A DNA stretch of 64,000 bases from Chitinophagales bacterium (GTDB lineage Bacteria > Bacteroidota > Bacteroidia > Chitinophagales > Saprospiraceae), in contig JAAFJT010000007.1 of NCBI GenBank assembly GCA_013298955.1, positions 21,160 to 85,159 on the forward strand, written 5' to 3'. How positions within the stretch are numbered: the first letter of the stretch is position 1; every line of letters begins with the position of its first letter. The position numbers were made by a program, and so were the translations under genes. Shown here in pieces: positions 1 through 64,000 of the stretch. The notes beneath the pieces were generated by a model. It was given only the letters and a program-made list of their open reading frames with translations. It was not told the DNA's origin and did not search any database.

Positions 1-593
1 ACGTGATTCGGATTCAGCACCCTCATTTATTGGATACCTATGTGGCACGTTCCAACAAAGTTGTTTTGGAACAATTGGATAGTTTGGAGCGCATCTTGAA
101 AGAATTTTCGGATTTGGCAAAAATGCCGCAAGCGAATAGTGAAGAATTTGTGTTAAATGATTTGATACAATCCGTTTTTACCCTGTTTGGTTATCGACGC
201 AATGACGTAGAATTGGATTTATATATGCCAGATTTAAAATTCGCTGTTTATGCCGACCGCAATTTATTGACGGGTGCTTTAAATAATTTATTAATCAATG
301 CGGCACAAGCGATTCCTGCGAATCAAAAAGGTAAAATTGATGTCAATGTATATCGCCGCGACCGTTCTGTGGTGATTAAAATTACGGATAATGGTTCTGG
401 GATTCCGAAAGATATTCAAGAAAAGATTTTCAAACCGAATTTTACCACCAAATCTTATGGTTCTGGTTTAGGGTTACTGATTACTAAAAATATTGTAGAA
501 TCGGTCAATGGGAAATTATATTTTGAAACCGAAGAAAACGTTGGAACCAGTTTCTTTTTAGAATTGGATATTCAAAGCATTATTCCAATATAG
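1..593 (+). CDS. sensor histidine kinase, C-terminal catalytic (HATPase_c) part; 5' end lies outside the window
   Basis: The frame is open to the window edge. N box LNNLLINAAQA, G1 box ITDNGSGIP, F box FKPNFTTK, G2 box GSGLGLLITK. Confidence 0.85.
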   Translation, partial: VIRIQHPHLLDTYVARSNKVVLEQLDSLERILKEFSDLAKMPQANSEEFVLNDLIQSVFTLFGYRRNDVELDLYMPDLKFAVYADRNLLTGALNNLLINAAQAIPANQKGKIDVNVYRRDRSVVIKITDNGSGIPKDIQEKIFKPNFTTKSYGSGLGLLITKNIVESVNGKLYFETEENVGTSFFLELDIQSIIPI

Positions 594-775
594 AAATGGT
601 TATGTGAAGGCGGGTATATTGGAACGCGGATGACACGGATAGGGCGGATTCTCGCGGATTTTTTAGTTTTATACTTGAAAAATAAAATAAAATTTTGTAT
701 AAAATAGAAATCCGCGAGAATCCGCCCTATCCGTGTCATCCGCGTTCCAATATACCCGCCTTCACATAACCATTT
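594..775. repeat. CGGAT-family long palindromic element, copy A (68-nt perfect arms, 46-nt AT-rich loop)
   Basis: 594-661 (AAATGGTTATGTGAAGGCGGGTATATTGGAACGCGGATGACACGGATAGGGCGGATTCTCGCGGATTT) is the exact reverse complement of 708-775. The element starts 1 nt after the kinase stop codon. Confidence 0.9.
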
Positions 776-831
776 ATAGAGCTTGCTAAAATACCATTTT
801 TAGGGTATTTTAAATCTCACCCATTTCCTAC

Positions 832-839
832 TATATTTG
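832..839 (+). promoter_or_regulatory. Bacteroidota-type -7 promoter box (TAnnTTTG)
   Basis: TATATTTG upstream of the 952 ATG. Motif match only. Confidence 0.3.
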
Positions 840-951
840 CAGTATGTTCCCATGACACCTGCAATTTTCCCTCCCTATTGCGCTGCTTCTCCCCCAAGAA
901 GCCTTGTCGGTTTGCCATCTTACGATTCAATTCAAGAAACCGTTTAAAATT

Positions 952-3135
952 ATGATTCTAAAACTACCATTCAAGGGTATGACGACCCTTTTATTGGCTT
1001 GTACCGCAACTTGCCTGCTTGCACAAGCACCTACTGCTTCGTTTGCGACGTGGAAAGACAATCGAAAAGCAGCCTATTCTATTATTCATGACGATTTTGG
1101 GGATGTTACAACTGCTGGTATTGGCGATTATGGCGATACGATTGCGCACAATCGAGGGATAAAATTGGTTTTTGGAGCGATTACCTCAACTTGTGAAGCC
1201 AGTGACTGGGCGATTGCGCGGCGTATGATTGGTCATGGGCATGAAGTGATTAATCATTCTCATAATCATCGTTGTGCGGTGGCGCAAGATTGGTGTACGA
1301 ATGTGTATGGTGCAGCCGATTATGGGGTCGAATTGGACACAAGTACGGCTCAAATTCAGCGCGGAACAGGTCAAAGACCTCGTTTTTTCATCAATCCCTA
1401 TGATTTATCAACGCCCGGTATCATTGCGCACCTTAAAACATTGGGCTATTTAGGGGATAGAGCAGGTACGCAAGAGGCATTGAACACGAAAAATTTTACT
1501 GATTTTTTTCATTTAAATTACCATGTTTTTAATGAAACAGGCACGCTTGCGCAACTCAATCAAGCCGTTACGGATGCGATTGCAGCACAAGGTTACGCGA
1601 TTCGAGAATTGCATGGCATTGAAGATGTTTCTTGGGGACGTGTTTCGTTAGCCAACTATCGGGCGCATTTAAATTTTGTACAGCAACAAATGTTGGCACA
1701 TAAAATTTGGTCTGGTACGTTGAGTGAAGTGGTGACTTATAAAATGCAGCGCGATGCGTTCAATCCGACTTTGAATGTCAATCCGATTAGCAATGTGATT
1801 CGGGTTGATTTTACTCAAACCAAAAAACTGGATGAAAGCGTTCTAAAAACGCCTGTTACCATCAATGTCAAATTAAATGGTTGGAAATATAAAGGTCCGA
1901 TAACGGTTGTCCAAAATGGAGTGGTGATTCGAGACTTTACGATTTCCAATGATACGATTGCCATCAATGCTTATCCGCACAAAGGCACGATTTTGATAAA
2001 TGCTGCTTTTGCGGCTTGTCCTTCTTGCATTCCTTTTTCTTGCGCCCCGAATGGCAAGTTGAATGCGCAACTTTGGACGAATTTAACGCTGCGCAATTCT
2101 AATTTGCGGGATTTGACAACGGATCCGCGTTACCCGAATTTGCCAACCCGTACCGATACCCTTGTTTTGCCCAATTTTTCACGGGGTGATTTAGGCAATA
2201 AATATGGAGAACGGGTGCGCGGTTACATCATGCCGCCTGTAACAGGTCTTTATGTTTTTACAGTAACAGGGAGTGATGATGTCGAATTGTATTTGAGCAA
2301 TAACAGTCAAACAGGTGGTAAAGTCAAAATTGCTGGTTTCACAGGAACGACTACGCCCAATCAATACACCAAATACACTGGACAAAATTCTAAACCGATT
2401 TTGTTGCAAGCGGGCGTACAGTATTATGTAGAAGCATTGCATATCGGTTTATTAGGTGCAAGTAACGCATTCAGAGTCCATTGGACGCTTCCGGGTAGCC
2501 CATTTCGGACGACTGTGGATAATGATTTTTTTAGTTCGGATGATTGTAATCCCTTAACTATTCTAAGGGCAAATTCAGAAAAACGAGAAGATGTATTTGT
2601 TTTTCAAGGATTTAAATATGATGGTAAATCGGTATTGAATTGGGTCAGCACAGGCGGGGAGGCGAATGATTATTTTTCCATTGAAAAATTGGATAAAACA
2701 GGCGTTTTCAAAACATTGGATGTTGCCAATGCTGCGGCGCAACAAGGTGAAGTGCGTCGTTTTGAATACGTTGATGCGAAACCTGAAATAGGTGATAATT
2801 ATTATCGAGTACGGCTGATTAAACAAAATGGATTAGAAAAATTAAGCGAAATTACCAAATTAAATTTTGAAGACCCGCATGATTTATACTTGTATCCCAA
2901 TCCTGCGCGCCAATATATTTCTTTAAATTTGAAGGCTTGGGAAGATATGAGCGCGACGGTTTATATTTACAATGCTTTTGGTATGGTATTGCAACAAATG
3001 GATTTACAAAATATTAGTGATAAACCTTATTTAATCAATTTTGAGGAACATTGGGGACAAGGACAATATTTTATTCGAGTGGCTACTTTGGGCAGGAAAG
3101 ATGTGGTTAAACCATTCATTTTACTTGGAGAATAA
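952..3135 (+). CDS. secreted polysaccharide deacetylase (NodB/CE4-like) with a PA14 domain and a T9SS C-terminal sorting domain
   Basis: Signal peptide MILKLPFKGMTTLLLACTATCLLAQA begins at ATG 952 (the track ORF starts at an upstream TTG, 904). IHDDFGD and NHSHNH are deacetylase-type metal motifs. GERVRGYIMPPVTGLYVFTVTGSDDVELYLS is PA14-like. The C-terminal LYLYPNPARQYISLNL...FILL is a Por/T9SS tail. Confidence 0.7.
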   Translation: MILKLPFKGMTTLLLACTATCLLAQAPTASFATWKDNRKAAYSIIHDDFGDVTTAGIGDYGDTIAHNRGIKLVFGAITSTCEASDWAIARRMIGHGHEVINHSHNHRCAVAQDWCTNVYGAADYGVELDTSTAQIQRGTGQRPRFFINPYDLSTPGIIAHLKTLGYLGDRAGTQEALNTKNFTDFFHLNYHVFNETGTLAQLNQAVTDAIAAQGYAIRELHGIEDVSWGRVSLANYRAHLNFVQQQMLAHKIWSGTLSEVVTYKMQRDAFNPTLNVNPISNVIRVDFTQTKKLDESVLKTPVTINVKLNGWKYKGPITVVQNGVVIRDFTISNDTIAINAYPHKGTILINAAFAACPSCIPFSCAPNGKLNAQLWTNLTLRNSNLRDLTTDPRYPNLPTRTDTLVLPNFSRGDLGNKYGERVRGYIMPPVTGLYVFTVTGSDDVELYLSNNSQTGGKVKIAGFTGTTTPNQYTKYTGQNSKPILLQAGVQYYVEALHIGLLGASNAFRVHWTLPGSPFRTTVDNDFFSSDDCNPLTILRANSEKREDVFVFQGFKYDGKSVLNWVSTGGEANDYFSIEKLDKTGVFKTLDVANAAAQQGEVRRFEYVDAKPEIGDNYYRVRLIKQNGLEKLSEITKLNFEDPHDLYLYPNPARQYISLNLKAWEDMSATVYIYNAFGMVLQQMDLQNISDKPYLINFEEHWGQGQYFIRVATLGRKDVVKPFILLGE

Positions 3136-3276
3136 TGCTTTTTTTCGTATTATAAATTTTTACAAAAAAAAGAGCTAAAATGCTCATAAAGCAATGAAAC
3201 TAAAACGATTGGCGCGATTATTGATAACTTAAATATAGTAAGTTTTGGTTAAAGAATTGTAAAATTCGTTTTGAGA

Positions 3277-3306
3277 AGCCTGTGGTTCATATCACAGGCT
3301 TTTTTG
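3277..3306 (+). terminator. intrinsic terminator candidate downstream of the deacetylase gene (copy 1)
   Basis: AGCCTGTG-gttcatat-CACAGGCT followed by TTTTTT. Confidence 0.6.
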
Positions 3307-3398
3307 TTTTTATTTGATTCAAATAATAATTTGGCATCATTCTTGACCTATTACAAATAGTAAGTTTTGGTTAAAGAATTGTAAAATTCGTTTTGAGA

Positions 3399-3428
3399 AG
3401 CCTGTGGTTCATATCACAGGCTTTTTTG
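3399..3428 (+). terminator. intrinsic terminator candidate (copy 2 of the duplicated module)
   Basis: Same hairpin plus T-run as 3277-3306. It lies about 20 nt from the GH32 stop on the opposite strand. Confidence 0.5.
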
Positions 3429-3448
3429 TTTATTTTTGAAGTCAAAAA

Positions 3449-5002
3449 CTATTTTAATTGCCAAAAAGTACCTTCTATCAATTGTGCCGCCCCATTTTTA
3501 CTAAATAAAGTGGTCGTTTTAAAATCTTCATTGGGAAAAAATACATCCGTCATCACCGTCTCGCCGTCATCTGCAAATAATTCGGCAGCAGACACGTCCA
3601 TATGAATATTCATTTTTAAAATTGGGTTCACACTACTGCGCGGCGCGTAATGTCGCCCTGCAAAATGCGGCTCAAAATCCACTTTACCGCTTTCAGTGCG
3701 GTCTATGAAAAATCGATTGGTCGTCTTTTCGTAACCAATCAAGACTTTTTCTCCTTTGGAATTAGACAGCATTAAACCCAATTCAGTAGCATTCGTTTGA
3801 TTTAAATCAAAGTTTAAATTCAATTCATTACACGGATTATCAATGTTTAAAACATTATTTGTAATAATACTTTGTTTTTTAATTGTTGTTTTGGAACCTT
3901 TGAGCAAACGTTGTTCTGCCACAGGTTTTTGAAATAAACGAGTCCCTTTTGGCGTATTTTTTAAAACCAATTCACGCGGCAACGTCATTGCGCTGCGCCA
4001 ATTTTGAGTGGGAACTTTCATGGCATATTGCCAATTGCTCATCCAACCTAAGAAAATCCTGCGCTGATTCGGTGCGCCATACCAAGTTACACCCGCATAA
4101 TTATCGCGCCCATAGTCCAACCAATGAATTTCAGAGGGTTTTGCATCATTTTTGAAGGTTTTTCCATCAAATTGCCCTATAAAATACTGTGTTCCAGAAC
4201 CACCATTCGGCGCACCATTGCCAATGCTGACGATTAAAACCCATTTTTCGGTATTTTCACCTTCCATTTTGAGGGGAAATAAATCAGGGCATTCCCAAAC
4301 ACCGCCCGTAACGACATCATGTGCGCCTTCTTTTTGACCAAATTCACCTACTTGTGCCCAATTTTTAAGGTTTTTCGACGCATAAAAAACGACATAATTG
4401 CCCACTGCCAAAGTCATAATCCATTGTTTAGACGCTTCATGCCAAATCACTTTGGGGTCTCTAAAATCGCGTAAATGGGGATTTTGAATCACAGGATTAT
4501 CCGCATATTTCGTCCAAGTGCGCCCTTTGTCAAGGCTGTAAGCGATACCTTGCGTTTGAAAATCGTTTTTACCCGCTTTTTCTCCCTTCAAATCATGGTA
4601 CGTGAAAAGAGCCACTAAGGGTTTTTCAATGCCTTTTTGAAAACCACTCGTATTTTGTTCGTCAATCACCACACTACCCGAGAAAATCAACCCATTTTTA
4701 TCGGGATACAAGGCAATGGGCAAATGTTCCCAGTGCATCAAATCTTTGCTAATCGCATGTCCCCAATGCATCGGACCCCAAACGGTACTATCAGGATAAT
4801 ATTGATAAAAAAGATGATATTCATCTTTGTAATACACCATTCCATTCGGGTCATTCATCCATTTTTGGGGTGGCGTGAAATGAAATTGGGGGCGATGTTG
4901 TTCGTTGAGCGTCGTTTTTAAACCCATTGCAGGCTGCATGGCAGGTTTAGAACAACCTGCCATGAGGCAAACCAGACTATAGATTCCAATCCATTTTTTC
5001 AT
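3449..5002 (-). CDS. glycoside hydrolase family 32 (beta-fructofuranosidase/levanase type), lipoprotein
   Basis: WMNDPNGMVYYKDEYHLFYQYYP (GH32 nucleophile motif), FRDPKV, WECPDLF. N-terminal MKKWIGIYSLVCLMAGC lipobox. Confidence 0.9.
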   Translation of the reverse strand: MKKWIGIYSLVCLMAGCSKPAMQPAMGLKTTLNEQHRPQFHFTPPQKWMNDPNGMVYYKDEYHLFYQYYPDSTVWGPMHWGHAISKDLMHWEHLPIALYPDKNGLIFSGSVVIDEQNTSGFQKGIEKPLVALFTYHDLKGEKAGKNDFQTQGIAYSLDKGRTWTKYADNPVIQNPHLRDFRDPKVIWHEASKQWIMTLAVGNYVVFYASKNLKNWAQVGEFGQKEGAHDVVTGGVWECPDLFPLKMEGENTEKWVLIVSIGNGAPNGGSGTQYFIGQFDGKTFKNDAKPSEIHWLDYGRDNYAGVTWYGAPNQRRIFLGWMSNWQYAMKVPTQNWRSAMTLPRELVLKNTPKGTRLFQKPVAEQRLLKGSKTTIKKQSIITNNVLNIDNPCNELNLNFDLNQTNATELGLMLSNSKGEKVLIGYEKTTNRFFIDRTESGKVDFEPHFAGRHYAPRSSVNPILKMNIHMDVSAAELFADDGETVMTDVFFPNEDFKTTTLFSKNGAAQLIEGTFWQLK

Positions 5003-5034
5003 AATATAATGGTTCGTGAAAAAATATTAAAACA

Positions 5035-8000
5035 TTACATATAAGGCTTATCGCAATCTGCAATCGCCATTTTCAATTTTTGGGTTTCTGCATTCGCATC
5101 GCGCCACCAATCATAAGACCAAATGCTAATAATCGACACTTGCATTGCCGTCAATTGGTTCAAAATCCGCCTTTCCAAATCGGCATTAAACGGCATGCCT
5201 TTCAATGCGTCATCCGTAAAACGCCCATCAATCCGAATTACAATCGGCGTTTGATTGACATAACGCGGTGTAATGACCAACATAAATCGTTGATTATCAA
5301 TTGGATAATCAAAATGAATGTGTCGCGAACCAATATCTTGTCCAATAATTTTAGCAATTTGGAGGACGAATGGCGATGGCTTTTCATCCTTAAAACGAGC
5401 GTAACGCTTGCGCAAACTTTCTAAGATGTACTGATACCGCGCTGTTTCTCCTTTTTGTGCAAATTCAAAATAAAACAAAATATTTGAAATCAAATAAGGC
5501 ACTTCCTTTTCAGGTAGTTCTGCGGCATTGCGCAAATCGCTTTTTTGAACGGAATTGACCCAATAAATTTTTTGCGTAAAACTATTTGCAATCATCCGCA
5601 ATTGTCGCTGATTCATCACAAATTGGTCTAATTGATGATACGTGCCACTCACAACGACGACATCAAATTGCAATCCAACCATTTCATCCACACTATAAAT
5701 CCCCAAACCATTGCGTTGCAAATGTTCAATCTTTTCCCAACCAAACAATGTTTTTTGTACAATATTTAACAAAATGGCATTCAATGAATTGCGTTGTTGT
5801 TTGGTCATCGTAACTACGCCAATACGCGGATACGTTTTCCAAGGCGTTGCATTGATTTCTTGCAAAATGCGGACGATTTCGGCAATTTCGGCTTCATTCG
5901 TTTGCGTGATTTCATGCATACGTCCGTTTTGAACATGAACGACTTTCGCCGCCTGTTCACCCAATGTATGACTCATCGGCAACCGCATATCGGGATAAAA
6001 AATCGCCCGATTCAAAGCCCGCACCGATTCGCTGACGTGCCGATGTAAATGATTCAAACGCACGGTCGGCGCACCCACCGCCTTCGCATACGCCGCCAAA
6101 GAAGCCACATCCCAATCTTCTACGGCTGCAATCATTTGATTGGAGGTGTTTTCACATAAGGCAACAACGCCATCTGTATTCTGCATCAAATCCTCAATCG
6201 ATTCTTTTGCAATGAGATGTGCATTTTCAAAAATAATATTTGTAAATAACGTACCTTCTCCTTTCAATAACGCCGTCGCAACCGCAGGCGGCATCAACAA
6301 CACAGGATAAATTTCAGATAACGATTCTGTATTGGTTTTTAAAATTTGTTGAAGCGATGATTGCTTGGTTAACGCAATATTATTTGCATCAAAAAAATGT
6401 TTATAAGTGGGCGGATTATGCTTTTTTAATTGCCGAATCACTTCATTTTTGCGTTCCTGCCAAAGCAAGGCAATCTGCGCAGGAAACATTTTGCGCAATT
6501 TATCACTGGCATCCATCAATTGTTGGGCTAAATCATCGCCAGTCGTTATATCTCTTTGATTATAAACAACTAAAATATTATGAAAATACCAGCTTTGAAA
6601 AGCCGATAACCAATCAGGCGGTTTCACTTTGACAATCGCTTTGACAATTTGTTTGCCTTTTTCGGACATTGCCAACCAATGTTCCTGCCATTGAAAAAAA
6701 GTATCGAAATCACGCAAATTTTGTTTGGTTTGTTCCAATCGTTCCAACGTTTCTTCTACAAAAAGTTGTCGTTTGGGCAACGATTGCACTTTATGGCTAA
6801 TCGGCGACTCGTATAAATGAATCCCATTCAATTCGGACAACAAATCTTCCAATTCATGTTCTAAGGCAACCACGCGTTGCGCAAAATGTGGGTCCAGATG
6901 TGCCGCCGTTTTGCCATTCAATCGATTGATTTGTTCTTGCACCATGCTTGGCAAAACCGCCCGCCATTGTTGCAACGAAACTTCAAAAACTTCTAAATTG
7001 GTACGCAAAAGCGGTACATTTTTGCGCTCATGCCCTTCTAAAAAAGGATGTTCAAAATATTTATACTCGCGACTATTAAAAATATCACGCAATTTTTGAT
7101 AAGCCAAAACCATTTTCTCCCGTGATTCTAAAATCGCTTTAGAACGGTCTGAAAACGCAGACATGATTTGTAAAGCACTGGTTTTCAAGAAGTTAGTAGT
7201 TTCAAAATCATTCCCAAATTGAAACAAATAATCCGAAATATCCTCTTTCAACCGTTGCAATTGTTCATACAATTCAGCATAGTGCATTTCGTAATGGTCG
7301 GTCAATCGTTGCGCATAGGCATCAATCATCCGAATATGCTGATGTTGAATGGCAGATAATTTATTCAAATACGTTTCTACTTTTTCTGCCACAAATCGAT
7401 AACTCATCCCGCCCGAAGCCGCTTGAAATAACGACGGATGCAAACTTGTCAACGGATGTTTCATCGTCCCTGCTTTGACAAACAAACGGTCTGAAGTTTC
7501 AATTTCATTTCTTAAAAAGTCATATTCATCTTCTTTGAATGTAAAATCACTTGGATTTAAATGATTTGTCAATAATTCACGACCCGCAACTTGACTGCTT
7601 TTAACATAACGCCCGACAATATCTGCCCACCGTTCTTGTCCAAAAACAGGTCGATTCAATGCTTCCGTCCGATTGTCCAACCGTTGCAACCATCGTCGCG
7701 CCTGTTTGAGCGTAATCAAATACGATTCGAGGTTGAAAGGTGGATTAGAAACCGTTTTGGTATTAATTTCCTGTCGCAACGAATCCAATAATATTTTTTT
7801 ATCATGCAGCAAATCTTTCAATAAAAAAGTCAGGTTTCCCAATCCATTATCCACAAAATGTTGTTGAATTTGAATCAAAGTTGCCATATCTTTTGCCACA
7901 ATCAAGGTTTTGCGCCCATTCGATGCCGCATTGAGGGCAATATTCGCCGCCAAATGCGTTTTACCCGTCCCATGTCCGCCTTCGGTGATGCTCAATCGTT

Positions 8001-8919
8001 GGCGCAAAATGGTTCTAAATGCGGTTCGTTGTTCTGCATCTTCGGGCAAAAGCGTAAATTCGTGCATTTGTTCCGCCCTGCCGAAAGCCGTAGAAGTGTC
8101 CGCCGTCGGAATTGCCACTTTCATCGTTGATTTAAAAAAAGTCGTTTCGACGACTTGATTTAAACTTTTTTGTTTTAAAAACAACGATTGTGGTTGAAAA
8201 AGTCCTAAAATGCCCGCCCACACAATATCGCCTGATTTCGATAAAACGCTCAATAAAGATGGATTGGGACATTCTCTCAAACCCGCATTTAAATGCAAGG
8301 TTTTATATTTCAAAACCTTTGCTAAATCTTTGGTCAAACTATCAAAAGCATTGATAGAGTAGTTTTTAGAAAGAATAAATTTTTGTAATTTATCTTTTAA
8401 ATCAACTTTATATTTGAGTTGAAAAAATTGCAATAGCGGCTCATTCACCACCAAAGGCGACATTTCATCCCTGCCAATCAGCCAACTATCGCGGCGATTC
8501 GGGTGCGGTTTTAGGTTTAAATACCAAATAAAAAGCGGCGCACTAATCGGCACAGGCTCCATCCCCGAAAACGTATCTTCGTCTATCATCAATGGAAAAC
8601 CAAAAGCGAAGGAATGTTGCCCACTCACTTTTTGGCGATTTCTATTTTCAAAATAAAAATGCCTCAATAATTCTGTATTGTGCAAATCTGCATGCAAATC
8701 CGTTTCCCAAGTACTCGCATTAAAAAAATGTTCCATCCATTTCGTCACGACCGGATAGACGCGATTGAAAAACAAAAATAAATCTGTTTTGTCTTTATCT
8801 AAGGGCAAAATATGCCAATACGGTTGTACAGAGGAGTCGATAGCTGTCGAACTCATAGTATCTAAGTTGTTGATTTTGAATGATAAAGCGTTAAACACAT
8901 AGGTCACATAGGTTTTCAT
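5035..8919 (-). CDS. large SF1 (Upf1/DNA2-like) helicase-family protein with a C-terminal DUF559/REase-like domain
   Basis: Walker A EGGHGTGKTHLAANIAL. Helicase-C-like MVGLQFDVVVVSGTY. C-terminal ..VIRIDGRF..SIISIWSYDWWRDANAE.. resembles Vsr/DUF559-type endonuclease tails of DUF4011/DUF3320 helicases. The first 21 codons are encoded by repeat DNA, so an alternative start at M22 (8856) is plausible. Confidence 0.7.
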   Translation of the reverse strand: MKTYVTYVFNALSFKINNLDTMSSTAIDSSVQPYWHILPLDKDKTDLFLFFNRVYPVVTKWMEHFFNASTWETDLHADLHNTELLRHFYFENRNRQKVSGQHSFAFGFPLMIDEDTFSGMEPVPISAPLFIWYLNLKPHPNRRDSWLIGRDEMSPLVVNEPLLQFFQLKYKVDLKDKLQKFILSKNYSINAFDSLTKDLAKVLKYKTLHLNAGLRECPNPSLLSVLSKSGDIVWAGILGLFQPQSLFLKQKSLNQVVETTFFKSTMKVAIPTADTSTAFGRAEQMHEFTLLPEDAEQRTAFRTILRQRLSITEGGHGTGKTHLAANIALNAASNGRKTLIVAKDMATLIQIQQHFVDNGLGNLTFLLKDLLHDKKILLDSLRQEINTKTVSNPPFNLESYLITLKQARRWLQRLDNRTEALNRPVFGQERWADIVGRYVKSSQVAGRELLTNHLNPSDFTFKEDEYDFLRNEIETSDRLFVKAGTMKHPLTSLHPSLFQAASGGMSYRFVAEKVETYLNKLSAIQHQHIRMIDAYAQRLTDHYEMHYAELYEQLQRLKEDISDYLFQFGNDFETTNFLKTSALQIMSAFSDRSKAILESREKMVLAYQKLRDIFNSREYKYFEHPFLEGHERKNVPLLRTNLEVFEVSLQQWRAVLPSMVQEQINRLNGKTAAHLDPHFAQRVVALEHELEDLLSELNGIHLYESPISHKVQSLPKRQLFVEETLERLEQTKQNLRDFDTFFQWQEHWLAMSEKGKQIVKAIVKVKPPDWLSAFQSWYFHNILVVYNQRDITTGDDLAQQLMDASDKLRKMFPAQIALLWQERKNEVIRQLKKHNPPTYKHFFDANNIALTKQSSLQQILKTNTESLSEIYPVLLMPPAVATALLKGEGTLFTNIIFENAHLIAKESIEDLMQNTDGVVALCENTSNQMIAAVEDWDVASLAAYAKAVGAPTVRLNHLHRHVSESVRALNRAIFYPDMRLPMSHTLGEQAAKVVHVQNGRMHEITQTNEAEIAEIVRILQEINATPWKTYPRIGVVTMTKQQRNSLNAILLNIVQKTLFGWEKIEHLQRNGLGIYSVDEMVGLQFDVVVVSGTYHQLDQFVMNQRQLRMIANSFTQKIYWVNSVQKSDLRNAAELPEKEVPYLISNILFYFEFAQKGETARYQYILESLRKRYARFKDEKPSPFVLQIAKIIGQDIGSRHIHFDYPIDNQRFMLVITPRYVNQTPIVIRIDGRFTDDALKGMPFNADLERRILNQLTAMQVSIISIWSYDWWRDANAETQKLKMAIADCDKPYM

Positions 8920-9465
8920 AGGTCACATAGGGGCGATACGCGCCTATATGTGGTCAGTGTGATACGCGCTAATGCGACCTACATAGGCGCGTATTATACC
9001 TACATATACATAGGCGCGTATAACACTACATAGGCGCGTATAACTACATAGGCGCGTATAATACCTATGTGACCTATAAAGACCTATGTGACCTATGTGT
9101 TTTAGGCGCGTATAACTACATAGGCGCGTATAATACCTATGTGACCTATAAAGACCTATGTGACCTATGTGTTTTAGGCGCGTATAACTACATAGGCGCG
9201 TATAAAAGACCTATGTGACCTATGTGTTTTAGGCGCGTATAACTACATAGGCGCGTATAATACCTATGTGACCTATAAAGACCTATGTGACCTATGTGTT
9301 TTAGGCGCGTATAACTACATAGGCGCGTATAATACCTATGTGACCTATAAAGACCTATGTGACCTATGTGTTTTAGGCGCGTATAACTACATAGGCGCGT
9401 ATAACTACATAGGCGCGTATAACACCTATGTGAGCTATAAAAACCTATGTGACCTATGTGTTTAA
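8891..9465. repeat. repeat island: about 72-bp tandem units built from TAGGCGCGTAT and GACCTAT sub-repeats, bounded by 26-bp perfect (about 42-bp imperfect) inverted repeats
   Basis: TTAAACACATAGGTCACATAGGTTTT (8891-8916) is the exact reverse complement of 9440-9465. Unit starts are spaced 72, 55, 72 and 72 bp (AGGCGCG at 9104, 9176, 9231, 9303, 9375). Confidence 0.9.
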
Positions 9466-10062
9466 CACTTCTAAAATATTTTTATAAATGGGTAATTCAG
9501 GTGTTATAAATGTTTTCACATCCACCCAAATCGCTTGTTCAATATCCTCTTCGGCTTGTGGCGTTAAGGTTGTTTCTTGCGTTTTCATGCTAAACCAGAA
9601 CGTTTCTTTTAAAATACGCTTTTCTTTTTGCTGATAGGTATGATAAGTTGTTTGTATTTGATGGAGCAATTCAATTTGTTGAATGCCCGTTTCTTCCTGC
9701 ACTTCTCGGACGGCGGCATGTTCTACGGATTCGCCTTTATCAATTTTGCCTTTGGGCAAATCCCAAAAATCGCGTCTAAAAATCAATAACGTTTTGCCTT
9801 CTGCATTTTCCACCACTCCACCTGCGGCTCGAATAATTTTATAAATGCTTTTAAAATCTGCCCATAATGCTTCTAAATCCTTGGAATGCAATAAGATATA
9901 ATTCATACCCTGATTTTTTTCCAATTTGTCAATGTACCAAAATAGGCTTTTCTTATCAATGTAAGGCATGACGAGCGATTTGGCTTGATTTTTCCAATCC
10001 ATAGAAACTGCGTCTGTTTGCATCAAATACAAAGGCGTATTGTTAATAAAAATTTTATACAT
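9454..10062 (-). CDS. NUDIX hydrolase
   Basis: Complete Nudix box GKIDKGESVEHAAVREVQEETGI. The last 3 codons and the stop lie inside the right inverted repeat of the repeat island. Confidence 0.85.
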   Translation of the reverse strand: MYKIFINNTPLYLMQTDAVSMDWKNQAKSLVMPYIDKKSLFWYIDKLEKNQGMNYILLHSKDLEALWADFKSIYKIIRAAGGVVENAEGKTLLIFRRDFWDLPKGKIDKGESVEHAAVREVQEETGIQQIELLHQIQTTYHTYQQKEKRILKETFWFSMKTQETTLTPQAEEDIEQAIWVDVKTFITPELPIYKNILEVLNT

Positions 10063-10261
10063 TTTGAATACGTTGTAGTGATTTTAAAAAAAGAATTACA
10101 TTTGCGCGTCCAAAATAAATTGAACACTTCGTTTACACGGATAGCGGAAAACATAGTATTTTTAGTTAAAATGCGAATCGCACCAATGCCCCATGATTTT
10201 CTGCCTAACCGATGCTGAATCGATGTGCAACCGTTTTACCCTGCAATATTAAGCATAATTG

Positions 10262-10885
10262 ATGAAACAATCCAAAGCCATTGCGCGTAAATTATTAGAA
10301 ATTCGTGCAGTTCGTCTGAATCCCAAACAACCCTTCACTTGGGCATCGGGTATTTTATCCCCGATTTACTGCGATAATCGTTTGTTATTATCCCATCCCT
10401 CCATACGTGATTTTACAACAAACGGTTTCGTAGAGTTGGCTGCTCAATTTGACGCATTTGATGTCGTGGCAGGTGTAGCCACTGCGGGCGTTCCACATGG
10501 CGTTTTATTGGCAGACCGTTTGCATAAACCATTCGTGTATGTCCGCGAAAAACCCAAAGCGCATGGTCGGCAAAACCAAATTGAAGGTTTTTTACCTGAA
10601 AATGCCCGCGTTTTGGTGATTGAAGACTTGATTTCGACAGGAGGAAGTAGTTTGAAAGCCGTCGAAGCGTTGAAAGCAGTGGGTGCGCAAGTGGTTGGCA
10701 CTGCCGCCATTTTCACCTATGGTTTTGAACGTGCAACGCAGGCTTTTGAAAAAGCAGATTGTTCATTGAAAACCTTGACGGATTACGATACTTTATTAGA
10801 AGTTGCCGTAGAAATGGGTTATGTGCCATCCGAAGATTTGGCTATTTTGTCAAAATGGCGCGTGTCGCCCGAAAATTGGATGTAA
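10262..10885 (+). CDS. pyrE: orotate phosphoribosyltransferase
   Basis: PRPP-binding loop VLVIEDLISTGGSSL. Type I PRTase length and layout. ATG at 10262, one codon after the track's TTG. Confidence 0.9.
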   Translation: MKQSKAIARKLLEIRAVRLNPKQPFTWASGILSPIYCDNRLLLSHPSIRDFTTNGFVELAAQFDAFDVVAGVATAGVPHGVLLADRLHKPFVYVREKPKAHGRQNQIEGFLPENARVLVIEDLISTGGSSLKAVEALKAVGAQVVGTAAIFTYGFERATQAFEKADCSLKTLTDYDTLLEVAVEMGYVPSEDLAILSKWRVSPENWM

Positions 10886-11040
10886 TTTGAATCATTCCTA
10901 ATTCAAAATGAATGGTTAACAAAACAATTACAAAGTGATTTTGTTAATCATTTTGGTTTTTTGCGATGCTTTTTGTTTAAAAAACATTGCAAAAAACTAA
11001 AATGAACCCATTTCAAAGTTCGTTTATGGTTATTATACTT

Positions 11041-11194
11041 TGGTTTTGGATACAATTGGAACGCGGATGACGCGGATTGAACGGGTGAGCGCGGATTTTT
11101 TTTGAAATTCAGTGCAAAATCCGTGAAAATTCAAAAAAAATCCGTGAAAATTCGCCCAATCCGCGTTATCCGTGTTCCCATTGTATCATCAAAA
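11041..11194. repeat. CGGAT-family palindromic element, copy B (GGATACAATTGG-terminus subtype with an internal extra module)
   Basis: TGGTTTTGGATACAATTGGAACGCGGATGACGCGGATT ... AATCCGCGTTATCCGTGTTCCCATTGTATC. The inner about 100 nt are nearly identical to copy C. Confidence 0.85.
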
Positions 11195-11494
11195 TGATCG
11201 CGTTTAAAGTATACAACAACTAATTGTTGTGAAATTAAAATTTTTATTATAATTTTGCATTGATTTTGATATTACATATAAATTTGTTAGATATTATAAC
11301 CTAATTAACTTATAAGCACTATCAAAACCCCGATATTCAATTTTTTCGACCGAAACAAACGTCCGACTGCTACTAACTATTTCTGGAAGGTTGTTTGCGT
11401 GCATTCAAAATGCCATGAAATCGTCCCGAAAGGGCGAAACTATCTAAAAATAAAACGGATTTAATTTTTCAGCAACGGAATCCATTATTATTAC

Positions 11495-12574
11495 ATGTCC
11501 ATTATTACATCGGCTTCCGAACACTTCTTGGAGCAATATTTAAACAATGCCTCCCCGACGGGTTTTGAGGCTGCTGGTCAGTTAGTGTGGTTAGAATACC
11601 TGCGTCCGTACATTGACGATTTTCAATCGGACAATTATGGTACGGCTTACGCGGTCATCAATCCTGGGAAACCCTATCGGGTGGTGATTGAGGCACACGC
11701 TGACGAAATTTCTTGGTTTGTGAACCATATTTCGGATGATGGTTTCATTGGGGTGATTCGCAATGGTGGTTCAGACCATTTGATTGCGCCCTCGAAACGG
11801 GTGAATATTCACACCCGAAAAGGCTTGGTGCGCGGCGTATTTGGTTGGCCCGCGATTCATGTCAGACAAGGCAAAGATGCCCATTTGACTCCTACGATAG
11901 AAAATATTTTCATCGATGTAGGTGCAAAAAACCGCGAAGAGGTCTTGGCAATGGGCGTACATGTGGGTTGTGTTATCACTTATCCTGATACGTTTGAAGT
12001 TTTAAACAATCGGTTTTATTATGGACGCGCTTTGGACAATCGGATTGGCGGTTTTTGCATTGCAGAAGTCGCTCGGTTGATACGCGAAAATAAAATCGAC
12101 TTGCCTTACACGTTATATATAGTCAATTCCGTACAAGAAGAAGTGGGTTTGCGCGGCGCACAGATGATTGCGGAAACGATTCGACCCCATGTGGCGATTG
12201 TGACGGACGTGACGCATGATACGCATACACCTTTGATGTCTGCAAAAGTACAAGGGGATGTGCGTTGTGGACGGGGTCCGAGTTTGACTTATGCACCTTC
12301 TGTGCATAACAATTTGTTGAATTTGGTTATTGATACCGCAGAAGCGCAAAAGATTCCTTTTCAACGGCAAGCTGCCAGTCGCACGACTGGAACGGATACG
12401 GATTCTTTTGCATACGCTTGTGGCGGGATTCCATCGGTTTTGATTTCGTTACCGTTGCGCTATATGCATACGACGGTTGAAATGGCTCATAAAGAAGATG
12501 TTGTAAATGTGATTCGTTTGATATACGAGACCTTATTGCAAATCAAAGATGGTCATAATTTTAAATATTTTTAG
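11495..12574 (+). CDS. M42 family metallopeptidase (glutamyl aminopeptidase / FrvX-like)
   Basis: AHADEISWFV, RALDNRIGG and SVQEEVGLRGA match the M42 metal-ligand motifs. Confidence 0.85.
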   Translation: MSIITSASEHFLEQYLNNASPTGFEAAGQLVWLEYLRPYIDDFQSDNYGTAYAVINPGKPYRVVIEAHADEISWFVNHISDDGFIGVIRNGGSDHLIAPSKRVNIHTRKGLVRGVFGWPAIHVRQGKDAHLTPTIENIFIDVGAKNREEVLAMGVHVGCVITYPDTFEVLNNRFYYGRALDNRIGGFCIAEVARLIRENKIDLPYTLYIVNSVQEEVGLRGAQMIAETIRPHVAIVTDVTHDTHTPLMSAKVQGDVRCGRGPSLTYAPSVHNNLLNLVIDTAEAQKIPFQRQAASRTTGTDTDSFAYACGGIPSVLISLPLRYMHTTVEMAHKEDVVNVIRLIYETLLQIKDGHNFKYF

Positions 12575-12610
12575 CATTAAAGGCATAAAACTTGCGTCAG
12601 CAATTTCTGC

Positions 12611-12746
12611 TTTGTAGATTTTTGAAATAGGATGCGTATGATTGGAAGGATAAAAAGGATCTTTTGAGTTAAAATTTACGCTTTTCAACTGAAAAGTTCC
12701 TCAAAATCCTTCAAATCATAAGCATCTTATTTCAAAAATTTCCAAA
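12611..12746. repeat. long imperfect inverted repeat (36/41 nt) with an inner hairpin; possible AT-decayed relative of the CGGAT family
   Basis: 12611-12651 versus the reverse complement of 12706-12746. The left arm reads aaataGGAT gcgtatGAT tggaaGGAT aaaaaGGAT, four GGAT units at 9-nt spacing. It lies between convergent genes. Confidence 0.6.
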
Positions 12747-12771
12747 GTGGAATTACTAATGCTAAAAATAC

Positions 12772-14253
12772 TTATTCTTTGCGTTTTGAAATCAAAAACA
12801 AACCGATAAAGGTCAATAAGCCATTCAAAATCAATAATTCAAAACTAAATTTATAGCCATTGAACCATTTTTGCGAATTTTCATTGATAATATAACACAA
12901 AATCGGTGATAAAATACAAACATAAGGCGCAAATCGGTCATGAATTGGATATTTAGTCAAAAACCCAAAAGCAAAAAGTCCCAATAAAGGTCCGTAAGTG
13001 TAACCTGCCACTTTATAAATCGCTTCGATTACCGCATCATTATTGATAAAATAGAACAATAAAATAATGAAAAATAATAATGCCGAAAAACCTAAATGTA
13101 CCAAAGTTCTCGTGCGATTAGAATGGGGGTCATCCTTTTCCTTTTTCTGAAAACCCAGAAAATCAATGCAAAACGCAGTCGTCAACGAAGTGAGCGCGGA
13201 ATCGGCACTCGCATACGTAGAGGCAATAATCCCTAACATAAACATTACGCCAATTGGAATCGATGAATGATGTAAAGCAATTGTTGGAAATAGTAAATCG
13301 GTACGCGGTTTTCCATTCACCACAGGAATTTCAATACCATTTTTTTTAGCATACATAAATAACAGAATACCAAGTGTTAAGAACAACAAATTGATAAATG
13401 CTAATAACGTACCGTAACTAATCATATTGATTTGCGCTCCTTTCAGGGTTTTAACCGTCAAGTTTTTTTGCATAATATCTTGGTCAAGACCTGACATAAC
13501 AATACAAATACTTACGCCAGATAGAAATTGTTTGAAAAAGTTTTTCGGGTCTGACCAACCATTTTCAAAAAATAAAATTTGTGATTTTGGACTATCCGAA
13601 ACGGTCGAAATGATGCCACTAAGGTCTAAATCCAATCGACTGCCCAACATATAGAGCGTCATGACCAATGCGCCAATCAAAAATAGGGTTTGAATCAAGT
13701 CTGTCCAAATAATCGTTTTCACACCGCCTTTGAAGGTGTAACTCCAAATCAAGGCAATCGTCACCAAAACGGTCACCCAAAACGGGATGCCCAAAGGACT
13801 TGTCACAAAGGTATGCAGCACCATTGCCGCCAAATAAAGCCGAAAACCAGACCCAATCGTGCGCGAAATGAGGAAAAAAGCAGACCCAGTTTTATAAGCA
13901 TGAACGCCAAATCGTTGTTCGAGGTATGTATAAATTGAAACTAAATTTAATTTATAATACATTGGTAGTAAAACAAATGCAATAACTAAGTAGCCTACCC
14001 AAAAACCAAAAACGGTTTGCATATACGACATCGAATTGCTTTCCACCCACCCCGGAACGGAAATAAACGTTACGCCCGAAATCGACGTACCAATCATGCC
14101 AATCGCTATCAGATACCAAGGCGATTTTTTATTGGCAAGGAAAAAAGAGTGATTATCGCTATTTTTGGAGGTAAGAAAGGCAATGCCTATCAAGCCCAAA
14201 AAATAAATCACGATTAAGACCATTATAGCGGTCGGAGACAATTGTGAGACCAT
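12772..14253 (-). CDS. sodium:solute symporter family transporter
   Basis: About 13 hydrophobic segments. FKGGVKTIIWTDLIQT is SSF signature-like. Confidence 0.8.
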   Translation of the reverse strand: MVSQLSPTAIMVLIVIYFLGLIGIAFLTSKNSDNHSFFLANKKSPWYLIAIGMIGTSISGVTFISVPGWVESNSMSYMQTVFGFWVGYLVIAFVLLPMYYKLNLVSIYTYLEQRFGVHAYKTGSAFFLISRTIGSGFRLYLAAMVLHTFVTSPLGIPFWVTVLVTIALIWSYTFKGGVKTIIWTDLIQTLFLIGALVMTLYMLGSRLDLDLSGIISTVSDSPKSQILFFENGWSDPKNFFKQFLSGVSICIVMSGLDQDIMQKNLTVKTLKGAQINMISYGTLLAFINLLFLTLGILLFMYAKKNGIEIPVVNGKPRTDLLFPTIALHHSSIPIGVMFMLGIIASTYASADSALTSLTTAFCIDFLGFQKKEKDDPHSNRTRTLVHLGFSALLFFIILLFYFINNDAVIEAIYKVAGYTYGPLLGLFAFGFLTKYPIHDRFAPYVCILSPILCYIINENSQKWFNGYKFSFELLILNGLLTFIGLFLISKRKE

Positions 14254-14327
14254 GAATCAATGATTTTTGTTCTGATTTTCAGAATTTTTGTGCAAGATAG
14301 GACATGATTTTGAATTGTGGGTCAGCC

Positions 14328-14373
14328 TTTTAAAAGAAAAACCTTTCAAGTAAACAAATACTCGAAAGGTTTT
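14328..14373 (-). terminator. intrinsic terminator candidate after the GH3 gene
   Basis: On the minus strand, AAAACCTTTC-gagtatttgtttactt-GAAAGGTTTT is followed by TCTTTTAAAA. Confidence 0.5.
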
Positions 14374-14394
14374 GATAAAAGATATATTCAAACA

Positions 14395-16577
14395 TTATTT
14401 CCTTAATTCCATAATTGGTGCGGTTGGTACTAATGATTTACTTTCTTTTTCAACCATTCGTTCTTTTTCTAAGGAAAAAGTACCTGTTTGTTGGATTTTT
14501 TGAGAAGATGAACCTATTTTAATCCCATATTTGCCCGCTTCTGCTATCCAAGCAGATTGTTTTTCATCAAAAGAAGTCAAACTTTTAGCATCTAACACGA
14601 GCGTAATCGTTTGAGTTTGATTGGGTTGTAACAAACTTGTTTTGGCAAAACCGCGCAATTCTTGTGCAGGTTTTACTAAATTTTTACTCGGTGCTGTTAG
14701 GTACAATTGAACCACTTCTTTACCTGCAACCGTTCCTGTATTGGTTACGTCCACCGTAACTGTTAATTGATTGCCAAATTTTTTATCACTTAATTTTAAA
14801 TTTTTAAAATTAAAAGTGGTATAAGATTGTCCATAACCAAATTCATACGCCACTGGCACGGCAAAACTTTCGTAATACCGATAGCCCACATAAATTCCTT
14901 CTTTATATATAACTTCTGTCGGTTTTTCTTTGGGCGTACCCGGAAAATTGTTGGCGGACGGCACATGACCATAATCTTTTGGAAAAGTCGTAGCCAATTT
15001 GCCTGATGGATTTACTTTGCCTGTCAACACGTCCGCAATCGAATTGCCTGATTCCTGACCTGCTTGCCAAGCCAATAAAATCGCATCTGGATACATTGAC
15101 CAACTATTTGTTTCAATAACGCCACCAATATTTAATAAGACCACCACTTTTTTACCTTTGGCATGAAATATTTCTGAAACGTTTTTAATTAAATCCTTTT
15201 CCGTTGCTGTTAAATAATAATCGGCTTCTAATTTTCTATCTAAAAATTCACCAGAATTGCGACCAATCGTAAGTACAGCAACCTCATTTGCCTCTGCTGC
15301 AATAACGATTTTGCTTAAATCCAACTCATATTCTGGAATCACAGGGTCTGGTTCAAAAAACATTTTTTTCTTCGGAAATGCTTTCGTCGCTTTATCAATA
15401 TAAGGTTCGTATAAATCTTTTAAAGTATTGTCAATCAATAAATTAGCATTTGAAAATCCTTGCACCATTGAAACGGTATAAGCCTCATTTACGTCTCCGC
15501 TACCTGTTCCACCCGTAATCATGTTATAAGAAGTATTGCCAAACAGCGCGATTTTTTGCAATTTAGGAGAAAAAGGCAATGTTTTTTGCTCATTTTTCAA
15601 CAAAACCATTCCTTCACTGGCGGCAGCACGAGCGATTTGAGCATGACTTTTTAAATCAGGTTGATTGGAAAACGCGTATTTTTGGAAAGTTGGCGTTTTT
15701 AACAAAATGTTTAAAATGTGTTCCACATTGTTATCCAAAACGTCCATACTTAATTGACCCGAAGCGACGGCTTCTGCCAATTTTTTAAGTTGAGACGGCG
15801 TACCGGGCATCAATAAATCATTGCCAGCCTTCATTTGTTCGACAGGATTTTTGCCGCCAAACCAATCGGTCATCACAAAACCTTGAAAACCCCAATCTTT
15901 ACGCAAAATGTTGGTTAATAAATCAACACTTTCCGAAGCCATCGTCCCATTAATTTTGTTATAAGAACTCATCACCGTCCATGGATTGGATGATTGCACC
16001 GCTATTTTGAATCCTTGCAAATAAATTTCGCGCATCGTCCGTTCCGTGACGAGCGTATTGATGGTGCTGCGTTCCGTTTCTTGATTATTTGCCGCAAAAT
16101 GTTTGATAGAAACGCCAACGCCATTCGATTGAACGCCATTGACCATCGCCGCCGTGATTTTTCCAGTCACCAATGGGTCTTCTGAGTAATATTCAAAATT
16201 GCGTCCGCCGAGTGGATTCCGATGAATGTTCATACCCGGAGCCAATAAAATATCAACGCCGTATTCATGAACCTCATTGCCAATCGCCGCGCCCACTTTT
16301 TGAACCAACGCCGTATCCCAAGAAGATGCCAACAAAGTTGCCACTGGAAAAGCCGTACAATAGAACGTATGAGTAGAATCATTCTTGCGTTTTGGGCTGA
16401 TTCTCAACCCCGCAGGGCCATCTGCAACCACCATCGCAGGAATACCCAGTCGCGGAATCTCCGATAAAGTGCCTGCTGCACCAGCCACTTTCCCAATTGG
16501 GGTAGGGGAGTGGCTTCTTGCGCAAATCCTGTGAGGCTGCTCAAAAGCGTAGCCGTAAAGACTGTTAAATTTTTCAT
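14395..16577 (-). CDS. glycoside hydrolase family 3 beta-glucosidase; apparent frameshift separates the signal peptide from the body
   Basis: GAAGTLSEIPRLGIPAMVVADGPAGLRI, MTDWFG, and a Fn3-like C-terminal domain. The long frame has only a TTG start (16635) and no signal peptide. ATG 16577 in another frame encodes MKNLTVFTATLLSSLTGFAQ. Confidence 0.8.
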
Positions 16578-16615
16578 TGCTTTTAAAATCAAACAAATAG
16601 GTATGGAAAAACTTT

Positions 16616-16636
16616 ATTGTATCAAAATGATACAAT
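16616..16636. promoter_or_regulatory. perfect 9-3-9 palindrome, candidate operator in the divergent GH3 / Nudix-regulator intergenic region
   Basis: ATTGTATCA-aaa-TGATACAAT. Confidence 0.4.
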
Positions 16637-16673
16637 AGTACGAATCATTTTATTACGAACCAAATATTTAACG

Positions 16674-16681
16674 TATTTTTG
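16674..16681 (+). promoter_or_regulatory. Bacteroidota-type -7 promoter box (TAnnTTTG)
   Basis: TATTTTTG lies 21 nt upstream of ATG 16702. Confidence 0.4.
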
Positions 16682-16701
16682 CAAAAAAATATCAAAAAAG
16701 G

Positions 16702-17424
16702 ATGCAAAATAAGATAGATTTGACCATTTTTCGACATGGAACGGGTTTATTGCCCTCTGTTTCAGTAGATTGTGTTATTTTTGGTTTCCATGATAGTCAA
16801 TTAAAAGTGTTGTTGTTGCAACCCAAAGGAAGTTGTAACAAGATGCTTCCGGGTGGATTTGTGCAACTTTCGGAAAGTCTTAATGAGGCAGCACAGCGGG
16901 TTTTGCAGGAACGGGCAGGTGTAAAAGAGATTTATTTGGAACAATTTTATACTTTTGGCGCACCCAATCGAACCGATGACACCATTCATAAACGATATTT
17001 CAATACAATTCCTATTGATTTAGATGAAAATGATTGGATATTAAAACGATTTGTGTCAATTGGGTATTACGCTTTGACGGATTTTACGAAAGTAAAACCA
17101 ACCCCTGATGTCTTATCCGATAGTTGTGATTGGTATGATGTTTATCAATTATCTGAATTGGCTTTTGACCATCAGGAAATGGTGGAGCGTGCTTTGAAAA
17201 CATTGCGTTCTAAATTGGATAGCGATTTAGTGGGTTTTAATTTATTGCCTGAAGTTTTCACGATGCAGGATTTGCAAAATTTGTATGAAACGATTTTAAA
17301 TGAGGCGTTATTACGTACCAATTTTCAACGTAAAATATTGAATTTGAATATTTTAGAACGGTTGGAAAAGAAAATGACAGGTGCAGCTAACAAAGCACCT
17401 TATTTGTATAAATTTAAAAAATAA
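16702..17424 (+). CDS. Nudix-related transcriptional regulator (NrtR-like: degenerate Nudix domain plus C-terminal winged-helix domain)
   Basis: The Nudix box is degenerate (GGFVQLSESLNEAAQRVLQERAGV lacks the REuxEE glutamates). There is a C-terminal domain of about 90 aa. The gene is divergent from the GH3 and symporter genes. Confidence 0.65.
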   Translation: MQNKIDLTIFRHGTGLLPSVSVDCVIFGFHDSQLKVLLLQPKGSCNKMLPGGFVQLSESLNEAAQRVLQERAGVKEIYLEQFYTFGAPNRTDDTIHKRYFNTIPIDLDENDWILKRFVSIGYYALTDFTKVKPTPDVLSDSCDWYDVYQLSELAFDHQEMVERALKTLRSKLDSDLVGFNLLPEVFTMQDLQNLYETILNEALLRTNFQRKILNLNILERLEKKMTGAANKAPYLYKFKK

Positions 17425-17813
17425 TTTCATATCATTGGAATCCGAAATCCGCCGCCGAAAAAATGGCTTCTCCGTGAATCATGCCAAAACATTTAACATA
17501 TCCGGCTTCACCGTATAATGTAAACGACCGCTTCCTAAATGGTATTCAAATGCTAAAAAAATGTTTACACTTGTTTTTTATTAAAAATCTTTACAAAGAT
17601 AGGTTTTTGGGAGCAAAAAAGAAAGTTTTTTGAAAAAAATACCAAAAATCAGTCACGAATGTAGCGATTAGGCAAGCGCAATGGATCATTCAATTGAAAT
17701 GGACAACAGATTAATTAAATAACTTCAAATTTTTATAACTTCGCCCATTATTGACGCTTCATGGCGCAATGATGAGTGATTTTTATTTTTAAACCATTGA
17801 TAATCAATTTTTT

Positions 17814-18440
17814 ATGGAATCAATACTATCCTATTTTCCTAATTTAACAGATTTGCAAAAACAACAATTTGAAGCGTTGATGCCGCTTTATACGGATTGG
17901 AATGCAAAAATTAATGTCATTTCGCGCAAGGATATGGATAATTTGTATTTGCATCACGTATTACATTCATTGGCGATTGCCAAATACGTCCCTTTTCGAG
18001 ACGGGGCGGCGATTTTGGACTTGGGAACAGGCGGCGGATTTCCGGGCATTCCGTTGGCGATTTTGTATCCGAATGTAAAATTTGTTTTGACTGACAGTAT
18101 TGCCAAGAAAATTAAGGTGGTACAAGAGGTTTCAACCGCGCTCGAATTGAAAAACGTGACTGCTTTGGCGGTGCGCTCTGAGGAAGTAAAAGAAAAATTT
18201 GACTTCGTGGTGACGCGGGCGGTTGCTACCTATGATAAATTAGCGTTATGGAGTTTGAAGTCGTTGAAAAGAAAGCAGCAACATGGGATTCCAAACGGCA
18301 TTATCGCACTCAAAGGCGGAAATGTGCGCGAAGAATTTAAATTGATTACAGGAAAACCCTATTTTGAATTGATACCAATTCAAACATGGTTTAAAGAAGC
18401 CTATTTTGAGGAGAAATTGGTTGCCTACCTGCAAGGGTAG
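17814..18440 (+). CDS. rsmG: 16S rRNA (guanine527-N7)-methyltransferase
   Basis: SAM motif ILDLGTGGGFPGIPLAI. GidB length and layout. Confidence 0.9.
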   Translation: MESILSYFPNLTDLQKQQFEALMPLYTDWNAKINVISRKDMDNLYLHHVLHSLAIAKYVPFRDGAAILDLGTGGGFPGIPLAILYPNVKFVLTDSIAKKIKVVQEVSTALELKNVTALAVRSEEVKEKFDFVVTRAVATYDKLALWSLKSLKRKQQHGIPNGIIALKGGNVREEFKLITGKPYFELIPIQTWFKEAYFEEKLVAYLQG

Positions 18441-18689
18441 TTTGAGATACAAAACACTTTTTATGAATATTTAAAATTCTGTCAATAAGCGACTAATATA
18501 TTTTTGTGTATATTTTTTTTGATAAATAGGTTAAAAATATTATTTGTTAAAATCGCATTTTTGCCATAAATAAATAAATAAAAATATTTTTTTGCAAAAT
18601 AATTTGCGGAATTAGTCAAGATGTATGTACCTTCGTGCAGGGATTTATCCCTGTATTGAACCCTATTTTATCATAAAATTCATACTACC

Positions 18690-19583
18690 ATGAGAACAAC
18701 ATCGCTTGTTGTCCCACTTTTGCTGTTAACACCGCATTTAGCGATGGCACAGCCCCCTTCACAATATTTGCCCGTCAGTAGCACTGTTGCTTTGATGAGC
18801 GAATCGATTGTGAGTAAGCGACTTTCAAATATCAGTTTTGCTGATACGCTTACGAAAGCCGATTTCCACGAAACCGAAGCTGCCGCACACACGACGCGCA
18901 GAACCGTCATTCACCCGACAGATGCTGAGTTGAACGCGCCTATGCCTCCGTCAACGACGGTTTTGACAGCCTCTAATTGTCAGTATCGCAGCACCATTCA
19001 ATTAGATGGTTTGCCTGTGAGTATGGACATGACGCGTCAAATTAAATCTGAAAATGGCAATTGGGTTATTTCAGAAAAAACGGCTTCGCTTTTTGGTAAT
19101 TCATTGGAAATCAACACAATTGACCAAAAGAGTATGAAACCTGTTAAAAGGATTCTGGAAAATGGTCAATTAAAAATTGAATTGGATTACGCGCCCACTG
19201 CCATTAAAGGCAAAGTACAAGGCGGCTCTATCGACCGAATCATTGCTTTACAAACGGAGCAACCGATTTTGACCGATGGCGCGGGGTTGGATTTAGTGAT
19301 TGGTTCGTTGCCCTTGCGCGAAGGTTTTATTGGTTACTATCGTACGTTCAATCCGCAAAGTCATCAAATTAAAATTAATCAAGTGAAAGTCATCGGTATG
19401 GAACGCGTAACGGTTCCTGCGGGTAGTTTTGACGCGTTCAAAGTCGCTTTCACACCGATTAATGGCGATGAAGCGACGACTTTTTGGATTGAAAAAGGAA
19501 GGGCTGTAAAAATCATGACAACGTTGACGCATCTGAATGATGCCGTGATGATTACCGAGTTGACTCAAGGGGTAGCAAACTAA
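18690..19583 (+). CDS. secreted hypothetical protein; paralogous to the C-terminal domain of the downstream S9 peptidase
   Basis: Signal peptide MRTTSLVVPLLLLTPHLAMAQ. DGAGLDLVIGSLPL...VTVPAGSFDAFKV aligns with EGAGLDLILGAMPL...VNVPAGSFDALKV of ORF 19889-23158. Confidence 0.6.
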   Translation: MRTTSLVVPLLLLTPHLAMAQPPSQYLPVSSTVALMSESIVSKRLSNISFADTLTKADFHETEAAAHTTRRTVIHPTDAELNAPMPPSTTVLTASNCQYRSTIQLDGLPVSMDMTRQIKSENGNWVISEKTASLFGNSLEINTIDQKSMKPVKRILENGQLKIELDYAPTAIKGKVQGGSIDRIIALQTEQPILTDGAGLDLVIGSLPLREGFIGYYRTFNPQSHQIKINQVKVIGMERVTVPAGSFDAFKVAFTPINGDEATTFWIEKGRAVKIMTTLTHLNDAVMITELTQGVAN

Positions 19584-19696
19584 AAGGAGTCACAACGCAT
19601 TGAAACGAATTTTATAATTCAATTTTTAATAAAACCGATAACCTATTGATACCAAAATCTTTACATATATCACAAGAAAATAAAATCGTCGGGCAG

Positions 19697-19730
19697 GGCA
19701 AATGTAATGTAGTTTACGTTTGCCTTTTTT
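19697..19730 (+). terminator. intrinsic terminator candidate
   Basis: GGCAAATG-taatgtagttta-CGTTTGCC followed by TTTTTT. Confidence 0.55.
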
Positions 19731-19830
19731 AATATATTTTAAACTTTTTGTTATAATAGCCATAATTATATTAAAATAAAAAATGTCATAAATAAAGTGT
19801 AAAAAAATTTGGCAGTCTAATTTTAAGGTT

Positions 19831-19838
19831 TACTTTTG
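19831..19838 (+). promoter_or_regulatory. Bacteroidota-type -7 promoter box (TAnnTTTG)
   Basis: TACTTTTG lies 51 nt upstream of ATG 19889. Confidence 0.35.
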
Positions 19839-19888
19839 CGCTTGGTACATGCTGTACCGTTATTTAGTTACAAAAAACAAAACCATTT

Positions 19889-22800
19889 ATGAGAAGCACA
19901 TTCTTCCTGATTTTGCTCTCGGCTCTAACCAGTTCGGAACTCTTCGCGCAAGATATTCCATTAATTCCGAGAGAACATTTTTTTGATAATCCGCAAATTG
20001 CTGGCGGACAACTTTCGCCTAATGGCAAAATGCTGTCTTTCACGAAGCCTTACATGGGTGAAATGAATCTTTGGGTGAAACAAGTCAATGAGCCTTTTGA
20101 CGCGGCTCGGGTGGTGACAGCCGATAGTCGTCCGATTCGACACTATTTTTGGACTGCGGATAGCAAATATTTGTTATACGTTCAGGACAAAAAAGGGGAT
20201 GAAAATTTCCACCTTTATGCTGTTAATCCGACGGACGCGCCTGATAAAGAGGGCGTACCGATAGCGCGGGATTTGACAGATATGAAAAATGTTCGGGCAT
20301 ATATTTATAATGTCTCGAAAAAAGACCCGAATGTGATTCGAGTCGGGTTGAATGATACAGACCCTGCTTGGCACAATCTGTACGAAATCAATATTGCATC
20401 AGGAGCGCGTAAATTATTGCGCGAAAACAAAGACCGTATTACGGATTGGACGTTCGATTGGGATGAAAACTTGCGTTTAGCAAGCCGCACCAATGAAGAT
20501 GGAACCACCGATATTTTGCGGGTTGAACCTGATAATATGATTAAAATTTACGATTGTGGGGCGTTAGAACAAGCCTATACACTTGCTTTTGACAAGGACA
20601 ATAAGCATGTGTATATGGTTTCCAATCATGGTTTGGAAAACAATTTCACGCGTTTGATGTTGCTTGACCCTGCTACAGGCAATGAAACGTTGGTGGAAAC
20701 AGACCCTGATAACAAAGTGGATTTTGAGGAAGCGTTTTTCTCAGAAGCCAGTCGGGAATTAATTTCGACCCGTTATTTTGATTTAAAACCGCGTGCGTAT
20801 TGGAAAAATAAGTTATTTGAAGCCGATTATAATTTATTAAAATCGCGTTTCATGGACAAAGAAGTGCAATTGGTCAATGCGGATGCGATGGAAAATCAAT
20901 GGTTAATATCGGTTTATTCGGATACAGACCCTGGTGAAATCCATTTATTAGACCGCACGACGAAGAAAATTACATTCCAATATCGCCCGCGTCCTAAATT
21001 GAAGCCTGAACAATTGGCTCAAATGATGGCGATTACTTATCCGTCTGTGGATGGATTAGAGATTCCTGCTTATTTGACGACTCCAAGAGGTAAAGTCGCT
21101 ACGAATTTACCATTGATGGTGGTTCCACATGGCGGTCCTTGGGCGCGTGATTATTGGGGTTATAATCGGTATGCGCAATTTTGGGCAAATCGGGGTTATG
21201 CGGTTTTAAGCATGAATTTTAGAGGCTCGACAGGTTATGGCAAGCGTTTTTTGGATGCGGGCAATAAACAGTGGGGCGATAGAATGCAAGATGATATTAC
21301 TTGGGGTGTAAAACATTTAGTTGAAAAAGGGATTGTGAATAAGGATAAAGTGGGGATTACAGGTGGTTCATACGGTGGTTATGCGACTTTGGCAGGGGTG
21401 ACTTTTACGCCTGATGTGTATAAAGCGGCAGTTGCAGAAGTGGCACCTTCTAATTTGAATACTTTATTGGCAACGATTCCGCCTTATTGGGAAGCGGGAC
21501 GCACGATGTTTCATTTGCGCATGGGTGACCCGACGAATGAAGCAGGTAAAGCCCTTTTGGAAAAACAATCTCCTTTGAATCATGTGGCAAATATCAAAAC
21601 ACCTTTGATGATTATTCAAGGTGGAAATGATCCGAGGGTCAAAAAAACGGAGGCTGACCAAATTGTAGTGGCAATGCGGGATAGTAAAATTCCTGTTGAA
21701 TACCTTTGTGCGATGGATGAAGGACATGGTTTTGCGCGTCCTGTGAATAATATGGCAGCATTGGCGGCATCGGAACGGTTCATGGCGAAATATTTAGGGG
21801 GGCGTTTTCAAGAGGAGATAACACCCGAAATTGCGCAGCGATTGGCGGAGATAACCGTTGATATTCAAACGGTTGCATTGGCAAATGCCCAGACTGATGC
21901 GACAAAAATGGCAAGTGCGAGTGCTAAAAAAGCACCAGAAATGCCTGTTGTCGTCGCTCCACAACCTGTTTACGCGCCACCCGCGATAACAAAAGGTGGT
22001 GAAACGATGGGTATGAAAGTGCAGCCTATGAAGGTAGAAAAAGCAATGGAACGGGCTAAAATGGCGGAATCTGCTGCTACGAAGGAAATGGCGCAACCTG
22101 CGGTAACAAAAACCGAAATGAAAGTGGAGGAAGTGAAATCAACGATTACGAAAGTAGAAGATATGAAGCTGGCGCAACCTACTGTTACTAAAACAGAAAT
22201 AGTTGTTGAAAATATGCCAAGCGTTACAAAAACGGAAACGATTGTAAAATCAGCACCCGTTGTAACCCAATCCGAAGTGACCAAAACGGAAATGGTTGTA
22301 AAATCAGCCCCTGTTGTGACCCAATCCGAAGTTACAAAAACGCAAAAAAGGGTTGAAGTAACCATAGATGAACATGGTAAGAGAACCGAAAAAATAACTG
22401 AAAATGTCACAACGACTCCACAGGAGCCAAATGTCAAAATGACGGACTCAAAGGTGGTGGTTCAATCAGAAACCGTTGTAAGTGAGCAAAATGGGAATGA
22501 CCGATTTTCAAATATAGGTGAAATGTTACAATCTACTACGGATTTAGCAGAAGGGACTTTTAAATATCATGTAACGGTACGGGCAAATAATCAAGAAACA
22601 CCGATTGAAACGGAATTGCTTAGAGAGGTCAAAGCAGAAGGCAATCGGTGGAAAATTACAGAAGTGTCGAAATCGGGCAATCAAAAAACGTCTGATGTCA
22701 ATACTTTGGAGCGAAAAACATTCAAACCTGTGCAACGAGAAACTGAAATCGGCGAAAAACGCATGGTTTTAGCTTACGAGCCAAGTTTGATGCGGAGTAA

Positions 22801-23158
22801 AATTATGGATGAGGCTGGTACGAGAGAAGAATCGTATCCAACCGATGAAAAAGTTCTTTCTGAAGGTGCCGGTTTGGATTTGATATTGGGCGCGATGCCG
22901 TTAACAGCAGGCTTGAAGTTTTCTTATAAAACGTTTGATGCTGATAGACAACAACTTACAGCGCATAATTTGAAAGTTTCTGATAAAGAAATGGTCAATG
23001 TGCCTGCGGGAAGTTTTGATGCCTTGAAAGTCGAAAGTACTTCAACCGATGGTCAAACGATTTCAACTTACTGGATTGCAGCAGGTAAAACGGTGAAAAT
23101 GAGTAAACAATCGCCGCAAACCAATGGCACAATCGTTATTTCTGAATTAATGAAATAA
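19889..23158 (+). CDS. S9 family serine peptidase (beta-propeller plus alpha/beta hydrolase) fused to a VTKTE-repeat linker and a C-terminal domain of unknown function
   Basis: Signal peptide. Nucleophile elbow GGSYGGY. QGGNDPRV and DEGHGF carry the Asp and His of the catalytic triad. Residues from about 640 onward are low-complexity (..VTKTE..) followed by an approximately 200-aa domain shared with ORF 18690-19583. Confidence 0.85.
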   Translation: MRSTFFLILLSALTSSELFAQDIPLIPREHFFDNPQIAGGQLSPNGKMLSFTKPYMGEMNLWVKQVNEPFDAARVVTADSRPIRHYFWTADSKYLLYVQDKKGDENFHLYAVNPTDAPDKEGVPIARDLTDMKNVRAYIYNVSKKDPNVIRVGLNDTDPAWHNLYEINIASGARKLLRENKDRITDWTFDWDENLRLASRTNEDGTTDILRVEPDNMIKIYDCGALEQAYTLAFDKDNKHVYMVSNHGLENNFTRLMLLDPATGNETLVETDPDNKVDFEEAFFSEASRELISTRYFDLKPRAYWKNKLFEADYNLLKSRFMDKEVQLVNADAMENQWLISVYSDTDPGEIHLLDRTTKKITFQYRPRPKLKPEQLAQMMAITYPSVDGLEIPAYLTTPRGKVATNLPLMVVPHGGPWARDYWGYNRYAQFWANRGYAVLSMNFRGSTGYGKRFLDAGNKQWGDRMQDDITWGVKHLVEKGIVNKDKVGITGGSYGGYATLAGVTFTPDVYKAAVAEVAPSNLNTLLATIPPYWEAGRTMFHLRMGDPTNEAGKALLEKQSPLNHVANIKTPLMIIQGGNDPRVKKTEADQIVVAMRDSKIPVEYLCAMDEGHGFARPVNNMAALAASERFMAKYLGGRFQEEITPEIAQRLAEITVDIQTVALANAQTDATKMASASAKKAPEMPVVVAPQPVYAPPAITKGGETMGMKVQPMKVEKAMERAKMAESAATKEMAQPAVTKTEMKVEEVKSTITKVEDMKLAQPTVTKTEIVVENMPSVTKTETIVKSAPVVTQSEVTKTEMVVKSAPVVTQSEVTKTQKRVEVTIDEHGKRTEKITENVTTTPQEPNVKMTDSKVVVQSETVVSEQNGNDRFSNIGEMLQSTTDLAEGTFKYHVTVRANNQETPIETELLREVKAEGNRWKITEVSKSGNQKTSDVNTLERKTFKPVQRETEIGEKRMVLAYEPSLMRSKIMDEAGTREESYPTDEKVLSEGAGLDLILGAMPLTAGLKFSYKTFDADRQQLTAHNLKVSDKEMVNVPAGSFDALKVESTSTDGQTISTYWIAAGKTVKMSKQSPQTNGTIVISELMK
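22244..22351 (+). repeat. 54-nt (18-codon) in-frame tandem duplication inside the S9 peptidase linker
   Basis: VKSAPVVTQSEVTKTEMV / VKSAPVVTQSEVTKTQKR. The DNA copies at 22244 and 22298 differ at a few positions. Confidence 0.85.
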
Positions 23159-23228
23159 GTTAGAACTCATAGGTTTATAGGGTTCACATAATGTGTTGAT
23201 TTTCAATGCACTATGTGGAATTTTACTG

Positions 23229-23317
23229 GGGCATGTAACAAAATTAGTAGTTGGGAAATTTATTTCACGTGTATCACGTGAAATAAATTTCCCAACTACT
23301 AATTTTGTTACATGCCC
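23229..23317. repeat. 89-nt perfect palindrome (43-nt arms, 3-nt centre) between convergent genes
   Basis: GGGCATGTAACAAAATTAGTAGTTGGGAAATTTATTTCACGTG-tat-exact reverse complement. Confidence 0.95.
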
Positions 23318-23363
23318 TTTTATTGCTTCTAATCATTTAAATACAAAATTTTCAATAAGTGTT

Positions 23364-25046
23364 TTATGGTGATTTTCGTTTAAAAATCTCTGTAACGACG
23401 CAAGAATCACTGGATATATCTTGATTTAAATGTTTCCAGCGCAAATCTGGTGGCGAAAATGGTTTGGATAAATCTTTATATATTTTGCCAATCATATCAT
23501 AATCATTGCAAAATTGTTTTTTCCAATGATTTAAATAATTGGAAGTGACTTGATTATGAGTTTTACTATTAATCTGATAGCTGTAAATAAAAATTTTTGG
23601 ACGAGCTTTTTCTGTTTCTGTTACAAATTGTTTGGACATAGGAATAGCATAGGGCTGATGTTCTATCAATGGATAATGATATAGGAAACCCGTAGAAGCC
23701 ATTCGATTGGCATAAAAATAAACTTGAGGCTCGCCTCCAAGAATCCCGATTTTATCATTCGATTTTGTTAGACTAGGGAGCATCTTGCCAATTGAGCGCA
23801 TTTCTGTACATACGTCTCCATCGTACATATTCAACATAATTTCATTAGGAGACCAAAGAAAAAGATACCCAAATTGGGCAAGGATAAAGGCACAAAATCC
23901 CATTATTTGTAATTTTACAGGGTTTAATTGCCATTTTTGAGTGGTTTTTGCCCATAAAATGCAGCATCTTGCTATTCCCAAAGCGATTAATAAGGCTGCC
24001 GATGGAAACATGAGTTGAAAATAATGAGGGCGGTAATAGCCTCCTGGACAAACACAGGCAAAAGAACATGCAAAGAATAAAAGTAAAAATATGCGTAAGT
24101 GCAGGGATTTTGACTTGTTTTTATCAATTTTATCTGCCCATTTCGGCAACAATAAAACTCGAATTGCTGCAAAAAAGAGTATCCAGTGTACACAACTATT
24201 CCAAAAAATAGGGCGAAAATTAGATATATATTTCAAGGGCGGCGAAATTAAGGAGGTGTAAGCAGCCGCATATTTGAATGTTAAAAAGTAAAAAGGTTCA
24301 AATAGATGATTCTTGTATAAATACTCGCTTAACGCGATTGTTGGCAATAAACAACCGATTCCGAAAAAAAAGTAGCGAGTTATGAGTGTTTTTAGAAAGG
24401 AGCTATTGATTAAATTACTGAAATGGAATGTTTTAGGAGATTCTAAACTAATGAAACCAATCCAAAGCGTTGCGAAGAGAAGGTAGCCAAAAGCATGTTG
24501 TTTGGTTAGAAAAGCGGACATTAAGGCAATGCCTGCGCAAGTTAATAAGAAATTTTGCTTTGAAATTTCGTTTTTTTCAACATTGGATAACAGATAAATA
24601 CCTATCAAGGCTGGCAACAAAACAAAATGTTCTGAATTAGAAACCCAACCTTGTGCTTCATAAGTAAGGCTTAACAATAAATACACGGATGGTGCAATGA
24701 TACTTTCATCTGCTTTCAATTTTGTTTTGGCAATCAAATAGACCAATCCTGTATTAAAGAAATTGATACACATTGTTGCAAACCGAATGGCGATTGCATG
24801 ATGACCTAAGTATTTGATTATCAAGGCAAATGCAAAATAAGTACCAGGCATTTTCATATTATAAAAATCGTGGTAAGGCAACAACCCTTGTAAAATGGAT
24901 TGTCCTGCATACGCATATTCTCCTTCATCGCGCTCAAAGGCAATGTCCAATAAGCGGAGTCGGACATAGGCAACTAATAGAATTGCGAAAAGTAAAAATA
25001 ATCTATTGGGTTTTGCAAAAAAAATGCGAAATTTTTGATAATTCAT
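23364..25046 (-). CDS. polytopic membrane glycosyltransferase, GT-C fold (ArnT/PMT, GT39-like)
   Basis: More than 10 TM segments. First-loop motif FERDEGEYAYAGQSIL is typical of the ArnT/PMT family. Soluble C-terminal domain. Confidence 0.55.
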   Translation of the reverse strand: MNYQKFRIFFAKPNRLFLLFAILLVAYVRLRLLDIAFERDEGEYAYAGQSILQGLLPYHDFYNMKMPGTYFAFALIIKYLGHHAIAIRFATMCINFFNTGLVYLIAKTKLKADESIIAPSVYLLLSLTYEAQGWVSNSEHFVLLPALIGIYLLSNVEKNEISKQNFLLTCAGIALMSAFLTKQHAFGYLLFATLWIGFISLESPKTFHFSNLINSSFLKTLITRYFFFGIGCLLPTIALSEYLYKNHLFEPFYFLTFKYAAAYTSLISPPLKYISNFRPIFWNSCVHWILFFAAIRVLLLPKWADKIDKNKSKSLHLRIFLLLFFACSFACVCPGGYYRPHYFQLMFPSAALLIALGIARCCILWAKTTQKWQLNPVKLQIMGFCAFILAQFGYLFLWSPNEIMLNMYDGDVCTEMRSIGKMLPSLTKSNDKIGILGGEPQVYFYANRMASTGFLYHYPLIEHQPYAIPMSKQFVTETEKARPKIFIYSYQINSKTHNQVTSNYLNHWKKQFCNDYDMIGKIYKDLSKPFSPPDLRWKHLNQDISSDSCVVTEIFKRKSP

Positions 25047-25084
25047 TGATTTATAAATAAATACACTTAAATTGAATAGGCTGT

Positions 25085-25137
25085 GTAGTCGGGAGATTTA
25101 TTTCCCACTAATTAGTGGAAATAAATCTCCCGACTAC
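25085..25137. repeat. 53-nt near-perfect palindrome related to the 23229-23317 palindrome
   Basis: GTAGTCGGGAGATTTATTTCCCAC-taatta-GTGGAAATAAATCTCCCGACTAC (one bulged C). It shares the core GTAGTyGGGArATTTATTTC with the 23229 palindrome. Confidence 0.85.
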
Positions 25138-25951
25138 TATATACCTATTGAATAGTATCGTTTGTAAATTAAAATTAAAAAATAAATCCATATACCCACA
25201 AATGACCATTTTAAGGCAGTCTCAATATAACTTTTTTGATTGAGAAGTATTTTCCATTGAGTTAAACTACCTCCTAAAACAAGCATTATCAAGGCATAAG
25301 TGGCTAAATAATATTTAGCCGTATGAATATCGGTCACTTCGCCCCCAACGGAATCCCAGTGTAAGTATGTTGATAGGAGGAAAAGGCTTGTCATACCATG
25401 CGCAATCAGTAGCATTAAACCTCTATCTACTCGTGTCCACCGAATGGGTTGTAAAGCAACAAGAATCACAAGCAGAATTAAAAATACAATTGTAACTTTT
25501 TCAGGTAAGCGAATTAATTCCCAACCAAATGTGGCAATGTAGCTTTGATTGGTATGAGAATAGCTTGAAAAAGTAGCGGATATAAATTTTTCTAAAAATT
25601 CAATAGGTTGATTTAGAATATATTGTACTTGTAAATCTGGATTAACATTATATCCAGGGTGCAAGTCTTGATAAGTATTTTTAGTAATATCTGCAAAAGG
25701 ATAAATGAGTTGGTGTAGATGTGATGACCAAATTTTTATTAAAAGAAGGTTTAATACCAAATTTAAACCCACGAAAATATATTTTTTGGTCGATCGGCAA
25801 TATGATAGGCTTTATAAAAGTGATTAAATTCATCAGGCGAGTGAAATGGTGGTACTAAAATGATTAAGGTGAGCCCTAACAGGGCTGTTGACCAAAACCA
25901 AATTTTATAATTAAAAAAGCTTGGGTTTTTGTTTAAAATTTGATTTATCAT
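25137..25951 (-). CDS. DUF2142-like membrane protein, apparently split by a frameshift at an A6 run (about 25782-25787)
   Basis: N-terminal piece from ATG 25951: MINQILNKN...VPPFHSPDEFNHFYKAYHIADRPKN. The body (25137-25772, GTG start) is hydrophobic and continues in the +1 frame. Confidence 0.5.
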
Positions 25952-26021
25952 ACTGTTTTTAAAATAAAATTTTATAGTGAATTGATTATGTATTTTTATT
26001 ATATTTATATGATTTGTGAAA

Positions 26022-28031
26022 TTAGAGGGTTTGTTCAGGGTAAATGATGACAAAATTTTTATCCGTAAAATAGTGTGACAGCACCCGCAATAACCTTTCC
26101 ATACCGCGTTGATACGAAACGGTTTGTTCTCGCGCACTCACAATGAGCAATAAATCATCATTTGAAACCAAGGTTTCGGCGCGTTCAAAAACATCCCAAT
26201 CTTGGAACATTTGTATCTCCGCATCTAACGCAGGACGTTGTTTTTTAAACAAATTTTTGAAAAAATCAATATCGCTTTCGGCTACATAAAAAGTTATATT
26301 TTTACTCAATTGTCCACTCAGCCGTTTAATAATGGTCAACCAATGCTTAAATCCACTTTCCAACGCGGCATTTTGAGGTACAATTATAATTATTTTTGAT
26401 AATGTATTAATCGGTTGTAATACTTTGGAAACCAATATATTGTTATTTGTATTTTGTAATAATTGGGTCATAATCGAACCAAAGAAAAAATCAGTTGTAG
26501 AGGCTTTTCCATTCCAACCCATCACCACATCACTAATCGCCAAATCTTTGATTGCACGCAAAATACCACCTGATGTATTTAAATCAACCCGTTGAATCAC
26601 TTCAATATTCGTTTCCGTTGCGGCAGCATGAGCAATAGCTTTTTCAAACAATTTGTTGTTAATTAGGATGTTTTTCTTTGCCTCTGAATCGTCATTGACC
26701 ACACTGAGTGGATAAATAGGTTCGTGTGAACGCGGATTTTTAATCAAAATCGCTAAATCTAACAATTGTTCAAAATTGGCGGGATTGGCTAAGGGGACTA
26801 AAATTCGTTCTAAGCGTTCATTATCTTTGGCTATATTTTGCAATTCATGGATTGCCAATTTTTTAGCAGCGCGTTCTGTGATAAAAGTGGAGGCGATACA
26901 GGTAACTAAAATCATTAAAATAGTACCATTCATCACACTTTCATCAAATAGTTTTAATTCAAAACCAATTAAAATAATAGCTAATGTCGCGGCTGCATGA
27001 GAACTGCCTAATCCAAAAATAATATTTCTTTCGGTCGTCGAATAACCAAATATTTGTTGGGTAATGTAGGCTGCTAACCATTTGGTAACATAGGCTACCG
27101 TTAAAATGGTTGCGGCTACTTTTAGGGCGGCATGCGTTCCAAATAGGATTTTTAAATCAACTATCATCCCCACTCGAATCAAAAAAAACGGAATAAACAA
27201 CGCATTTCCCACAAATTGGATTCGATTCATCAAAGGAGATGCATGCGGAATGAGTCTGTTTAACGCCAAACCTGCTAAAAATGCCCCAATAATCGGTTCA
27301 ATATGCGCAATTTCTGCCAAACTCGCAGAGGCAAAAACGACGGTTAACGTAAAAATATATTGCGAAACACCCTCACTTTCAATGTTTTGGAAAAACCATC
27401 GCGCTATTTTTGGGAAAACCCAAAGCACTACCGTTGAAAAAAAGATTAAAGAAGCTGCCATTTCCAATAGAAATGGTAGATTAAGGTTGCCTTTGGCACT
27501 CGCTGTGATGAGTGATAACAATAATAACGCAGCCGTATCAGTGATAATCGTTCCTCCAACCGTAATCGTCACCGCTTCATTTTTGGTAACGCCCAATCGA
27601 CTGACAATAGGGTAGGAGATGAGCGTATGCGTCGCGTACATGCTGGCGAGCAAAAGCGAGGATTGGAATGGAAAACCGAGATAATAAAAAGTGGTTATCG
27701 TGCCAATGGATAACGGTATTGAAAAAGTTAAAAACCCGAAAACGGCTGATTTCAACGAGTTGCGTTTGAAATCTCGAAAATCAATTTCCAAGCCCGCCAA
27801 AAACATGATGTAAAGTAAGCCGATAGAGGCAAACATTTTCACCGCCGCATCAATTTCTAAAAGTCCAAAACCATGTGTGCCAACTGCCACTCCTGCAAGT
27901 ATCAAACCGACAATGCTGGGTACGCGAATGACGCGCAACAACATGGGTGCGAGCAAAATAATGAACAATAGGAGTGCAAATTGCAGCACTGGGTCTTTAA
28001 TGGGCAGGGTCAAACTGAATGTCAATATCAT
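26022..28031 (-). CDS. cation:proton antiporter (CPA1/CPA2 superfamily) with a C-terminal USP-like cytoplasmic domain
   Basis: About 12 TM segments and an Na+/H+ exchanger-type N-terminus (PSIVGLILAGVAVG). An approximately 270-aa soluble tail. Confidence 0.8.
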   Translation of the reverse strand: MILTFSLTLPIKDPVLQFALLLFIILLAPMLLRVIRVPSIVGLILAGVAVGTHGFGLLEIDAAVKMFASIGLLYIMFLAGLEIDFRDFKRNSLKSAVFGFLTFSIPLSIGTITTFYYLGFPFQSSLLLASMYATHTLISYPIVSRLGVTKNEAVTITVGGTIITDTAALLLLSLITASAKGNLNLPFLLEMAASLIFFSTVVLWVFPKIARWFFQNIESEGVSQYIFTLTVVFASASLAEIAHIEPIIGAFLAGLALNRLIPHASPLMNRIQFVGNALFIPFFLIRVGMIVDLKILFGTHAALKVAATILTVAYVTKWLAAYITQQIFGYSTTERNIIFGLGSSHAAATLAIILIGFELKLFDESVMNGTILMILVTCIASTFITERAAKKLAIHELQNIAKDNERLERILVPLANPANFEQLLDLAILIKNPRSHEPIYPLSVVNDDSEAKKNILINNKLFEKAIAHAAATETNIEVIQRVDLNTSGGILRAIKDLAISDVVMGWNGKASTTDFFFGSIMTQLLQNTNNNILVSKVLQPINTLSKIIIIVPQNAALESGFKHWLTIIKRLSGQLSKNITFYVAESDIDFFKNLFKKQRPALDAEIQMFQDWDVFERAETLVSNDDLLLIVSAREQTVSYQRGMERLLRVLSHYFTDKNFVIIYPEQTL

Positions 28032-28219
28032 GTGGGTGATTTTTACGGTGCAAATGTAGGCGATTTTAACATGCTATTTGCGGATTTTTTAGATTATTTG
28101 TTCACAAATATTTTAAAAAAATATGTTTATTGGTTTAATGAATTGTAACATGAATTGTTATAAATTTGCACCAAAAGAAACGCCCTTTCAAGGGATTGCG
28201 ATGTATGATTTGCGTCGAG

Positions 28220-28364
28220 TGGTTTTGGATACAATTGGAACGCGGATGGAGCGGGTTAGCGCGGATTTTTTTTGAAATTCAGTGCAAAATTCGTAAAAAT
28301 TCAAAAAAAATCCGTGAAAATTCGCCCAATCCGCGTCATCCGCGTTCCAATTGTATTGCAAAAC
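28220..28364. repeat. CGGAT-family palindromic element, copy C (same subtype as copy B)
   Basis: TGGTTTTGGATACAATTGGAACGCGGATGGAGCGGG ... AATCCGCGTCATCCGCGTTCCAATTGTATTGCAAAAC. It ends 17 nt upstream of the ruvB ATG. Confidence 0.85.
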
Positions 28365-28380
28365 GATCATTAAATAATAT

Positions 28381-29409
28381 ATGAAAAAAAATCAAAATAC
28401 GGATGCCTCTAAAAAGGAGCAGAATCAAGAGGATAAACAAGTTGAACGCGCTTTACGTCCGAAAGTCTTGACTGATTTTAGCGGTCAACCTAAAATTGTG
28501 GATAATTTGAAGGTTTTCATTGGCGCGGCTAAAAAACGAGGTGAGGCATTAGACCATGTTTTATTGCATGGCCCGCCCGGATTGGGAAAAACAACGCTTT
28601 CGCATATTGTTGCGAATGAGTTGGGCGCGGCAATGAAAATGACTTCGGGTCCCGTTTTGGATAAACCGGGCGATTTAGCAGGACTTTTGACCAATTTAGA
28701 TAGCGGAGATGTCTTGTTTATTGATGAAATTCATCGTTTGAACACTGTTGTTGAAGAATATTTGTATTCGGCGATGGAGGATTATAAAATTGACATCTTG
28801 ATTGATTCGGGTCCGAATGCGCGCAGTATTCAAATTGCGTTGAATCCATTTACGCTTGTCGGCGCGACAACGCGGATGGGTTTGCTGACCGCGCCGATGC
28901 GAGCGCGCTTTGGCATCACTTGTCATATGGATTATTACGATGTTGAAACGTTAAAAGGCATTATTAAACGGTCTTCAGCAATTTTGAAAGTGGGTATTGA
29001 TGATGACGGTGCGACGGAAATTGCACGTCGGAGTCGGGGGACACCGCGTATTGCAAATGCGTTGTTGCGTCGGACGCGGGATTTTGCGCAAATGAAAGGC
29101 AATGGTAATATTGATTTGGCGATTGCGCAATATGCGTTGACAGCGTTAAATGTGGATGAAAGTGGTTTGGATGAAATGGATAATCGAATTTTATCGGCGA
29201 TTATTCACAAATTTAAAGGTGGACCCGTTGGTTTGACGACGATTGGCACGGCAGTAGGCGAAGAAGCGGGTACGATAGAAGAAGTGCATGAACCCTTTTT
29301 AATCATGGAAGGCTACTTACAAAGAACACCGAGAGGTCGAGAAGCGACTGAAAAAGCCTACAAACATCTCAACGTCGTGTCGCCACAACATAAAACGATG
29401 TTATTTTAA
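28381..29409 (+). CDS. ruvB: Holliday junction branch migration DNA helicase RuvB
   Basis: Walker [11 protein letters not shown], Walker [10 protein letters not shown], sensor regions and a C-terminal winged helix. Confidence 0.95.
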
Positions 29410-29464
29410 ATTAGTTGAGCCGAAAAAAATACGTGCTAAAATGTTGATTTTCAAGATAGTATAT

Positions 29465-29493
29465 CGTTTGGAGGGTTTTAAACCCTCCAAACG
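29465..29493. repeat. GTTTGGAGGGTTT-n-AAACCCTCCAAAC hairpin, copy 1
   Basis: CGTTTGGAGGGTTT-t-AAACCCTCCAAACG, 56 nt downstream of the ruvB stop. Confidence 0.85.
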
Positions 29494-29598
29494 GTCTTAT
29501 CAATATAATTGAATCTTTGTTACACTAACGCATAACATTTAGATACTTTTTTCGTTTTGGACTTTTCATTTCAATCAAAAAAATTAATTCCAACTAAG

Positions 29599-29952
29599 AT
29601 GAAATTATTTAAATTTGTAGGATTTGCAGCGTTATTCATGGTTTCGTGCGAAGAAGCACCAAAAACGACCAGTAACCCAGTTAATACAACGCCCGTTGAG
29701 ACAAGAGCAACAACAGGTACGCCTTCTACAACGACAGCATTGCCTATTGAAAATGCAGCACTTCCAAAAGCGGCAGATGATGCTCCAAAAGCGGATGCAT
29801 CCAAAACGGCGGCTGATGCTCCGAAAGCAGTTGATGCTTCTAAAACCGTTGCAGCGATGTACGAATGCCCTATGAAATGCGAAAAGCCAAGTGCCAAAGC
29901 AGGTAAATGTGGCAAGTGCAAAATGGATTTGAAGGCGATTGCTCAAAAATAA
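29599..29952 (+). CDS. lipoprotein with a low-complexity linker and a C-terminal Cys-rich (heavy-metal-binding-domain-like) motif
   Basis: MKLFKFVGFAALFMVSC lipobox. Repeats DAPKADASKT / DAPKAVDASKT. C-terminal YECPMKCEKPSAKAGKCGKCKMDLK resembles the YxCPMH..CxxCGM metal-binding motif. Confidence 0.55.
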   Translation: MKLFKFVGFAALFMVSCEEAPKTTSNPVNTTPVETRATTGTPSTTTALPIENAALPKAADDAPKADASKTAADAPKAVDASKTVAAMYECPMKCEKPSAKAGKCGKCKMDLKAIAQK

Positions 29953-29966
29953 AAAAATAAGTCAGT

Positions 29967-29994
29967 GAGTGGAGGTTTTTAAAATCCTCCACTC
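29967..29994. terminator. hairpin between convergent genes (possible bidirectional terminator)
   Basis: GAGTGGAGG-tttttaaaat-CCTCCACTC. Confidence 0.45.
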
Positions 29995-30009
29995 GCTATT
30001 CGTTCGCGT

Positions 30010-30639
30010 TTACTTTGCAAATTTAGCTCGTAAAACTTCTATCACCATTGGCAATACTGAAACTAAAATAATTCCCAATATTACCAATTCAAAATTATTT
30101 TTAACTAATTCGGTTTGCCCAAAAAGGTAGCCTAACATTGTTAATCCCGTGACCCATAAAATGCCGCCACCAATACAGTAACCAATGTATTTGGGATAAG
30201 ACATTGCGCCAATACCTGCTACAAAGGGCGCGAAAGTGCGTACAATCGGCACAAAACGAGCCATAACAATGGTTTTACCGCCATATTTTTCATAAAAGGC
30301 TTCCGTTTTGGTTAAGTATTCTCGTTTTAAAAACGGAATCTTCATATCAAATAATCGAATACCGATTTTATTTCCTAAAAAATAATTGACATTATCCCCG
30401 ATAATCACTGCTAAAAACATCAATGGAATCGCTACCCATAATTTTAAAACGCCAATTTTAGCAATGGTCGCGCCCACTGCAAATAATAAGGAGTCCCCCG
30501 GCAAAAAAGGGGTTACGACCAAACCCGTTTCACAAAATAAAATTAAGCAAATAATAGCATACGACAACGTGTTGTACTGCGTAAAAAAAGCCTCTACATG
30601 CTTATCTAAGTGTAGGAAAAAATCAATAAACTCGTGCAT
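30010..30639 (-). CDS. DedA family (VTT domain) membrane protein
   Basis: FCETGLVVTPFLPGDSLLF and ARFVPIVRTFAPFVAG motifs. Confidence 0.85.
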   Translation of the reverse strand: MHEFIDFFLHLDKHVEAFFTQYNTLSYAIICLILFCETGLVVTPFLPGDSLLFAVGATIAKIGVLKLWVAIPLMFLAVIIGDNVNYFLGNKIGIRLFDMKIPFLKREYLTKTEAFYEKYGGKTIVMARFVPIVRTFAPFVAGIGAMSYPKYIGYCIGGGILWVTGLTMLGYLFGQTELVKNNFELVILGIILVSVLPMVIEVLRAKFAK

Positions 30640-30858
30640 AGTTATTACGATTTTTGTAAAAAAAGTTGATTTAAGCTGTTTTTTTGTAAAAATTTACGGG
30701 CAAATATACGACAAATCGTATCAAGCAAGTATTTTTACCAAAAATTGATGTACTTTACGGCAAAATTTACCAATTTTAATTATTAATCAAATCAAAATTT
30801 AACACTACTTGAATCCTTTCAAGCGTGTATTGTCGATTTTGTTTATCACTGAGGGGTT

Positions 30859-32211
30859 ATGAATAACATTTTGATTATTGGAGCAGGTCGCTCCTCTACG
30901 GCGTTGATAAATTACGTCCTCGAAAAAGCCAAATTTTATAATTGGTTTGTAACGGTAGCGGATGCGAACCACGAAGTCGCCCTTAAAAAAATTAATGGGC
31001 ATCCCAATGGACGCGGCACTTGGTTGGATGCAACGAAAGTCAATGACCGCCGTGAATTGATTCAACGCGCTGATGTGGTGGTTTCACTCTTGCCGCCGCA
31101 CCTTCATTTTGAAGTGGCGCAAGATTGTATTAAATTAAAACGGCATCTGATTACGGCTTCTTATATTTCAAAACAACTCTATGCGTTAGGCGATGAAGCC
31201 CGTTCTAAAGCATTGATTTTCATGGGCGAAATGGGGCTTGACCCCGGTATTGACCACATGAGTGGTAAACAAAAAATTGATGAAATTATTGCAAAAGGGG
31301 GGCGATTGAAATCATTTCGGTCTTACACAGGCGGTTTGGTCGCGCCTGAATCGGATGATAATCCTTGGCATTATAAGTTTACTTGGAATCCGCGCAATGT
31401 GGTTTTGGCAGGGCAGGGAACGGCGCAATATTTGGAAGAAGGCAAGTTGAAATACATTCCGTATAACAGACTGTTTACGCAATATCGTACCGTCAATGTG
31501 CCTAATATGGGCGAATGGGAAGCCTATCCGAATCGGGACTCGTTGTTATACAGAGAGTTGTATGATTTGGGTCCGATTCCCAATTTATTGAGAGGAACAT
31601 TGCGGCATAAAGGTTTTTGTGATGCTTGGAATGCGATCATTCAAATTGGGTTGACGGATGGCTCTTTTCCGATTTTGGATTCTGAAGAAATCACCTATCA
31701 CGAATTGATGGAATCTTTTGTTTCCAACAAAGCAACAGGTTCTTCGGTCAAGGAAAAAATTGCCAATATGTTGGGCGAACCTTCTGCGGATTCGCCTGTG
31801 ATGCAAAAATTGGAATGGCTTGGTTTGTTTCGGAAGAAAAAATTGCGTATCAAAAGTGCGACTCCTGCGTTGATTTTAGAACAATTATTGTTGGAAAAAT
31901 GGAAATTGAAAGATACCGAGCAGGATATGGTTATCATGCAGCACGAATTTGAATACGAATTGAACCGACAAATGCGGCGATTGACTTCCACATTGGTTTT
32001 GAAAGGAACGGATGGTAATAATACCGCGATGTCTCGATTGGTCGGTTTGCCGATTGGTATTTTTGTGAAATTAGTGATGTTGGGCAAAATTAATTCGATT
32101 GGGGTCAATATTCCTGTATTGAAAGAAGTTTATGAGCCTGTTTTAGAAGAATTAAAAGAATATGGAGTCATTTTTCAAGAAAAAGATGAAGTTCTAAAAG
32201 ATAAGGTGTAG
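30859..32211 (+). CDS. saccharopine dehydrogenase family oxidoreductase (LYS9-like)
   Basis: Rossmann motif ILIIGAGRSS. GLDPGIDHM motif. Confidence 0.8.
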   Translation: MNNILIIGAGRSSTALINYVLEKAKFYNWFVTVADANHEVALKKINGHPNGRGTWLDATKVNDRRELIQRADVVVSLLPPHLHFEVAQDCIKLKRHLITASYISKQLYALGDEARSKALIFMGEMGLDPGIDHMSGKQKIDEIIAKGGRLKSFRSYTGGLVAPESDDNPWHYKFTWNPRNVVLAGQGTAQYLEEGKLKYIPYNRLFTQYRTVNVPNMGEWEAYPNRDSLLYRELYDLGPIPNLLRGTLRHKGFCDAWNAIIQIGLTDGSFPILDSEEITYHELMESFVSNKATGSSVKEKIANMLGEPSADSPVMQKLEWLGLFRKKKLRIKSATPALILEQLLLEKWKLKDTEQDMVIMQHEFEYELNRQMRRLTSTLVLKGTDGNNTAMSRLVGLPIGIFVKLVMLGKINSIGVNIPVLKEVYEPVLEELKEYGVIFQEKDEVLKDKV

Positions 32212-32326
32212 AGCGAATTGAAACGCGGATGACACAGATTGGGCTGATTTTCGCGGATTTTTTGTTGTTTTAAAACAAAAAATCCGCGAAAATCAGCCCA
32301 ATCTGTGTCGTCCGCGTTCCAATTCT
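32209..32326. repeat. CGGAT-family palindromic element, copy D (GAGCGAATTG-terminus subtype); overlaps the stop codon of the upstream gene
   Basis: TAGAGCGAATTGAAACGCGGATGACACAGATTGGGCTGATTTTCGCGGATTTTTT ... mirror image. Confidence 0.9.
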
Positions 32327-32394
32327 ATCCTCACCTCACAGATGATGTATCTGTTTTAATTCTCAAAAACATTTTTTTATTCCAATAGACCCTT

Positions 32395-32402
32395 TATATT
32401 TG
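32395..32402 (+). promoter_or_regulatory. Bacteroidota-type -7 promoter box (TAnnTTTG)
   Basis: TATATTTG lies 37 nt upstream of ATG 32439. Confidence 0.4.
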
Positions 32403-32438
32403 CCGCTTCTTTCATTGATAAACCAATTAATTCAATAG

Positions 32439-33413
32439 ATGAAACTTCAAGAAATCACTGTAACGGGCAAAAAAGCGACTCGGGACGGTTTCGGTGACGG
32501 TTTGGCGGCAGTTGGTCAGACCAATTCAAAAGTAGTTGCCTTGTGCGCCGATTTGGTCGGCTCCCTAAAAATGGATGCTTTCATCAAGGCTTTTCCACAA
32601 CGATTTGTGCAAGTGGGGATTGCGGAAGCCAATATGATGGGCATTGCGGCGGGTTTAGCAACGGCGGGCAAAATTCCTTATACAGGTACGTTTGCCAATT
32701 TTTCAACGGGTAGAGTCTATGACCAAATTCGACAATCGATTGCTTATTCGCATAAAAATGTCAAAATTTGTGCTTCTCATGCAGGTTTAACGCTTGGTGA
32801 AGATGGCGCAACCCATCAAATCTTGGAAGATATTGGCTTAATGAAGATGTTACCCGGGATGACGGTCATCAATCCTTGTGATTATGCGCAAACCAAAGCG
32901 GCTACTATTGCGATTGCGGAACATTATGGACCCGTTTATTTGCGTTTTGGTCGTCCGTCTTGGCCCATTTTTACGACGAATTTGCCTTTTGAGATTGGAA
33001 AAGCATTGCCTTTGACAACAGGGAGTGATGTTACGATTTTGGCAACAGGGCATTTAGTTTGGAATGCTTTGGAGGCTGCAAAACGGTTGGGTTTAGAAGG
33101 AATTAGTTGCGAAGTCATTAATATTCATACGATTAAGCCTTTGGATACAGCGACGATTTTGGATTCTGTGAGCAAAACGCGTTGTGTCGTGACGGCAGAA
33201 GAACATCAACGCAATGGTGGTTTGGGCGACAGTGTTGCGCAATTATTGTCGCGCAAAATGCCGACTCCGATGGAATATGTTGCCGTTAATGATAGTTTTG
33301 GCGAGAGTGGCGACCCAATGGAATTGTTGGATAAATACGGTTTGGGTGTGAAAGATGTGGTGATTGCAGTTCAAAATGTTTTGAAAAGAAAGAAATCGCC
33401 TGTTCTGGTTTGA
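32439..33413 (+). CDS. transketolase family protein, C-terminal (pyrimidine-binding plus C-terminal domain) subunit
   Basis: [16 protein letters not shown] and GEDGATHQ motifs. The length fits the split-transketolase C subunit. Confidence 0.85.
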
Positions 33414-33481
33414 TGCTGTTTAGTTTAGCGTTGAAACCTACTAAACGTTTGGTTTTCAATGGAGTATAACATTTCGTATAG

Positions 33482-33510
33482 CGTTTGGAGGGTTTGAAAC
33501 CCTCCAAACG
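33482..33510. repeat. GTTTGGAGGGTTT-n-AAACCCTCCAAAC hairpin, copy 2
   Basis: CGTTTGGAGGGTTT-g-AAACCCTCCAAACG, 69 nt downstream of the transketolase subunit stop. Confidence 0.85.
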
Positions 33511-33567
33511 TTGTTGTCCATTATTGAAATTTAACTATTTATCAGGAAATTTATTTCTTGACTACTC

Positions 33568-33617
33568 AAAAATAGAAAAGTTGTCTCACCTCAAAGTGTG
33601 GCAACTTTTCTATTTTT
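33568..33617 (+). terminator. 16-bp stem hairpin ending in a T-run
   Basis: AAAAATAGAAAAGTTG-18 nt-CAACTTTTCTATTTTT. Confidence 0.4.
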
Positions 33618-33699
33618 AATCCCTAAATCATTGGAAAATTGTTGTAAACTTGCACAAAAAACGGGCAAATCAAATTTTTTATTTTTAAAATAAAGTAGG

Positions 33700-35793
33700 A
33701 TGAAAAAACGCTTACTGGCGTTTCTAAAAACAATACCCAATATTGCCAAATATTTGACGGCAATGCTTGCAGTGGTAGCATTAAGTTTTCTTTTTCCGAC
33801 TAATGCCAAATTTAAATATCGTTTCTCGGAAGGACAGGTTTGGTTATACGATGACCTTTCTGCGGCAACTGATTTTGCGATTCAGAAATCCAAAAAAGAA
33901 TTGGAAGAAGAAAGAGCATTGTTAGAAAAAGAGTTTTCTCCTTTTTATGAGATTGATTTGGAAGTGATTGCGGAACGCAAAAAAATGTTTCACGCCATGT
34001 TTGAAGAACAATTGAAAATGGCGCGGCGCGATGGTCAATTTACGGATGTGTTGCGAAATGCGTCGAAATATCAAGATTATGGCAGTTATGTAACGGAAAA
34101 AATATTAAAAAAAGGCATTTTAAAACAAGATACGTTTACCAAAAGTAAAGATAAAGACTTCGTTATCAATATTTTACGCGGGAATACGACGGAAAAACAA
34201 ACGTTGCAAAATATCCTCACACCGAATAAAGTTAAAGATTTTCTGAATGATTCTTTAATCAATCGTTTTAAAGAATCTGAATTTTTATATCCTTTATTGG
34301 AATCGGTTTTAACGCCGAATTTGGCGGTCAATGCCGAAAAAACCAAGCAATTGAAATTAGAACAGTTGGATAATATTGCGATTTCACGCGGCAAAGTGGC
34401 AAAAGGGGAGTTGATTGTTGCCAAAAGCAGTATTATTACGCCAAATGTGTATCAAAAATTGTCTTCTTACAAAGAACAATATGAATCGGATAATATTTCA
34501 CATCGAAAATATTATTTGGTATTGACAGGTTATAGTTTATTGACAAGCATTATTTTATTTTTATTTTTGTTGTATTTGCGTTTTCATGCGGCAGATATTT
34601 TTATCAAATTGCGATGGACGTTTTTTTTGATAGCTTGGGTCTTGATGTACGCGTTTTTGACCTATGGCATCAAAGCCGCAGAGATTTTACACCTTTATAT
34701 GGTTCCGTTTTGCATCGCGCCAATCGTCATTCGGAGTTTTCATGGGCGCGAATTGGCAATGGTGACGCATACGGTAATCATTTTAATTATTGGATTGATT
34801 CACGCACCCGGTTATGAATTTATTTTATTACAATTATTGACAGGTTTTGCGGCGATTTTCAGTCGGATGCAAACGCGTTATTGGAGAAATTTTTTCAAAC
34901 ACATCTCGTTTATAACCTTAATATATGGACTTAGTTACCTTTGTTTATCGCTGATTGAGGAAAGTAATTTAGGCAGCATCAATTGGACTGTTTTTATCTG
35001 GCTGTCTTTAAATGGTTTTTTAATGCTTTTAGCCTATCCGTTAATTCCATTATTTGGCAACTTTTTTGGATTTGATTCTGACATTGCGTTAGCCGAATTG
35101 TCGGATTTGAATCATCCGTTGTTAAAATCCATGAGTTTAAACGCGCCCGGAACGTTGCAACATTCGCTTCAAGTAGCGAATTTAGCAGAAGCGGCGGCAA
35201 CGGTTATTGGTGCAAATGCGTTATTGGTCAAAGTCGGTGCGCTGTATCATGATGTGGGCAAAACGCTTAAACCGATGTATTTTATTGAAAATCAATCTGG
35301 TACGAATTTGCATAATCAATTATCGGCGTTAGAAAGTGCGCATATTATTTTGGAGCATGTGACAGAAGGTGTGAAATTGGCGCGTAAAAATGGGTTGCCT
35401 GAAATTATTATTCAATTCATTCAAACGCATCATGGAACGACTTTGGTAGAGTTTTTTTATAACAAACATATGAAAGAAGGAGGGGATGCGGTGAAAGATA
35501 AATCCAAATTTCAATATGTGGGACCCTTGCCGCATACGCGGGAACAAACGATTTTAATGCTTGCCGATAGTTTGGAGGCGGCGGCGAAAAGTTTACGAGA
35601 AAAAACAGGCGAAAATATTGACCAATTAACAGAACGCATCATTGCTGAAAAAATCGCACATGGGCAATTAGCAAATTCGCCGTTGACTTTTGAAGCATTG
35701 GAACAATGTAAGGCTGTTTTTAAAACGACTTTGAAAAGCATTTATCATGTACGCGTTGAATATCCAAGCGATAAGACGAATCCTATCGCGTAG
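33700..35793 (+). CDS. HDIG/7TM-HD membrane phosphohydrolase (PgpH-like)
   Basis: N-terminal extracellular domain, 7 TM segments, and an HD domain (LQHSLQVANLA, GALYHDVGK, HHG). Confidence 0.85.
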   Translation: MKKRLLAFLKTIPNIAKYLTAMLAVVALSFLFPTNAKFKYRFSEGQVWLYDDLSAATDFAIQKSKKELEEERALLEKEFSPFYEIDLEVIAERKKMFHAMFEEQLKMARRDGQFTDVLRNASKYQDYGSYVTEKILKKGILKQDTFTKSKDKDFVINILRGNTTEKQTLQNILTPNKVKDFLNDSLINRFKESEFLYPLLESVLTPNLAVNAEKTKQLKLEQLDNIAISRGKVAKGELIVAKSSIITPNVYQKLSSYKEQYESDNISHRKYYLVLTGYSLLTSIILFLFLLYLRFHAADIFIKLRWTFFLIAWVLMYAFLTYGIKAAEILHLYMVPFCIAPIVIRSFHGRELAMVTHTVIILIIGLIHAPGYEFILLQLLTGFAAIFSRMQTRYWRNFFKHISFITLIYGLSYLCLSLIEESNLGSINWTVFIWLSLNGFLMLLAYPLIPLFGNFFGFDSDIALAELSDLNHPLLKSMSLNAPGTLQHSLQVANLAEAAATVIGANALLVKVGALYHDVGKTLKPMYFIENQSGTNLHNQLSALESAHIILEHVTEGVKLARKNGLPEIIIQFIQTHHGTTLVEFFYNKHMKEGGDAVKDKSKFQYVGPLPHTREQTILMLADSLEAAAKSLREKTGENIDQLTERIIAEKIAHGQLANSPLTFEALEQCKAVFKTTLKSIYHVRVEYPSDKTNPIA

Positions 35794-35797
35794 GTTT

Positions 35798-35946
35798 AGG
35801 ATACAATTGGAACACGGATGACGCGGATTTTCGCGAATTTTTAACCTTGCATAGATTTTTATTTTTATAATAGATTAAGATTCAAAAATAAAAAAAATCC
35901 GCGAAAATTCGCCCAATCCGCGTCATCCGCGTTCCAATTGTATCCT
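35798..35946. repeat. CGGAT-family palindromic element, copy E (left arm internally truncated)
   Basis: AGGATACAATTGGAACACGGATGACGCGGATTTTCGCG ... AATCCGCGAAAATTCGCCCAATCCGCGTCATCCGCGTTCCAATTGTATCCT. It starts 5 nt after the stop codon. Confidence 0.85.
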
Positions 35947-36138
35947 AATTTTCCAAAGTAGAAACGCTGAGGAGTTTTAAAGTCAATCATTTAAAAAAAA
36001 TAATTTAAAAAACATAAATTATTCTAATTTAATGCAAAACATATGAATTTTATTATAAATATATTTCAAATGATATGGAATCCCATTGACCAAATCATTG
36101 GAAACGCAATGAATTTGCTCACAAGTCGCCTAAAAAAG

Positions 36139-37758
36139 ATGGATTTATATTTGATAAAATCATTTATACCTCCTTTTTTTGTGGCTTTTTGCATTGCTTT
36201 ATTCGTGTTAGTGATGCAATTTTTATGGGTTTATATCGACGAAATCATGGGAAAAGGACTGACCTTTTTCGAGTTGACCGAATTGGTTTTCTACCTTTCG
36301 ATGACCATGGTTCCGAATGCCCTTCCGTTAGGCGTATTGATTTCGAGCGTCATGGTTTTAGGGAATTTAGCAGAACGATACGAATTGGCGGGTTTAAAAT
36401 CAGCAGGCATTTCCTTGACACGTATTATGCTGCCGTTAGCGATAACCGCTTTTTTGATTGCTTGCGGTTCTCTTTTTGTGTCTGATAGGGTGATTCCTTG
36501 GGCAAATTTGCAATTTCACTCTCGTTTTTACGACATTCGCAAGGCAAAACCAACCCTTGCCTTTGAAGAAAATGTGTTTAATGACGAATTTCAAGATTAT
36601 ACCATGCGCATTGGCAAAAAAAGTGCGGATGGCAGGCAATTGAAAGATGTGATGATTTACGGGAATCAAAGCAGTGGGAATGCCGATTTGGTCAATCAAA
36701 TCATGGCAAAACAAGGCGAAATGTTCACTACCAAAGACCGTCAATATATTGTTATGAACCTCCAAGATGGGGTTCAATACCAAGAAACGATGAATAATAG
36801 AGATGGCGTAAAACATTATCCTTTTGTTAGAATCAAATTTAAATCATGGCAAAAAATATTTGATTTAACCCAATTTGAACGCCAAAATACCAATCAAGAA
36901 TTGTTTAAAGGACATCAAAAAATGCTTACGACCACTCAATTGGGCAAAGCCATTGATTCGATTGAACAAGTTGGGATTGGTGGACGGTGTATGGAATTGA
37001 AAGTCAATACTTTAGATTATTATCGGGCTTTCAAACGCAAAGCGGGTTCGGCTGAAAAAGCTGCGCCGAGTTCAGGGGGCGGTGTCGTTTCAACGGTTAA
37101 CACGATGTCTTCGACCACCGCAATAGACACCGCGAAGGCAAAAGCAAAACCTTCCAAGATTCAGCACATAATGGATTCGATGTCTAATAGTCGCTTATCA
37201 GAAACGCCTTTTTCAAAAATTGGAGCTACGGCGGTAGCGAATACGCCACTCGTGAAGCCTTCTAAATGGTATGTTGCGCAATTTGATTCCATTGATTTGA
37301 TTCCGTCCGACCAAAAAGGAGGGGTGCGCAATCGGGCGGACTCGTATATACGCGGCGTGCAAAGCAGTATTGAATCGACCTTGCAATCGTTGTCGATTAC
37401 GAGTAAATCGTTGTCCAAATTTATCTATGAATTGCATTTGAAATACAGTATTGCCGCAATTTGCTTTATTTTCCTGTTTATTGGTGCGCCGATGGGGGCA
37501 ATTGTGCAAAAAGGGGGCTTTGGTTATCCGATTTTGGTGGCGATATTCTTTTTTATGTTATACATGATTGCAATGATTTATTGCAAAAATTTGAATGATG
37601 TGCAAGCCGTACCTGCGATTTGGGCGGCATGGATTCCGTGTTTGGTGATGTTGCCGATGGGCTGCATTTTAACTTGGCGAGCGATGAATGATTATAAAAT
37701 CCTGCAAATCGATTTTACCAAATGGATTCCAAAACGATTTAGACAACCAACGGTGTAG
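36139..37758 (+). CDS. LptF/LptG family permease (YjgP/YjgQ) with a long periplasmic insert
   Basis: MDLYLIKSFIPPFFVAFCIALFVLVMQFLW is typical of LptF/G. The C-terminal TM triplet is present. ATG 36139 is preferred over the upstream ATG 36043. Confidence 0.75.
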   Translation: MDLYLIKSFIPPFFVAFCIALFVLVMQFLWVYIDEIMGKGLTFFELTELVFYLSMTMVPNALPLGVLISSVMVLGNLAERYELAGLKSAGISLTRIMLPLAITAFLIACGSLFVSDRVIPWANLQFHSRFYDIRKAKPTLAFEENVFNDEFQDYTMRIGKKSADGRQLKDVMIYGNQSSGNADLVNQIMAKQGEMFTTKDRQYIVMNLQDGVQYQETMNNRDGVKHYPFVRIKFKSWQKIFDLTQFERQNTNQELFKGHQKMLTTTQLGKAIDSIEQVGIGGRCMELKVNTLDYYRAFKRKAGSAEKAAPSSGGGVVSTVNTMSSTTAIDTAKAKAKPSKIQHIMDSMSNSRLSETPFSKIGATAVANTPLVKPSKWYVAQFDSIDLIPSDQKGGVRNRADSYIRGVQSSIESTLQSLSITSKSLSKFIYELHLKYSIAAICFIFLFIGAPMGAIVQKGGFGYPILVAIFFFMLYMIAMIYCKNLNDVQAVPAIWAAWIPCLVMLPMGCILTWRAMNDYKILQIDFTKWIPKRFRQPTV

Positions 37759-37966
37759 AGCGAATTGGAACGCGGATGACGCAGATAGGGCGAATTTATA
37801 CATTGCGGCGGGTGGTTTTGGATACAATTGGAACGCGGATGACGCAGATAGGGCGGATTTTCACGGATTTTTTTAAAAAAAAACAAAAAATCCGTGAAAA
37901 TCCGCCTATCTGCGTCATCCGCGTTCCAATTTATATCCTTCGTAGTTTCAATTTATATCCTTCGTA
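37756..37966. repeat. composite CGGAT-family locus (copy F): an orphan left arm, then a complete element, then an 18-nt flank duplication
   Basis: Orphan left arm at 37756-37795 (GAGCGAATTGG type). Full element at 37813-37937 (GGATACAATTGG type). CAATTTATATCCTTCGTA occurs twice (37927 and 37949). Confidence 0.85.
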
Positions 37967-38004
37967 ATTTTAGTTAAAAGTTCCATCTTTTTTTAATCTT
38001 TTTT

Positions 38005-38012
38005 TAACTTTG
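38005..38012 (+). promoter_or_regulatory. Bacteroidota-type -7 promoter box (TAnnTTTG)
   Basis: TAACTTTG upstream of yidC. Confidence 0.3.
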
Positions 38013-38144
38013 CGTGTTTTTTGCAACCACTGTGTTCAATCTGGTCAGACCAAGCAATTTTTGGTTGCAATCTTGTTAGTTCTGCTGAAGACTAATTGAT
38101 TGTCAATTTATTACAAAGTTAATTTTTTATTTATCCTTTCAATA

Positions 38145-39989
38145 ATGAATCAAGATACAAAAAGCACCGCTATCGGTTTTATGTTAATTGCGCTTCTGAT
38201 GTTTGCTTGGCAGTGGTATGAACAACCAAATGCGGCACAAATCGCGGCGAAAAGACAAGCCGATTCTGCCGCTTTCGCGCAACGGCGCATCGATAGCCTT
38301 GCGAAAATCGCTCCTGTTACAACAGCTACTGCATTGCCTGATACCCTCAAAAGGCAACAATTGGCGGGTGAATATGGTGCGTTTGCAACTGCTGCTGCGG
38401 GTGCGGAGCAACTTTCTACCTTAGAAAATGATGTTTTTAAAATCACTTTTACCAATAAAGGCGGTCGGATTAAAGAAGTTTTATTGAAAAAACACACCAA
38501 AATTGATAAAAAAGACGATAAAAAGCCTTTGAGATTGATGGAAGATGATAAAAATCGATTTGAATATCATATTCCTGCCAATGTGCCAAAAGGTTTGATT
38601 TCAACAGGTGATTTGTATTTTACGCCTGTGGTGTCAGGAAATGCCATTACTTACACGGCTGCGGCGGGCGATGGCGTTTTTTTTGAACAAAAGTATGTGA
38701 TTGGTGGTAATTATAACATTGATTATGATATTCGGTATCAAGGACTTGGGACGATTTTGAAGGCAGACACCAAGGCGGTGACGTTGAATTGGGTCAATTG
38801 GTTGGATAAATTGGAGAAAAATTCAGATTATGAAAAAAGTTATACCTCTTTATACTTCAAAGAGGCGGATAAAAACCCTGATTATTGCTCTTGTACCGCA
38901 GATGATAAAAAAGAATTAGCCAAAAGACCGGTGAAATGGGTTTCTGGCTCGAATCAATTTTACAACGCTTCTTTGATTGCCAAAACAGGTTTTCAAAGTG
39001 CTGTTGTGAAAACCGAAATGGCTCCTATAACTTCGGATGATTTAAAAAAGACTGAAGCCCAATTAGCGATTCCGATGGAAACGGGAAATGGTGCTTTTGG
39101 AATGCAAATGTATGTGGGACCGAATGAGTTTAATGCGATGCGCAGTTATGGAGTTGGTTTGGAAGATGTTATTTCTTATGGAAATTCGTTGTTTGGGAGC
39201 ATTAATCGGTGGTTAATTCGCCCTATTTTCAATTTTTTCAATGGAATTACGCATCATGCGGGCATTTCAATTTTATTATTGACGTTATTGGTCAAACTTT
39301 TATTATATCCATTGAGTTACAAAATGTTGTATTCGCAAGCAAAAACCCTTGCGTTGAAGCCCCGAATTGATAAAATGAAGGAGAAAATGGGCGGCGACCA
39401 ACAAAAAGTACAAGTGGAAACAATGAAAATGTATCAAGAATTTGGGGTGAATCCACTCGGCGGTTGTATGCCAACCTTGTTGCAAATGCCGATTTGGATG
39501 GCGTTATTCCGCTTTTTCCCTGCGACCATAGATTTTCGACAACAAAGTTTTTTATGGGCAACGGATTTAACTTCCTATGAGATTTTTGCCAAATTGCCTT
39601 TCACGATTCCCGGTTATGGGGCGCATGTGAGTTTATTTGCGTTTTTATGGGCGATTTCCTTGTTGGTTTTCACTTGGTACACCTCCAAAGATGTGGATTA
39701 TTCGGCACAACCTGCCATGAAATATGTACAATATTTGACACCTGTAATGTTTATGTTTATGTTCAATAGTTATGCAGCAGGTTTGAGTTTATATATGTTG
39801 TTTAGTAATGTATTGAACATTGGACAGACGATTCTTACGAAAAATTATGTCATTGATAATAGCAAAGTATTGGCAGAATTGGAAGCGAATCGGAATAATC
39901 CCAAACCGAAAAGTGCTTGGCGGAGCAAGATAGAAGAGGCGGTTTCACAACAACAACAGATGCAAGAGCAAGCAAAGAAAAAGAAATAA
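38145..39989 (+). CDS. yidC: membrane protein insertase YidC
   Basis: N-terminal TM segment, large periplasmic domain, and the conserved core NPLGGCMPTLLQMPIWMALF. Confidence 0.9.
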   Translation: MNQDTKSTAIGFMLIALLMFAWQWYEQPNAAQIAAKRQADSAAFAQRRIDSLAKIAPVTTATALPDTLKRQQLAGEYGAFATAAAGAEQLSTLENDVFKITFTNKGGRIKEVLLKKHTKIDKKDDKKPLRLMEDDKNRFEYHIPANVPKGLISTGDLYFTPVVSGNAITYTAAAGDGVFFEQKYVIGGNYNIDYDIRYQGLGTILKADTKAVTLNWVNWLDKLEKNSDYEKSYTSLYFKEADKNPDYCSCTADDKKELAKRPVKWVSGSNQFYNASLIAKTGFQSAVVKTEMAPITSDDLKKTEAQLAIPMETGNGAFGMQMYVGPNEFNAMRSYGVGLEDVISYGNSLFGSINRWLIRPIFNFFNGITHHAGISILLLTLLVKLLLYPLSYKMLYSQAKTLALKPRIDKMKEKMGGDQQKVQVETMKMYQEFGVNPLGGCMPTLLQMPIWMALFRFFPATIDFRQQSFLWATDLTSYEIFAKLPFTIPGYGAHVSLFAFLWAISLLVFTWYTSKDVDYSAQPAMKYVQYLTPVMFMFMFNSYAAGLSLYMLFSNVLNIGQTILTKNYVIDNSKVLAELEANRNNPKPKSAWRSKIEEAVSQQQQMQEQAKKKK

Positions 39990-40030
39990 AACGGGATATA
40001 AGTGGTTTATGTGAAATACATCGACAACAA

Positions 40031-40058
40031 CGTTTGGAGGGTTTCAAACCCTCCAAAC
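40031..40058. repeat. GTTTGGAGGGTTT-n-AAACCCTCCAAAC hairpin, copy 3
   Basis: CGTTTGGAGGGTTT-c-AAACCCTCCAAAC, 42 nt downstream of the yidC stop. Confidence 0.85.
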
Positions 40059-40173
40059 ATTATACTACCTTGAAAATCAATATTTTAGCAACTATTTTTT
40101 GAGGTCAATAAATTTCACTGATTTTTTTTAAAATCTGCGCAACCTTCGGGAAAAAATAAAAATAATCTTTATT

Positions 40174-40665
40174 ATGATTCAAGTTTATGTAACAGGTGGT
40201 ACTTTCGACAAACAATACAATTACATCACAGGTGAACTTTCGTTTAAAGACACGCATATTCCTAAAATGTTTGAGCGCGGTCGCTGCACGATTGATATTG
40301 ATGTCAAAACATTGATGATGGTCGATAGTTTGGAAATGACGGAGGAAGACCGCAGTATTATCATCCACAATTGCAAACGCTGTCCGCATGATAGAATCCT
40401 CCTCACACATGGCACAGACCGCATGGCTGCCACCGCCGCCGTCCTTGCTGCTGCCAAAATTCCTAAAAAAACGATTGTTTTGACGGGTGCGATGATTCCC
40501 TATGCGTTTGGCGTGTCTTCAGACGGCTTTTTTAACTTGGGCAGTGCCTTAGCTTTTGTACAAACCTTGCCTGCGGGCGTTTACATCGTTATGAATGGAC
40601 GGTATTTTGAATGGGATAAAGTGAAAAAAAATACCCAAACAGGTAATTTTGAATTGCTTTTGTAA
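40174..40665 (+). CDS. short asparaginase-domain protein
   Basis: N-terminal VYVTGGTFDK matches the asparaginase TGGT nucleophile motif, and HGTDRM is also present. Only about 160 aa, so a single domain. Confidence 0.6.
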   Translation: MIQVYVTGGTFDKQYNYITGELSFKDTHIPKMFERGRCTIDIDVKTLMMVDSLEMTEEDRSIIIHNCKRCPHDRILLTHGTDRMAATAAVLAAAKIPKKTIVLTGAMIPYAFGVSSDGFFNLGSALAFVQTLPAGVYIVMNGRYFEWDKVKKNTQTGNFELLL

Positions 40666-40674
40666 AAAAAACAC

Positions 40675-40682
40675 TACATTTG
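40675..40682 (+). promoter_or_regulatory. Bacteroidota-type -7 promoter box (TAnnTTTG)
   Basis: TACATTTG lies 24 nt upstream of ATG 40706. Confidence 0.45.
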
Positions 40683-40705
40683 CAGCGTATCAACAAACAC
40701 AATTG

Positions 40706-42580
40706 ATGAACAATATTACTATGACAATTCCGAAACAACCCCGATTTCGTTGGATAAGCACTATGATTTTGCTTATTATTGCGTTTCAAGTATCCCTATA
40801 CGGACAATTGAGCGTTTCTTGTGAGCGCGTTAAATCGGTCTATAATGTAGGCGAAACCGCTGTTTTCAAAGTTTTATCTCCGACAACAGGTGCTGCAATC
40901 CTTGAATTTTTTTATGATAGTCGAGACAATCGCTCTATTATCAAGACCGAAAATGTTGCTTTGGTTGCCAATCAACCCCAATCCATTCCATTTCGATTGA
41001 ATGAAGCGGGTGTTATTTTTTGCAAAATCACTCAAAATGGTCAAGTTGCGTTTGCTGCAAGTGCTTTTTCGCCTGCTTCTATACAACCTTTTGAGCCAGA
41101 ACCGGTTGATTTTGATGCTTTTTGGTTGCAAAAAAAACGAGCTTTGGCAGCTATTCCTTTGCATGCTAATTTAACACCTCATGGGATGAAAAATGGTCTG
41201 ACGATTTATAAAATGACCATTAATTCGGTGCAAGGGCGCAATGTGGGCGCGTATATCACGATTCCAGCAGGGCTTGGACCCTTTCCTGCGGTTATCAAAT
41301 TGCCCCCTTTTGGAGATGCTGCTTTGCCACCTGATGAGTTGAATCATACCGACATTGCTGAAAAAGGACAAGCTATCAGCGTCACGATGAGTGCGCATAA
41401 TACAACGCCTGACCAAGTGGATCCATTGGCTTACAAACCTGATATTACTACCAATCAAGATAGTATTTACAATAAATTAATGATTTTGAATTGTTTACGT
41501 ATCATTGATTACCTTTTTACGAGAAGCGATTTTAATGGTTCATTGGGCATTGTGGGCGAAAGTCAAGGTGGAGGATTGGCGATGAGTGTTGGCGGATTGG
41601 ATAAACGGGTTAAAGCAGTGATGGCGACGAATCCTGCTTTTTGCCAATTACAAGGTTATAAATTTCGTAAAGCGACGGGGTTTCCAACCTATTTGCTAAC
41701 CGCCCATCAAATTGGGTTAAATGCAGAACGGGTGAGTGCGGCGATTAAGTACCATGATGCTGTTTATTTTGCCAAGCGATTTAAAGGCGCGTTGTATATA
41801 GCGAATGGTTATGAAGACCTTGTTACGCCTGCGGCAACCGTATTTGCTGCGGCAAATCAGCATTTTGGGCAAACAATTGTTTGTCATATGAAAAAAACAG
41901 GGCATAATCATCCTTGGGATGAGTATTGGATAGGTCGATTTGCGTTTTTTTCGCAACATTTGGAAGGGTTTAAAAACCCTTATCCCGCCCTTAAAAAACA
42001 TCATATTAGTATTTCAAATGATACAATGATTGATTTAAATCAATCGGTTACGCTTCGGAGTGTGGTGTTTGATGGCAATCAAGTAGCATTTCAATTGCCT
42101 GGACGGTGGGAAAAAGTATCGGGTGCAGGACAGGTTACGTTTAGTAACCCGAATGATAGACAAACTTCGGCTTCTTTTTCGACGCATGGGACGTACGTTT
42201 TGCGTTTCATGGCGGAGGATGATTATACGATTCAAACGCCCGAAGCGAAGTTTTTCACGATTGCCCATCATGTAACGATTCGCGTGCGCAATCCTTTGAA
42301 TGTCCATGATTTATTATTAGATAAAGATTGGTTAGCGATTTTTCCGAATCCTGTGTTGCATGAATTGACGATAAAATTTAAAAATAATTTCACCTGTAAA
42401 TCATTGAAAATCATGGATGTATCTGGTAAAATTTACAAAACGCACCTGCCCGAAAAGAATGATTTAAACCATGATTCCGAAATATTATTGGAATTGAGCA
42501 AATTGCCCAGAGGTATTTATCTCCTCAAAGCCGAAAATACAGATGGCGGCACGATTACTAAAAAATTTACTAAGATGTGA
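40706..42580 (+). CDS. acetylxylan esterase (AXE1/CE7-like alpha/beta hydrolase) with a T9SS C-terminal sorting domain
   Basis: Nucleophile elbow GESQGGGLAM. Signal anchor MILLIIAFQVSLYGQ. C-terminal LAIFPNPVLHELTIKF...LLKAEN is a Por tail. Start moved to ATG 40706, downstream of the promoter box and clear of the preceding gene. Confidence 0.75.
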   Translation: MNNITMTIPKQPRFRWISTMILLIIAFQVSLYGQLSVSCERVKSVYNVGETAVFKVLSPTTGAAILEFFYDSRDNRSIIKTENVALVANQPQSIPFRLNEAGVIFCKITQNGQVAFAASAFSPASIQPFEPEPVDFDAFWLQKKRALAAIPLHANLTPHGMKNGLTIYKMTINSVQGRNVGAYITIPAGLGPFPAVIKLPPFGDAALPPDELNHTDIAEKGQAISVTMSAHNTTPDQVDPLAYKPDITTNQDSIYNKLMILNCLRIIDYLFTRSDFNGSLGIVGESQGGGLAMSVGGLDKRVKAVMATNPAFCQLQGYKFRKATGFPTYLLTAHQIGLNAERVSAAIKYHDAVYFAKRFKGALYIANGYEDLVTPAATVFAAANQHFGQTIVCHMKKTGHNHPWDEYWIGRFAFFSQHLEGFKNPYPALKKHHISISNDTMIDLNQSVTLRSVVFDGNQVAFQLPGRWEKVSGAGQVTFSNPNDRQTSASFSTHGTYVLRFMAEDDYTIQTPEAKFFTIAHHVTIRVRNPLNVHDLLLDKDWLAIFPNPVLHELTIKFKNNFTCKSLKIMDVSGKIYKTHLPEKNDLNHDSEILLELSKLPRGIYLLKAENTDGGTITKKFTKM

Positions 42581-42596
42581 TGCAACTATCAAATGT

Positions 42597-42703
42597 AATA
42601 CAATTGGAACGCAGATGACACGGATTGGGCGGATTTTCGCGGATTTTAAAAAAAAATCTGCGAAAATCCGCCCAATCCGTGTCATCCGCGTTCCAATCGT
42701 ATT
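42597..42703. repeat. CGGAT-family palindromic element, copy G, filling the gap between convergent genes
   Basis: AATACAATTGGAACGCAGATGACACGGATTGGGCGGATTTTCGCGGATTTT-aaaaaaa-mirror image. It lies 17 nt from one stop codon and 5 nt from the other. Confidence 0.9.
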
Positions 42704-42708
42704 ATAAT

Positions 42709-43833
42709 TTAAATATTTATTAAATTAATAATTTGTAAGGCATTCAGTTCATCAGAAAAGATATTTTCTAAAATAATGCGTCTTTTTTCAAGGATTGTTG
42801 TCGAAAAAGGTATTTGCGCTACTTGATGCAACATTTGCAACATTTGTTCGGGTGTATCTGCGACATGACAGAGCGAATCTAAACCTGTCTGCTGCACCAT
42901 CGGTGTATTAACAATACAATGTCGCCCCGAATAAAGGGCATTCAATAATTTCAATTTTAAGCCTGCGATTTGAAAAGAAAGTAGGATTTGAATATGACTT
43001 TTTTGAATCAATTCATCCATCAATTCATCATCTGGATTTGCAATAATTTGAATATTTTTAAATGGTTTTGCTTTGATTATCAACAACTTAGATGGATTCA
43101 ATCCTGCAATGGTGAAGGGCATATCCGAATGGGCGAACACTTTTTCAATTAAAAACAAAGCCGCTTGTTCATTATCGGAAACACTTAATTTGCCATGAAA
43201 CAATGCACCGTGTCCCATGCCTATCGGAGCATTTACGGTATGATGTCCATGAAAAGGCAGTATCAAATGTGTATTTGGATGAATCTTTTTAAAATAATTA
43301 AAATCATTCGGCGCAATCGCCAGCAGGGTAGGGTTTTGTTTTAAAACCTTTTTTTCAAAAGATTGTAGTTTGATGGATTCCCATTTGAAAAAGAGTTGCT
43401 TCCACCATTTGGGTTCTAAATGGGCTAAATTTTGATAATATTGCCATTCTATATTGTGCATTCTAACCATATATTGCCTGTCACAATTCAACAATTTATT
43501 TAAATAAAAGCAAGTATGCAAACCTTCAAATAGGATAGGATAATTATCTTCCTTTAATCTTTTGAGCAAATCGGGATGCGCTCTTGTATTTACAATGAAA
43601 GGTTGAGCCGATAAAATTTTCCAAAAAAAAACGTCACGCGGATAATAATAAACCCTTGTGCATAATTTTTCCAAAATTATATTTGGTATCCTATCTCCAT
43701 ATTGGAAATTATGTAAAATTATTTTAATATTTTGTGCTTGTAATGCTTTGATTTTATAAAAAACATCTATCACGCCACCATAATTGGCAGGGAAAGGAAT
43801 ATCAAAACTAATAATATGCAAAAAAGAGTTCAT
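42709..43833 (-). CDS. glycosyltransferase (GT-B fold, GT4/group-1-like)
   Basis: N-terminal HIISFDIPFPANYGGVIDVFYKIKAL and a C-terminal sugar-nucleotide-binding-like half. Assigned by overall resemblance only. Confidence 0.5.
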   Translation of the reverse strand: MNSFLHIISFDIPFPANYGGVIDVFYKIKALQAQNIKIILHNFQYGDRIPNIILEKLCTRVYYYPRDVFFWKILSAQPFIVNTRAHPDLLKRLKEDNYPILFEGLHTCFYLNKLLNCDRQYMVRMHNIEWQYYQNLAHLEPKWWKQLFFKWESIKLQSFEKKVLKQNPTLLAIAPNDFNYFKKIHPNTHLILPFHGHHTVNAPIGMGHGALFHGKLSVSDNEQAALFLIEKVFAHSDMPFTIAGLNPSKLLIIKAKPFKNIQIIANPDDELMDELIQKSHIQILLSFQIAGLKLKLLNALYSGRHCIVNTPMVQQTGLDSLCHVADTPEQMLQMLHQVAQIPFSTTILEKRRIILENIFSDELNALQIINLINI

Positions 43834-43995
43834 TGAATTAACCCATTGATTTTAGTTAAAAAAACGCTAATAGTTGTTGCATTTGCATAAAATAACGTTT
43901 TACGCGTTGTCACAAAAAACAATTTTAAGATTGTAATGCTACCATAACGAAAAAGTTGTTTTTTCTGGTATTCATTCGCAAAATATAAAACGATC

Positions 43996-44706
43996 ATGTA
44001 TAGAAATCCAATTTTCATTAACCTTTTTTGCACCTTTTTACTTTTACCCTTAGCAAGTCAAGCACAACGTTTTGAAACGGGTCTTCATGCTGGATTTAGC
44101 TATTTTATGGGCGACATCACAGACCGCATGAATGCCATCAATGTCGGTTTTGGCGGACATTTTACGTATTGCCCACATCCCAAAATAGCAGCGCGCCTTG
44201 ATTTGATGAATCTATTTCTCTCAGGAGATGATAAAGGTTCTCCGAGCGCGTATAAACAAAATCGAGGTTTTAAGTTTTTATACAATGTACAGGAAGTCAG
44301 TTTAATGGGGGAATTACGCCCGTTTGATAGCGATAAATTGAGTCATATCGGGCATTTTGAACAAAGTATCACACCTTACGGATTTGGAGGCGCAGGCTTA
44401 TTGACCCGAGTGAGTGGTAAAGCACAAGCACCTTTGGTGGAAACTTCACCGTTTCCAGAAGCAGGCGATACGAAAACGACTTTCCCTTTTTTGATTGGCG
44501 GTGGCGGTTTGCGTTGGCATTTCGCACAGCGTTATAAATTGAGTGCCGAAGGCAGTGGTCGCTATTACTTTTCGGATTATGTGGATGGTATCAGTAATTC
44601 GGCAAACCCGAAAAGCAAAGATTTATCTTTTTTTGGCAATTTGACGCTCACTTATATTTTGGATATGCCGATTGGTGTGCGCAAACGCAATTGGTTTTTA
44701 TTGTAA
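43996..44706 (+). CDS. outer-membrane beta-barrel protein (DUF6089-like)
   Basis: Signal peptide ..LLLPLASQAQ. Alternating amphipathic strands. GLHAGFSYFMGDI start. Confidence 0.55.
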   Translation: MYRNPIFINLFCTFLLLPLASQAQRFETGLHAGFSYFMGDITDRMNAINVGFGGHFTYCPHPKIAARLDLMNLFLSGDDKGSPSAYKQNRGFKFLYNVQEVSLMGELRPFDSDKLSHIGHFEQSITPYGFGGAGLLTRVSGKAQAPLVETSPFPEAGDTKTTFPFLIGGGGLRWHFAQRYKLSAEGSGRYYFSDYVDGISNSANPKSKDLSFFGNLTLTYILDMPIGVRKRNWFLL

Positions 44707-45010
44707 ATGTTGTAAATTGGAACGCGGATGACACCGATTGGGCTGATTTTCGCGGATTTTTTAAAAAAAAATCCGCGAAAATCCGCCCAATCCGTACCAT
44801 CCGCGTTCCAATTTATAACACGCCCCAACTTACTTTGGATGTGCCGATTGGTGTGCGCAAACGAAATTGGTTTTTATTGTAAATGTTGTAAATTGGAACG
44901 CGGATGACACCGATTGGGCGGATTTTCGCGGATTTTTTTTTAAAAAATCCGCGAAAATCCACCCACTCTGCGTCATCCGCGTTCCAATTTATAACACGCC
45001 CCAACTTACT
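44659..45010. repeat. 176-bp tandem duplication (44659-44834 and 44835-45010); each unit is the last 48 nt of the DUF6089 gene (15 codons plus stop) plus one CGGAT-family element (copies H1 44714-44813 and H2 44890-44989)
   Basis: TTGGAT[A/G]TGCCGATTGGTGTGCGCAAACG[C/A]AATTGGTTTTTATTGTAAATGTTGTAAATTGGAACGCGG... repeats with period 176. Confidence 0.9.
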
Positions 45011-48000
45011 AACGAACAATGACTAATTTTCCAAAACCGCCTTTAAACAAATCATCCGTACCTGTATCATACGTTTCATAGGTCGAACCATTGCGTTTTT
45101 TAGCAATCACGCGGTATAAATAAACGCCATTGGCTAATTTATCTCCAAATTCGTCGGTTCCATCCCATTTAAAATCGGTTCGATGCGTCCCGATTTTCAA
45201 ATCGCCTAATTCTTGGTGCGTAATCTCTCGAACGATTTTTCCACCTACACTCATAATTTGAATTTTGAATGATTCAGGTATTTCCAATCCTGTCAATGTG
45301 TAAATAAATTGCGTACTGGTCGAAAATGGATTGGGATAATTCAACACATTAGATAAAGATGATTTTGTAATCACCTTAAAACCAATCTGATAATCGGATG
45401 AACCTGCACTATTATCCGAAGCATCTTTGGCTTCAATCCGCAACGTATAAGTCCCATCTTTGGCAAATTTAGGTCGATATTCCACCATAGCGCGATTGTT
45501 TTTCGTCAAATCACTGCCTGCGGGTCTAAATTGCAATTCCGAATTAAGATTAAAAAACATTTGTTTTTCAGGCTCATTGATACCTGGTTTTTTCAAATAA
45601 AGTCGAAATAAATTGGTGTCTGATAACGCTAAAAACCGATTTTCATCCTTCAATGCAATCGCAATTGTAGGTTCAGGCGAAACAATATCATTGTTTAAAA
45701 TGCGCTGCCCATCAAAAGTAACGTCCAATAAGGGATTTCGCAGGTCGGGTACGACATAAAATTCCGTTTGACCCACATTATTGGTGAGGAGCAATTCTTT
45801 CGGACGTTGTTCCGCATTGACTTCCATATTGACTTTGATTCGACCCGATAACGGACGAGAATTAATAATCAATTGGGCTGTATCATACGCACCTTTGGCG
45901 AGTGGTTTTAACTTAACGACTTGTGCAGTTGCTCGATTTTGAGCATCTGTATAAGTATATTTAAAAGAAACACTATCTGTAATATTGTAATTTCCAGTGT
46001 TTTCGACGGCAATCGTAATATTTATTTTTTCGCCTTTATCCACACTGTCTTTTGGATGACTGTAATATCGGGCGGCATTCAACCCTAAATCGGGCAAACC
46101 TGTGTAAAAAACACGCCAATAATCCAATTGACTTGGGGTGCGATACGTAATATCGCGGCTATCCCATTGCAATTGAAGATATGGATAATTGTTTGCATTA
46201 ATATGTCTCAAAGAACGCCCAATCGTTACATTACTGTCGAGCAATTGACGCGTAACACCGTCTGGTGCAATGCCATAAATAGCCAAACGATTGGTATCTC
46301 TTTGTTGAAGGTGCATATGGCGAAAATCCAGAGAATCCCAATTTAAGGCGGGACCAATCCGTTCAGATGCCATTTTTCCTTCATACCAGCGACCTGTAAA
46401 AACGACTTTTTCTTCCACCGTGTCTGTTAAGCGGGCAGCCAAACGCTCGGATAATACCCCTTTCCCTTTTTTGTAAATAAACATATAAGGAAATGTATCT
46501 CTAACCGTGCGCCGAATGAGTTGCGCCCCTTGCCGTTCCAACACTTGGAATAAATTTTCACCAGCATCCGCCGCCCACAAATCCGAGCGATACGTATTAA
46601 CCTGCGTTTGTTGTAAAGTGGTGAAAATCACATAGTTATTATCAGGTATCCAATTCAAAAATTTGATAAGTGCTGGGCGACCATAGAGGCTATCGGTACT
46701 GGCACTATTAAACATAAAAAAACGTTGAACCCAAGCTGGGTTGCCATGGCGCAGTCCATAAGGATAAGGGGGCGTATAATTGGGCGCAGGATAATCTCGT
46801 TCCAACGCAGCAACATTAATGGAATCAAAAACATAAACATTGACAGTAGGCTGTATGCCGTTCATCGTCTCGGATGCCCAACAAGCGCGTCCAGCACGAT
46901 TTCCATCTAACCACATGGCACTACACAATTCACCATTGGCAGCCTTATTTTCCATGCGCACTTCACGCGTATCATTGACATATTGAAATTGTCGATTATA
47001 AGGTCGAATCCCCAAATTCGTATAATTATTATTCAAAAATTGAAAATAATGAGATTGATTCCATCCATGCGATGATTGGGGCAGGTAAATAAAGGACGCA
47101 TTTTGCCAAATATAACCAGAACCGTCTGTGCTATCAGGACTGATACGCCAGTAATACGTCTGATTGGGCTGCCAATTCACTTCTGGTTGCCATTTTAATA
47201 AACCGCCTACCGAATTAATTTCAGTTCGTTTTTTCAAAGGACTTTTAAAAAATAAACTGGTATCGATTTCCACCCAATAGCGGCGCGTCCCTGTAATGGC
47301 ATTACTCGTAGCTGCTTTTAAAACGATAGGCAATTCATTTACAATTGCAAAAGGTTGAGGATAAACGATTTGTGCATTATTATCACTGATATAAACGGAA
47401 ATGCCCCGTACTTGATTAACATACAAATCATTGTTGGATTCGGCACCAAGAGCTGATTCTGGAATCAAATTATTGGGGTCAACCTTGATAAAAAACTGAT
47501 TTTTACCCAATCCGTCTTTCAACATTGGCAATCGAAACGCGTAAGATTGGCTGTATGCAGGCGCAATCACTTTGGTCGTCCGCAGTGTTTTCACGATGCC
47601 AGATGGTAATTTTTGTTCTATTAAAATTTCAAGCGAATCCGTCGGTTGATAAAGACCAATATTGGCAATATTCAGTTGTAACTCAAAACTATCTAAGCGA
47701 GTTGTCAATACTTCTGGCAAAAAACGCACCGTAGAGGCATCTGGCGTATAATCAGGTCCCGCGAATTGATGAGAACGAATCGCAGGGTCTCCATGCAACG
47801 TAAATTGCTGCATGACCGAAACCGTTTCATTGGCTTGGGCGGTAGTTTCCAATTGTCGATTGGTTTGTTGGATGTAATCGCCCAAACCTAAAGGTCTGCC
47901 CATGCCCAAAAGTCGGTAATACTGTTTTGCAAAAATACCAAGTGGGTCAATATACGCACTACCTGTTGCCGCCCCTAACCCAATAGCACCTTTATCTTCA

Positions 48001-50033
48001 TACAAAACCACATTTTCGCTAATCGAAATGGTTTCGTCGGTATGAATATTCCCAGAACCACAACCCAATGCCATGATGGAAGGATATTTGCCAAAATTGT
48101 CAAAAGCGCGTCTATCATCAAAACTAAAATCAGAAGAATTGCTTGCCGAGTGCCCGAAAAAAGTGATATGTGTTACGCCATTATTAATCGGGGTGAAAAT
48201 TTGCTTACTTTGAGAAATTTCAATGGGTTGTGTAGAGAGGCGGTAAAACGAATGTACTTTCATTCCTGCGGGACTTTTCGCAATCTCCTTACTCATGCTA
48301 TTCATGTACGGTTCGATGGAGGGACTATCTTTGCCCCCACCTACTAAATGCACCATATCTTTCATCCAACCCCGTCCTTCGATGGTTTGAGGCGCATTTC
48401 GCTGTGTATTTTCCAAATCCATTACTTTTTTCAAGTAAATGCGCACTTGTTCTCCTGTAAGTGCCGCCAAACGACCGATTGGAATGGTTGCCCCACTGCT
48501 TTGGTGGCTGCCCGCCAATAAATTGTCAGAACCGGGAATGCCCCAAGTCGGGATTCGATTAAAACGAATTTCTTGATTTGAAACAGGTGTTCGACCGACA
48601 CCATGTGGTTCTCTGCCTTTACCGATGAGGAAAAGGTATTGGGGCGGTGCGTTAGGCGTACCCCATTTTTTTTGAATAAAATTCGCAAAATTGCGGATAG
48701 CCATAGGATGTCGATTGACTCCATAACTAAATTGTTCATATAATTGCTGCACATCGACCACTTTGACCTTATAATTGCCCCCTGCTGCGGATGCTCTATA
48801 TTGCTTGTAGGCTTCTACATAATTATTACCACGTCCATCATCCAAAAGGTCTTTATGGGTCACAATGATATAATTGCTATTGGCATTGCGCAAATCTTCT
48901 AACGGCGTATTAGCCATTTTTTCAATAGATTTAATGCCTGTTGCTGCATTAACCAAAATTAAATTTCGCAACGCACTTGAAGGAGGCAATGCAATCGCCA
49001 CTTTTCCATTTAAAAGCGTTGTTTCAATCCGAATTTTGTTCGTAACATCATATAAAATCGGAGCGACTCCACCATGATTGAAGTTTTCAATTTCCAAATA
49101 TTTAACAGTAGTAGCGTTAGGCAACGTAAATTCAAAAAATGTTTGGTTTTCAAAATCAAAGCGGCGAGCATATCGAAGCGTCATTAAACCTAATGTATGA
49201 TAATCATAAGCACTAAACGTTCCTTTTATTTCCAAACGCATCGTATTGGTTGGGGCATTAATCGGGAAAGTAAGATTCCGAAAAGGAAAATTATCGTTAA
49301 CGTTATCTTGATACAGTGTCATTCCATCCAAATTGATTTGGGTTCGATGCCCCGATTGATAACGCATCAGACGCAACGTCAAGGTAGCCGCCTGCCCTGT
49401 GTAAAGTGCGGGCGGCGTTATAGCATAGGTTCTATTGGTTGTCCAACCTGTGCCATAACCTTCTCCGTTGCCGTATTCGGAAAGATAGACATCCCAATAG
49501 GCAGGTTTATTATAAGCATCGTGATATTCATTGTGCCAATCATACATAAAATGCGTTTCTTTGGGCGGCAAATTCGTCAAAGGATTGGCGGTCGATATAT
49601 AAGCATTCGGATTTGGTGCGTTTGTCCATGTTAAAAAGTAGGCACTTGTATCGTGAATCACTGAAAAAGCGGGATTTAACTGACTGATACTGCCCTTTTT
49701 ATACATAAAGGAATCTAATTCATTTTTATTTTTTTGACCATAAAATTCTAAATAATCCTGACTCGCGGGCAACCCCTGTGTCGTCGTGTAAACGGGAATA
49801 GACTTTCCATTACGATAAATTTGGAATTGATTTGCCCGTACATTGTTGACAGGTAGCATCGCCGTTGGAATCCTGTAAATGCCTTGTTGGGATATAGGGA
49901 TTTTGTAATAGGGTTGCCCTGATGTTATCCATTCATTGCCATATAACGTGTCTTGTCCAACAGGCATTTGAGCAACAACTTTACAAAAAAAAGGATAGGC
50001 AAAGAGCAAAAAGAGGGTAATTTGCTGTTTCAT
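45009..50033 (-). CDS. very large C25 (gingipain/PorU-like) cysteine peptidase family protein with a T9SS C-terminal sorting domain
   Basis: YIIVTHKDL..AYKQYR..YKVKVVDVQQLYEQFSYGVNRHPMAIRNF. His region FFGHSASN. Cys region ALGCGSGN. C-terminal LNYPNPFSTSTQFIYTL tail. Signal peptide from M25 (MKQQITLFLLFAYPFFCKVVAQ). Confidence 0.75.
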   Translation of the reverse strand: MKQQITLFLLFAYPFFCKVVAQMPVGQDTLYGNEWITSGQPYYKIPISQQGIYRIPTAMLPVNNVRANQFQIYRNGKSIPVYTTTQGLPASQDYLEFYGQKNKNELDSFMYKKGSISQLNPAFSVIHDTSAYFLTWTNAPNPNAYISTANPLTNLPPKETHFMYDWHNEYHDAYNKPAYWDVYLSEYGNGEGYGTGWTTNRTYAITPPALYTGQAATLTLRLMRYQSGHRTQINLDGMTLYQDNVNDNFPFRNLTFPINAPTNTMRLEIKGTFSAYDYHTLGLMTLRYARRFDFENQTFFEFTLPNATTVKYLEIENFNHGGVAPILYDVTNKIRIETTLLNGKVAIALPPSSALRNLILVNAATGIKSIEKMANTPLEDLRNANSNYIIVTHKDLLDDGRGNNYVEAYKQYRASAAGGNYKVKVVDVQQLYEQFSYGVNRHPMAIRNFANFIQKKWGTPNAPPQYLFLIGKGREPHGVGRTPVSNQEIRFNRIPTWGIPGSDNLLAGSHQSSGATIPIGRLAALTGEQVRIYLKKVMDLENTQRNAPQTIEGRGWMKDMVHLVGGGKDSPSIEPYMNSMSKEIAKSPAGMKVHSFYRLSTQPIEISQSKQIFTPINNGVTHITFFGHSASNSSDFSFDDRRAFDNFGKYPSIMALGCGSGNIHTDETISISENVVLYEDKGAIGLGAATGSAYIDPLGIFAKQYYRLLGMGRPLGLGDYIQQTNRQLETTAQANETVSVMQQFTLHGDPAIRSHQFAGPDYTPDASTVRFLPEVLTTRLDSFELQLNIANIGLYQPTDSLEILIEQKLPSGIVKTLRTTKVIAPAYSQSYAFRLPMLKDGLGKNQFFIKVDPNNLIPESALGAESNNDLYVNQVRGISVYISDNNAQIVYPQPFAIVNELPIVLKAATSNAITGTRRYWVEIDTSLFFKSPLKKRTEINSVGGLLKWQPEVNWQPNQTYYWRISPDSTDGSGYIWQNASFIYLPQSSHGWNQSHYFQFLNNNYTNLGIRPYNRQFQYVNDTREVRMENKAANGELCSAMWLDGNRAGRACWASETMNGIQPTVNVYVFDSINVAALERDYPAPNYTPPYPYGLRHGNPAWVQRFFMFNSASTDSLYGRPALIKFLNWIPDNNYVIFTTLQQTQVNTYRSDLWAADAGENLFQVLERQGAQLIRRTVRDTFPYMFIYKKGKGVLSERLAARLTDTVEEKVVFTGRWYEGKMASERIGPALNWDSLDFRHMHLQQRDTNRLAIYGIAPDGVTRQLLDSNVTIGRSLRHINANNYPYLQLQWDSRDITYRTPSQLDYWRVFYTGLPDLGLNAARYYSHPKDSVDKGEKINITIAVENTGNYNITDSVSFKYTYTDAQNRATAQVVKLKPLAKGAYDTAQLIINSRPLSGRIKVNMEVNAEQRPKELLLTNNVGQTEFYVVPDLRNPLLDVTFDGQRILNNDIVSPEPTIAIALKDENRFLALSDTNLFRLYLKKPGINEPEKQMFFNLNSELQFRPAGSDLTKNNRAMVEYRPKFAKDGTYTLRIEAKDASDNSAGSSDYQIGFKVITKSSLSNVLNYPNPFSTSTQFIYTLTGLEIPESFKIQIMSVGGKIVREITHQELGDLKIGTHRTDFKWDGTDEFGDKLANGVYLYRVIAKKRNGSTYETYDTGTDDLFKGGFGKLVIVR

Positions 50034-50141
50034 TTTAGTAATATGGCGTTTATGTAAATAAATATAATTTGTTAAATTAGATTGCAAAAATACAAAAATA
50101 ATCAATTTTCAAACCTATTGTCTTTATAAAAGGATTTTTAG

Positions 50142-51116
50142 ATGATAAATGACAAAGAAAAGTATATTTCTTTCTGTAAAATAGAAAAGAGTATTCCTAT
50201 TTTTATGCAGCCTTGGTGGTTAGATGTCGTCTGTCAACAAGGTGAATGGGGCGTTTGGCTCTTTGAAAAGAATGGAGAAGTAGTAGCCGCTTCCACCTAT
50301 TTTTTGCGTAAAAAATATGGTTTGCGTTTTATGATGCAGCCGCCCTTGACCCAATATGCAGGCATTTGGTGGAAGGATTTAACTTTTTCTAAAAAACATC
50401 AGGAATATCATCATGTAAAAGAGGTTTTAAATCAATGGATTAACCAAATTCCAACTGTTCCTTTTTTCCAACAACAATATGCGTACACCTTGACCGATTG
50501 GCAACCGTTTTATTGGAAGGGTTTCCAACAGACGACTCGTTATACCTATATTTTGAATCCAATTCAAGATTTAACAACGATTTATAATCATTTTCATGAA
50601 AATACAAAACGCAAAATTCGGAAAGCAACCGAAGCAGGATTGCAAATTTTGCGTTTTGAAACGGAAACGGATGATACCGCTTTTGATGCTTTTTATCATT
50701 TAAATTCGCTTACGTTTCAGAAGCAAGGTTTGAAAAATCCAATTGATGTAAATTTGTTTAAAGAATTAGATATTGTTTTAAAATCGAAACAAGGGAGAAC
50801 CATTTATTTGGTGCGGGATGCAAATGGTGTTTATAATGCAGCTTTATATTTGGTTTATGATTCAAAATCAGCTTATTATTTGGCTGGTGGAGTGGATGTA
50901 AGCATTCCTAAAAACAATGCGTTGTATTTATTACTTTGGACGGCGATTCAAGATGCGGCGCAGCGCGTCTCAACCTTTGATTTTGAAGGCAGCATGTTAC
51001 CCCAAATTGAACCTGTTTTTAGGGCTTTTGGGGCAACACAAATGCCTTATTTTCGCATTTTCAAAGCCAAAAATCGTTTTTGGACGCTTGTAAATGCGTT
51101 TTTGAATATTTTTTAA
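50142..51116 (+). CDS. GNAT-fold acyl/aminoacyl transferase (FemAB / BioF2-like acetyltransferase domain)
   Basis: The size (324 aa), a two-lobed layout and the C-terminal ..YYLAGG...LLWTAIQDA..FDFEGS pattern resemble FemAB-like GNATs. The call is weak. Confidence 0.4.
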   Translation: MINDKEKYISFCKIEKSIPIFMQPWWLDVVCQQGEWGVWLFEKNGEVVAASTYFLRKKYGLRFMMQPPLTQYAGIWWKDLTFSKKHQEYHHVKEVLNQWINQIPTVPFFQQQYAYTLTDWQPFYWKGFQQTTRYTYILNPIQDLTTIYNHFHENTKRKIRKATEAGLQILRFETETDDTAFDAFYHLNSLTFQKQGLKNPIDVNLFKELDIVLKSKQGRTIYLVRDANGVYNAALYLVYDSKSAYYLAGGVDVSIPKNNALYLLLWTAIQDAAQRVSTFDFEGSMLPQIEPVFRAFGATQMPYFRIFKAKNRFWTLVNAFLNIF

Positions 51117-51133
51117 CGTTGATTTATTAGATT

Positions 51134-51177
51134 AGATGGATTCATTGGATTATTATAATAATCCAATGAATCCATCT
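51134..51177. repeat. 44-nt perfect palindrome
   Basis: AGATGGATTCATTGGATTATTA immediately followed by its exact reverse complement. Confidence 0.9.
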
Positions 51178-51198
51178 TAAAAAAAGCATAGAAATAGT

Positions 51199-51206
51199 TA
51201 CTTTTG
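51199..51206 (+). promoter_or_regulatory. Bacteroidota-type -7 promoter box (TAnnTTTG)
   Basis: TACTTTTG lies 84 nt upstream of ATG 51290. Confidence 0.35.
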
Positions 51207-51289
51207 TTGCGCTTTAACGCATGCAGCATTGCGTTTTTAATCCTAAAAATCAGTCTCTGTTTATACATTTTTAAATTAAATCATAACGT

Positions 51290-54115
51290 ATGAAAAATTT
51301 TACGATTTTAATGAGCATTTTGCTCGCCTCCTGTATGCAGCGCGTGCAAGCACAGGTCACTTGTAACCCTGTTTTTCCGTGTACAGACGATGTTGTTTCC
51401 ATTTATTACAATGCCAATGAAGGAAATCGCGCCCTTGCGAATGAAACAGGTGATATTTTTATGCATGCGGGCGTACTTACGAGTACCAGTACGGGCCCAG
51501 GTGATTGGAAATTTGTGCGCACCACTTGGGGTTCAACCGATACGGCATTTAGAATGTGGCCACTTGGGAATGGCATTTACGCGAAAAGTTATAATATTCG
51601 CTCTTTTTACAACATTCCACAAGGGGAAACGGTGTTGAAATTAGCTTTTGTTTTTCGGAATGGCGCAGGTTCAACGGTGGGCAGAACGGCTGATGGAAGC
51701 GATATTTTTTACGATTTAGGTTGTAATGGTGCGGCGTTTCAAACCTTGGTGCTTCAGCCCAACTCTACAAGCCTATTGACAACGATTGGGGCAACGATTC
51801 CTTTCAAAGGAGCCGCTTCTGCGAATGCAACCCTCTCCTTGAAAGATAATAATACGGTTTTAACAACGGTCAACAATGCGCGTAACTTGGATTACACCCT
51901 CAATGTGGCAACTGGGGGCAATCATACGGTTCAATTTATCGCTAATAATGGCGGCACAGAGGTCATCAAATCGTTTAGTTACACGATTCCAAATACGACG
52001 GTGGTGCGCGACGCGCCGCAAGGCACTCAATTAGGCGCGAATATCAATGCAGCAGGCACGTCTGTAACGTTGATGTTGCAAGCTCCGAATAAAAATAATG
52101 TATTTGTTTTAGGCAGTTTCAACAATTGGCAATTAGACACCGCCTATCAAATGTATAGAACAACGGATGGAAAATCGTGGTGGAAAACCATCCCACTTAA
52201 TTCGGGTACGATTTACACGTACCAATATTTGGTGGATGGCACGATTAAAATCGCAGACCCGTTAAGTACGTTGATATTAGACCCTGTTGGCGATAAGTCG
52301 ATTTCGGCTGTTACGTATCCGAATCTGCCTGCGTATCCGACAAATAAAACGACTGGTTATGTTTCGGTTTTGGAGCCGGGCAAAGCACCTTACACTTGGC
52401 GCGTTCCCAATTTCCAACGCCCGCCCAAACAAGATTTGATTATTTACGAATTATTAGTGCGTGATTTTGTCGCAAGACACGATTATCAAACCTTGATTGA
52501 TAGTATTAATTACCTTAAATCATTGAAAATCAATGCAATCGAATTAATGCCCGTTCAAGAATTTGATAATAATGAAAGTTGGGGTTACAATCCGAATTTC
52601 CATAACGCATTGGATAAATATTATGGAACAGCCGATAAATTTAAAGAATTTATTGATGTTTGCCATCAAAACGGAATTGCCGTGATTATTGATGTCGTGT
52701 TCAATCATGCTTGGGGAACCAGTCCTTTGACAAAATTATATTGGGATGCAGCGAATAATCGCCCCGCAGCAGATAATCCTTGGTTGAATCCTGTGGAAAA
52801 ACACCCGTATAATGTGGGTTATGATTTCAATCATGAAAGCGAATATACGCGCAATTACATGTTTCGTTGTTTGAAAAACTGGTTGGCTGAGTACAATATT
52901 GATGGCTATCGATTTGATTTATCCAAAGGTTTTACCCAAAAAAATACGTTAGGCGATGTAAACGCATGGGGTGTGTATGACCCATCTCGGGTGAATATTT
53001 GGAATCGTATTTACGATTCGGTACAAGCGTTTAATGCAGGTGCTTATGTGATTTTGGAACATTTGGGCGATAATGAGGAAGAAAAAGTCATGGCGAATCG
53101 CGGCATGATGACTTGGGGGAATATGTGGTATAGTTACAAACAATTTACCATGTGTTGGCCCAATAATCAATTAAAAGGCGTTTCTTCACAGGGGAGAGGT
53201 TGGACGGTTCCACATTTGGTTGGTTATATGGAAAGCCATGATGAACAACGAAATATGTATGAAAATATTAACTATGGCAATAGTGGACAAACGCCGATTT
53301 ATGATATTAAAAACCTTGAAACGGCTCTAAAACGGGTTGAATTAGCGAATGCGTTTTTCTACACCGTTCCCGGTCCAAAAATGTTGTGGCAATTTGGGGA
53401 AATGGGTTATGATATTAGCATTGATTTCAATGGTCGAGTGGGCAATAAACCGATTCGCTGGGATTATTTGACGCAACCTGCCCGCAAGCGGTTGTATGAT
53501 GTTACCCGAAATATCATTCATTTGCGCACCTCGAATCAAACCATTTTTAGAGATGGCACTTATAATTCAGATGATTTAAATGTTGAATACGCGAAGCATT
53601 TTCACGTCAGTCATCCGAATATGAACACCACTATTATTGGAAATGGCGGCATTATTGCAACGGATATCGTTCCTTATTTTCAAAATACTGGTACTTGGTA
53701 CAACTATTTGACAGGCGAAACGGTCAATATTACTTCTACAACGGCTCCAATTCGGTTGTTGCCGGGTGAATATCGGATTTACACGAGCGTCCGCCAACCT
53801 GTGCCACCTGCGGGCTACGTCAATTTCCCGAATGGCGATGCTAAAATCGTTGAATTATTAAATGATTTTCAAATCTATCCCAATCCAAGCGTTGCCAACG
53901 CGCCCTCGTATTTGGGTTATTCTTTGAAACAATCGGCTGATATTCAATGGTCTGTAATCAATCAAGTGGGGCAAATCGTTTATCAATCGGCTGTAACGCG
54001 TAGAAATGCGGGCAGTCACCAAGATAATTTAATCCCAGATTTGGCTTCTGGAACGTATATGATTCGATTGAATATCAACGGAGCTATCGTCACCCAAAAA
54101 TGGACGGTACAATAG
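51290..54115 (+). CDS. GH13 alpha-amylase family enzyme with a CBM48-like module and a T9SS C-terminal sorting domain
   Basis: GH13 regions I DVVFNHA, II DGYRFDLSKGF, IV YMESHDE. CBM-like VLGSFNNWQ...YQYLVDG. C-terminal FQIYPNPS... tail. Signal peptide present. Confidence 0.85.
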   Translation: MKNFTILMSILLASCMQRVQAQVTCNPVFPCTDDVVSIYYNANEGNRALANETGDIFMHAGVLTSTSTGPGDWKFVRTTWGSTDTAFRMWPLGNGIYAKSYNIRSFYNIPQGETVLKLAFVFRNGAGSTVGRTADGSDIFYDLGCNGAAFQTLVLQPNSTSLLTTIGATIPFKGAASANATLSLKDNNTVLTTVNNARNLDYTLNVATGGNHTVQFIANNGGTEVIKSFSYTIPNTTVVRDAPQGTQLGANINAAGTSVTLMLQAPNKNNVFVLGSFNNWQLDTAYQMYRTTDGKSWWKTIPLNSGTIYTYQYLVDGTIKIADPLSTLILDPVGDKSISAVTYPNLPAYPTNKTTGYVSVLEPGKAPYTWRVPNFQRPPKQDLIIYELLVRDFVARHDYQTLIDSINYLKSLKINAIELMPVQEFDNNESWGYNPNFHNALDKYYGTADKFKEFIDVCHQNGIAVIIDVVFNHAWGTSPLTKLYWDAANNRPAADNPWLNPVEKHPYNVGYDFNHESEYTRNYMFRCLKNWLAEYNIDGYRFDLSKGFTQKNTLGDVNAWGVYDPSRVNIWNRIYDSVQAFNAGAYVILEHLGDNEEEKVMANRGMMTWGNMWYSYKQFTMCWPNNQLKGVSSQGRGWTVPHLVGYMESHDEQRNMYENINYGNSGQTPIYDIKNLETALKRVELANAFFYTVPGPKMLWQFGEMGYDISIDFNGRVGNKPIRWDYLTQPARKRLYDVTRNIIHLRTSNQTIFRDGTYNSDDLNVEYAKHFHVSHPNMNTTIIGNGGIIATDIVPYFQNTGTWYNYLTGETVNITSTTAPIRLLPGEYRIYTSVRQPVPPAGYVNFPNGDAKIVELLNDFQIYPNPSVANAPSYLGYSLKQSADIQWSVINQVGQIVYQSAVTRRNAGSHQDNLIPDLASGTYMIRLNINGAIVTQKWTVQ

Positions 54116-54121
54116 TAGTAC

Positions 54122-54227
54122 TATTGAAACGCGGATGACGCAGATTGGGCGGATTTTCACGGATTTTTTTATAAAAAAATCCGTGAAAATCCGCCCAATC
54201 TGCGTCATCCGCGTTCCAATTCGCTCG
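54122..54227. repeat. CGGAT-family palindromic element, copy I (cleanest compact copy)
   Basis: TATTGAAACGCGGATGACGCAGATTGGGCGGATTTTCACGGATTTTTTT-ata-AAAAAAATCCGTGAAAATCCGCCCAATCTGCGTCATCCGCGTTCCAATTCGCTC. Confidence 0.9.
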
Positions 54228-54263
54228 TAAGATTCCAATTTATTTATAAAATAAGAACTCAAT

Positions 54264-55901
54264 ATGTCAACAACTCAACAACATCCAAAAGGTTTGCGTT
54301 TCTTGTTTTTAACCGAAATGTGGGAGCGATTCGGTTACTATCTGATGATAGGGATTTTCATGCTCTATATGAAAGACACGCAAAAAGGTGGACTTTCCAT
54401 TCCGCACAAAGAAGCAACCGATATTTTTGGCACTTTCATCGCCTTAGTCTATGTAACGCCCTTCATCGGCGGCATGCTTGCGGATAGAGTATTAGGTTAT
54501 CGGCGTTCCATCATCATTGGGGCAACCTTGATGGGTTTCGGCTATTTGGGACTTGCCATACAAGGTATGACGGCTTTTTGGATTTCTTTGCTGCTCATCA
54601 TTCTTGGAAATGGCTTTTTCAAACCCAATATTTCCATTTTATTGGGCAATTTGTACAATGATGAACCTTACAAGGCACATAAAGATACAGGTTACAATAT
54701 TTTCTATATGGGCATCAATGTCGGTGCGTTTATATGCAATTTTTTTGCAGCCTATTTGCGCAACACTTTTAGTTGGGGACACGCGTTTGCCGCAGCAGGA
54801 GTGGGCATGTTTATCGGTTTAGCAGTATTCATTTTGGGTGATAAACATTATGCACACGCAGACATTCAAGCTAAAAAGCAGGAAAATGAACAATCAATTG
54901 CTGTCGTGATGAGTTCCGTTTTGATACCTGCTATTCTGGCGGGCGTATTGGGCTGGATGATTCCGGGCAATATTTTTGGTTCGGATTCGACCGATGCTTT
55001 TTTGATAGCCTGTTTGCCAATCATTGCTTTTTATTTGAATATATGGTTTAAAGCAGCCGCACATGAACGCGAACCGATTGCGGCTTTATTGGCGATTTAC
55101 GCAGTTGTGATTGTTTTTTGGGCAATTTTCAAACAAAATGGTACGACATTGACGAATTGGGCAGAATATTATACGGATAGAGCCGTTCCAACGATGTTGC
55201 AAACGCCCGCAGATGCATTGGGCATGACCCAAACATTGACGGCTAAAAAAGACAGTTTCCCCCATTACGATTCCAAATTTCGCGCTCCAAAAGATGCCGC
55301 AGGAAAGGTTGTGAAAACGTATTCGACGCATCCATACTTTATCAACGCGCCCGCGACATTGCCCGCAGAAGGCAAATCGGTCCAATTATTTTCAACCGAA
55401 TTATTTCAATCCATCAACCCATTTTTCGTCGTTGTTTTAACGCCTTTTGTGGTTTGGTTTTTTGGACGCTTACGCAAACGAAATATAGAACCGACAACCG
55501 CTACTAAAATAGCAGGTGGATTATTCATTTCTGGGCTTTCGACCATTATCATGGTTTTTGCCGTTTTAGCTTGTCATAACGGATTGGATAAAAGTTCGAT
55601 TGGCTGGTTATTTGGAACGTATGGCGTAATCACCGTAGGCGAATTATTTTTAAGTCCGATGGGTTTATCCTTAGTTTCCAAACTCGCACCTGTACGCATT
55701 TCCGCGCTCATGATGGGCGGTTGGCAATTAGCGACTGCGATTGGTAATAAATTATCAGGCGTTTTAGCAGGTTTATGGGATGGTTATGAAGATAAAACTA
55801 CTTTTTTTTGGACGAATACAGGGATGATATTTGCGGCGGCGGCGGTTATTTTCGTCATGTTGCGCTGGTTAAATCGCATTATTCGACAATATGTCGTTTA
55901 A
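54264..55901 (+). CDS. POT/PTR2 family peptide:proton symporter
   Basis: PTR2 signature FLFLTEMWERFGYYLMIGI plus a second motif GNGFFKPNIS. Confidence 0.9.
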   Translation: MSTTQQHPKGLRFLFLTEMWERFGYYLMIGIFMLYMKDTQKGGLSIPHKEATDIFGTFIALVYVTPFIGGMLADRVLGYRRSIIIGATLMGFGYLGLAIQGMTAFWISLLLIILGNGFFKPNISILLGNLYNDEPYKAHKDTGYNIFYMGINVGAFICNFFAAYLRNTFSWGHAFAAAGVGMFIGLAVFILGDKHYAHADIQAKKQENEQSIAVVMSSVLIPAILAGVLGWMIPGNIFGSDSTDAFLIACLPIIAFYLNIWFKAAAHEREPIAALLAIYAVVIVFWAIFKQNGTTLTNWAEYYTDRAVPTMLQTPADALGMTQTLTAKKDSFPHYDSKFRAPKDAAGKVVKTYSTHPYFINAPATLPAEGKSVQLFSTELFQSINPFFVVVLTPFVVWFFGRLRKRNIEPTTATKIAGGLFISGLSTIIMVFAVLACHNGLDKSSIGWLFGTYGVITVGELFLSPMGLSLVSKLAPVRISALMMGGWQLATAIGNKLSGVLAGLWDGYEDKTTFFWTNTGMIFAAAAVIFVMLRWLNRIIRQYVV

Positions 55902-56582
55902 TGGAGGCATTTTGAGCGAATTGGAACGCGAATGACGCAGATTGAGCGGATTTTCACGGATTTTTTTTAAAATCCGCGAAAATCCGCCCAATATTTTCGT
56001 CATGTTGCGCTGGTTAAATCGCATTATTCGACAATATGTCGTTTAATGGAGGCATTTTGAGCGAATTGGAACGCGGATGACGCAGATTGTTTTTTAAAAT
56101 CCGCGAAAATCCGCCCAATATTTTCGTCATGTTGCGCTGGTTAAATCGCATTATTCGACAATATGTCGTTTAATGGAGGCATTTTGAGCGAATTGGAACG
56201 CGGATGACGCAGATTGGGCGGATTTTCACGGATTTTTTTTAAAATCCGCTAAAATCCGCCCAATATTTTCGTCATGTTGCGCTGGTTAAATCGCATTATT
56301 CGACAATATGTCGTTTAATGGAGGCATTTTGAGCGAATTGGAACGCGAATGACGCAGATTGAGCGGATTTTCACGGATTTTTTTTAAAATCCGCGAAAAT
56401 CCGCCCAATATTTTCGTCATGTTGCGCTGGTTAAATCGCATTATTCGACAATATGTCGTTTAATGGAGGCATTTTGAGCGAATTGGAACGCGGATGACGC
56501 AGATTGAGCGGATTTTCACGGATTTTTTTTAAAATCCGCGAAAATCCGCCCAATCTGCGTCATCCGCGTTCCAATTCGCTCG
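55848..56582. repeat. tandem array x5 (unit 145 bp; one 127-bp variant); each unit is the last 54 nt of the POT gene, a 13-nt spacer and a right-arm-truncated CGGAT element. Only the last unit carries the complete right arm.
   Basis: ATTTTCGTCATGTTGCGCTGGTTAAATCGCATTATTCGACAATATGTCGTTTAATGGAGGCATTTTGAGCGAATTGGAACGCG... starts at 55848, 55993, 56120, 56265 and 56410. Confidence 0.95.
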
Positions 56583-57743
56583 CTATTGTATCGTTTTCAA
56601 TAATTCGGATGCTTCATCATGTCTTTCACCACTTTCTTTACCATGTTCGATGGCATTATTTAACACTTTTTGAGCGCACCGTTCTTCGCCCATTTTCACA
56701 TATAATTGAGCTAAGGTCAAAAAATACAGTTGTTTTTTCTCTTTTTGCAAGGCTCTTTTAGCCCATTTGACCGCTTTTTTCAACATTTTGGGGTCATCCA
56801 CTACTTCATAAAACGTTTGAGCCGTCTCATTCAATTCTTCCGCACTATCCTCAAATTGTTTGAAATACTGAACCGCAGCATTCGCATAATTCGTTCTATC
56901 GCCCTTCAATCGATAATAAGTCATCTGATAATTAGGAATCATGCGTTTTGCCTTTTTCGGGTACGTCAAAGCAATCAAAGAATCGGCAATAGGCAACGGC
57001 GGTAACGCTTTTTCATTATGCAATTTATCCGTTAATAGGTTTTGAATTTTAATTTCAATATCAGATTTACCAAAAATATTTTGAAAAGTATCCTTATTTT
57101 CCACCAAAAAACGATATAAAGGCGTATCGGTCGTTTCCACCATACGATAAATCAACCCTAAATGGGCTTGACTGCGCCAATCGGTTTGTGTATTCAAGTA
57201 GGTTTCCACGATTTTGATACACTTCGGGTCTTGTGCATCAGATAATTTTTGAATATAATTTCTCAAAAAAAGAGCATCACGATTCCCCGTTGCAAAACGG
57301 TTATTCCATGCGTCAAGCCTGTCTTCTTGATTCAAGGCAGCTTTCCCAAGTTGTAAAAAAACATCTATTTCTTGAAAACCCACAGCCCGATGCACCGCTT
57401 TTCCAGTAGCATTGATGAACAAAAAAGTGGGATAGGCTTTGATTTGATACGCCTGAGCGAGCGCGAGTCCATCGCCTTTTTCCATATCCATCTTGACATT
57501 GATAAATTGTTCATTATAAAAACGACTTATTTTGGGATGGGTAAAAACATCGCGGTTCATGGCTTTACAAGGCGCACACCAAGTGGTGTATGCGTCCAAA
57601 AAAATCAATTTTTCATATTTTTTAGCACTATCTAAGGCAGTTTGCCAATTTTCATGGATAAATTGAATGCCTTTTGTGGGGTTCGACTGCGCAAAAAGAA
57701 CTTTTGGCAGGAAACAAAAGAGGAGCAACCGAATATAACTCAT
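56583..57743 (-). CDS. secreted thioredoxin-fold protein (WCAPC) with a helical repeat C-terminal domain
   Basis: Signal peptide. DAYTTWCAPCKAM CxxC motif. Paralogue of ORF 57899-59068. Confidence 0.75.
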   Translation of the reverse strand: MSYIRLLLFCFLPKVLFAQSNPTKGIQFIHENWQTALDSAKKYEKLIFLDAYTTWCAPCKAMNRDVFTHPKISRFYNEQFINVKMDMEKGDGLALAQAYQIKAYPTFLFINATGKAVHRAVGFQEIDVFLQLGKAALNQEDRLDAWNNRFATGNRDALFLRNYIQKLSDAQDPKCIKIVETYLNTQTDWRSQAHLGLIYRMVETTDTPLYRFLVENKDTFQNIFGKSDIEIKIQNLLTDKLHNEKALPPLPIADSLIALTYPKKAKRMIPNYQMTYYRLKGDRTNYANAAVQYFKQFEDSAEELNETAQTFYEVVDDPKMLKKAVKWAKRALQKEKKQLYFLTLAQLYVKMGEERCAQKVLNNAIEHGKESGERHDEASELLKTIQ

Positions 57744-57774
57744 AGTTTCAATTAATTAAAATAATATACGCACG

Positions 57775-57885
57775 TAGAGCAATTGGAACGCGGATGACAC
57801 GGATTTGGCAGATTTTCGCGGATTTTTTTAACAAAAAATCCGTGAAAATCCGCCCAATCCGTGTCATCCGCGTTCCAATAGTATC
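57775..57885. repeat. CGGAT-family palindromic element, copy K, between the two thioredoxin-fold paralogues
   Basis: TAGAGCAATTGGAACGCGGATGACACGGATTTGGCAGATTTTCGCGGATTTTTTT ... AATCCGTGAAAATCCGCCCAATCCGTGTCATCCGCGTTCCAATAGTATC. Confidence 0.9.
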
Positions 57886-57898
57886 ACAAAAAAAATAT

Positions 57899-59068
57899 TT
57901 AACCTTTTATTTGAAGAATTAAATTTTCAATACCCGGAATGGATTGTGGTTGAGCTGCTTTTGCCAATTCTAATGCCTTATTTGCAGCTGTCAACGCATC
58001 TTTTTTCTTATTGTTTTTAAACAAAATCGTCGAATACGTGTAATAATAATGCACCAAACCACCATTTTCTGCCGCTTTACTGGCATATTTTTCTGCTTGG
58101 GTCAATACATTTTTATCTGTTGCAAAATCACTTTCCATGCGTTTTGCCAATTGATATAATTGATTAGCATCCTTTTTAGCCACTTTTTTAGCACAATTAT
58201 TACACGCACGAAGATATTGCTTGATTTCACCTGCTGCTTGATAATACGAAATATCTGCTTCTACTTCAAAAGCATCATATCTATCAGGTACATTTTGTTT
58301 CAATTTCGTTTTCGCTTCTTGCAACAAGGCTTCACTTTTAAATTGTTTGGCATTTTCCAATGTTTTTAAACACGCCGTTTCAATTTTATTTTGAAACATC
58401 ATTTCACTATACAATCCTTTAATTTTGACCTGATGTCTCAATAGCAAATCAAAAACTTTAGAATCCGCCTGAGTGGTACCTTCATAAATGAGTTTCAAAA
58501 CAGCAGGATTATTAAAATCAGGATTTTTATTTAAAAAATCATTCACCATTTTCAAACTCGGCTTGCCTGACCGATTCAAAGAGCGCACATAGCGCACCAT
58601 AAAATCGGGGTCGCGTTTTCCTGCGGCATACTCTTTTTCCAATTCTTTGGCATTATCGGCTTTTGCCAACGCATTTTTCGCCAACGTCAAAAATTCATCC
58701 GACATCAAACCGCCCACACCCGCTTGCACCAATTCACCCTTGCCATTGATAAACAACAAAGTCGGATAAGCAGAAACATTGAAACGACCCGAAAGGGCTT
58801 GTCCTTCCCCCTTTTCCATGTCCATTTTGACATTGACAAAGTTTTGATTGAAGAAATTGCCGACTTTTTCCTCTTTGAAAACGGTTGCCGCCATGCGTTT
58901 GCAGGGACCACACCATTCCGCAAAGGCATCCATAAAGACCAATTTATCTTCTTTTTTGGCTTTTTCGACGGCTTCCGCAAACGTGCCGTGAAAAAAATCG
59001 ATGCCTTGACCCTGCATCAACGACACAAACATTAAACCAATCACACTTGTAACAATTGCTTTTTTCAT
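57899..59068 (-). CDS. secreted thioredoxin-fold protein (WCGPC) with a helical repeat C-terminal domain
   Basis: Signal peptide MKKAIVTSVIGLMFVSLMQGQ. DAFAEWCGPCKRM. Same architecture as ORF 56583-57743. Confidence 0.75.
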   Translation of the reverse strand: MKKAIVTSVIGLMFVSLMQGQGIDFFHGTFAEAVEKAKKEDKLVFMDAFAEWCGPCKRMAATVFKEEKVGNFFNQNFVNVKMDMEKGEGQALSGRFNVSAYPTLLFINGKGELVQAGVGGLMSDEFLTLAKNALAKADNAKELEKEYAAGKRDPDFMVRYVRSLNRSGKPSLKMVNDFLNKNPDFNNPAVLKLIYEGTTQADSKVFDLLLRHQVKIKGLYSEMMFQNKIETACLKTLENAKQFKSEALLQEAKTKLKQNVPDRYDAFEVEADISYYQAAGEIKQYLRACNNCAKKVAKKDANQLYQLAKRMESDFATDKNVLTQAEKYASKAAENGGLVHYYYTYSTILFKNNKKKDALTAANKALELAKAAQPQSIPGIENLILQIKG

Positions 59069-59093
59069 AGCTTGAACACCTATTTTTAAGAAT

Positions 59094-59861
59094 TTAAAAC
59101 ATTTTTAAATGCTGCGTTTTGACGGGTACATTCGTTGTATGAGCAACATTTTTTTGGCTCAATAACGCGCCAGATAGACACATTTGTTGCAATTCGTCCA
59201 AAGTTCCATTAAAAACATTTAAATCGACATACGAATTGCGAATCCCGCGTAAGCGACCGCGTTCTCCATATTGCCAGAAAATCCATTCGACTCCTGCGGC
59301 TAATTGTGGTTCATTTTTGCTGTAATGCCCAATCCAAAGCGGATAATCTTTAAATTCAGCCGCCAAATACTTGTTATAAAACTGATAAGGCGTGTAAATA
59401 ATCGGTTGAATATTATATTCCGCTTTTATCAATTGTAAAAATTCTTTCAATTGTTTCACAATTTCCTCTCGCTCCATGTTATCAGTCACTTCTACATCAA
59501 TGACGGGCGGCAAATCGCCGTATTCCAAAATCACTGTATTGATATAATTACGTGCCTGTTCTTCGGGCGGCAGTGACGGACGGAAAAAATGATACGCACC
59601 GCGTTTGATTTTGACCCGTTTGGATTCTGCCCAATTCCGCCCAAACATCGTATCTATGTGCCTACGACCTTCAGTAGCCTTCATAAAAGCAAATTGAATG
59701 TTCTGTGCAGCGATCGTATCCCACCGAATTTTTCCTTGATGATGCGATACATCAATGCCTTGCACCGTGTAACGAATGGGCAAAATGCGTTCCGTATCAG
59801 TCTTACAAGCCGTCAGACTGATGATTTGAGTGATTAAAAATAGGTAAAAAATAGGTTTCAC
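59094..59861 (-). CDS. GH25 lysozyme/muramidase, probable lipoprotein
   Basis: GIDVSHHQGKIRWD, FMKATEG and GAYHFF are GH25 motifs. A GTG start at 59861 gives (M)KPIFYLFLITQIISLTAC with a lipobox. The track ORF extends to 60005 and there is an alternative ATG at 59942. Confidence 0.75.
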   Translation of the reverse strand: MKPIFYLFLITQIISLTACKTDTERILPIRYTVQGIDVSHHQGKIRWDTIAAQNIQFAFMKATEGRRHIDTMFGRNWAESKRVKIKRGAYHFFRPSLPPEEQARNYINTVILEYGDLPPVIDVEVTDNMEREEIVKQLKEFLQLIKAEYNIQPIIYTPYQFYNKYLAAEFKDYPLWIGHYSKNEPQLAAGVEWIFWQYGERGRLRGIRNSYVDLNVFNGTLDELQQMCLSGALLSQKNVAHTTNVPVKTQHLKMF

Positions 59862-60103
59862 AATAATTGGGACAATATTTAAATATGGTAAAATGGATGT
59901 TATATTGGGAAAGAACGAAAAAAATACGTTTTTTTCGCACATTCTTTTCAACGTGAAAAAAGTTAATAAAGTGTTAAAAGTACGCTTTAATTTGCAGACT
60001 TCCAAATATTTTTACAAAACATTGATAATCAATTTTTTATAAAAATATTTTTTAAATAAACTGATTTTTTTAATCTAAAAATCAATCCTAAATTTACAGC
60101 ATC

Positions 60104-61297
60104 ATGCTTTCGCAAAGACAATTGTTTTTAAAACATGTTGCCCAAACCAGTGCATTTCCACTCCTGTTGGAAATAGAACGTGCAGAAGGGCTTTATTTGT
60201 ATGACCATAAAGGAAAATCATATATTGATTTGATTGCAGGTATTGGCGTAAGTGCTTTGGGGCATCGACATCCTGCGGTGCTGAAAGCTGTCATAGAGCA
60301 ATCTGAAAAGTATTGGCATACAATGGTTTATGGAGAGTTTGTATTGTCGCCACAGGTGCGTTTGGCAACGCTTTTGGCAGCACATACGGCTCCAAATTTA
60401 GATAGTGTTTATTTCACTAATTCTGGAACGGAGGCAGTAGAAGGGGCAATGAAATTGGCGAAACGCTACACAGGTCGAACCGAAATTATTTCGGCTTATA
60501 ATGCCTATCATGGCAGTACGCAAGGTGCATTAAGTCTGAATAGTGACCCTTATTTTACCCAATCTTTTCGCCCCTTATTACCAGATATTCAACATATTAC
60601 GTATAATGATTTAAATGATTTAAATACAATTTCAACTAAAACGGCTGCGGTCATCATCGAAGTCATTCAAGCAGAAGCTGGCATTTACCCAAGTTCGACA
60701 GCGTATTTACAGGCGTTGCGCAAGCGTTGTACTGAAACGGGTACTTTACTGATTTTTGATGAAATCCAAACAGGCATGGGACGAACCGGTACGTTGTGGG
60801 CATTTCAACGTTATAAGGTGGTGCCAGATGTTTTGTTGAGTGCGAAAGGGCTTGGTGGTGGATTGCCGATAGGGGCGTTTATATCCTCTAAAAAAATCAT
60901 GTCTGCTTTGACCGATGAACCTATTTTGGGACATATTACGACTTTTGGCGGACATCCATTGAGTGCGGCGGCGGCTTTCGCAACGTTAAAAACGCTTTTA
61001 GAAACGGATTTAATAAACCAAGTCGCTGAAAAATCACTTTTATTTCAACAAAAACTGAAACATCCATTGATTCAAGCGGTTCGCGGCAGTGGTTTAATGC
61101 TTGCCGTCGAATTATCTGATTTTGATATGGTGCAAAAAGTAATTGCGCGATGCCTTGAAAATGGTTTATTGACAGATTGGTTTTTATTTAACAATAAATG
61201 TTTGAGAATCGCACCGCCCTTGACCATTACGGTTGCTGAGATAGAAAGGGCATGTGCTATTTTATTAGAAGCAATTGAAAAAGTTCCTATAAATTAG
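60104..61297 (+). CDS. class III PLP-dependent aminotransferase (acetylornithine/ornithine aminotransferase-like)
   Basis: FDEIQTGMGRTG. PLP lysine region LLSAKGLGGGLPIGA. NSGTEAVEGA. Confidence 0.85.
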   Translation: MLSQRQLFLKHVAQTSAFPLLLEIERAEGLYLYDHKGKSYIDLIAGIGVSALGHRHPAVLKAVIEQSEKYWHTMVYGEFVLSPQVRLATLLAAHTAPNLDSVYFTNSGTEAVEGAMKLAKRYTGRTEIISAYNAYHGSTQGALSLNSDPYFTQSFRPLLPDIQHITYNDLNDLNTISTKTAAVIIEVIQAEAGIYPSSTAYLQALRKRCTETGTLLIFDEIQTGMGRTGTLWAFQRYKVVPDVLLSAKGLGGGLPIGAFISSKKIMSALTDEPILGHITTFGGHPLSAAAAFATLKTLLETDLINQVAEKSLLFQQKLKHPLIQAVRGSGLMLAVELSDFDMVQKVIARCLENGLLTDWFLFNNKCLRIAPPLTITVAEIERACAILLEAIEKVPIN

Positions 61298-61348
61298 TGA
61301 CATTTGCAGCAACTATAATCAATCATTATTCAACAACCCAATTGTAAA

Positions 61349-63343
61349 ATGAATCATTCAGAAATGGTTGAACCGATTTTATGGCAGCCAAGCCCTTTTT
61401 TTAAAGATAAAAGTCGTTTGAATCAATATATTATTTGGTTAAAACAGCAAAAAAAAGGAGACTTTCATAACAATTATGAAGCACTTTGGCAATGGTCTGT
61501 TGATAATCCTGCTGATTTTTGGGCATCTATTTGGGATTATTTTCAAATTCAAAGCCATACGCCTTACACCCAAGTATTGCAAGGCAACATGCCCAATGCA
61601 CATTGGTTTGAAGGTGCGACTTTAAATTATGCGGAATCTATTTTTCGGGGGCAATCACTCGCGCCAACAGATGCGCCCGCTATCGTCTATGCAGGTGAAC
61701 GAAATGAGCTTAACTCATTGACTTGGAACGAGTTGCATCAACAAGTTGCCGCAACAGCAGGTTATTTGCGCGAATTGGGCGTTCAAAAAGGCGATAGGGT
61801 AGTGGCGTTTTTGCCCAATGTGCCAGAAGCAACGATTGCTTTTTTGGCGACGGCGAGTCTTGGGGCGGTTTGGTCGAGTTGTTCGCCCGATTTTGGGACA
61901 GAAAGTGTTATTGAACGCTTTGCGCAAATCGAACCCAAAGTTTTATTTGCAACAGATGGCTATCAATATGCAGGAAAGCCATTTGATAAAAGGGCGGTTG
62001 TAACAGATATTGCCCGTCAATTGCCGACTTTGAAGCAGGTGATTTTATTGCCTTATTTGAATAAAAAGATACAACCCATTGATAACCAAATACTTTGGAA
62101 TCAACCACTCAGTTCAGAAACGCAACTTTTTTTTGAACCCGTTGCTTTTGATGCGCCGCTTTTCATCTTGTATTCATCTGGAACGACAGGGATTCCCAAA
62201 GCCATTGTACATGGACACGGTGGTATTTTGTTGGAACATTTAAAATATTTGGCTTTTCACAATAATTTGTATGCAGGAGAACGTTTCTTTTGGTATGGAA
62301 CGACAGGTTGGATGATGTGGAATTTTGCAAATTCGGCTCTTTTGTTGGGCGCGACGTTGGTTTTGTATGATGGAAGTCCTTCGTTTCCAGATATGAATTG
62401 CCTTTGGCAATTGGCAGAAAAGGCTGATATTCAACACTTTGGAACCAGTGCGCCGTTTTTAATATCGTGTATGAAGGCTGAGAAAGATGTTAAAAAAATA
62501 TTTAAATTAAAAAATTTAGTGAGTATTGGCTCCACTGGTTCGCCTTTGCCGCCTGAAGCCTTTGAATATGTGTATCGTCATATCAAATCGGATGTTTGGC
62601 TTGCCTCCATGAGTGGTGGAACGGATATTTGTACGGCGTTTGTGGGCGGAAATCCATTGTTGCCTGTTGTAAAAGGGATGATACAGTGTCGTTGTTTGGG
62701 TTGTAATATATTGAGCTTCAATGATTTAGGTGAACCCATTATCAATGAAGTGGGTGAAATGGTGATTGCTACGCCGATGCCCAGTATGCCTATTTATTTT
62801 TGGAATGATGTTGATAAAACCAAATATAAAAGCAGTTATTTTGAACCAAATCCAACGATTTGGCGGCATGGTGATTGGGTTCAAATTGATGAAAAAGGTT
62901 ATTTGATGATTTTGGGGCGTTCCGATGCGACTTTAAATCGACATGGTGTGCGCATTGGAACGGCAGAAATTTACCGCGTTTTAGATAAAATCGTTGAAAT
63001 CAAGGATAGTTTGATTATCAATTTGGAACTCAAAGGTGGAAAACATTATATGCCACTTTTTGTGATTTGTGCAGAAGGGCATGTTCTGGATGTTGTTTTA
63101 AAACAAAAAATTGCGAATGCGCTCAAAATGGCTTATTCGCCGCGTCATGTGCCTGATGAAATGATTGAAGTAAATGATATTCCTTATACGATTTCGGGTA
63201 AAAAACAGGAAACGCCCGTAAAGAAAATTTTAATGGGTATTCCATTGCAAAAGGCAATTAATATTGGGTCGGTTCGGAATCCGACCTCGGTTGATTTCTT
63301 TGTTGCATTTGCAAAACGTTTTGAAAAAGAAACCTTAATTTAG
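61349..63343 (+). CDS. acetoacetate-CoA ligase (acetoacetyl-CoA synthetase)
   Basis: AMP-binding motif YSSGTTGIPKAIVHGHGG. The N-terminal LWQWSVDNPADFWASIWDYF region is typical of AACS. Confidence 0.85.
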   Translation: MNHSEMVEPILWQPSPFFKDKSRLNQYIIWLKQQKKGDFHNNYEALWQWSVDNPADFWASIWDYFQIQSHTPYTQVLQGNMPNAHWFEGATLNYAESIFRGQSLAPTDAPAIVYAGERNELNSLTWNELHQQVAATAGYLRELGVQKGDRVVAFLPNVPEATIAFLATASLGAVWSSCSPDFGTESVIERFAQIEPKVLFATDGYQYAGKPFDKRAVVTDIARQLPTLKQVILLPYLNKKIQPIDNQILWNQPLSSETQLFFEPVAFDAPLFILYSSGTTGIPKAIVHGHGGILLEHLKYLAFHNNLYAGERFFWYGTTGWMMWNFANSALLLGATLVLYDGSPSFPDMNCLWQLAEKADIQHFGTSAPFLISCMKAEKDVKKIFKLKNLVSIGSTGSPLPPEAFEYVYRHIKSDVWLASMSGGTDICTAFVGGNPLLPVVKGMIQCRCLGCNILSFNDLGEPIINEVGEMVIATPMPSMPIYFWNDVDKTKYKSSYFEPNPTIWRHGDWVQIDEKGYLMILGRSDATLNRHGVRIGTAEIYRVLDKIVEIKDSLIINLELKGGKHYMPLFVICAEGHVLDVVLKQKIANALKMAYSPRHVPDEMIEVNDIPYTISGKKQETPVKKILMGIPLQKAINIGSVRNPTSVDFFVAFAKRFEKETLI

Positions 63344-63380
63344 GATTTATTGGATTTTTAAACATTTCTCCTATTTACAC

Positions 63381-64000
63381 GTGCATCGAATCCGACAATC
63401 TTTTTATCTGATATTGCGTTGGTTTTGTTTTTTAAATGGTTTATTAAACGCGTTGCCAACAACGCTTGCGCAAATGCCGATTCGGAATTTGCGCAAGCAA
63501 ATAATTGTATTACAATCAGATACTCTTGTAAAAGATTCATTATCTATTATTCCACAATCATTCAAAATACTCAAAGGGGCGTACCAAACCCATGATTTTT
63601 ATATTAAAAATAATTTTATTATAAAAAAAATAAAAAACACCATTCCTTTTCAAACACCATCTTCCCTTGTAGAAATTGAATATCGAGTATTGCCTTATTT
63701 GTTGAATACACCCTATCATCGTTTGGATTCAAGCCAAATTCGACCCAAAATCATGGGCGGGCAGCCGATTGAATATGATTATTCACCTGATAATTTTTCA
63801 ACGAATGACCCTTTATTTGATACTAAAAGTTTGAACTATACGGGTTCTTTTGCAAGAGGGATTTCCGTTGGGAATGCCCAAAATTTAGTGGTCAATTCGG
63901 CTTTTAATTTGCAAATGGCGGGTAAAATTCAAGATTTGGAAATTTCGGCGGTTATTGCAGACAATCAAATTCCATTACAAGCGGAAGGGAATACGCGTCA
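63381..64000 (+). CDS. SprA-like cell-surface protein (T9SS translocon family), N-terminal fragment running off the window
   Basis: Not in the ORF track because it has no stop. A GTG at 63381 gives the signal-like (M)HRIRQSFYLILRWFCFLNGLLNALPTTLAQ. Downstream, ..GSFARGISVGNAQNLVVNSAFNLQMAGKIQDLEISAVIADNQIPLQAEGNT.. resembles the conserved SprA N-terminal region as I recall it. Confidence 0.5.
   Translation, partial: MHRIRQSFYLILRWFCFLNGLLNALPTTLAQMPIRNLRKQIIVLQSDTLVKDSLSIIPQSFKILKGAYQTHDFYIKNNFIIKKIKNTIPFQTPSSLVEIEYRVLPYLLNTPYHRLDSSQIRPKIMGGQPIEYDYSPDNFSTNDPLFDTKSLNYTGSFARGISVGNAQNLVVNSAFNLQMAGKIQDLEISAVIADNQIPLQAEGNTR

Follow-up and report, generated by a model that had tools for sequence, protein, structure and literature searches.

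Introduction

Palindromes of about 100 bases each, recurring at a density of roughly one per 5 kb, raise the question of what such elements are, what constrains their sequence and how they came to be dispersed. We addressed this question in a 64,000-nt stretch of contig JAAFJT010000007.1 (GCA_013298955.1) from a Chitinophagales bacterium (positions 21,160-85,159, forward strand), referred to here as the window. A first-pass annotation had listed 12 loci, had described substitutions mirrored between arms, and had attributed the mirroring either to selection for pairing or to templating of one arm from the other.

The palindrome family and its genomic setting

The dense family that had been claimed was real, as the element was present at 12 of 12 loci. 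A 46-nt arm profile (nhmmer) gave 35 arm matches in the window, covering every locus and essentially nothing elsewhere, and the 14-mer GGAACGCGGATGAC, allowing up to 2 mismatches, occurred 31 times compared with 0.29 expected, a count that none of 100 shuffles reached. An inverted-repeat finder returned arms of 47-113 nt with 80-99% complementarity, and the predicted hairpins of the window copies ranged from -72 to -99 kcal/mol (z = -11 to -20). The 46-nt arm, found at all 12 loci and in agreement with the consensus proposed earlier, consisted of ATTGGAAC followed by four R-C-N-G-A-T units at spacings of 9, 9 and 10 nt. The true element ends lay ca. 10-13 nt outside ATTGGAAC, across outer motifs (GGATACA or GAGCGA) that were less well conserved.

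Copy A (591..778; arms 618-663 and 707-751) started at the stop codon of the ORF at 3-593, and its palindrome reached 23 nt farther on each side, giving 71-nt arms, 99% complementary, around a 46-nt A/T-rich interior. Copy B (11042..11199) had arms at 11055-11100 (+) and 11136-11181 (-), with a partial inner arm at 11116-11132. Copy C (28220..28364), of the same subfamily as B, was missing one 9-nt unit from its left arm and lay in the divergent gap between a Na/H exchanger gene and ruvB; as annotated, the element ended 17 nt before the ATG of ruvB, which was identified by its Pfam domains. Copy D (32204..32336; arms 32217-32262 and 32278-32323) overlapped the stop codon of the ORF at 30859-32211. 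Copy E (35796..35948) lay 2 nt past the stop of the ORF at 33700-35793, with a left arm (35806-35842) one 9-nt unit short, a right arm at 35893-35938 and the outer motif TTAGGATACA/TGTATCCTAA. Copy F (37756..37970), overlapping the stop of the ORF at 36043-37758, had arms at 37764-37799 (+, truncated), 37827-37872 (+) and 37886-37930 (-), followed by a 22-nt tandem repeat of 2.2 copies at 37923-37970.

Copy G (42591..42709; arms 42603-42647 and 42652-42697) lay in the gap between the convergent ORFs 40649-42580 and 42709-43833 and was unchanged in L175, a strain 99.5% identical. Copies H1 (arms 44716-44761 and 44767-44812) and H2 (arms 44892-44937 and 44943-44988) made up a pair at 44658..45010, also in a convergent gap, formed by a 176-nt tandem duplication that included the last ca. 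49 nt of the ORF at 43996-44706. Copy I (54116..54227; arms 54123-54168 and 54175-54220, 98% complementary) lay immediately past the stop of the ORF at 51290-54115. Array J (55847..56582) held ca. 4.6 tandem units of 145 nt, each running from the 3'-terminal 54 nt of the ORF at 54264-55901 through a spacer, a left arm and a loop to a truncated right arm; the full right arm was present in the last unit only (56482-56575). Both the H pair and the array, at 55847-56554, were thus tandem duplications that took in the 3' end of the upstream gene. Copy K (57775..57885; arms 57782-57827 and 57834-57879) lay 13 nt past the stop of the ORF at 57899-59068 (-). A further palindrome at 12605..12752, absent from the original list, lay between convergent ORFs and had 70-nt arms (80% complementary) in which AGGAT/ATGAT units recurred every 9-10 nt; it gave no match to the CGGAT arm profile and is probably a diverged relative.

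By ORF coordinates, 10 of the 12 loci lay 0-13 nt from a stop codon, and copies G, H and J occupied the gaps between convergent genes, both as first described. Such placement is equally expected of a host-useful 3'-end RNA element, namely a 3'-UTR hairpin that ends, processes (through RNase III) or stabilises transcripts and is kept near stops by selection; the link to nuclease genes described below would then be secondary, those genes bearing the same insulating stem. The positions near stop codons, the three filled convergent gaps and the extreme stability of the predicted hairpins are consistent with this account, as is the cutting by RNase III of intervening sequence (IVS) stems of the same build (PMC4990558). 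However, no U tract followed the stem, the T run of the window elements being in the loop, and a terminator scan of 42000-58000 flagged none of the six element loci in that range, finding 14 sites compared with 18.5 expected; the elements do not have the form of an intrinsic terminator, a short G+C-rich stem with a U tract immediately behind it. Copy C, moreover, sits in a promoter region, and tandem half-arm arrays such as those at L174, L083 and L005 would make no sense as terminators.

The family matched no Rfam family. An Rfam scan of the window gave no match at the gathering score, and a scan of 20 related loci gave a single match, to an unrelated Flavo-1 RNA; below the threshold lay generic miRNA hairpins and TwoAYGGAY, the latter scoring 30 bits where 43 are required. 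The window scan returned no rRNA gene, every copy lying between protein-coding genes, and we found no description of the CGGAT palindrome family in the searchable literature. The window had also been said to carry no transposase, and a Pfam scan of 37 of its 38 main ORFs agreed, returning no transposase, integrase or RAYT; the 38th ORF was RuvB. The non-autonomous character proposed earlier was supported for the dense window family.

The same arms enclose GxxExxY genes

An arm HMM trained on the window copies alone was applied to 80 metagenome loci selected for the GxxExxY protein. It matched 42 of them, nearly always with a + arm just 5' and a - arm just 3' of the GxxExxY ORF, and control loci (63 kb) gave neither arm-HMM matches nor RCNGAT clusters. 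Most of the other GxxExxY loci carried inverted repeats built in the same way from different xGAT motifs. The full cassette consisted of two inverted arms of ca. 45 nt enclosing a GxxExxY (PF13366/TIGR04256) gene of ca. 125 codons, each arm bearing the terminus AT(T/A)G(G/A)AC and behind it, at intervals of 9-10 nt, 3-5 R-C-N-G-A-T units. GxxExxY genes with CGGAT-family arms were also found at genome loci L006, L026 and L083 and in the cultured Flavobacterium sp. MAHUQ-51. Locus L083 belongs to a MAG, JBDLWG, that was 93-97% identical to the window across 8 kb; there the GxxExxY gene was embedded among CGGAT arms, and a 99%-identical copy was present in L174. The arms of the window repeats and those of the cassettes are one sequence family. 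A six-frame hmmsearch found no GxxExxY ORF in the window, which makes its copies ORF-less; the absence of the gene also made the link to the cassette invisible to the first-pass annotation.

The GxxExxY protein has a PD-(D/E)XK nuclease fold with an intact D...E-x-K site, in which D67, E77 and K79 were invariant. The best PDB matches of its AlphaFold model (pLDDT 91) were a restriction-endonuclease-like protein, Cas4, lambda exonuclease and Hjc. The family comprises 21,558 clusters at 50% identity, and the searchable literature described no function for it.

A complete palindrome lay on either side of the gene in some cassettes (L106, L107, L116 and L144), as would be expected if GxxExxY genes were passengers settled inside palindromes of the REP/REPIN type, mobilised by or co-evolving with a single-copy RAYT (IS200/IS605-like HUH) or other transposase elsewhere in the genome. 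The association between gene and arm, however, was near-obligatory from the gene's side, which is unlike a passenger, and neither the window nor the other loci inspected contained a RAYT or other transposase.

Sequence, not pairing, is the conserved feature of the arms

The mirrored examples named earlier were verified in copy A (GATAGGGC and ATTCTCG), copy D (ACACAG and GGGCTG) and copies I and F2 (GCAG and TCACGG), but mirroring of copy-specific changes was not general, as unmirrored differences occurred in B, C, E, G, H1, H2 and K. In the window, 14 non-consensus cells were mirrored, compared with 5.7 ± 1.9 for shuffled partners (0 of 2000 shuffles reached 14), and 27 were unmirrored (26 one-sided and 1 differing on both arms), one-sided changes being about twice as frequent as mirrored ones. 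The mirrored states were mostly common subfamily polymorphisms at arm positions 18, 20 and 37; one was private to a single copy, and two others occurred in 3 and 4 of 22 arms.

Selection for pairing, whether of RNA or DNA, was not supported as the main constraint by covariation, by mismatch types or by the N positions. The RNAalifold covariation term was +0.65, with double-sided changes in 6 of 33 pairs, concentrated at dimorphic R and N motif positions, and covariation was restricted to three dimorphic positions. Arm mismatches in gene-bearing cassettes, for which the transcript strand is known (n = 81), comprised 19 sense-G·U, 19 antisense-G·U and 43 transversions, so that the G·U types were not biased to either strand and transversions made up the majority. 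Across 70 elements from several phyla, the C, G, A and T of each unit were 0.91-1.0 conserved (mostly at least 0.96), and N and spacer positions were free to vary; at the N positions and at spacer positions 33-35, arm-to-arm concordance was no higher than random. It is the phased C..GAT sequence that is under constraint, and not base pairing. The covariation term, the lack of G·U asymmetry, the majority of transversions and a motif conserved across phyla with no pairing enforced at N positions also argue against a host-useful RNA, which we regard as an unlikely explanation.

The excess of mirrored changes would be explained if both arms descended from progenitors that were already palindromic, with occasional template switching within the palindrome during replication. 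Templating of one arm from the other, the second option of the first-pass annotation, could apply to the few mirrored changes that are rare or private, and quasipalindrome template switching (the Ripley model), by which a change in one arm is copied to the other without selection for pairing, could account for those at copy A position 34 and copy D position 29. This is a mutational process, however, rather than an element family, and it leaves the dispersal, the phased motif and the link to a nuclease gene unexplained.

Deletion forms and copying of whole elements

The arms at L059 enclosed just the first 22 codons of a GxxExxY ORF (hhalign probability 97.9%, E = 3.7e-13), and L059 is an internal-deletion intermediate. 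In a Ferruginibacter MAG, the mini-hairpin TGCGCCAGCA was common to the ORF-less copies and the 3' UTR of the cassette; counting against derivation from the cassette, a GGAC unit variant was present in the ORF-less copies and absent from the gene-bearing one. An asymmetric interior and one degenerate left arm were common to copies B, C and L031, as was the outer motif GGTTTTGGATACA; the like was true, for interior and left arm, of L008, L014, L087 and L064. As these dispersed copies share asymmetric interiors, whole elements have been copied to unlinked loci. Like MITEs, the palindromes have terminal inverted repeats in common with a larger gene-bearing element, of which deletion derivatives exist. 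We consider it very likely that they are related to GxxExxY cassettes, lack the ORF and were copied as units.

A different order of events would apply if GxxExxY were a homing endonuclease that targets the centre of empty palindromes, the gene entering existing palindromes by double-strand-break repair and the palindromes themselves arising and multiplying otherwise, for example by slippage or template switching. Small PD-(D/E)XK homing endonucleases are known, such as I-Ssp6803I, and the symmetric centre of the palindrome (GGATTTTT/AAAAATCC) would be a fitting site for a homodimer. At one conserved site in two Flavobacterium lineages, the GxxExxY gene showed 0 amino-acid changes and 4.4% nucleotide divergence, far less than the flanking genes (12-16% different). 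Gene-bearing and empty copies of one genome fell in different subfamilies, and protein and arm distances in 28 cassettes were weakly correlated (Mantel r = 0.11; 603 of 5000 permutations reached r), which gave no support for co-evolution of protein and arm. Homing nevertheless seems rather improbable, as L059 indicates a change from full cassette to empty element and not the reverse, and the arrival of empty elements at new loci together with their asymmetric interiors would be left unexplained.

Turnover at orthologous sites

Four orthologous sites were compared in related genomes, none of which was a clean empty site. The occupying family or the copy number differed at each, the families being different and the build the same. 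The ortholog of the copy C site held a CATAG-type palindrome in L182 and an AGGAT-type palindrome in L184, and L184 carried one arm 3' of ruvB that was missing from the window. In strain L063, the copy I site held a CGGAT hairpin of different composition, and array J was absent, with a 57-nt TTGGAT-type hairpin in its place. The L063 ortholog of copy K had an identical right arm and ca. 8 changes in the left arm, affecting all four CGGAT motifs; this decay of one arm without compensation speaks against a host-useful RNA, in favor of which, conversely, site occupancy was kept between related genomes even when the family changed. Unit number, arm number and even the occupying family shift quickly between related genomes. 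A direct repeat of at least 3 nt was found at the ends of 1 of 35 full elements, and with no target-site duplication classical transposition is unsupported. Mobility by simple insertion was thus not supported, with 0 of 4 orthologous sites empty and no target-site duplication.

Continued occupancy of orthologous sites also bears on the REP/REPIN reading, as long-lasting site occupancy has been reported for REPINs. Elements of that kind would likewise be dense, intergenic, placed beside stop codons and free of target-site duplication. REPs have been defined as imperfect palindromes of 20-40 nt with a GTAG or CGTC tag at one end, in two superfamilies (PMC3733652); the window elements differ in having 46-nt arms of four phased 6-nt units that begin with ATTGGAAC and lack a GTAG/CGTC terminus. 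We consider an origin of the REP/REPIN type very unlikely.

Comparison with known systems

The REP/BIME/REPIN elements and their RAYTs are nonetheless similar to the window family in several respects, being short, dense, non-autonomous intergenic palindromes, often past stops and between convergent genes, with no target-site duplication, with sites occupied over long periods, and with a tie to a small single-domain protein gene that is itself flanked by repeats. The partner protein here, however, has a PD-(D/E)XK fold, whereas RAYT has an HUH/Y1 fold, and the CGGAT-family arm sequence recurs in several phyla.

Bacterial MITEs (Correia/NEMIS, ERIC, RUP and Nezha) similarly include gene-less derivatives with the terminal inverted repeats of a larger element, internal-deletion intermediates, subfamilies with characteristic interiors, and dispersed copies at which short-read assemblies break; of these families, Correia and ERIC give rise to transcripts that RNases process. 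The window elements differ in lacking target-site duplication, in having a parent element without a DDE transposase, in arms that make up nearly the whole element, and in the presence of different families at the same site in related genomes.

The 23S rRNA IVS of Leptospira and Coxiella, which carry an S23p (four-helix-bundle) ORF (PF05635), offer a further parallel, with a long inverted-repeat stem of short tandem units around an optional small ORF, a sporadic distribution across phyla, ORF decay and ORF-less forms. In Coxiella, the IVS stem, which RNase III cuts, has two to three GACAGAT units in tandem ahead of the S23p ORF, their number differing between strains (PMC4990558); the GACAGAT unit fits the R-C-N-G-A-T of the window family. 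PF05635 genes were also flanked, in tight intergenic gaps outside rRNA, by inverted arrays of phased 8-10-nt motifs, identical in build to GxxExxY arms and quite different in motif, and the build itself therefore needs no GxxExxY protein. The window elements differ from IVS in lying between protein-coding genes, at about one per 5 kb, and not in rRNA helices (helix 25 or 45 of 23S); their associated ORF encodes a PD-(D/E)XK nuclease and that of IVS a four-helix bundle, and the xGAT motif was constant in GxxExxY arms and lineage-variable in the PF05635 arms sampled. The uncatalogued palindromes, the flanks of GxxExxY genes and those of IVS-protein genes have one architecture in common.

Proposed explanation and implications

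The reading that we favor, and consider probable as a whole, is that the CGGAT palindromes are ORF-less, non-autonomous, MITE-like derivatives of an IVS-like GxxExxY nuclease cassette, the nuclease being a putative agent of their recognition and mobilisation. For that last part taken separately, recognition and mobilisation of the arms by the GxxExxY nuclease, our confidence is tentative. The phased motifs would be protein-binding sites, most likely for a GxxExxY nuclease working in trans, which may nick or cut at or near the arms; spread or replacement would then proceed via recombination or repair, not by DDE-type transposition. Cutting followed by repair would account for both the absent target-site duplications and the repeated occupation of hairpin-bearing sites beside stop codons. 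Any transcript made from the elements would offer RNase III a substrate in its 45-55-bp stem, as do the 23S rRNA intervening sequences, whose build is the same.

This common architecture ties the palindromes of the window to the very widespread GxxExxY cassettes, a link that we consider highly probable. It reduces the questions of GxxExxY function and of IVS origin and mobility to one 125-residue protein, one 46-nt DNA/RNA substrate and four mutable motif positions, and cultured hosts are available in Flavobacterium sp. MAHUQ-51, F. swingsii, F. lacus, Brumimicrobium and Geomonas sp. Red32. The elements also have practical consequences for genomics: they terminate short-read contigs, assemblies of the same strain break at them, and tandem duplications that take in the 3' ends of genes arise from them. 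They were hypervariable among strains 93-99% identical, which bears on MAG quality and makes their use in strain typing of Bacteroidota conceivable.

A bolder interpretation, possible but doubtful at present, is that xGAT palindromes and the GxxExxY nuclease form an unrecognised class of selfish element, in which the nuclease recognises phased 6-nt sites in its own arms. A minimal nuclease would then power the spread or replacement of elements at sites that bear hairpins, leaving no target-site duplication, and the class would be a sister to the four-helix-bundle cassettes that form 23S rRNA intervening sequences. How bacterial rRNA intervening sequences originate and move has been an open question since about 1990 (PMC4990558). 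If this interpretation is true, IVS-type elements would gain their first concrete mechanism of mobility, and two very large families of "hypothetical" proteins would gain a function.

Occurrence and placement of the palindromes

A profile of the 46-nt arm, the inverted half of the CGGAT element, matched 35 arms in the window and recovered palindromes at all 12 loci listed by the first-pass annotation; the core 14-mer occurred 31 times, against an expectation of 0.29. Arms delimited by an inverted-repeat finder were 47-113 nt long with 80-99% complementarity, and the predicted single-strand hairpins had 45-55 bp and -72 to -99 kcal/mol (z = -11 to -20). The reported preference for gene ends was borne out by the ORF map: 10 of the 12 loci began or finished 0-13 nt from a stop codon, copies G, H and J occupied whole convergent gaps, and copy C did end 17 nt 5' of the ruvB start codon. 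As had also been claimed, mobility genes were missing, with no transposase, integrase or RAYT detected by a Pfam scan of 37 of the 38 main window ORFs. The scanned genes were ordinary Bacteroidota housekeeping content (T9SS-tailed proteins, YidC, LptF/G, GidB), and the 38th ORF, identified separately, was RuvB.

The palindromes seem to have seeded local duplication, as both the tandem duplication of copies H1/H2 (44658-45010; unit of 176 nt) and tandem array J (55847-56554; 145-nt unit, about 4.6 copies) include the 3' end of the upstream gene. In array J, the right arm and the gene have a short stretch of microhomology, CGTCAT, where the units join. Short-read contigs of the same strain (L175-L181, 99.5-100% identical), which were recovered by exact-protein look-ups of window genes and were of no use for locating empty sites, ended inside or at the edge of CGGAT elements, indicating that these repeats fragment assemblies.

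Other repeats were present as well. A second palindromic and tandem family of like build, with CATAGG units (AACACATAGGTCACATAGGTTTTCATAGGTCACATAGG) and TAGGCGCGTATAA tandem units, occupied the gap between two minus-strand genes at 8888-9460. It recurred at the ruvB-upstream site of the relative L182 and in locus L174, where a tandem (GACACATTGG) x 10 at the contig end (1-100) was followed by a CATAGG-type palindrome. The first annotated codons of a 1294-residue minus-strand ORF at 5035-8919, which contained a Walker A motif (GGHGTGKTH) and matched no Pfam family at 1e-5, overlapped a CATAGG arm; translation therefore probably starts at a more internal codon. A perfect palindrome with 43-nt arms (GGGCATGTAACAAAATTAGTAGTTGGGAAATTTATTTCACGTG) between convergent genes at 23229-23317, with a relative in L182 at 18308-18384, appears to be a third, unrelated family.

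Arm structure and the role of pairing

Alignment of 140 arms from 70 elements (window and fetched loci) resolved the arm into ATTGGAAC, four R-C-N-G-A-T units at positions 9, 18, 27 and 37 (spacing 9, 9, 10), and a T run. Within units, the C, G, A and T positions were conserved at 0.91-1.0, mostly at least 0.96; A and G were about equally frequent at R, N was mostly G yet free to vary, and the spacers were variable. Whole 9-nt units had been gained or lost in the left arms of C, E and the fetched locus L056. Beyond ATTGGAAC lay some 10-13 nt of weaker-conserved outer motifs (GGATACA, GAGCGA) that were common within subfamilies. Copy-specific palindromic flanks, at first suggestive of elements inserted into host hairpins or grown by templating, were mostly accounted for by the outer motifs GGATACA, GAGCGA and CCAATG, with the exception of a 23-nt extension of copy A. 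Target-site duplication was likewise rejected, being present in only 1 of 35 elements. The elements matched no Rfam family at gathering and E-value thresholds. Nine same-orientation arms with a period of 96-100 nt at 3450-4386 of L005, a Flavobacterium MAG locus, adjoined a Flavo-1 RNA (RF01705, 79.5 bits); a CRISPR array was rejected there, as the intervening "spacers" were repeated too and the arms form inverted pairs elsewhere.

The placement beside stop codons would be compatible with a rival reading of the palindromes as a host RNA 3'-end element; a canonical terminator was rejected, a scan of 42000-58000 having flagged none of the six element loci in that range. The first-pass annotation had described copy-specific substitutions mirrored between arms and had offered selection on pairing as one explanation. 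The mirroring stood in part: 14 non-consensus cells in the window were mirrored versus 5.7 +/- 1.9 expected, while 27 were not (26 one-sided, and 1 with both arms off consensus in different ways). Of the 14, 11 were dimorphisms common in the family (positions 18, 20 and 37), and the sole copy-private mirrored cell was position 34 of copy A; the variants mirrored at position 29 (copy D) and position 24 (A and F) occurred in 3 and 4 of 22 arms, respectively. Arm identity within elements exceeded that of shuffled partners in the window (0.944 vs 0.911, reached by 1 of 5000 shuffles), in all short palindromes (0.846 vs 0.795, reached by 0 of 5000), and in cassettes, in which inverted arms enclose a gene (0.859 vs 0.770, again 0 of 5000).

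Selection on pairing was not supported as the main constraint. Across 18 compact elements, the RNAalifold covariation term was +0.65 and double-sided changes occurred in 6 of 33 pairs. Cassette arms, whose sense strand is fixed by the enclosed gene, had 19 sense-G·U, 19 antisense-G·U and 43 transversion mismatches; an RNA-strand signature (G·U vs A·C) was thus rejected for lack of bias. The ortholog of copy K in the relative L063 had an identical right arm and about 8 uncompensated changes in the left. The few covarying pairs, the absence of G·U bias and the uncompensated L063 arm indicated that the phased motif is conserved and pairing is not, which argues against the host RNA element. The modest mirrored excess fits descent from palindromic progenitors together with occasional templating.

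Association with GxxExxY genes

Scanning a single genome from each species with ATTGGAACGCGGATGAC yielded at least 93 loci. Those among the matches listed were mostly from Bacteroidota (Saprospiraceae, Ferruginibacter, Flavobacterium, Brumimicrobium), with real arm pairs also in Ignavibacteria, Calditrichaceae, Geomonas, Litorilinea and a Methanoperedenaceae MAG. About 70 chance matches to a 17-mer query are expected at this database size; some single matches in distant phyla are chance, and eight of the listed loci had no arm (L015, L017, L034, L053, L057, L072, L080, L091). In L006 and L026, arms 430-470 nt apart enclosed a gene of the GxxExxY family of small predicted PD-(D/E)XK nucleases (TIGR04256, 116 bits; PF13366, 123 bits). 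An arm profile built from the window only matched 42 of 80 metagenome loci fetched with the GxxExxY protein, usually with a + arm preceding the ORF and a - arm following it, each at most a few tens of nt away, and most of the other loci had inverted repeats of like build with CTGAT, CAGAT, CGGAC or TATGAT units. Control loci (63 kb) gave 0 arm-profile matches and 0 motif clusters. In cultured Flavobacterium sp. MAHUQ-51, arms filled the intergenic gap on either side of the GxxExxY gene. The window had no GxxExxY ORF; MAG JBDLWG, 93-97% identical to it over 8 kb, had the gene amid CGGAT arms (L083), with a 99%-identical copy in L174.

A REP-RAYT-like system carrying the GxxExxY gene as a passenger was considered as a rival. 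RAYT genes were missing from the scanned window ORFs, and the association of arm and gene was near-obligatory from the side of the gene. A Mantel test for co-divergence of protein and arm gave a weak, non-significant correlation. Carriage by phages or plasmids was rejected: no GxxExxY match was found in 50,697 phage records, and plasmids gave one weak arm-like match only, on a Runella plasmid. Literature searches on the arm sequence, Bacteroidetes REP/MITE elements and GxxExxY/PDDEXK_3 found nothing relevant; no description of the CGGAT family or of the arm-gene association was found in Rfam or the searchable literature, and one elsewhere is possible.

Homologue searches with the protein gave 3,129 close homologues and, at E <= 1e-3, a family of 21,558 clusters. 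The AlphaFold model (pLDDT 91) has a predicted PD-(D/E)XK fold, with D67, E77 and K79 invariant. The closest solved structures in a fold search were a restriction-endonuclease-like protein from Spirosoma, Cas4, lambda exonuclease and Hjc, and a sequence search against solved structures gave no match. Some members (P0361-P0365 and others) were fusions of about 250-270 residues with two tandem GxxExxY domains. Membership of a defence system was rejected, with sub-threshold Cas4-like similarity only in PADLOC and no PHROG family. Between the Flavobacterium loci L186 and L187, the gene differed at 17 of 384 nt with 0 amino-acid changes, while the flanking genes differed at 153 of 951 and 40 of 333 nt (12-16%), indicating that the protein is strongly constrained or recently spread. 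In the 3' arm, 6 of 45 nt differed, all of them in R, N or spacer positions.

Derivation and turnover of elements

Between its arms, locus L059 kept only the first 22 codons of a GxxExxY ORF (hhalign probability 97.9%, E = 3.7e-13), joined to the right arm; the locus is an internal-deletion intermediate. Window copies B and C and L031 of a relative, at unlinked loci, had in common both an asymmetric interior and a degenerate left arm. In a Ferruginibacter MAG, four ORF-less copies had a common 70-nt interior, whose mini-hairpin also occurred in the 3' UTR of that MAG's cassette. Asymmetric interiors common to unlinked copies indicated that whole elements were copied to new places.

Orthologous sites differed in their occupants. 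In L063 (93-97% identical), a 57-nt TTGGAT hairpin stood in place of array J, site I held a CGGAT hairpin of different composition, and site K an orthologous element with one arm decayed. In L182 and L184, from species about 80-86% identical, the flanks of the ruvB-upstream gap were conserved and its occupants differed: a CATAG-type palindrome in one, and in the other an AGGAT-type with a TTGGAAT terminus. A CGGAT arm lay 3' of ruvB in L184 and none there in the window, and tandem half-arm number differed between L174 and L083. These comparisons demonstrated rapid replacement at fixed hairpin-bearing sites. No empty site was found among the orthologous sites compared, so simple insertion of CGGAT elements was not demonstrated. 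A further rival is that the GxxExxY gene homes into pre-existing palindromes; the truncated ORF in L059 points instead to derivation from cassettes, and homing of the gene would leave the copying of ORF-less elements unexplained.

Relationship to 23S rRNA intervening sequences

The 23S rRNA intervening sequence (IVS) of Coxiella, which is excised by RNase III, has in its stem 2-3 tandem GACAGAT units, variable in number among strains, directly before the S23p ORF, and hypotheses of a transposition remnant or mobile element have long been on record (PMC4990558). Its ACAGAT unit matches the R-C-N-G-A-T of the window arms. All sampled genes of the S23p four-helix-bundle family PF05635 (the L143 gene and three further lineages) had phased 8-10-nt motifs arrayed in inverted orientation on their two sides, with a motif that varied by lineage (GTATTGAG, TAAGAT, TTGGTC). 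The phased inverted-array build was thus common to GxxExxY and PF05635 genes, whereas the xGAT motif was specific to GxxExxY. The PF05635 genes of three lineages (L194, L214, L143 and loci fetched alongside) were 62-67% identical to the L143 query and lay directly downstream of a CN_hydrolase gene, followed in L194 and L214 by a Fer4_20/Pyr_redox_2 gene.

The best-supported reading would place the window palindromes, as MITE-like forms lacking the ORF, in an IVS-like cassette family in which full members carry the gene for the GxxExxY nuclease. The near-obligatory association of arm and gene, and a motif conserved without conserved pairing, suggest that this nuclease may recognise the phased motifs and drive the spread of the family.

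Follow-up and report, generated by a model that had tools for sequence, protein, structure and literature searches.

The repeat island that separates a Nudix hydrolase gene from an SF1-type helicase-like gene in the DNA analysed here (a stretch of 64 kb, hereafter the window) is, as judged from the alignment of its two outer arms, a member of a dispersed Bacteroidota family of long hairpin-forming intergenic palindromes. We consider it rather likely that this family member arrived at the locus recently, that one of its arms was then amplified, and that the resulting REPIN-, BIME- or MITE-like element probably serves as a 3'-end or intercistronic hairpin. Since the island appears to have been acquired in this strain only, with one arm multiplying afterwards, it is probably dispensable repeat DNA rather than a genetic switch.

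Architecture of the repeat island and its flanking genes

In the initial annotation the 575 bp between positions 8891 and 9465 were described as an island of two sub-repeats. The island is real, and its two motifs, the GC-rich near-palindrome TAGGCGCGTAT and CCTATG/CATAGG, together cover 73% of it (Table 1). Sixteen exact copies of TAGGCGCGTAT were found, all within the island, 15 on the forward strand and one on the reverse strand (8936-8946, after the left-arm CATAGG motifs), in line with the earlier count of about 16. Elsewhere in the window TAGGCGCGTAT has just two matches, each with one mismatch; the chance expectation was 0.61, and the observed count was reached in none of 100 shuffles. 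The 13 double motifs resembling GACCTATGTGACCTAT also lie exclusively within the island (0.01 expected). Single CCTATG/CATAGG motifs number about 25, and their reported arrangement in runs of four with 9-10 nt phasing stood, the spacings being 9, 10 and 9 nt.

Table 1 Features of the repeat island and of the genes on either side (positions in the window).
Feature	Position	Strand	Description
SF1-type helicase-like gene	5035..8856	-	Probable true start ATG 8856 (MSSTAIDSS...)
N-terminal extension of the helicase ORF	8857..8919	-	21 codons (MKTYVTYVFNALSFKINNLDT), probably spurious
Left (helicase-side) outer arm	8891..8947	.	Aligns in register with other Bacteroidota CATAGG arms
Centre/loop of the original palindrome	8948..8983	.	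One degenerate inverted GC-rich copy (GATACGCGCTAA)
Inner right arm	8984..9030	+	Two TACATAGGCGCGTAT copies, irregular spacing (27 and 20 nt)
Young tandem array	9031..9373	+	72-bp units and one 55-bp unit
Terminal diverged 92-bp unit, the original right (Nudix-side) outer arm	9374..9465	+	Pairs with the left arm
Nudix hydrolase gene	9454..10062	-	Last three codons and stop inside the right terminal repeat

The left outer arm carries four CATAGG motifs (starting at 8896, 8905, 8915 and 8924). Its first 26 nt, TTAAACACATAGGTCACATAGGTTTT (8891-8916), are the exact reverse complement of 9440-9465, as previously noted, and the inverted repeat extends beyond the 42 nt or so first proposed, to 62-nt arms (8886-8947 and 9409-9470) with 90% complementarity. 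The perfect repeats enclose a segment of 523 bp and are the ordinary arm pair of a palindromic element, not a separate bracket around the island. The switch in motif orientation, reported near 8960-8985 in the initial annotation, was confirmed within 8948-8983. The two TACATAGGCGCGTAT copies in the inner right arm seem to derive from the innermost arm motif by older duplications and to have diverged since.

The young array comprises four identical 72-bp units (starting at 9031, 9103, 9230 and 9302), their number depending on the assembly of the source genome, and a 55-bp variant with an internal deletion of 17 bp (9175-9229), the array unit consisting of two TAGGCGCGTAT motifs followed by four CCTATG motifs. 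Head-to-tail units of 10-100 bp with high identity are typical of a minisatellite or VNTR, and the 72-bp period with its four identical units agrees with this. A perfect higher-order repeat is also present, with positions 9031-9205 exactly matching 9230-9404 (175 nt, 199-nt period), and Tandem Repeats Finder returned periods of 72 bp (5.9 copies) and 199 bp (1.9 copies, 100% identity). The terminal unit is 92 bp long and diverged, with three TAGGCGCGTAT and four CCTATG-type motifs; its last 26 nt form the perfect terminal inverted repeat, and its pairing with the left arm spans 62 nt (90%).

A CRISPR array was rejected, as the stretches between the repeats are repeated too and no unique spacers exist. 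Coding by the island was likewise discarded, the 65-aa ORF at 9268-9465 lying wholly in repeats, and both motif orientations hold in-frame stops (TAG in CATAGG, TGA in CCTATGTGA). A chromosomal origin with iterons was also rejected: there is neither a skew turn at the island nor an initiator gene, and a conspecific strain lacks the island. Rfam scans, permissive for 8000-10500 and at gathering thresholds for the whole window, revealed nothing relevant, the sole match (to a CRISPR repeat model) lying outside the island at chance level (E = 0.86).

As first annotated, the right repeat contains the last three codons and the stop of the Nudix gene (TTA AAC ACA TAG), and the TAG belongs to a CATAGG motif; in the conspecific empty allele described below, the protein ends in the same residues (EVLNT*) encoded by different codons. 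The proposal that the left repeat encodes the helicase start stood only in part. The long ORF does open at 8919 within this repeat (MKTYVTYVFN), with an ATG from a CCTATG motif of the left arm, but an 89%-identical orthologue and about 30 more homologues start 8-12 residues before a conserved Y-x-x-LPL, and the equivalent of ATG 8856 is called as the start in orthologous loci also. Because the homologues begin at this distance from Y-x-x-LPL, the helicase probably starts at ATG 8856, 35 nt outside the island, and the start at 8919 would be an ORF-calling artefact. The CCTATGTG motif provides both ATG and GTG codons, over-extension of ORFs into family members was seen at other loci as well, and the NCBI-sourced database helicase protein (P0001, 1294 aa) appears 21 codons too long. 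For annotation, the element yields false start codons (helicase) yet a real Nudix stop codon.

The gene neighbourhood includes, besides the Nudix hydrolase and the SF1-type helicase, a GH32 enzyme and a phosphoribosyltransferase. No regulator, replication, partition or initiator gene was found adjacent to the island, and Pfam scans of all large ORFs detected no recombinase or transposase, including Y1/RAYT, among the 36 ORFs spanning the window. A defence-system context was rejected, the helicase and Nudix proteins giving only domain-level matches, far below cut-offs, to the Hhe, ProA and PDC models.

The CATAGG palindrome family

The CATAGG-type family was defined in the present analysis by arms of three or four (C)ACATAGG motifs with 9-10 nt spacing, inverted around a spacer, the arms ending in AACACATAGG...CCTATGTGTT with the termination ...CCTATGTGTT(T)AA. 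The island has such phased inverted arms (spacing 9, 10 and 9 nt), and alignment of 8891-8947 and 9409-9465 with 14 arms, taken from seven elements in other genomes, gave 80% and 71% consensus identity, respectively, in register. Family members lie mostly between co-directional genes and abut the stop codon of the upstream gene, lying at -9 to +5 nt from that stop and 17-70 nt before the next gene; at the island the Nudix TAG sits in the terminal motif. Some members have loops as short as 6 to 40 nt, and elements nest within the loops of other hairpins.

The 18-mer ACACATAGGTCACATAGG had matches in 41 DNA stretches of the genome_contigs collection, at least 14 of which are Bacteroidota contigs with the 18-mer inside a CATAGG repeat cluster; the remaining matches, mostly from Actinomycetota and other phyla, may be due to chance, and at no locus were several island-like matches seen. 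The MAG JBDLWG01 has copies on at least six contigs, each a palindrome of about 105 nt with some four CATAG(G) motifs per arm, a Saprospiraceae MAG carries a perfect, shorter version of the palindrome, and in a relative whose Nudix protein is 86% identical, one CATAGG copy lies 2.3 kb from the Nudix gene. The island is the single copy in the window, where no other CATAGG element was found. Co-evolution of the two arms was considered, but a likeness of 0.82 within elements against 0.76 between elements is too weak for compensatory evolution.

No joint occurrence of TAGGCGCGTAT and CATAGG was found elsewhere, either in viral or in metagenome sequences. Viral contigs scanned for exact patterns of each motif gave 0 matches, the metagenome scan for the TAGGCGCGTAT pair retrieved eight stretches, of which the four that were read (L043, L044, L046 and L047) are unrelated simple repeats without CATAGG, and blastn of 8880-9110 against phages and plasmids returned no match. 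Literature searches on the motif strings and on palindromic repeat families of Bacteroidota turned up no account of this family.

The arm pair common to the family bears on the proposal that the island is a phase-variable segment, in which inversion of the DNA between the 26-bp repeats, by a site-specific recombinase or through homologous recombination, would switch expression of the helicase gene. Invertible promoters are common in Bacteroidota, and the perfect repeats (62 nt at 90%) do flank 523 bp of DNA 35 nt upstream of the probable helicase start. We nevertheless consider inversion very improbable: the same pair is seen in every family member as part of an ordinary two-arm palindrome, even in members whose loops, at 6 to 40 nt, are too short for a promoter, and the helicase start probably lies outside. 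The Bacteroidota -7 box TAnnTTTG, already reported missing from the island, is absent from both strands of 8780-9520, sigma-70-like matches are no commoner than in shuffled sequence, and neither a promoter inside the segment nor a recombinase among the window ORFs was found. As the left arm, which is one repeat unit inverted, pairs equally with four internal units (87% over 60 nt), there is also no unique recombination site.

An empty allele and the proposed history of the island

A conspecific short-read metagenome contig of 983 bp (L051) lacks the island. Its flanks are 98.5% identical to those in the window (824 nt with 12 mismatches and 147 nt with 2 mismatches), and in place of the island it has only the 20-mer TTAAATACCTAATGTGTTAA. 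Because this 20-mer can be aligned with the sequence that encodes the Nudix C-terminus in a more distant relative (L053), it is native sequence, and an excision scar or footprint was rejected on the same ground. Between the filled and the empty allele, about 12 native bases were replaced and none was duplicated beyond the palindromic TTAA of the repeat; no target-site duplication is recognisable in this comparison. A second filled allele was searched for and none was found, the difference seen between strains being one of presence versus absence only. In five other lineages, the Nudix-helicase spacer holds unrelated palindromes with arms of 25 to 67 nt. This spacer is a hairpin hotspot and, to judge from the sequences of the two conspecific alleles, the island is probably dispensable within the species. 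A clean filled/empty pair in one species and seven alleles of one intergenic spacer across the genus are rare material on the arrival, replacement and expansion of bacterial palindromic repeats.

L051 is the only other contig of the species, and the four identical 72-bp units and the 175-nt perfect repeat are hard for short reads, which could point to an assembly artefact, namely a mis-joined or over-extended graph loop at a locus that is in reality much shorter. We hold this to be highly unlikely, as the outer arms, the centre and the irregular inner duplications are unique sequence with mutations of their own, the arms match a real family from independent genomes, and the L051 spacer is a different, native sequence and not a collapsed island. 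Given these unique arms and this native spacer, an artefact could alter the number of units but not create the element.

The empty allele also weighs on another candidate of the initial annotation, a protein-binding platform, which could be an iteron, operator or centromere array. Here the TAGGCGCGTAT copies and the phased CATAGG runs would recruit a DNA-binding protein, which could be a ribbon-helix-helix or HTH factor, a nucleoid protein or gyrase, and so regulate the helicase gene or organise local DNA. Exact motif conservation favours this, and the 16 precisely conserved copies of the near-palindromic 11-mer TAGGCGCGTAT would fit a binding array (ATAGGCGCGTAT, read directly from the sequence, is palindromic at 10 of 12 positions), as would the 9-10 nt spacing in runs, which is about one helical turn. 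The terminal CATAGG sequence is moreover conserved across several Bacteroidota orders, which would fit recognition by a conserved protein, and E. coli BIMEs bind gyrase and IHF. We judge a platform unlikely all the same: the island is missing from a strain with nearly identical flanks and so lacks the within-species conservation of an iteron or centromere, its motifs occur at no other site of the window, no initiator, partition, replication or regulator gene adjoins it, and the TAGGCGCGTAT pair did not turn up with CATAGG in the viral or metagenome collections. Recent duplication explains the perfect identity of the four 72-bp units, and selection is not needed.

The remaining original candidate, a MITE with a minisatellite core, came closest, in that the family is dispersed, the tandem core is recent and a strain without the island exists. 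A classical MITE would have arisen from an insertion sequence by deletion and would be mobilised through its terminal inverted repeats by the DDE transposase of a parent with ends AACACATAGGTCACATAGG, its core having expanded later. The terminal inverted repeats (26 bp perfect, 62 nt at 90%), the small size (575 bp), the intergenic position, the dispersal of the family in other genomes and its presence in one conspecific strain but not another all speak for it. In this strict sense, however, we find the MITE reading improbable. A fixed-length target-site duplication is unrecognisable at the island, and none is consistent at nine other family members; some 12 native bases were replaced, not duplicated; no transposase gene adjoins any inspected copy or lies in the window, and none with these ends was found. 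Loop nesting and stop abutment fit hairpin-directed or template-switch spread better than cut-and-paste.

According to the hairpin-family reading that we favour, a copy of the palindrome would have been inserted, recently in the ancestry of the strain, into the short stretch that separates the Nudix stop from the helicase start, replacing about 12 native bases; we infer both the direction and the mechanism of this insertion. Each junction lies within a short stretch of similar sequence, which is GTGTTAAA next to the Nudix gene and CCTAATGTGTTAA against CCTATGTGTTTAA next to the helicase gene. Head-to-tail multiplication of the right arm's inner half would have followed, here or already in the donor copy, duplication affecting the GC-rich near-palindrome TAGGCGCGTAT first, then the 72-bp unit (two TAGGCGCGTAT motifs and a four-motif arm) and lastly a segment of some 199 bp. 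The repeats are likely to have multiplied by slippage during replication or by unequal exchange between sister strands, and the outcome would be one left arm facing six right arms. Arm amplification is a habit of such elements, as illustrated by the internal 42-nt arm duplication in family member L006 and by the tandem clusters of CGGAT-type palindromes. Neither a target-site duplication nor an autonomous element was found, and the putative mobility is suggested by the dispersal of the family and by presence or absence between strains.

In function, the island would resemble a REP/BIME or REPIN cluster, its arms folding as a very stable stem on the Nudix-helicase transcript or on single-stranded DNA, and this stem would tag or shield the 3' end of the Nudix mRNA and let less transcription run on into the helicase gene. 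The sense strand of the whole island folds at -243.6 kcal/mol (z = -14) and the outer palindrome alone at -106 kcal/mol, and the scan detected no canonical intrinsic terminator with a T-run at the island. By analogy, the arms would act as a terminator or attenuator, an effect on transcription that we infer. For the cell, the amplified interior is most likely neutral or a slight burden, and it would be unstable as a variable-number repeat.

We also put forward, tentatively, a wider possibility that we hold to be somewhat doubtful, namely that these elements form an undescribed Bacteroidota-wide class of long intergenic palindromes in which each arm consists of three or four short motifs with 9-10 nt phasing. 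Such a class might comprise the CATAGG, CGGAT and CGAAT types, with the 7-nt ATGA heptads as a relative and the island as its most extreme visible case. Its traits might be a position on stop codons, loop nesting, mutual replacement at an orthologous spacer within a genus, lack of target duplication and amplification of single arms into minisatellites. This behaviour would imply a dedicated spread mechanism, since classical transposition would not explain it; hairpin-loop-directed insertion and template switching at stalled forks are candidates, and a conserved protein reading the phased motifs is another possibility. If the class were coherent and had its own spread mechanism, it would be a Bacteroidota counterpart to the REPIN-RAYT systems of Proteobacteria, and the island would lend itself to strain typing and would probably be a fragile site; if it were not, the island would be ordinary repeat DNA.

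Comparison with known repeat systems

Iteron and centromere arrays, such as F sopC, R1 parC and the heptad operators of omega proteins, share with the island short tandem motifs, helical phasing and, in some cases, both motif orientations. The island differs from them in its chromosomal housekeeping-gene context, in having no adjacent partition, replication or regulator gene and in its absence from a conspecific strain.

Closer parallels are found among MITEs and long palindromes, namely Neisseria Correia, enterobacterial ERIC/IRU, pneumococcal BOX and RUP, and cyanobacterial Nezha elements. As in these, ordinary CATAGG family members are about 100-150 nt long, have terminal inverted repeats, are inserted beside genes and are predicted to form stable RNA hairpins. 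BOX elements also vary in the number of internal modules, in likeness to the island. In contrast to these elements, the island shows no visible target-site duplication and has no known parent insertion sequence, and its arms are internally periodic and amplified to six units, making a 575-bp locus.

The REP/BIME/REPIN systems of Proteobacteria are exemplified by Pseudomonas REPINs and E. coli BIME-2 and are mobilised by RAYT (Y1) tyrosine transposases, encoded by a cognate single-copy gene that the repeats usually flank. The likeness to the island and its family lies in multi-copy extragenic palindromic units between co-directional genes and at 3' ends, in presence/absence polymorphism between close strains and, for REPINs, in two inverted arms around a spacer. 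REP/BIME clusters form by tandem reiteration of units plus adjacent DNA (PMC3733652), and the island is a tandem-reiteration cluster too. In REP units a GTAG or CGTC tetranucleotide is conserved at the head of the palindromic unit (PMC3733652), whereas the termini of the island are AACACATAGG; CTAC lies 5' of TAGGCGCGTAT on the forward strand, so that GTAG stands 3' of the body on the other strand, in a mirror arrangement. The arms of the island family are also longer (45-60 nt, with four phased 9-10-nt sub-repeats) than a REP, which is a single imperfect palindrome of 20-40 nt, no RAYT gene was seen in the window, and the phylum is Bacteroidota.

The CGGAT palindromes of the same window and the CGAAT and ATGA-heptad palindromes of relatives resemble the island in that each arm is built from three or four short motifs with 9-10 nt phasing (7 nt in the ATGA heptads), in the kind of position they occupy and in tandem amplification with flanking DNA. 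The layout of the four-motif phased run is indeed shared with the arms of the CGGAT elements, as the initial annotation had proposed. In the window, tandem amplification of CGGAT-type palindromes along with the DNA beside them is seen at 44658-45010 and 55847-56554. The CGGAT and CATAGG types differ in motif sequence and in number of sites in the window, at least 12 against one, and palindromes of the CGGAT, CGAAT and ATGA-heptad kinds occupy the same Nudix-helicase spacer in relatives.

Unit structure of the island and its flanking genes

The first 26 nt of the island (8891-8916) are the exact reverse complement of its last 26 (9440-9465), as the initial annotation had stated, and the pairing extends to 62-nt arms at 90% complementarity. 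The GC-rich near-palindromic motif TAGGCGCGTAT occurs in 16 exact copies, all within the island (15 on the plus strand and one on the minus strand), against an expectation of 0.6 in the whole window and with none of 100 shuffles reaching the observed count; every one of the 13 copies of the double CATAGG motif also lies there. In the motif map the CCTATG motifs form runs of four, spaced by 9, 10 and 9 nt, so that the earlier description of the island was accurate.

Among the units, 9031-9205 is identical to 9230-9404 (175 nt, with a period of 199 nt). ACA precedes every GC-rich motif, so that TACATAGG-CGCGTAT includes an oppositely oriented CATAGG motif, which makes a small hairpin of each 72-bp unit. 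The variant AAAACC is private to the left arm and the terminal unit, the internal units carrying AAAGACC, so that the outer arms are an old pair and the interior is young. The left arm also pairs with four internal units (87% over 60 nt) and is an ordinary unit in inverted orientation. The bracketing inverted repeat of the initial annotation is simply one inverted unit opposite six direct units.

Coordinates of the island parts, cut at unit boundaries, of the flanking genes and of other intergenic palindromes
Feature	Position	Description
Left arm	8891-8947	four CATAGG motifs followed by a single inverted copy of the GC-rich motif
Centre		36 nt, between left arm and first irregular GC-rich motif
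Two GC-rich motifs	8984, 9011	irregular spacing
72-bp units, four	starts 9031, 9103, 9230, 9302	identical
55-bp unit	start 9175	17-bp internal deletion
Terminal 92-bp unit	9374-9465	diverged
Nudix hydrolase gene	9454-10062	minus strand
SF1-type helicase-like ORF	5035-8919	minus strand; 1273/1294 aa
Heptad palindrome, L054	1965-2044	Nudix-helicase spacer; ATGATGA/ATGATAA arms, 35 nt
Heptad palindrome, L056	1001-1103	Nudix-helicase spacer; ATGATGA/ATGATAA arms, 48 nt
Heptad palindrome, L052	5606-5758	Nudix-helicase spacer; ATGATGA/ATGATAA arms, 67 nt
CGGAT palindromes	591-778, 28229-28356, 35796-35948, 37826-37931, 42591-42709, 44708-44996, 54123-54220, 55941-56581, 57782-57879	
Other long intergenic palindromes	11049-11187, 12605-12752, 23229-23317, 32204-32336, 51134-51177	

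The Nudix stop lies inside the right arm (TTA AAC ACA TAG), as proposed initially. The island had also been said to overlap the helicase start codon; the open reading frame does reach 8919, but homologues match a start outside the island. An orthologue with 89% identity begins MSPIISDS..., and in about 30 further homologues the N-terminus lies 8-12 residues ahead of a conserved Y-x-x-LPL motif, which places the probable start at ATG 8856, beyond the island by 35 nt. The ATG of the 21-codon extension is supplied by a CCTATG motif, and the NCBI-sourced database protein P0001 (1294 aa) appears to be 21 codons too long; open reading frames in other genomes are likewise over-extended into CATAGG family members. 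The helicase-like gene is kept beside the Nudix gene in Saprospiraceae-like genomes. Its Pfam matches (AAA_12, AAA_30, PhoH) were all sub-threshold, and it resembled the anti-phage helicases Hhe and ProA weakly, at scores far below threshold; comparison of the helicase and Nudix proteins with defence helicases yielded nothing beyond sub-threshold similarity at the level of domains.

The CATAGG family and an allele lacking the island

An exact scan for ACACATAGGTCACATAGG, with one genome per species, returned 41 loci. Matches outside Bacteroidota were single (we estimate about 17 chance matches at this collection size), and those in Bacteroidota were structured. Six contigs of the metagenome-assembled genome (MAG) JBDLWG01 each carry a palindrome of about 105 nt, of the form AACACATAGG-TCACATAGG-nGACATAGG-nCACATAGGG, loop and mirror image, and a perfect three-motif version lies between T and A runs in a Saprospiraceae MAG. 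A second subfamily, ending in ...CCTATGTGTCTATGTGGTT, was found in Bacteroidales, Flavobacteriales, Crocinitomicaceae and Chitinophagaceae. When the island arms are aligned with 14 arms from the first subfamily, the motifs stay in register, and identity to the consensus of those arms is 80% and 71%. Family members are intergenic, mostly between co-directional genes; they touch the stop codon of the upstream gene or overlap it, and 17-70 nt separate them from the next gene, which is exactly the position of the island. In the member L006, 42 nt of an arm are duplicated internally.

Composite intergenic arrays were observed in Flavobacteriales and Crocinitomicaceae MAGs (L010:5600-6260, L005:1350-1960 and L027:2270-2450), where three-motif CATAG runs and other short tandem modules (TTACAAG x3-4, AAAAGT x3-4, GTGATGA) are together repeated in tandem with a period of about 150-250 bp. 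In a Jiulongibacter MAG (L004:4560-4690), a solitary half arm, CCCTATGTGACCTATGTGTTAAAAAAAA, adjoins a different GC-rich repeat-like sequence, GCTCCGCTGCTATCCCTCAGCCGG, which suggests mosaic junctions joining unrelated repeat families.

Six more copies of the locus were reached through Nudix homologues. In L051, a conspecific 983-bp short-read metagenome contig with flanks 98.5% identical to the window, TTAAATACCTAATGTGTTAA alone stands between GAAGTG and CGCTTTATC, with no island. The L051 Nudix protein also ends in EVLNT before its stop, through codons that differ from those of the island at three synonymous positions. Because the 20-mer of L051 can be aligned with the stretch that encodes the Nudix C-terminus (KKYPN) in L053, a more distant relative, it is native, and the island is therefore a gain in the lineage of the window. 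The insertion replaced about 12 native bases and duplicated none, and its junctions fall within short similarities, GTGTTAAA at one side and CCTAATGTGTTAA versus CCTATGTGTTTAA at the other.

Other palindromes at the spacer and across the window

In other lineages, with Nudix identities of 84-87%, this spot is occupied by different palindromes. In the heptad palindromes of three related lineages (L054, L056 and L052) both arms have lengthened in step; the left one begins within the Nudix stop-codon region, where the native AATGACAAATGA looks like the seed of a heptad run. The spacer of L053 and that of L055 contain a purine-rich hairpin. In L001 (1509-1622) a CGAAT-type palindrome (CGAATTTT) is nested centrally in the remains of a heptad palindrome, and in L053 a CATAGG palindrome 2.3 kb away (812-975) holds a CGAAT-type hairpin exactly in its loop; new elements seem to enter preferentially at the loops of hairpins already present. 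A second CGAAT element of L001 directly follows the helicase stop (5485-5550).

Long intergenic palindromes number at least 14 in the window. Most belong to the CGGAT type, whose sites (about a dozen, intergenic) amount to roughly one per 5 kb. CGGAT arms (47-71 nt, 90-99% complementarity) consist of four motifs at 9-10 nt phasing, typically AATTGGAACGCGGATGAC-CAGATTGGG-CGGATTTTC-CGGATTTTTT followed by the mirror image, and thus share the four-unit layout of the island, as had been noticed; Rfam gave no family match for them. Two have been amplified in tandem, each along with some 100 bp of unique flanking DNA, at 44658-45010 (176 bp x 2, 93% identity) and 55847-56554 (145/272-bp units x 3, 94-98% identity), and in the latter the unit stops midway in the right arm, only the last copy having a complete one. 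This is the same behaviour as that of the island, and with two such arrays arm-plus-flank amplification is recurrent among the palindromes of this genome; matching amplification has been described in REP clusters (PMC3733652).

Among the other types, 23229-23317 is perfect, with 43-nt arms, and 12605-12752 occupies a spacer orthologous to one with a CATAGG element in L053. In-frame coding tandem repeats were seen at 22226-22346 (54 bp x 2.2, in a 1089-aa S9 peptidase-like ORF) and at 29761-29846 (36 bp x 2.3, in the small ORF 29557-29952).

Origin, putative function and related elements

The island is a CATAGG-family palindrome, absent in a conspecific strain, with an interior of very recent duplicates. 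It may have arrived by a process without duplication that used short similarity, candidates being template switching, hairpin-directed insertion or a tyrosine-type transposase, after which the inner right arm would have expanded by slippage or unequal exchange. No recombinase or transposase was found among the 36 ORFs across the window, which are ordinary chromosomal genes (rsmG, ruvB, yidC, lptFG-like genes, glycosidases, peptidases and others), and the island had no phage or plasmid similarity and no Rfam family match. The absence of a TAnnTTTG promoter box, remarked on initially for the island, extended to 8780-9520, and sigma-70-like sites were not in excess. A CRISPR array was rejected, as was a coding sequence, the island being without coding potential.

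The outer arm pair has a predicted folding energy of -106 kcal/mol, and the whole island a z of -14. On the transcript the arms could form a very stable stem acting as a 3'-end barrier or a Nudix-helicase intercistronic attenuator, a role we infer from the stop-codon position and from the analogy to REP/BIME and other palindromes between genes. For the amplified part a separate function is unlikely, and we expect it to be unstable.

The closest known kinds are REP/BIME/REPIN clusters and MITE-like palindromes, with which the island shares inverted units, extragenic position, strain polymorphism and tandem clustering; the GTAG/CGTC head tag of the former and the target-site duplication of a MITE are both absent from it. 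We found no description of the CATAGG family in the searchable literature, and what most merits further work is the broader class of palindromes with phased motifs. The family is set apart from these known systems by its internally periodic arms, loop nesting and turnover at one spacer.

Follow-up and report, generated by a model that had tools for sequence, protein, structure and literature searches.

Between two convergent genes of an uncultured freshwater Bacteroidota lineage, one for a POT peptide transporter and one for a thioredoxin-fold protein, the end of the transporter gene recurs five times in tandem, each time fused to part of a palindromic element. Is this array a genuine feature of the chromosome, and if it is, how did it arise and does it serve the genes beside it? 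We consider that it is a genuine, strain-polymorphic minisatellite (a VNTR-like locus) that originated from an illegitimate join at an unstable palindrome and that was then expanded and contracted by homology, a reading to which we assign a probability of roughly 0.78. The window, that is, the whole 64-kb stretch of DNA that was analysed, is ordinary chromosome and encodes RuvB, YidC, RsmG, LptF/G and T9SS-sorted hydrolases.

When the sequence was read again, the head-to-tail amplification of gene tail plus truncated element that the initial annotation had described turned out to be genuine, and the five unit starts, the periods (145, 127, 145 and 145) and the 18-nt deletion in unit 2 were all as it had given them (Table 1). 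In the 145-nt unit, 54 nt from the very end of the POT gene are followed by a 12-nt spacer and by positions 1 to 79 of the 106-bp element. The gene tail at the start of the array is in frame with the POT ORF and codes for IFVMLRWLNRIIRQYVV and the stop codon. The composition proposed earlier therefore stands, and only the sizes of two parts had to be corrected: measured from the palindrome boundary the spacer has 12 nt, not 13 nt, and the part of the right arm that is kept has 24 nt, not 23 nt, its final T being ambiguous between the two parents. The novel junction, CCGCCCAAT joined to ATTTTCGTCATG, connects element position 79 to the POT gene, 54 nt ahead of its stop codon. It recurs unchanged at the four internal boundaries between units, and on the outside the array passes directly into unique sequence. 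Because the junctions are one and the same, the array has a single origin. As claimed, the last unit is the only one that reaches the complete right arm, since unit 5 alone extends, without a junction, 27-28 nt further to give a complete palindrome. This palindrome ends 1 nt short of the stop codon of the thioredoxin-fold gene, which the array had correctly been said to adjoin.

The units differ at columns 84 (A/G), 98 (A/G) and 131 (G/T). Units 1 and 4, for which shared variants had been reported, are identical at 145 of 145 positions, and this identity, the one observation that points to a higher-order duplication, makes such an event plausible. Tandem Repeats Finder (TRF), run on the window, scored the array at 1236 with a period of 272 and at 910 with a period of 145 (98% matches). 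The 18-nt deletion of unit 2 lies between two GATT motifs, yet it is no exact direct-repeat deletion. Minus-strand ORFs of 40-51 aa inside the array correspond to the repeat read in one frame.

Table 1. Positions in the window of the array between the POT and thioredoxin-fold genes, of its parts and of related features
Feature	Position	Strand	Description
POT/PTR2 peptide transporter gene	54264-55901	+	ORF; Pfam PF00854 (PTR2), E 3.6e-56; last 54 nt (55848-55901) are the start of unit 1
Unit 1, 145 nt	55848-55992	+	genuine gene tail 55848-55901, spacer 55902-55913, truncated element 55914-55992 (element positions 1-79)
Unit 2, 127 nt	55993-56119	+	18-nt deletion takes out the left inner arm AGCGGATTTTCACGGATT
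Unit 3, 145 nt	56120-56264	+	family-consensus G at columns 84 and 98; private T at column 131
Unit 4, 145 nt	56265-56409	+	exactly the same as unit 1
Unit 5, 145 nt	56410-56554	+	runs on into the rest of the right arm, 56555-56581
Sole complete 106-bp element copy at the array locus	56476-56581		arms 56476-56526 and 56531-56581 (51 nt each), loop 4 nt, 96% complementary
Convergent thioredoxin-fold gene	56583-57743	-	ORF and Pfam search; stop codon 56583-56585
Element copy upstream of POT	54123-54226		loop T7ATA7, right inner arm CCGTG
Element copy between two thioredoxin-fold genes	57781-57879		L003 and L095, both relatives, have a copy at this site
Second such array, 176 bp x 2	44658-45009	+	164/176 identical; unit combines the 3'-terminal 49 nt of a DUF6089 gene (43996-44706) with a complete element and 22 nt of flank

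Repeats and a palindrome occupy this region, and an assembler could have expanded a single unit into five, a case that the initial annotation had itself raised against its reading. The short-read contigs of this organism indeed break at the element or just past the neighbouring stop codon; contigs L001 and L002, which encode an identical thioredoxin-fold protein, both break inside the element. These breaks suggest that the 85-kb source contig was built from long reads. The window POT protein represents a cluster of 17 proteins at 90% identity, and contigs for comparison were obtained by exact-protein look-up of the cluster members. In L091 (JGI 3300081629) the POT tail, the spacer and the truncated element are followed by the same junction twice, and the contig ends within a third unit, so that at least 2.7 units are present. 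The second and third units of L091 each have a private variant, and its unit 2 is 144 nt long with other variants, compared to the 127-nt deletion form in the window. Contig L094 (JGI 3300055046) crosses the junction once and also ends inside the array, after at least 1.4 units, and L092 (JGI 3300080921) ends in the first unit, in which the arm has a 10-nt deletion. The presence of the same non-homologous junction in three data sets, two of them assemblies from other samples, indicates that the duplication is biological and not invented by an assembler. Moreover, homopolymer lengths are constant across the units of the window, despite their substitutions and the 18-nt deletion. An assembly artefact is thus extremely improbable, and expansion of one unit by the assembler is largely refuted by the two independent metagenome contigs.

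The array is absent from other close relatives. The MAG contig L003 shows 94-97% nucleotide identity to the window over 51626-61285, and L095 (JGI 3300043423) has the same gene order as L003; in the flanks of the site, the identity of L095 to the window is likewise 94-97%. In both, the POT stop is separated from the thioredoxin-gene stop by 57 bp that contain an unrelated hairpin (GACTTGGAT..TTGGATTCTTTGGATTTTAAAAATCCAAAGAATCCAAGTC), and neither the element nor the array is present between these two stops. L093 represents a third haplotype, in which the spacer and GAGCGAAT..CGCTC are kept but enclose another hairpin, and the sequence downstream also differs. In relatives whose POT is about 90% identical, quite different genes lie downstream, and the stop codon is followed by other CGGAT-rich palindromes. 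Given these different hairpins and neighbours across relatives, the 3' boundary of POT is a hotspot of hairpin replacement and rearrangement. The comparison of strains that had been proposed revealed variation at the locus: the array is missing in L003 and L095, and L091 and L094 have other unit variants. The polymorphism seen at the locus thus consists of presence or absence and of differences in unit sequence, and the whole array is found in the window assembly only. By these sequence comparisons, natural populations segregate several alleles, of which the array is one.

The element that contributes to each unit is a lineage-specific, high-copy intergenic palindrome. A 33-nt arm motif has 18 matches in the 64-kb window, where none is expected by chance, and BLAST places copies of the element in 11 of the 36 intergenic gaps, most of them 0-15 nt from a stop codon. 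Alignment of ten copies revealed compensatory changes on both arms at 6 of the 46 predicted pairs, indicating that hairpin symmetry is maintained. For the complete copy at the array locus, a single-stranded DNA hairpin of -60.9 kcal/mol is predicted. The flanks of the element prolong its inverted symmetry and are not direct repeats, and no target-site duplication was seen at the 11 element loci of the window; as the whole element is also palindromic, a MITE with target-site duplication was rejected. Rfam gave no match in the window at the gathering threshold, only generic long-hairpin matches far below it. Of 80 Bacteroidota loci encoding POT homologues, only that of the closest relative contains the element. 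An arm profile detected diverged versions in one distant MAG and in those relatives whose POT is about 90% identical.

How the gene tail became joined to the element can be addressed from the junction. The initial annotation had attributed the array to slippage or unequal exchange on CGTCAT, a motif common to the gene (GGTTATTTTCGTCATG) and the right arm (CCCAATCTGCGTCATC) when both are aligned on it. This explanation failed. A crossover in the CGTCAT register would yield CCCAATTTTCG, whereas the sequence reads CCCAATATTTTCG, shifted by 2 nt from that register, and the junction shares just 1 nt (T) with both parental sequences. In addition, the similarity is close to what chance provides: for two random breakpoints, 8.4% of trials gave a common 6-mer within 20 nt whatever its offset, and 2.7% gave one when the offset was limited to 2 nt. 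CGTCAT was therefore rejected as the crossover point. The similarity may still have aided a misalignment, though it was not the point of exchange.

A sequence of events that would account for the array starts from a 106-bp hairpin-forming repeat between the convergent POT and thioredoxin-fold genes, an arrangement that is shown in this lineage. A single illegitimate join with at most 1 nt of homology would have created the first 145-bp duplication, and the likely cause would be a template switch at a stalled fork, or the repair of a break, provoked by the long palindrome. A homology of 1 nt would fit template switching, end joining and topoisomerase-type illegitimate recombination equally well. 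Once present, 145-bp direct repeats could misalign by homology, and the copy number would then shift through replication slippage or unequal sister-chromatid exchange. Afterwards, point changes and the 18-nt deletion would have marked single units. For bacterial amplifications, a non-homologous first join followed by homologous expansion is an established two-step route (PMC1428787).

Copies of the element are present on either side of POT (Table 1), which opens another route to the same structure. Homologous exchange between the two copies could have duplicated the whole gene, and a later deletion could have left only the tail of the second copy. Duplications mediated by REPs have been described, as has an amplification junction that contained a REP (PMC1428787). 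However, the truncated copies in the array have the loop (T8A4) and the right inner arm (CCGCG) of the local downstream element and not those of the upstream one (T7ATA7 and CCGTG). Because these variants differ, the upstream copy gave no sequence to the array and was ruled out as the donor. This route also requires two events where one suffices, and we regard it as very unlikely.

The preferred reading, an illegitimate join followed by homologous expansion, treats the palindrome as unstable. Alternatively, the element may drive the amplification itself. A hairpin-recognising enzyme, for example a RAYT/IS200-type HUH tyrosine transposase or one that allows rolling-circle type re-initiation, would nick the element and re-copy the adjacent DNA, and arrays of partial element plus flank would be a by-product of mobility. 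The high copy number and lineage specificity of the element fit with this, as does the finding that several local rearrangements cluster at element copies. The second array of the same type in the window (Table 1) ends at the first base of the stop codon of a convergent C25-peptidase gene. Its junction also has a microhomology of 1 nt, with a neighbouring 5-mer (ACTTA) that is out of register. A 22-nt duplication (2.2 copies) spans the right edge of the element copy at 37826-37931, and upstream of this copy, at a distance of 68 nt, there is a truncated arm. Of the four intergenic tandem repeats with a period of at least 20, three overlap element copies (P ~0.013, a value that comes from only four intergenic repeats in one 64-kb window, where elements make up 15% of the intergenic DNA); this overlap is suggestive and, like the microhomology of 1 nt at both junctions, speaks for the preferred reading. 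DUF6089-gene contigs from other samples all stop 6-41 nt from the stop codon of that gene. Two more observations would fit an enzyme. In the distant genome L066, single arm-like motifs form an array of a 155-nt unit in 2.3 copies, and GTAG is found within 22 nt outside 5 of about 24 element arms, compared to a background of 2.6%.

On the other hand, the element at the array has no GTAG beside either arm, and none of the 37 ORFs of the window has a transposase Pfam match; no RAYT was found among them either. The right breakpoint lies at element position 79 in the POT array and 22 nt past the end of the element in the second array. These unlike breakpoints are evidence against a site-specific cut, and no common cleavage motif was seen at the four breakpoints of the two arrays. 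Amplification by such an enzyme is therefore quite unlikely. A broader proposal is that the element family, through hairpin-stalled replication or an element-associated nuclease, broadly drives local tandem duplication in this lineage and repeatedly makes 3'-UTR minisatellites that capture gene ends, two loci of the window being examples, and that would tune termination or mRNA stability at convergent pairs. We consider this unlikely.

Does the array have a function for the genes that it separates? The join places ATTTT directly 3' of a 24-bp hairpin, and in predicted RNA and DNA folds each truncated unit forms its own local hairpin (-19 to -27 kcal/mol as DNA) followed by AUAUUUU. The units may therefore be terminator-like, and their amplification may have been selected because it insulates the convergent genes or stabilises the POT mRNA. 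The array has also been kept, with diverging units, in at least three sampled populations. A consensus terminator scan, which counts at most 20 pairs, reported no site in 55848-56582, where the truncated units read as a hairpin plus AATATTTTCG. Close relatives make do with one 57-bp hairpin at the same site, and a neutral repeat would persist equally. Selection of the array as a terminator is thus unlikely.

The folds also bear on the earlier suggestion that half-hairpins of different units pair with each other. Such pairing is not predicted, as the units fold into local hairpins. The orphan left outer arm is paired with the next gene tail in both the RNA and the DNA folds, with an energy of -26.6 kcal/mol. 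Random 26-nt tails from the window gave -25.6 +/- 2.1 kcal/mol, and 27% of them were equally stable, so that the idea of a gene tail that rebuilds the missing right arm beyond chance was rejected. Both genes remain intact, since nothing but 3' gene ends and non-coding DNA was duplicated at this convergent pair. A tandem duplication has an undamaged copy of the gene at either outer edge, and here 3' fragments alone meet at the junction, so that the cost of the array would be small. It is probably close to neutral. Nothing that we observed requires systematic generation of arrays by the element family or selection of arrays as terminator modules.

As a natural example of a minisatellite that was seeded by a long intergenic palindrome and that captures the 3' end of a gene, the locus is well documented. 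In environmental populations, one allele is empty, two alternative alleles have hairpins and several have arrays, and strains of this uncultured freshwater Bacteroidota lineage could be typed by the locus. The locus also makes clear why assemblies of the organism from short reads shatter into contigs of 1-2 kb at every element.

Several known systems resemble the locus in part. With blastn, a 78%-identical hairpin was found on the Runella slithyformis plasmid (NC_015693.1, 95205-95278). This hairpin and the other CGGAT-rich hairpins of Bacteroidota (L083-L090) have the arm motif of the element, ..CGGATTTTCACGGAT../..ATCCGTGAAAATCCG.., and likewise lie directly behind stop codons. However, they match part of the element at an identity of no more than about 78%, and their sites showed no array. 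REPs are imperfect palindromes of 20-40 bp with a GTAG or CGTC tag, and the BIME arrays that they form alternate in orientation and contain no coding sequence (PMC3733652). Like the element, they are abundant intergenic palindromes near stop codons, often between convergent genes, and they can cluster (PMC3733652). The element, in contrast, has 106 bp, a consistent GTAG or CGTC tag is lacking, and the ORFs of the window include no RAYT. A REP/BIME cluster was rejected, as size, tag and orientation pattern do not fit. BrickBuilt of Porphyromonas gingivalis is a minisatellite within a MITE, and its 23-nt array belongs to the element at all copies (PMC4596501). It is likewise an intergenic repeat element of Bacteroidota with a tandem array, whereas the array described here is a single-locus duplication across an element and a gene end.

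The amplifications of E. coli and Salmonella have units of 7-32 kb and a junction microhomology of 4-15 bp, and they were selected in the laboratory (PMC1428787). They have in common with the array that one junction with little homology is present at every unit boundary. The units of the array, on the other hand, are 145 bp long, its microhomology is 1 nt and it is a standing natural polymorphism.

The closest likeness is with bacterial minisatellites. Minisatellite or VNTR loci, such as the MIRU-VNTR of Mycobacterium, have units of tens to hundreds of bp that change by slippage or unequal exchange. The array resembles them in its head-to-tail intergenic units beside gene ends, in its strain polymorphism and in its single repeated junction, and the locus falls within the definition of a minisatellite (VNTR). 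No new mechanism or system is revealed, and the array is an ordinary bacterial minisatellite. It differs from the MIRUs in that these couple the stop and start codons of neighbouring ORFs, a coupling that the array does not have, and from MIRU-VNTR in that its unit is a chimera of the 3' coding end of a gene and a truncated interspersed palindrome.

A second tandem array that joins a gene tail to a palindromic element was found in the window, and its right boundary lies on the stop codon of the C25-peptidase gene. The identical end ..GGTGTAG|AGCGAATTG is present in two unrelated genes (window 32204-32218 and 37750-37765), and their TAG stops therefore fall within the element terminus, GTAGAGCGAATTGGAAC. 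The stop codons of these two genes may be supplied by the element. The same terminus recurs at position 57773 (window 57770-57783), with no gene end there.

Among relatives carrying the POT transporter gene, its 3' boundary is both a synteny breakpoint and a site of hairpin replacement, as seen in L003 (4289-4347), in L093 (1700-1760), and downstream of POT in L083 to L090. Relatives with a POT identity of 90% or higher show no fewer than four distinct hairpins or elements at this boundary, with three different genes downstream of it. At the other end of the gene, POT in contig L094 begins at residue 36 (MKDTQ..) and the sequence upstream is unrelated (positions 1-58), which may reflect a rearrangement or a chimeric contig.

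Several element copies in the window are rearranged or expanded. A truncated left arm at 37758-37797 has the private variant GATAGGGCG in common with the full copy 68 nt downstream, the right end of which is itself duplicated together with its flank. The inner stem is enlarged by 10-11-nt repeats in the copies at 11054-11178 and 28233-28352 (TRF 11103-11151 and 28275-28323), and loop insertions of 40-50 nt are present in those at 618-751 and 35805-35939.

Repeats and hairpins of other kinds also occur in the window. The complex intergenic array (TRF periods 72, 127, and 199, with period 199 at 100% matches) has no relation to the CGGAT element. The two palindromes listed below appear to form a hairpin family of their own, one that contains GTAG; between them sits a 560-aa open reading frame (23364-25046, minus strand) for which Pfam gave no match.

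Tandem repeats and hairpins in the window and in other Bacteroidota
Feature	Location	Structure	Context
Gene tail plus palindromic element, tandem duplication	window 44658-45009	176 bp x2, 93% identity	between convergent DUF6089 and C25-peptidase genes
Tandem duplication	window 37923-37970	22 nt x2.2	right end of full element copy plus flank
Complex array	window 8896-9460	mutually reverse-complementary 9-mers CACATAGGT / ACCTATGTG, plus TACATAGGCGCGTATAA units	intergenic
Perfect palindrome	window 23229-23317	43-nt arms (..TTAGTAGTTGGGAAATTTATTTCACGTG)	
Similar palindrome	window 25085-25137	21-nt arms (GTAGTCGGGAGATTTATTTCC)	
Tandem array	L066 912-1272 (CALRVE020000002.1, distant Bacteroidota MAG)	155 nt x2.3	intergenic
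Hairpin	L101 1480-1575 (Runella slithyformis plasmid NC_015693.1, 95205-95278)	GGAACGCGGATTTTCACGGAT..ATCCGTGAAAATCCGCG..GTCATCCGTGTTCC	intergenic, after esterase gene

Element-like sequences were also found in other Bacteroidota. Each unit of the L066 array carries one arm-like motif, GGGAACGCTGATGACACGGATTGAACGGAT (nhmmer E values of 1e-7 to 2e-5); all of these motifs have one orientation, and the inverted partner is absent. The hairpin on the Runella slithyformis plasmid matches part of the element at 78% identity, and thus related CGGAT hairpins exist in cultured Cytophagales.
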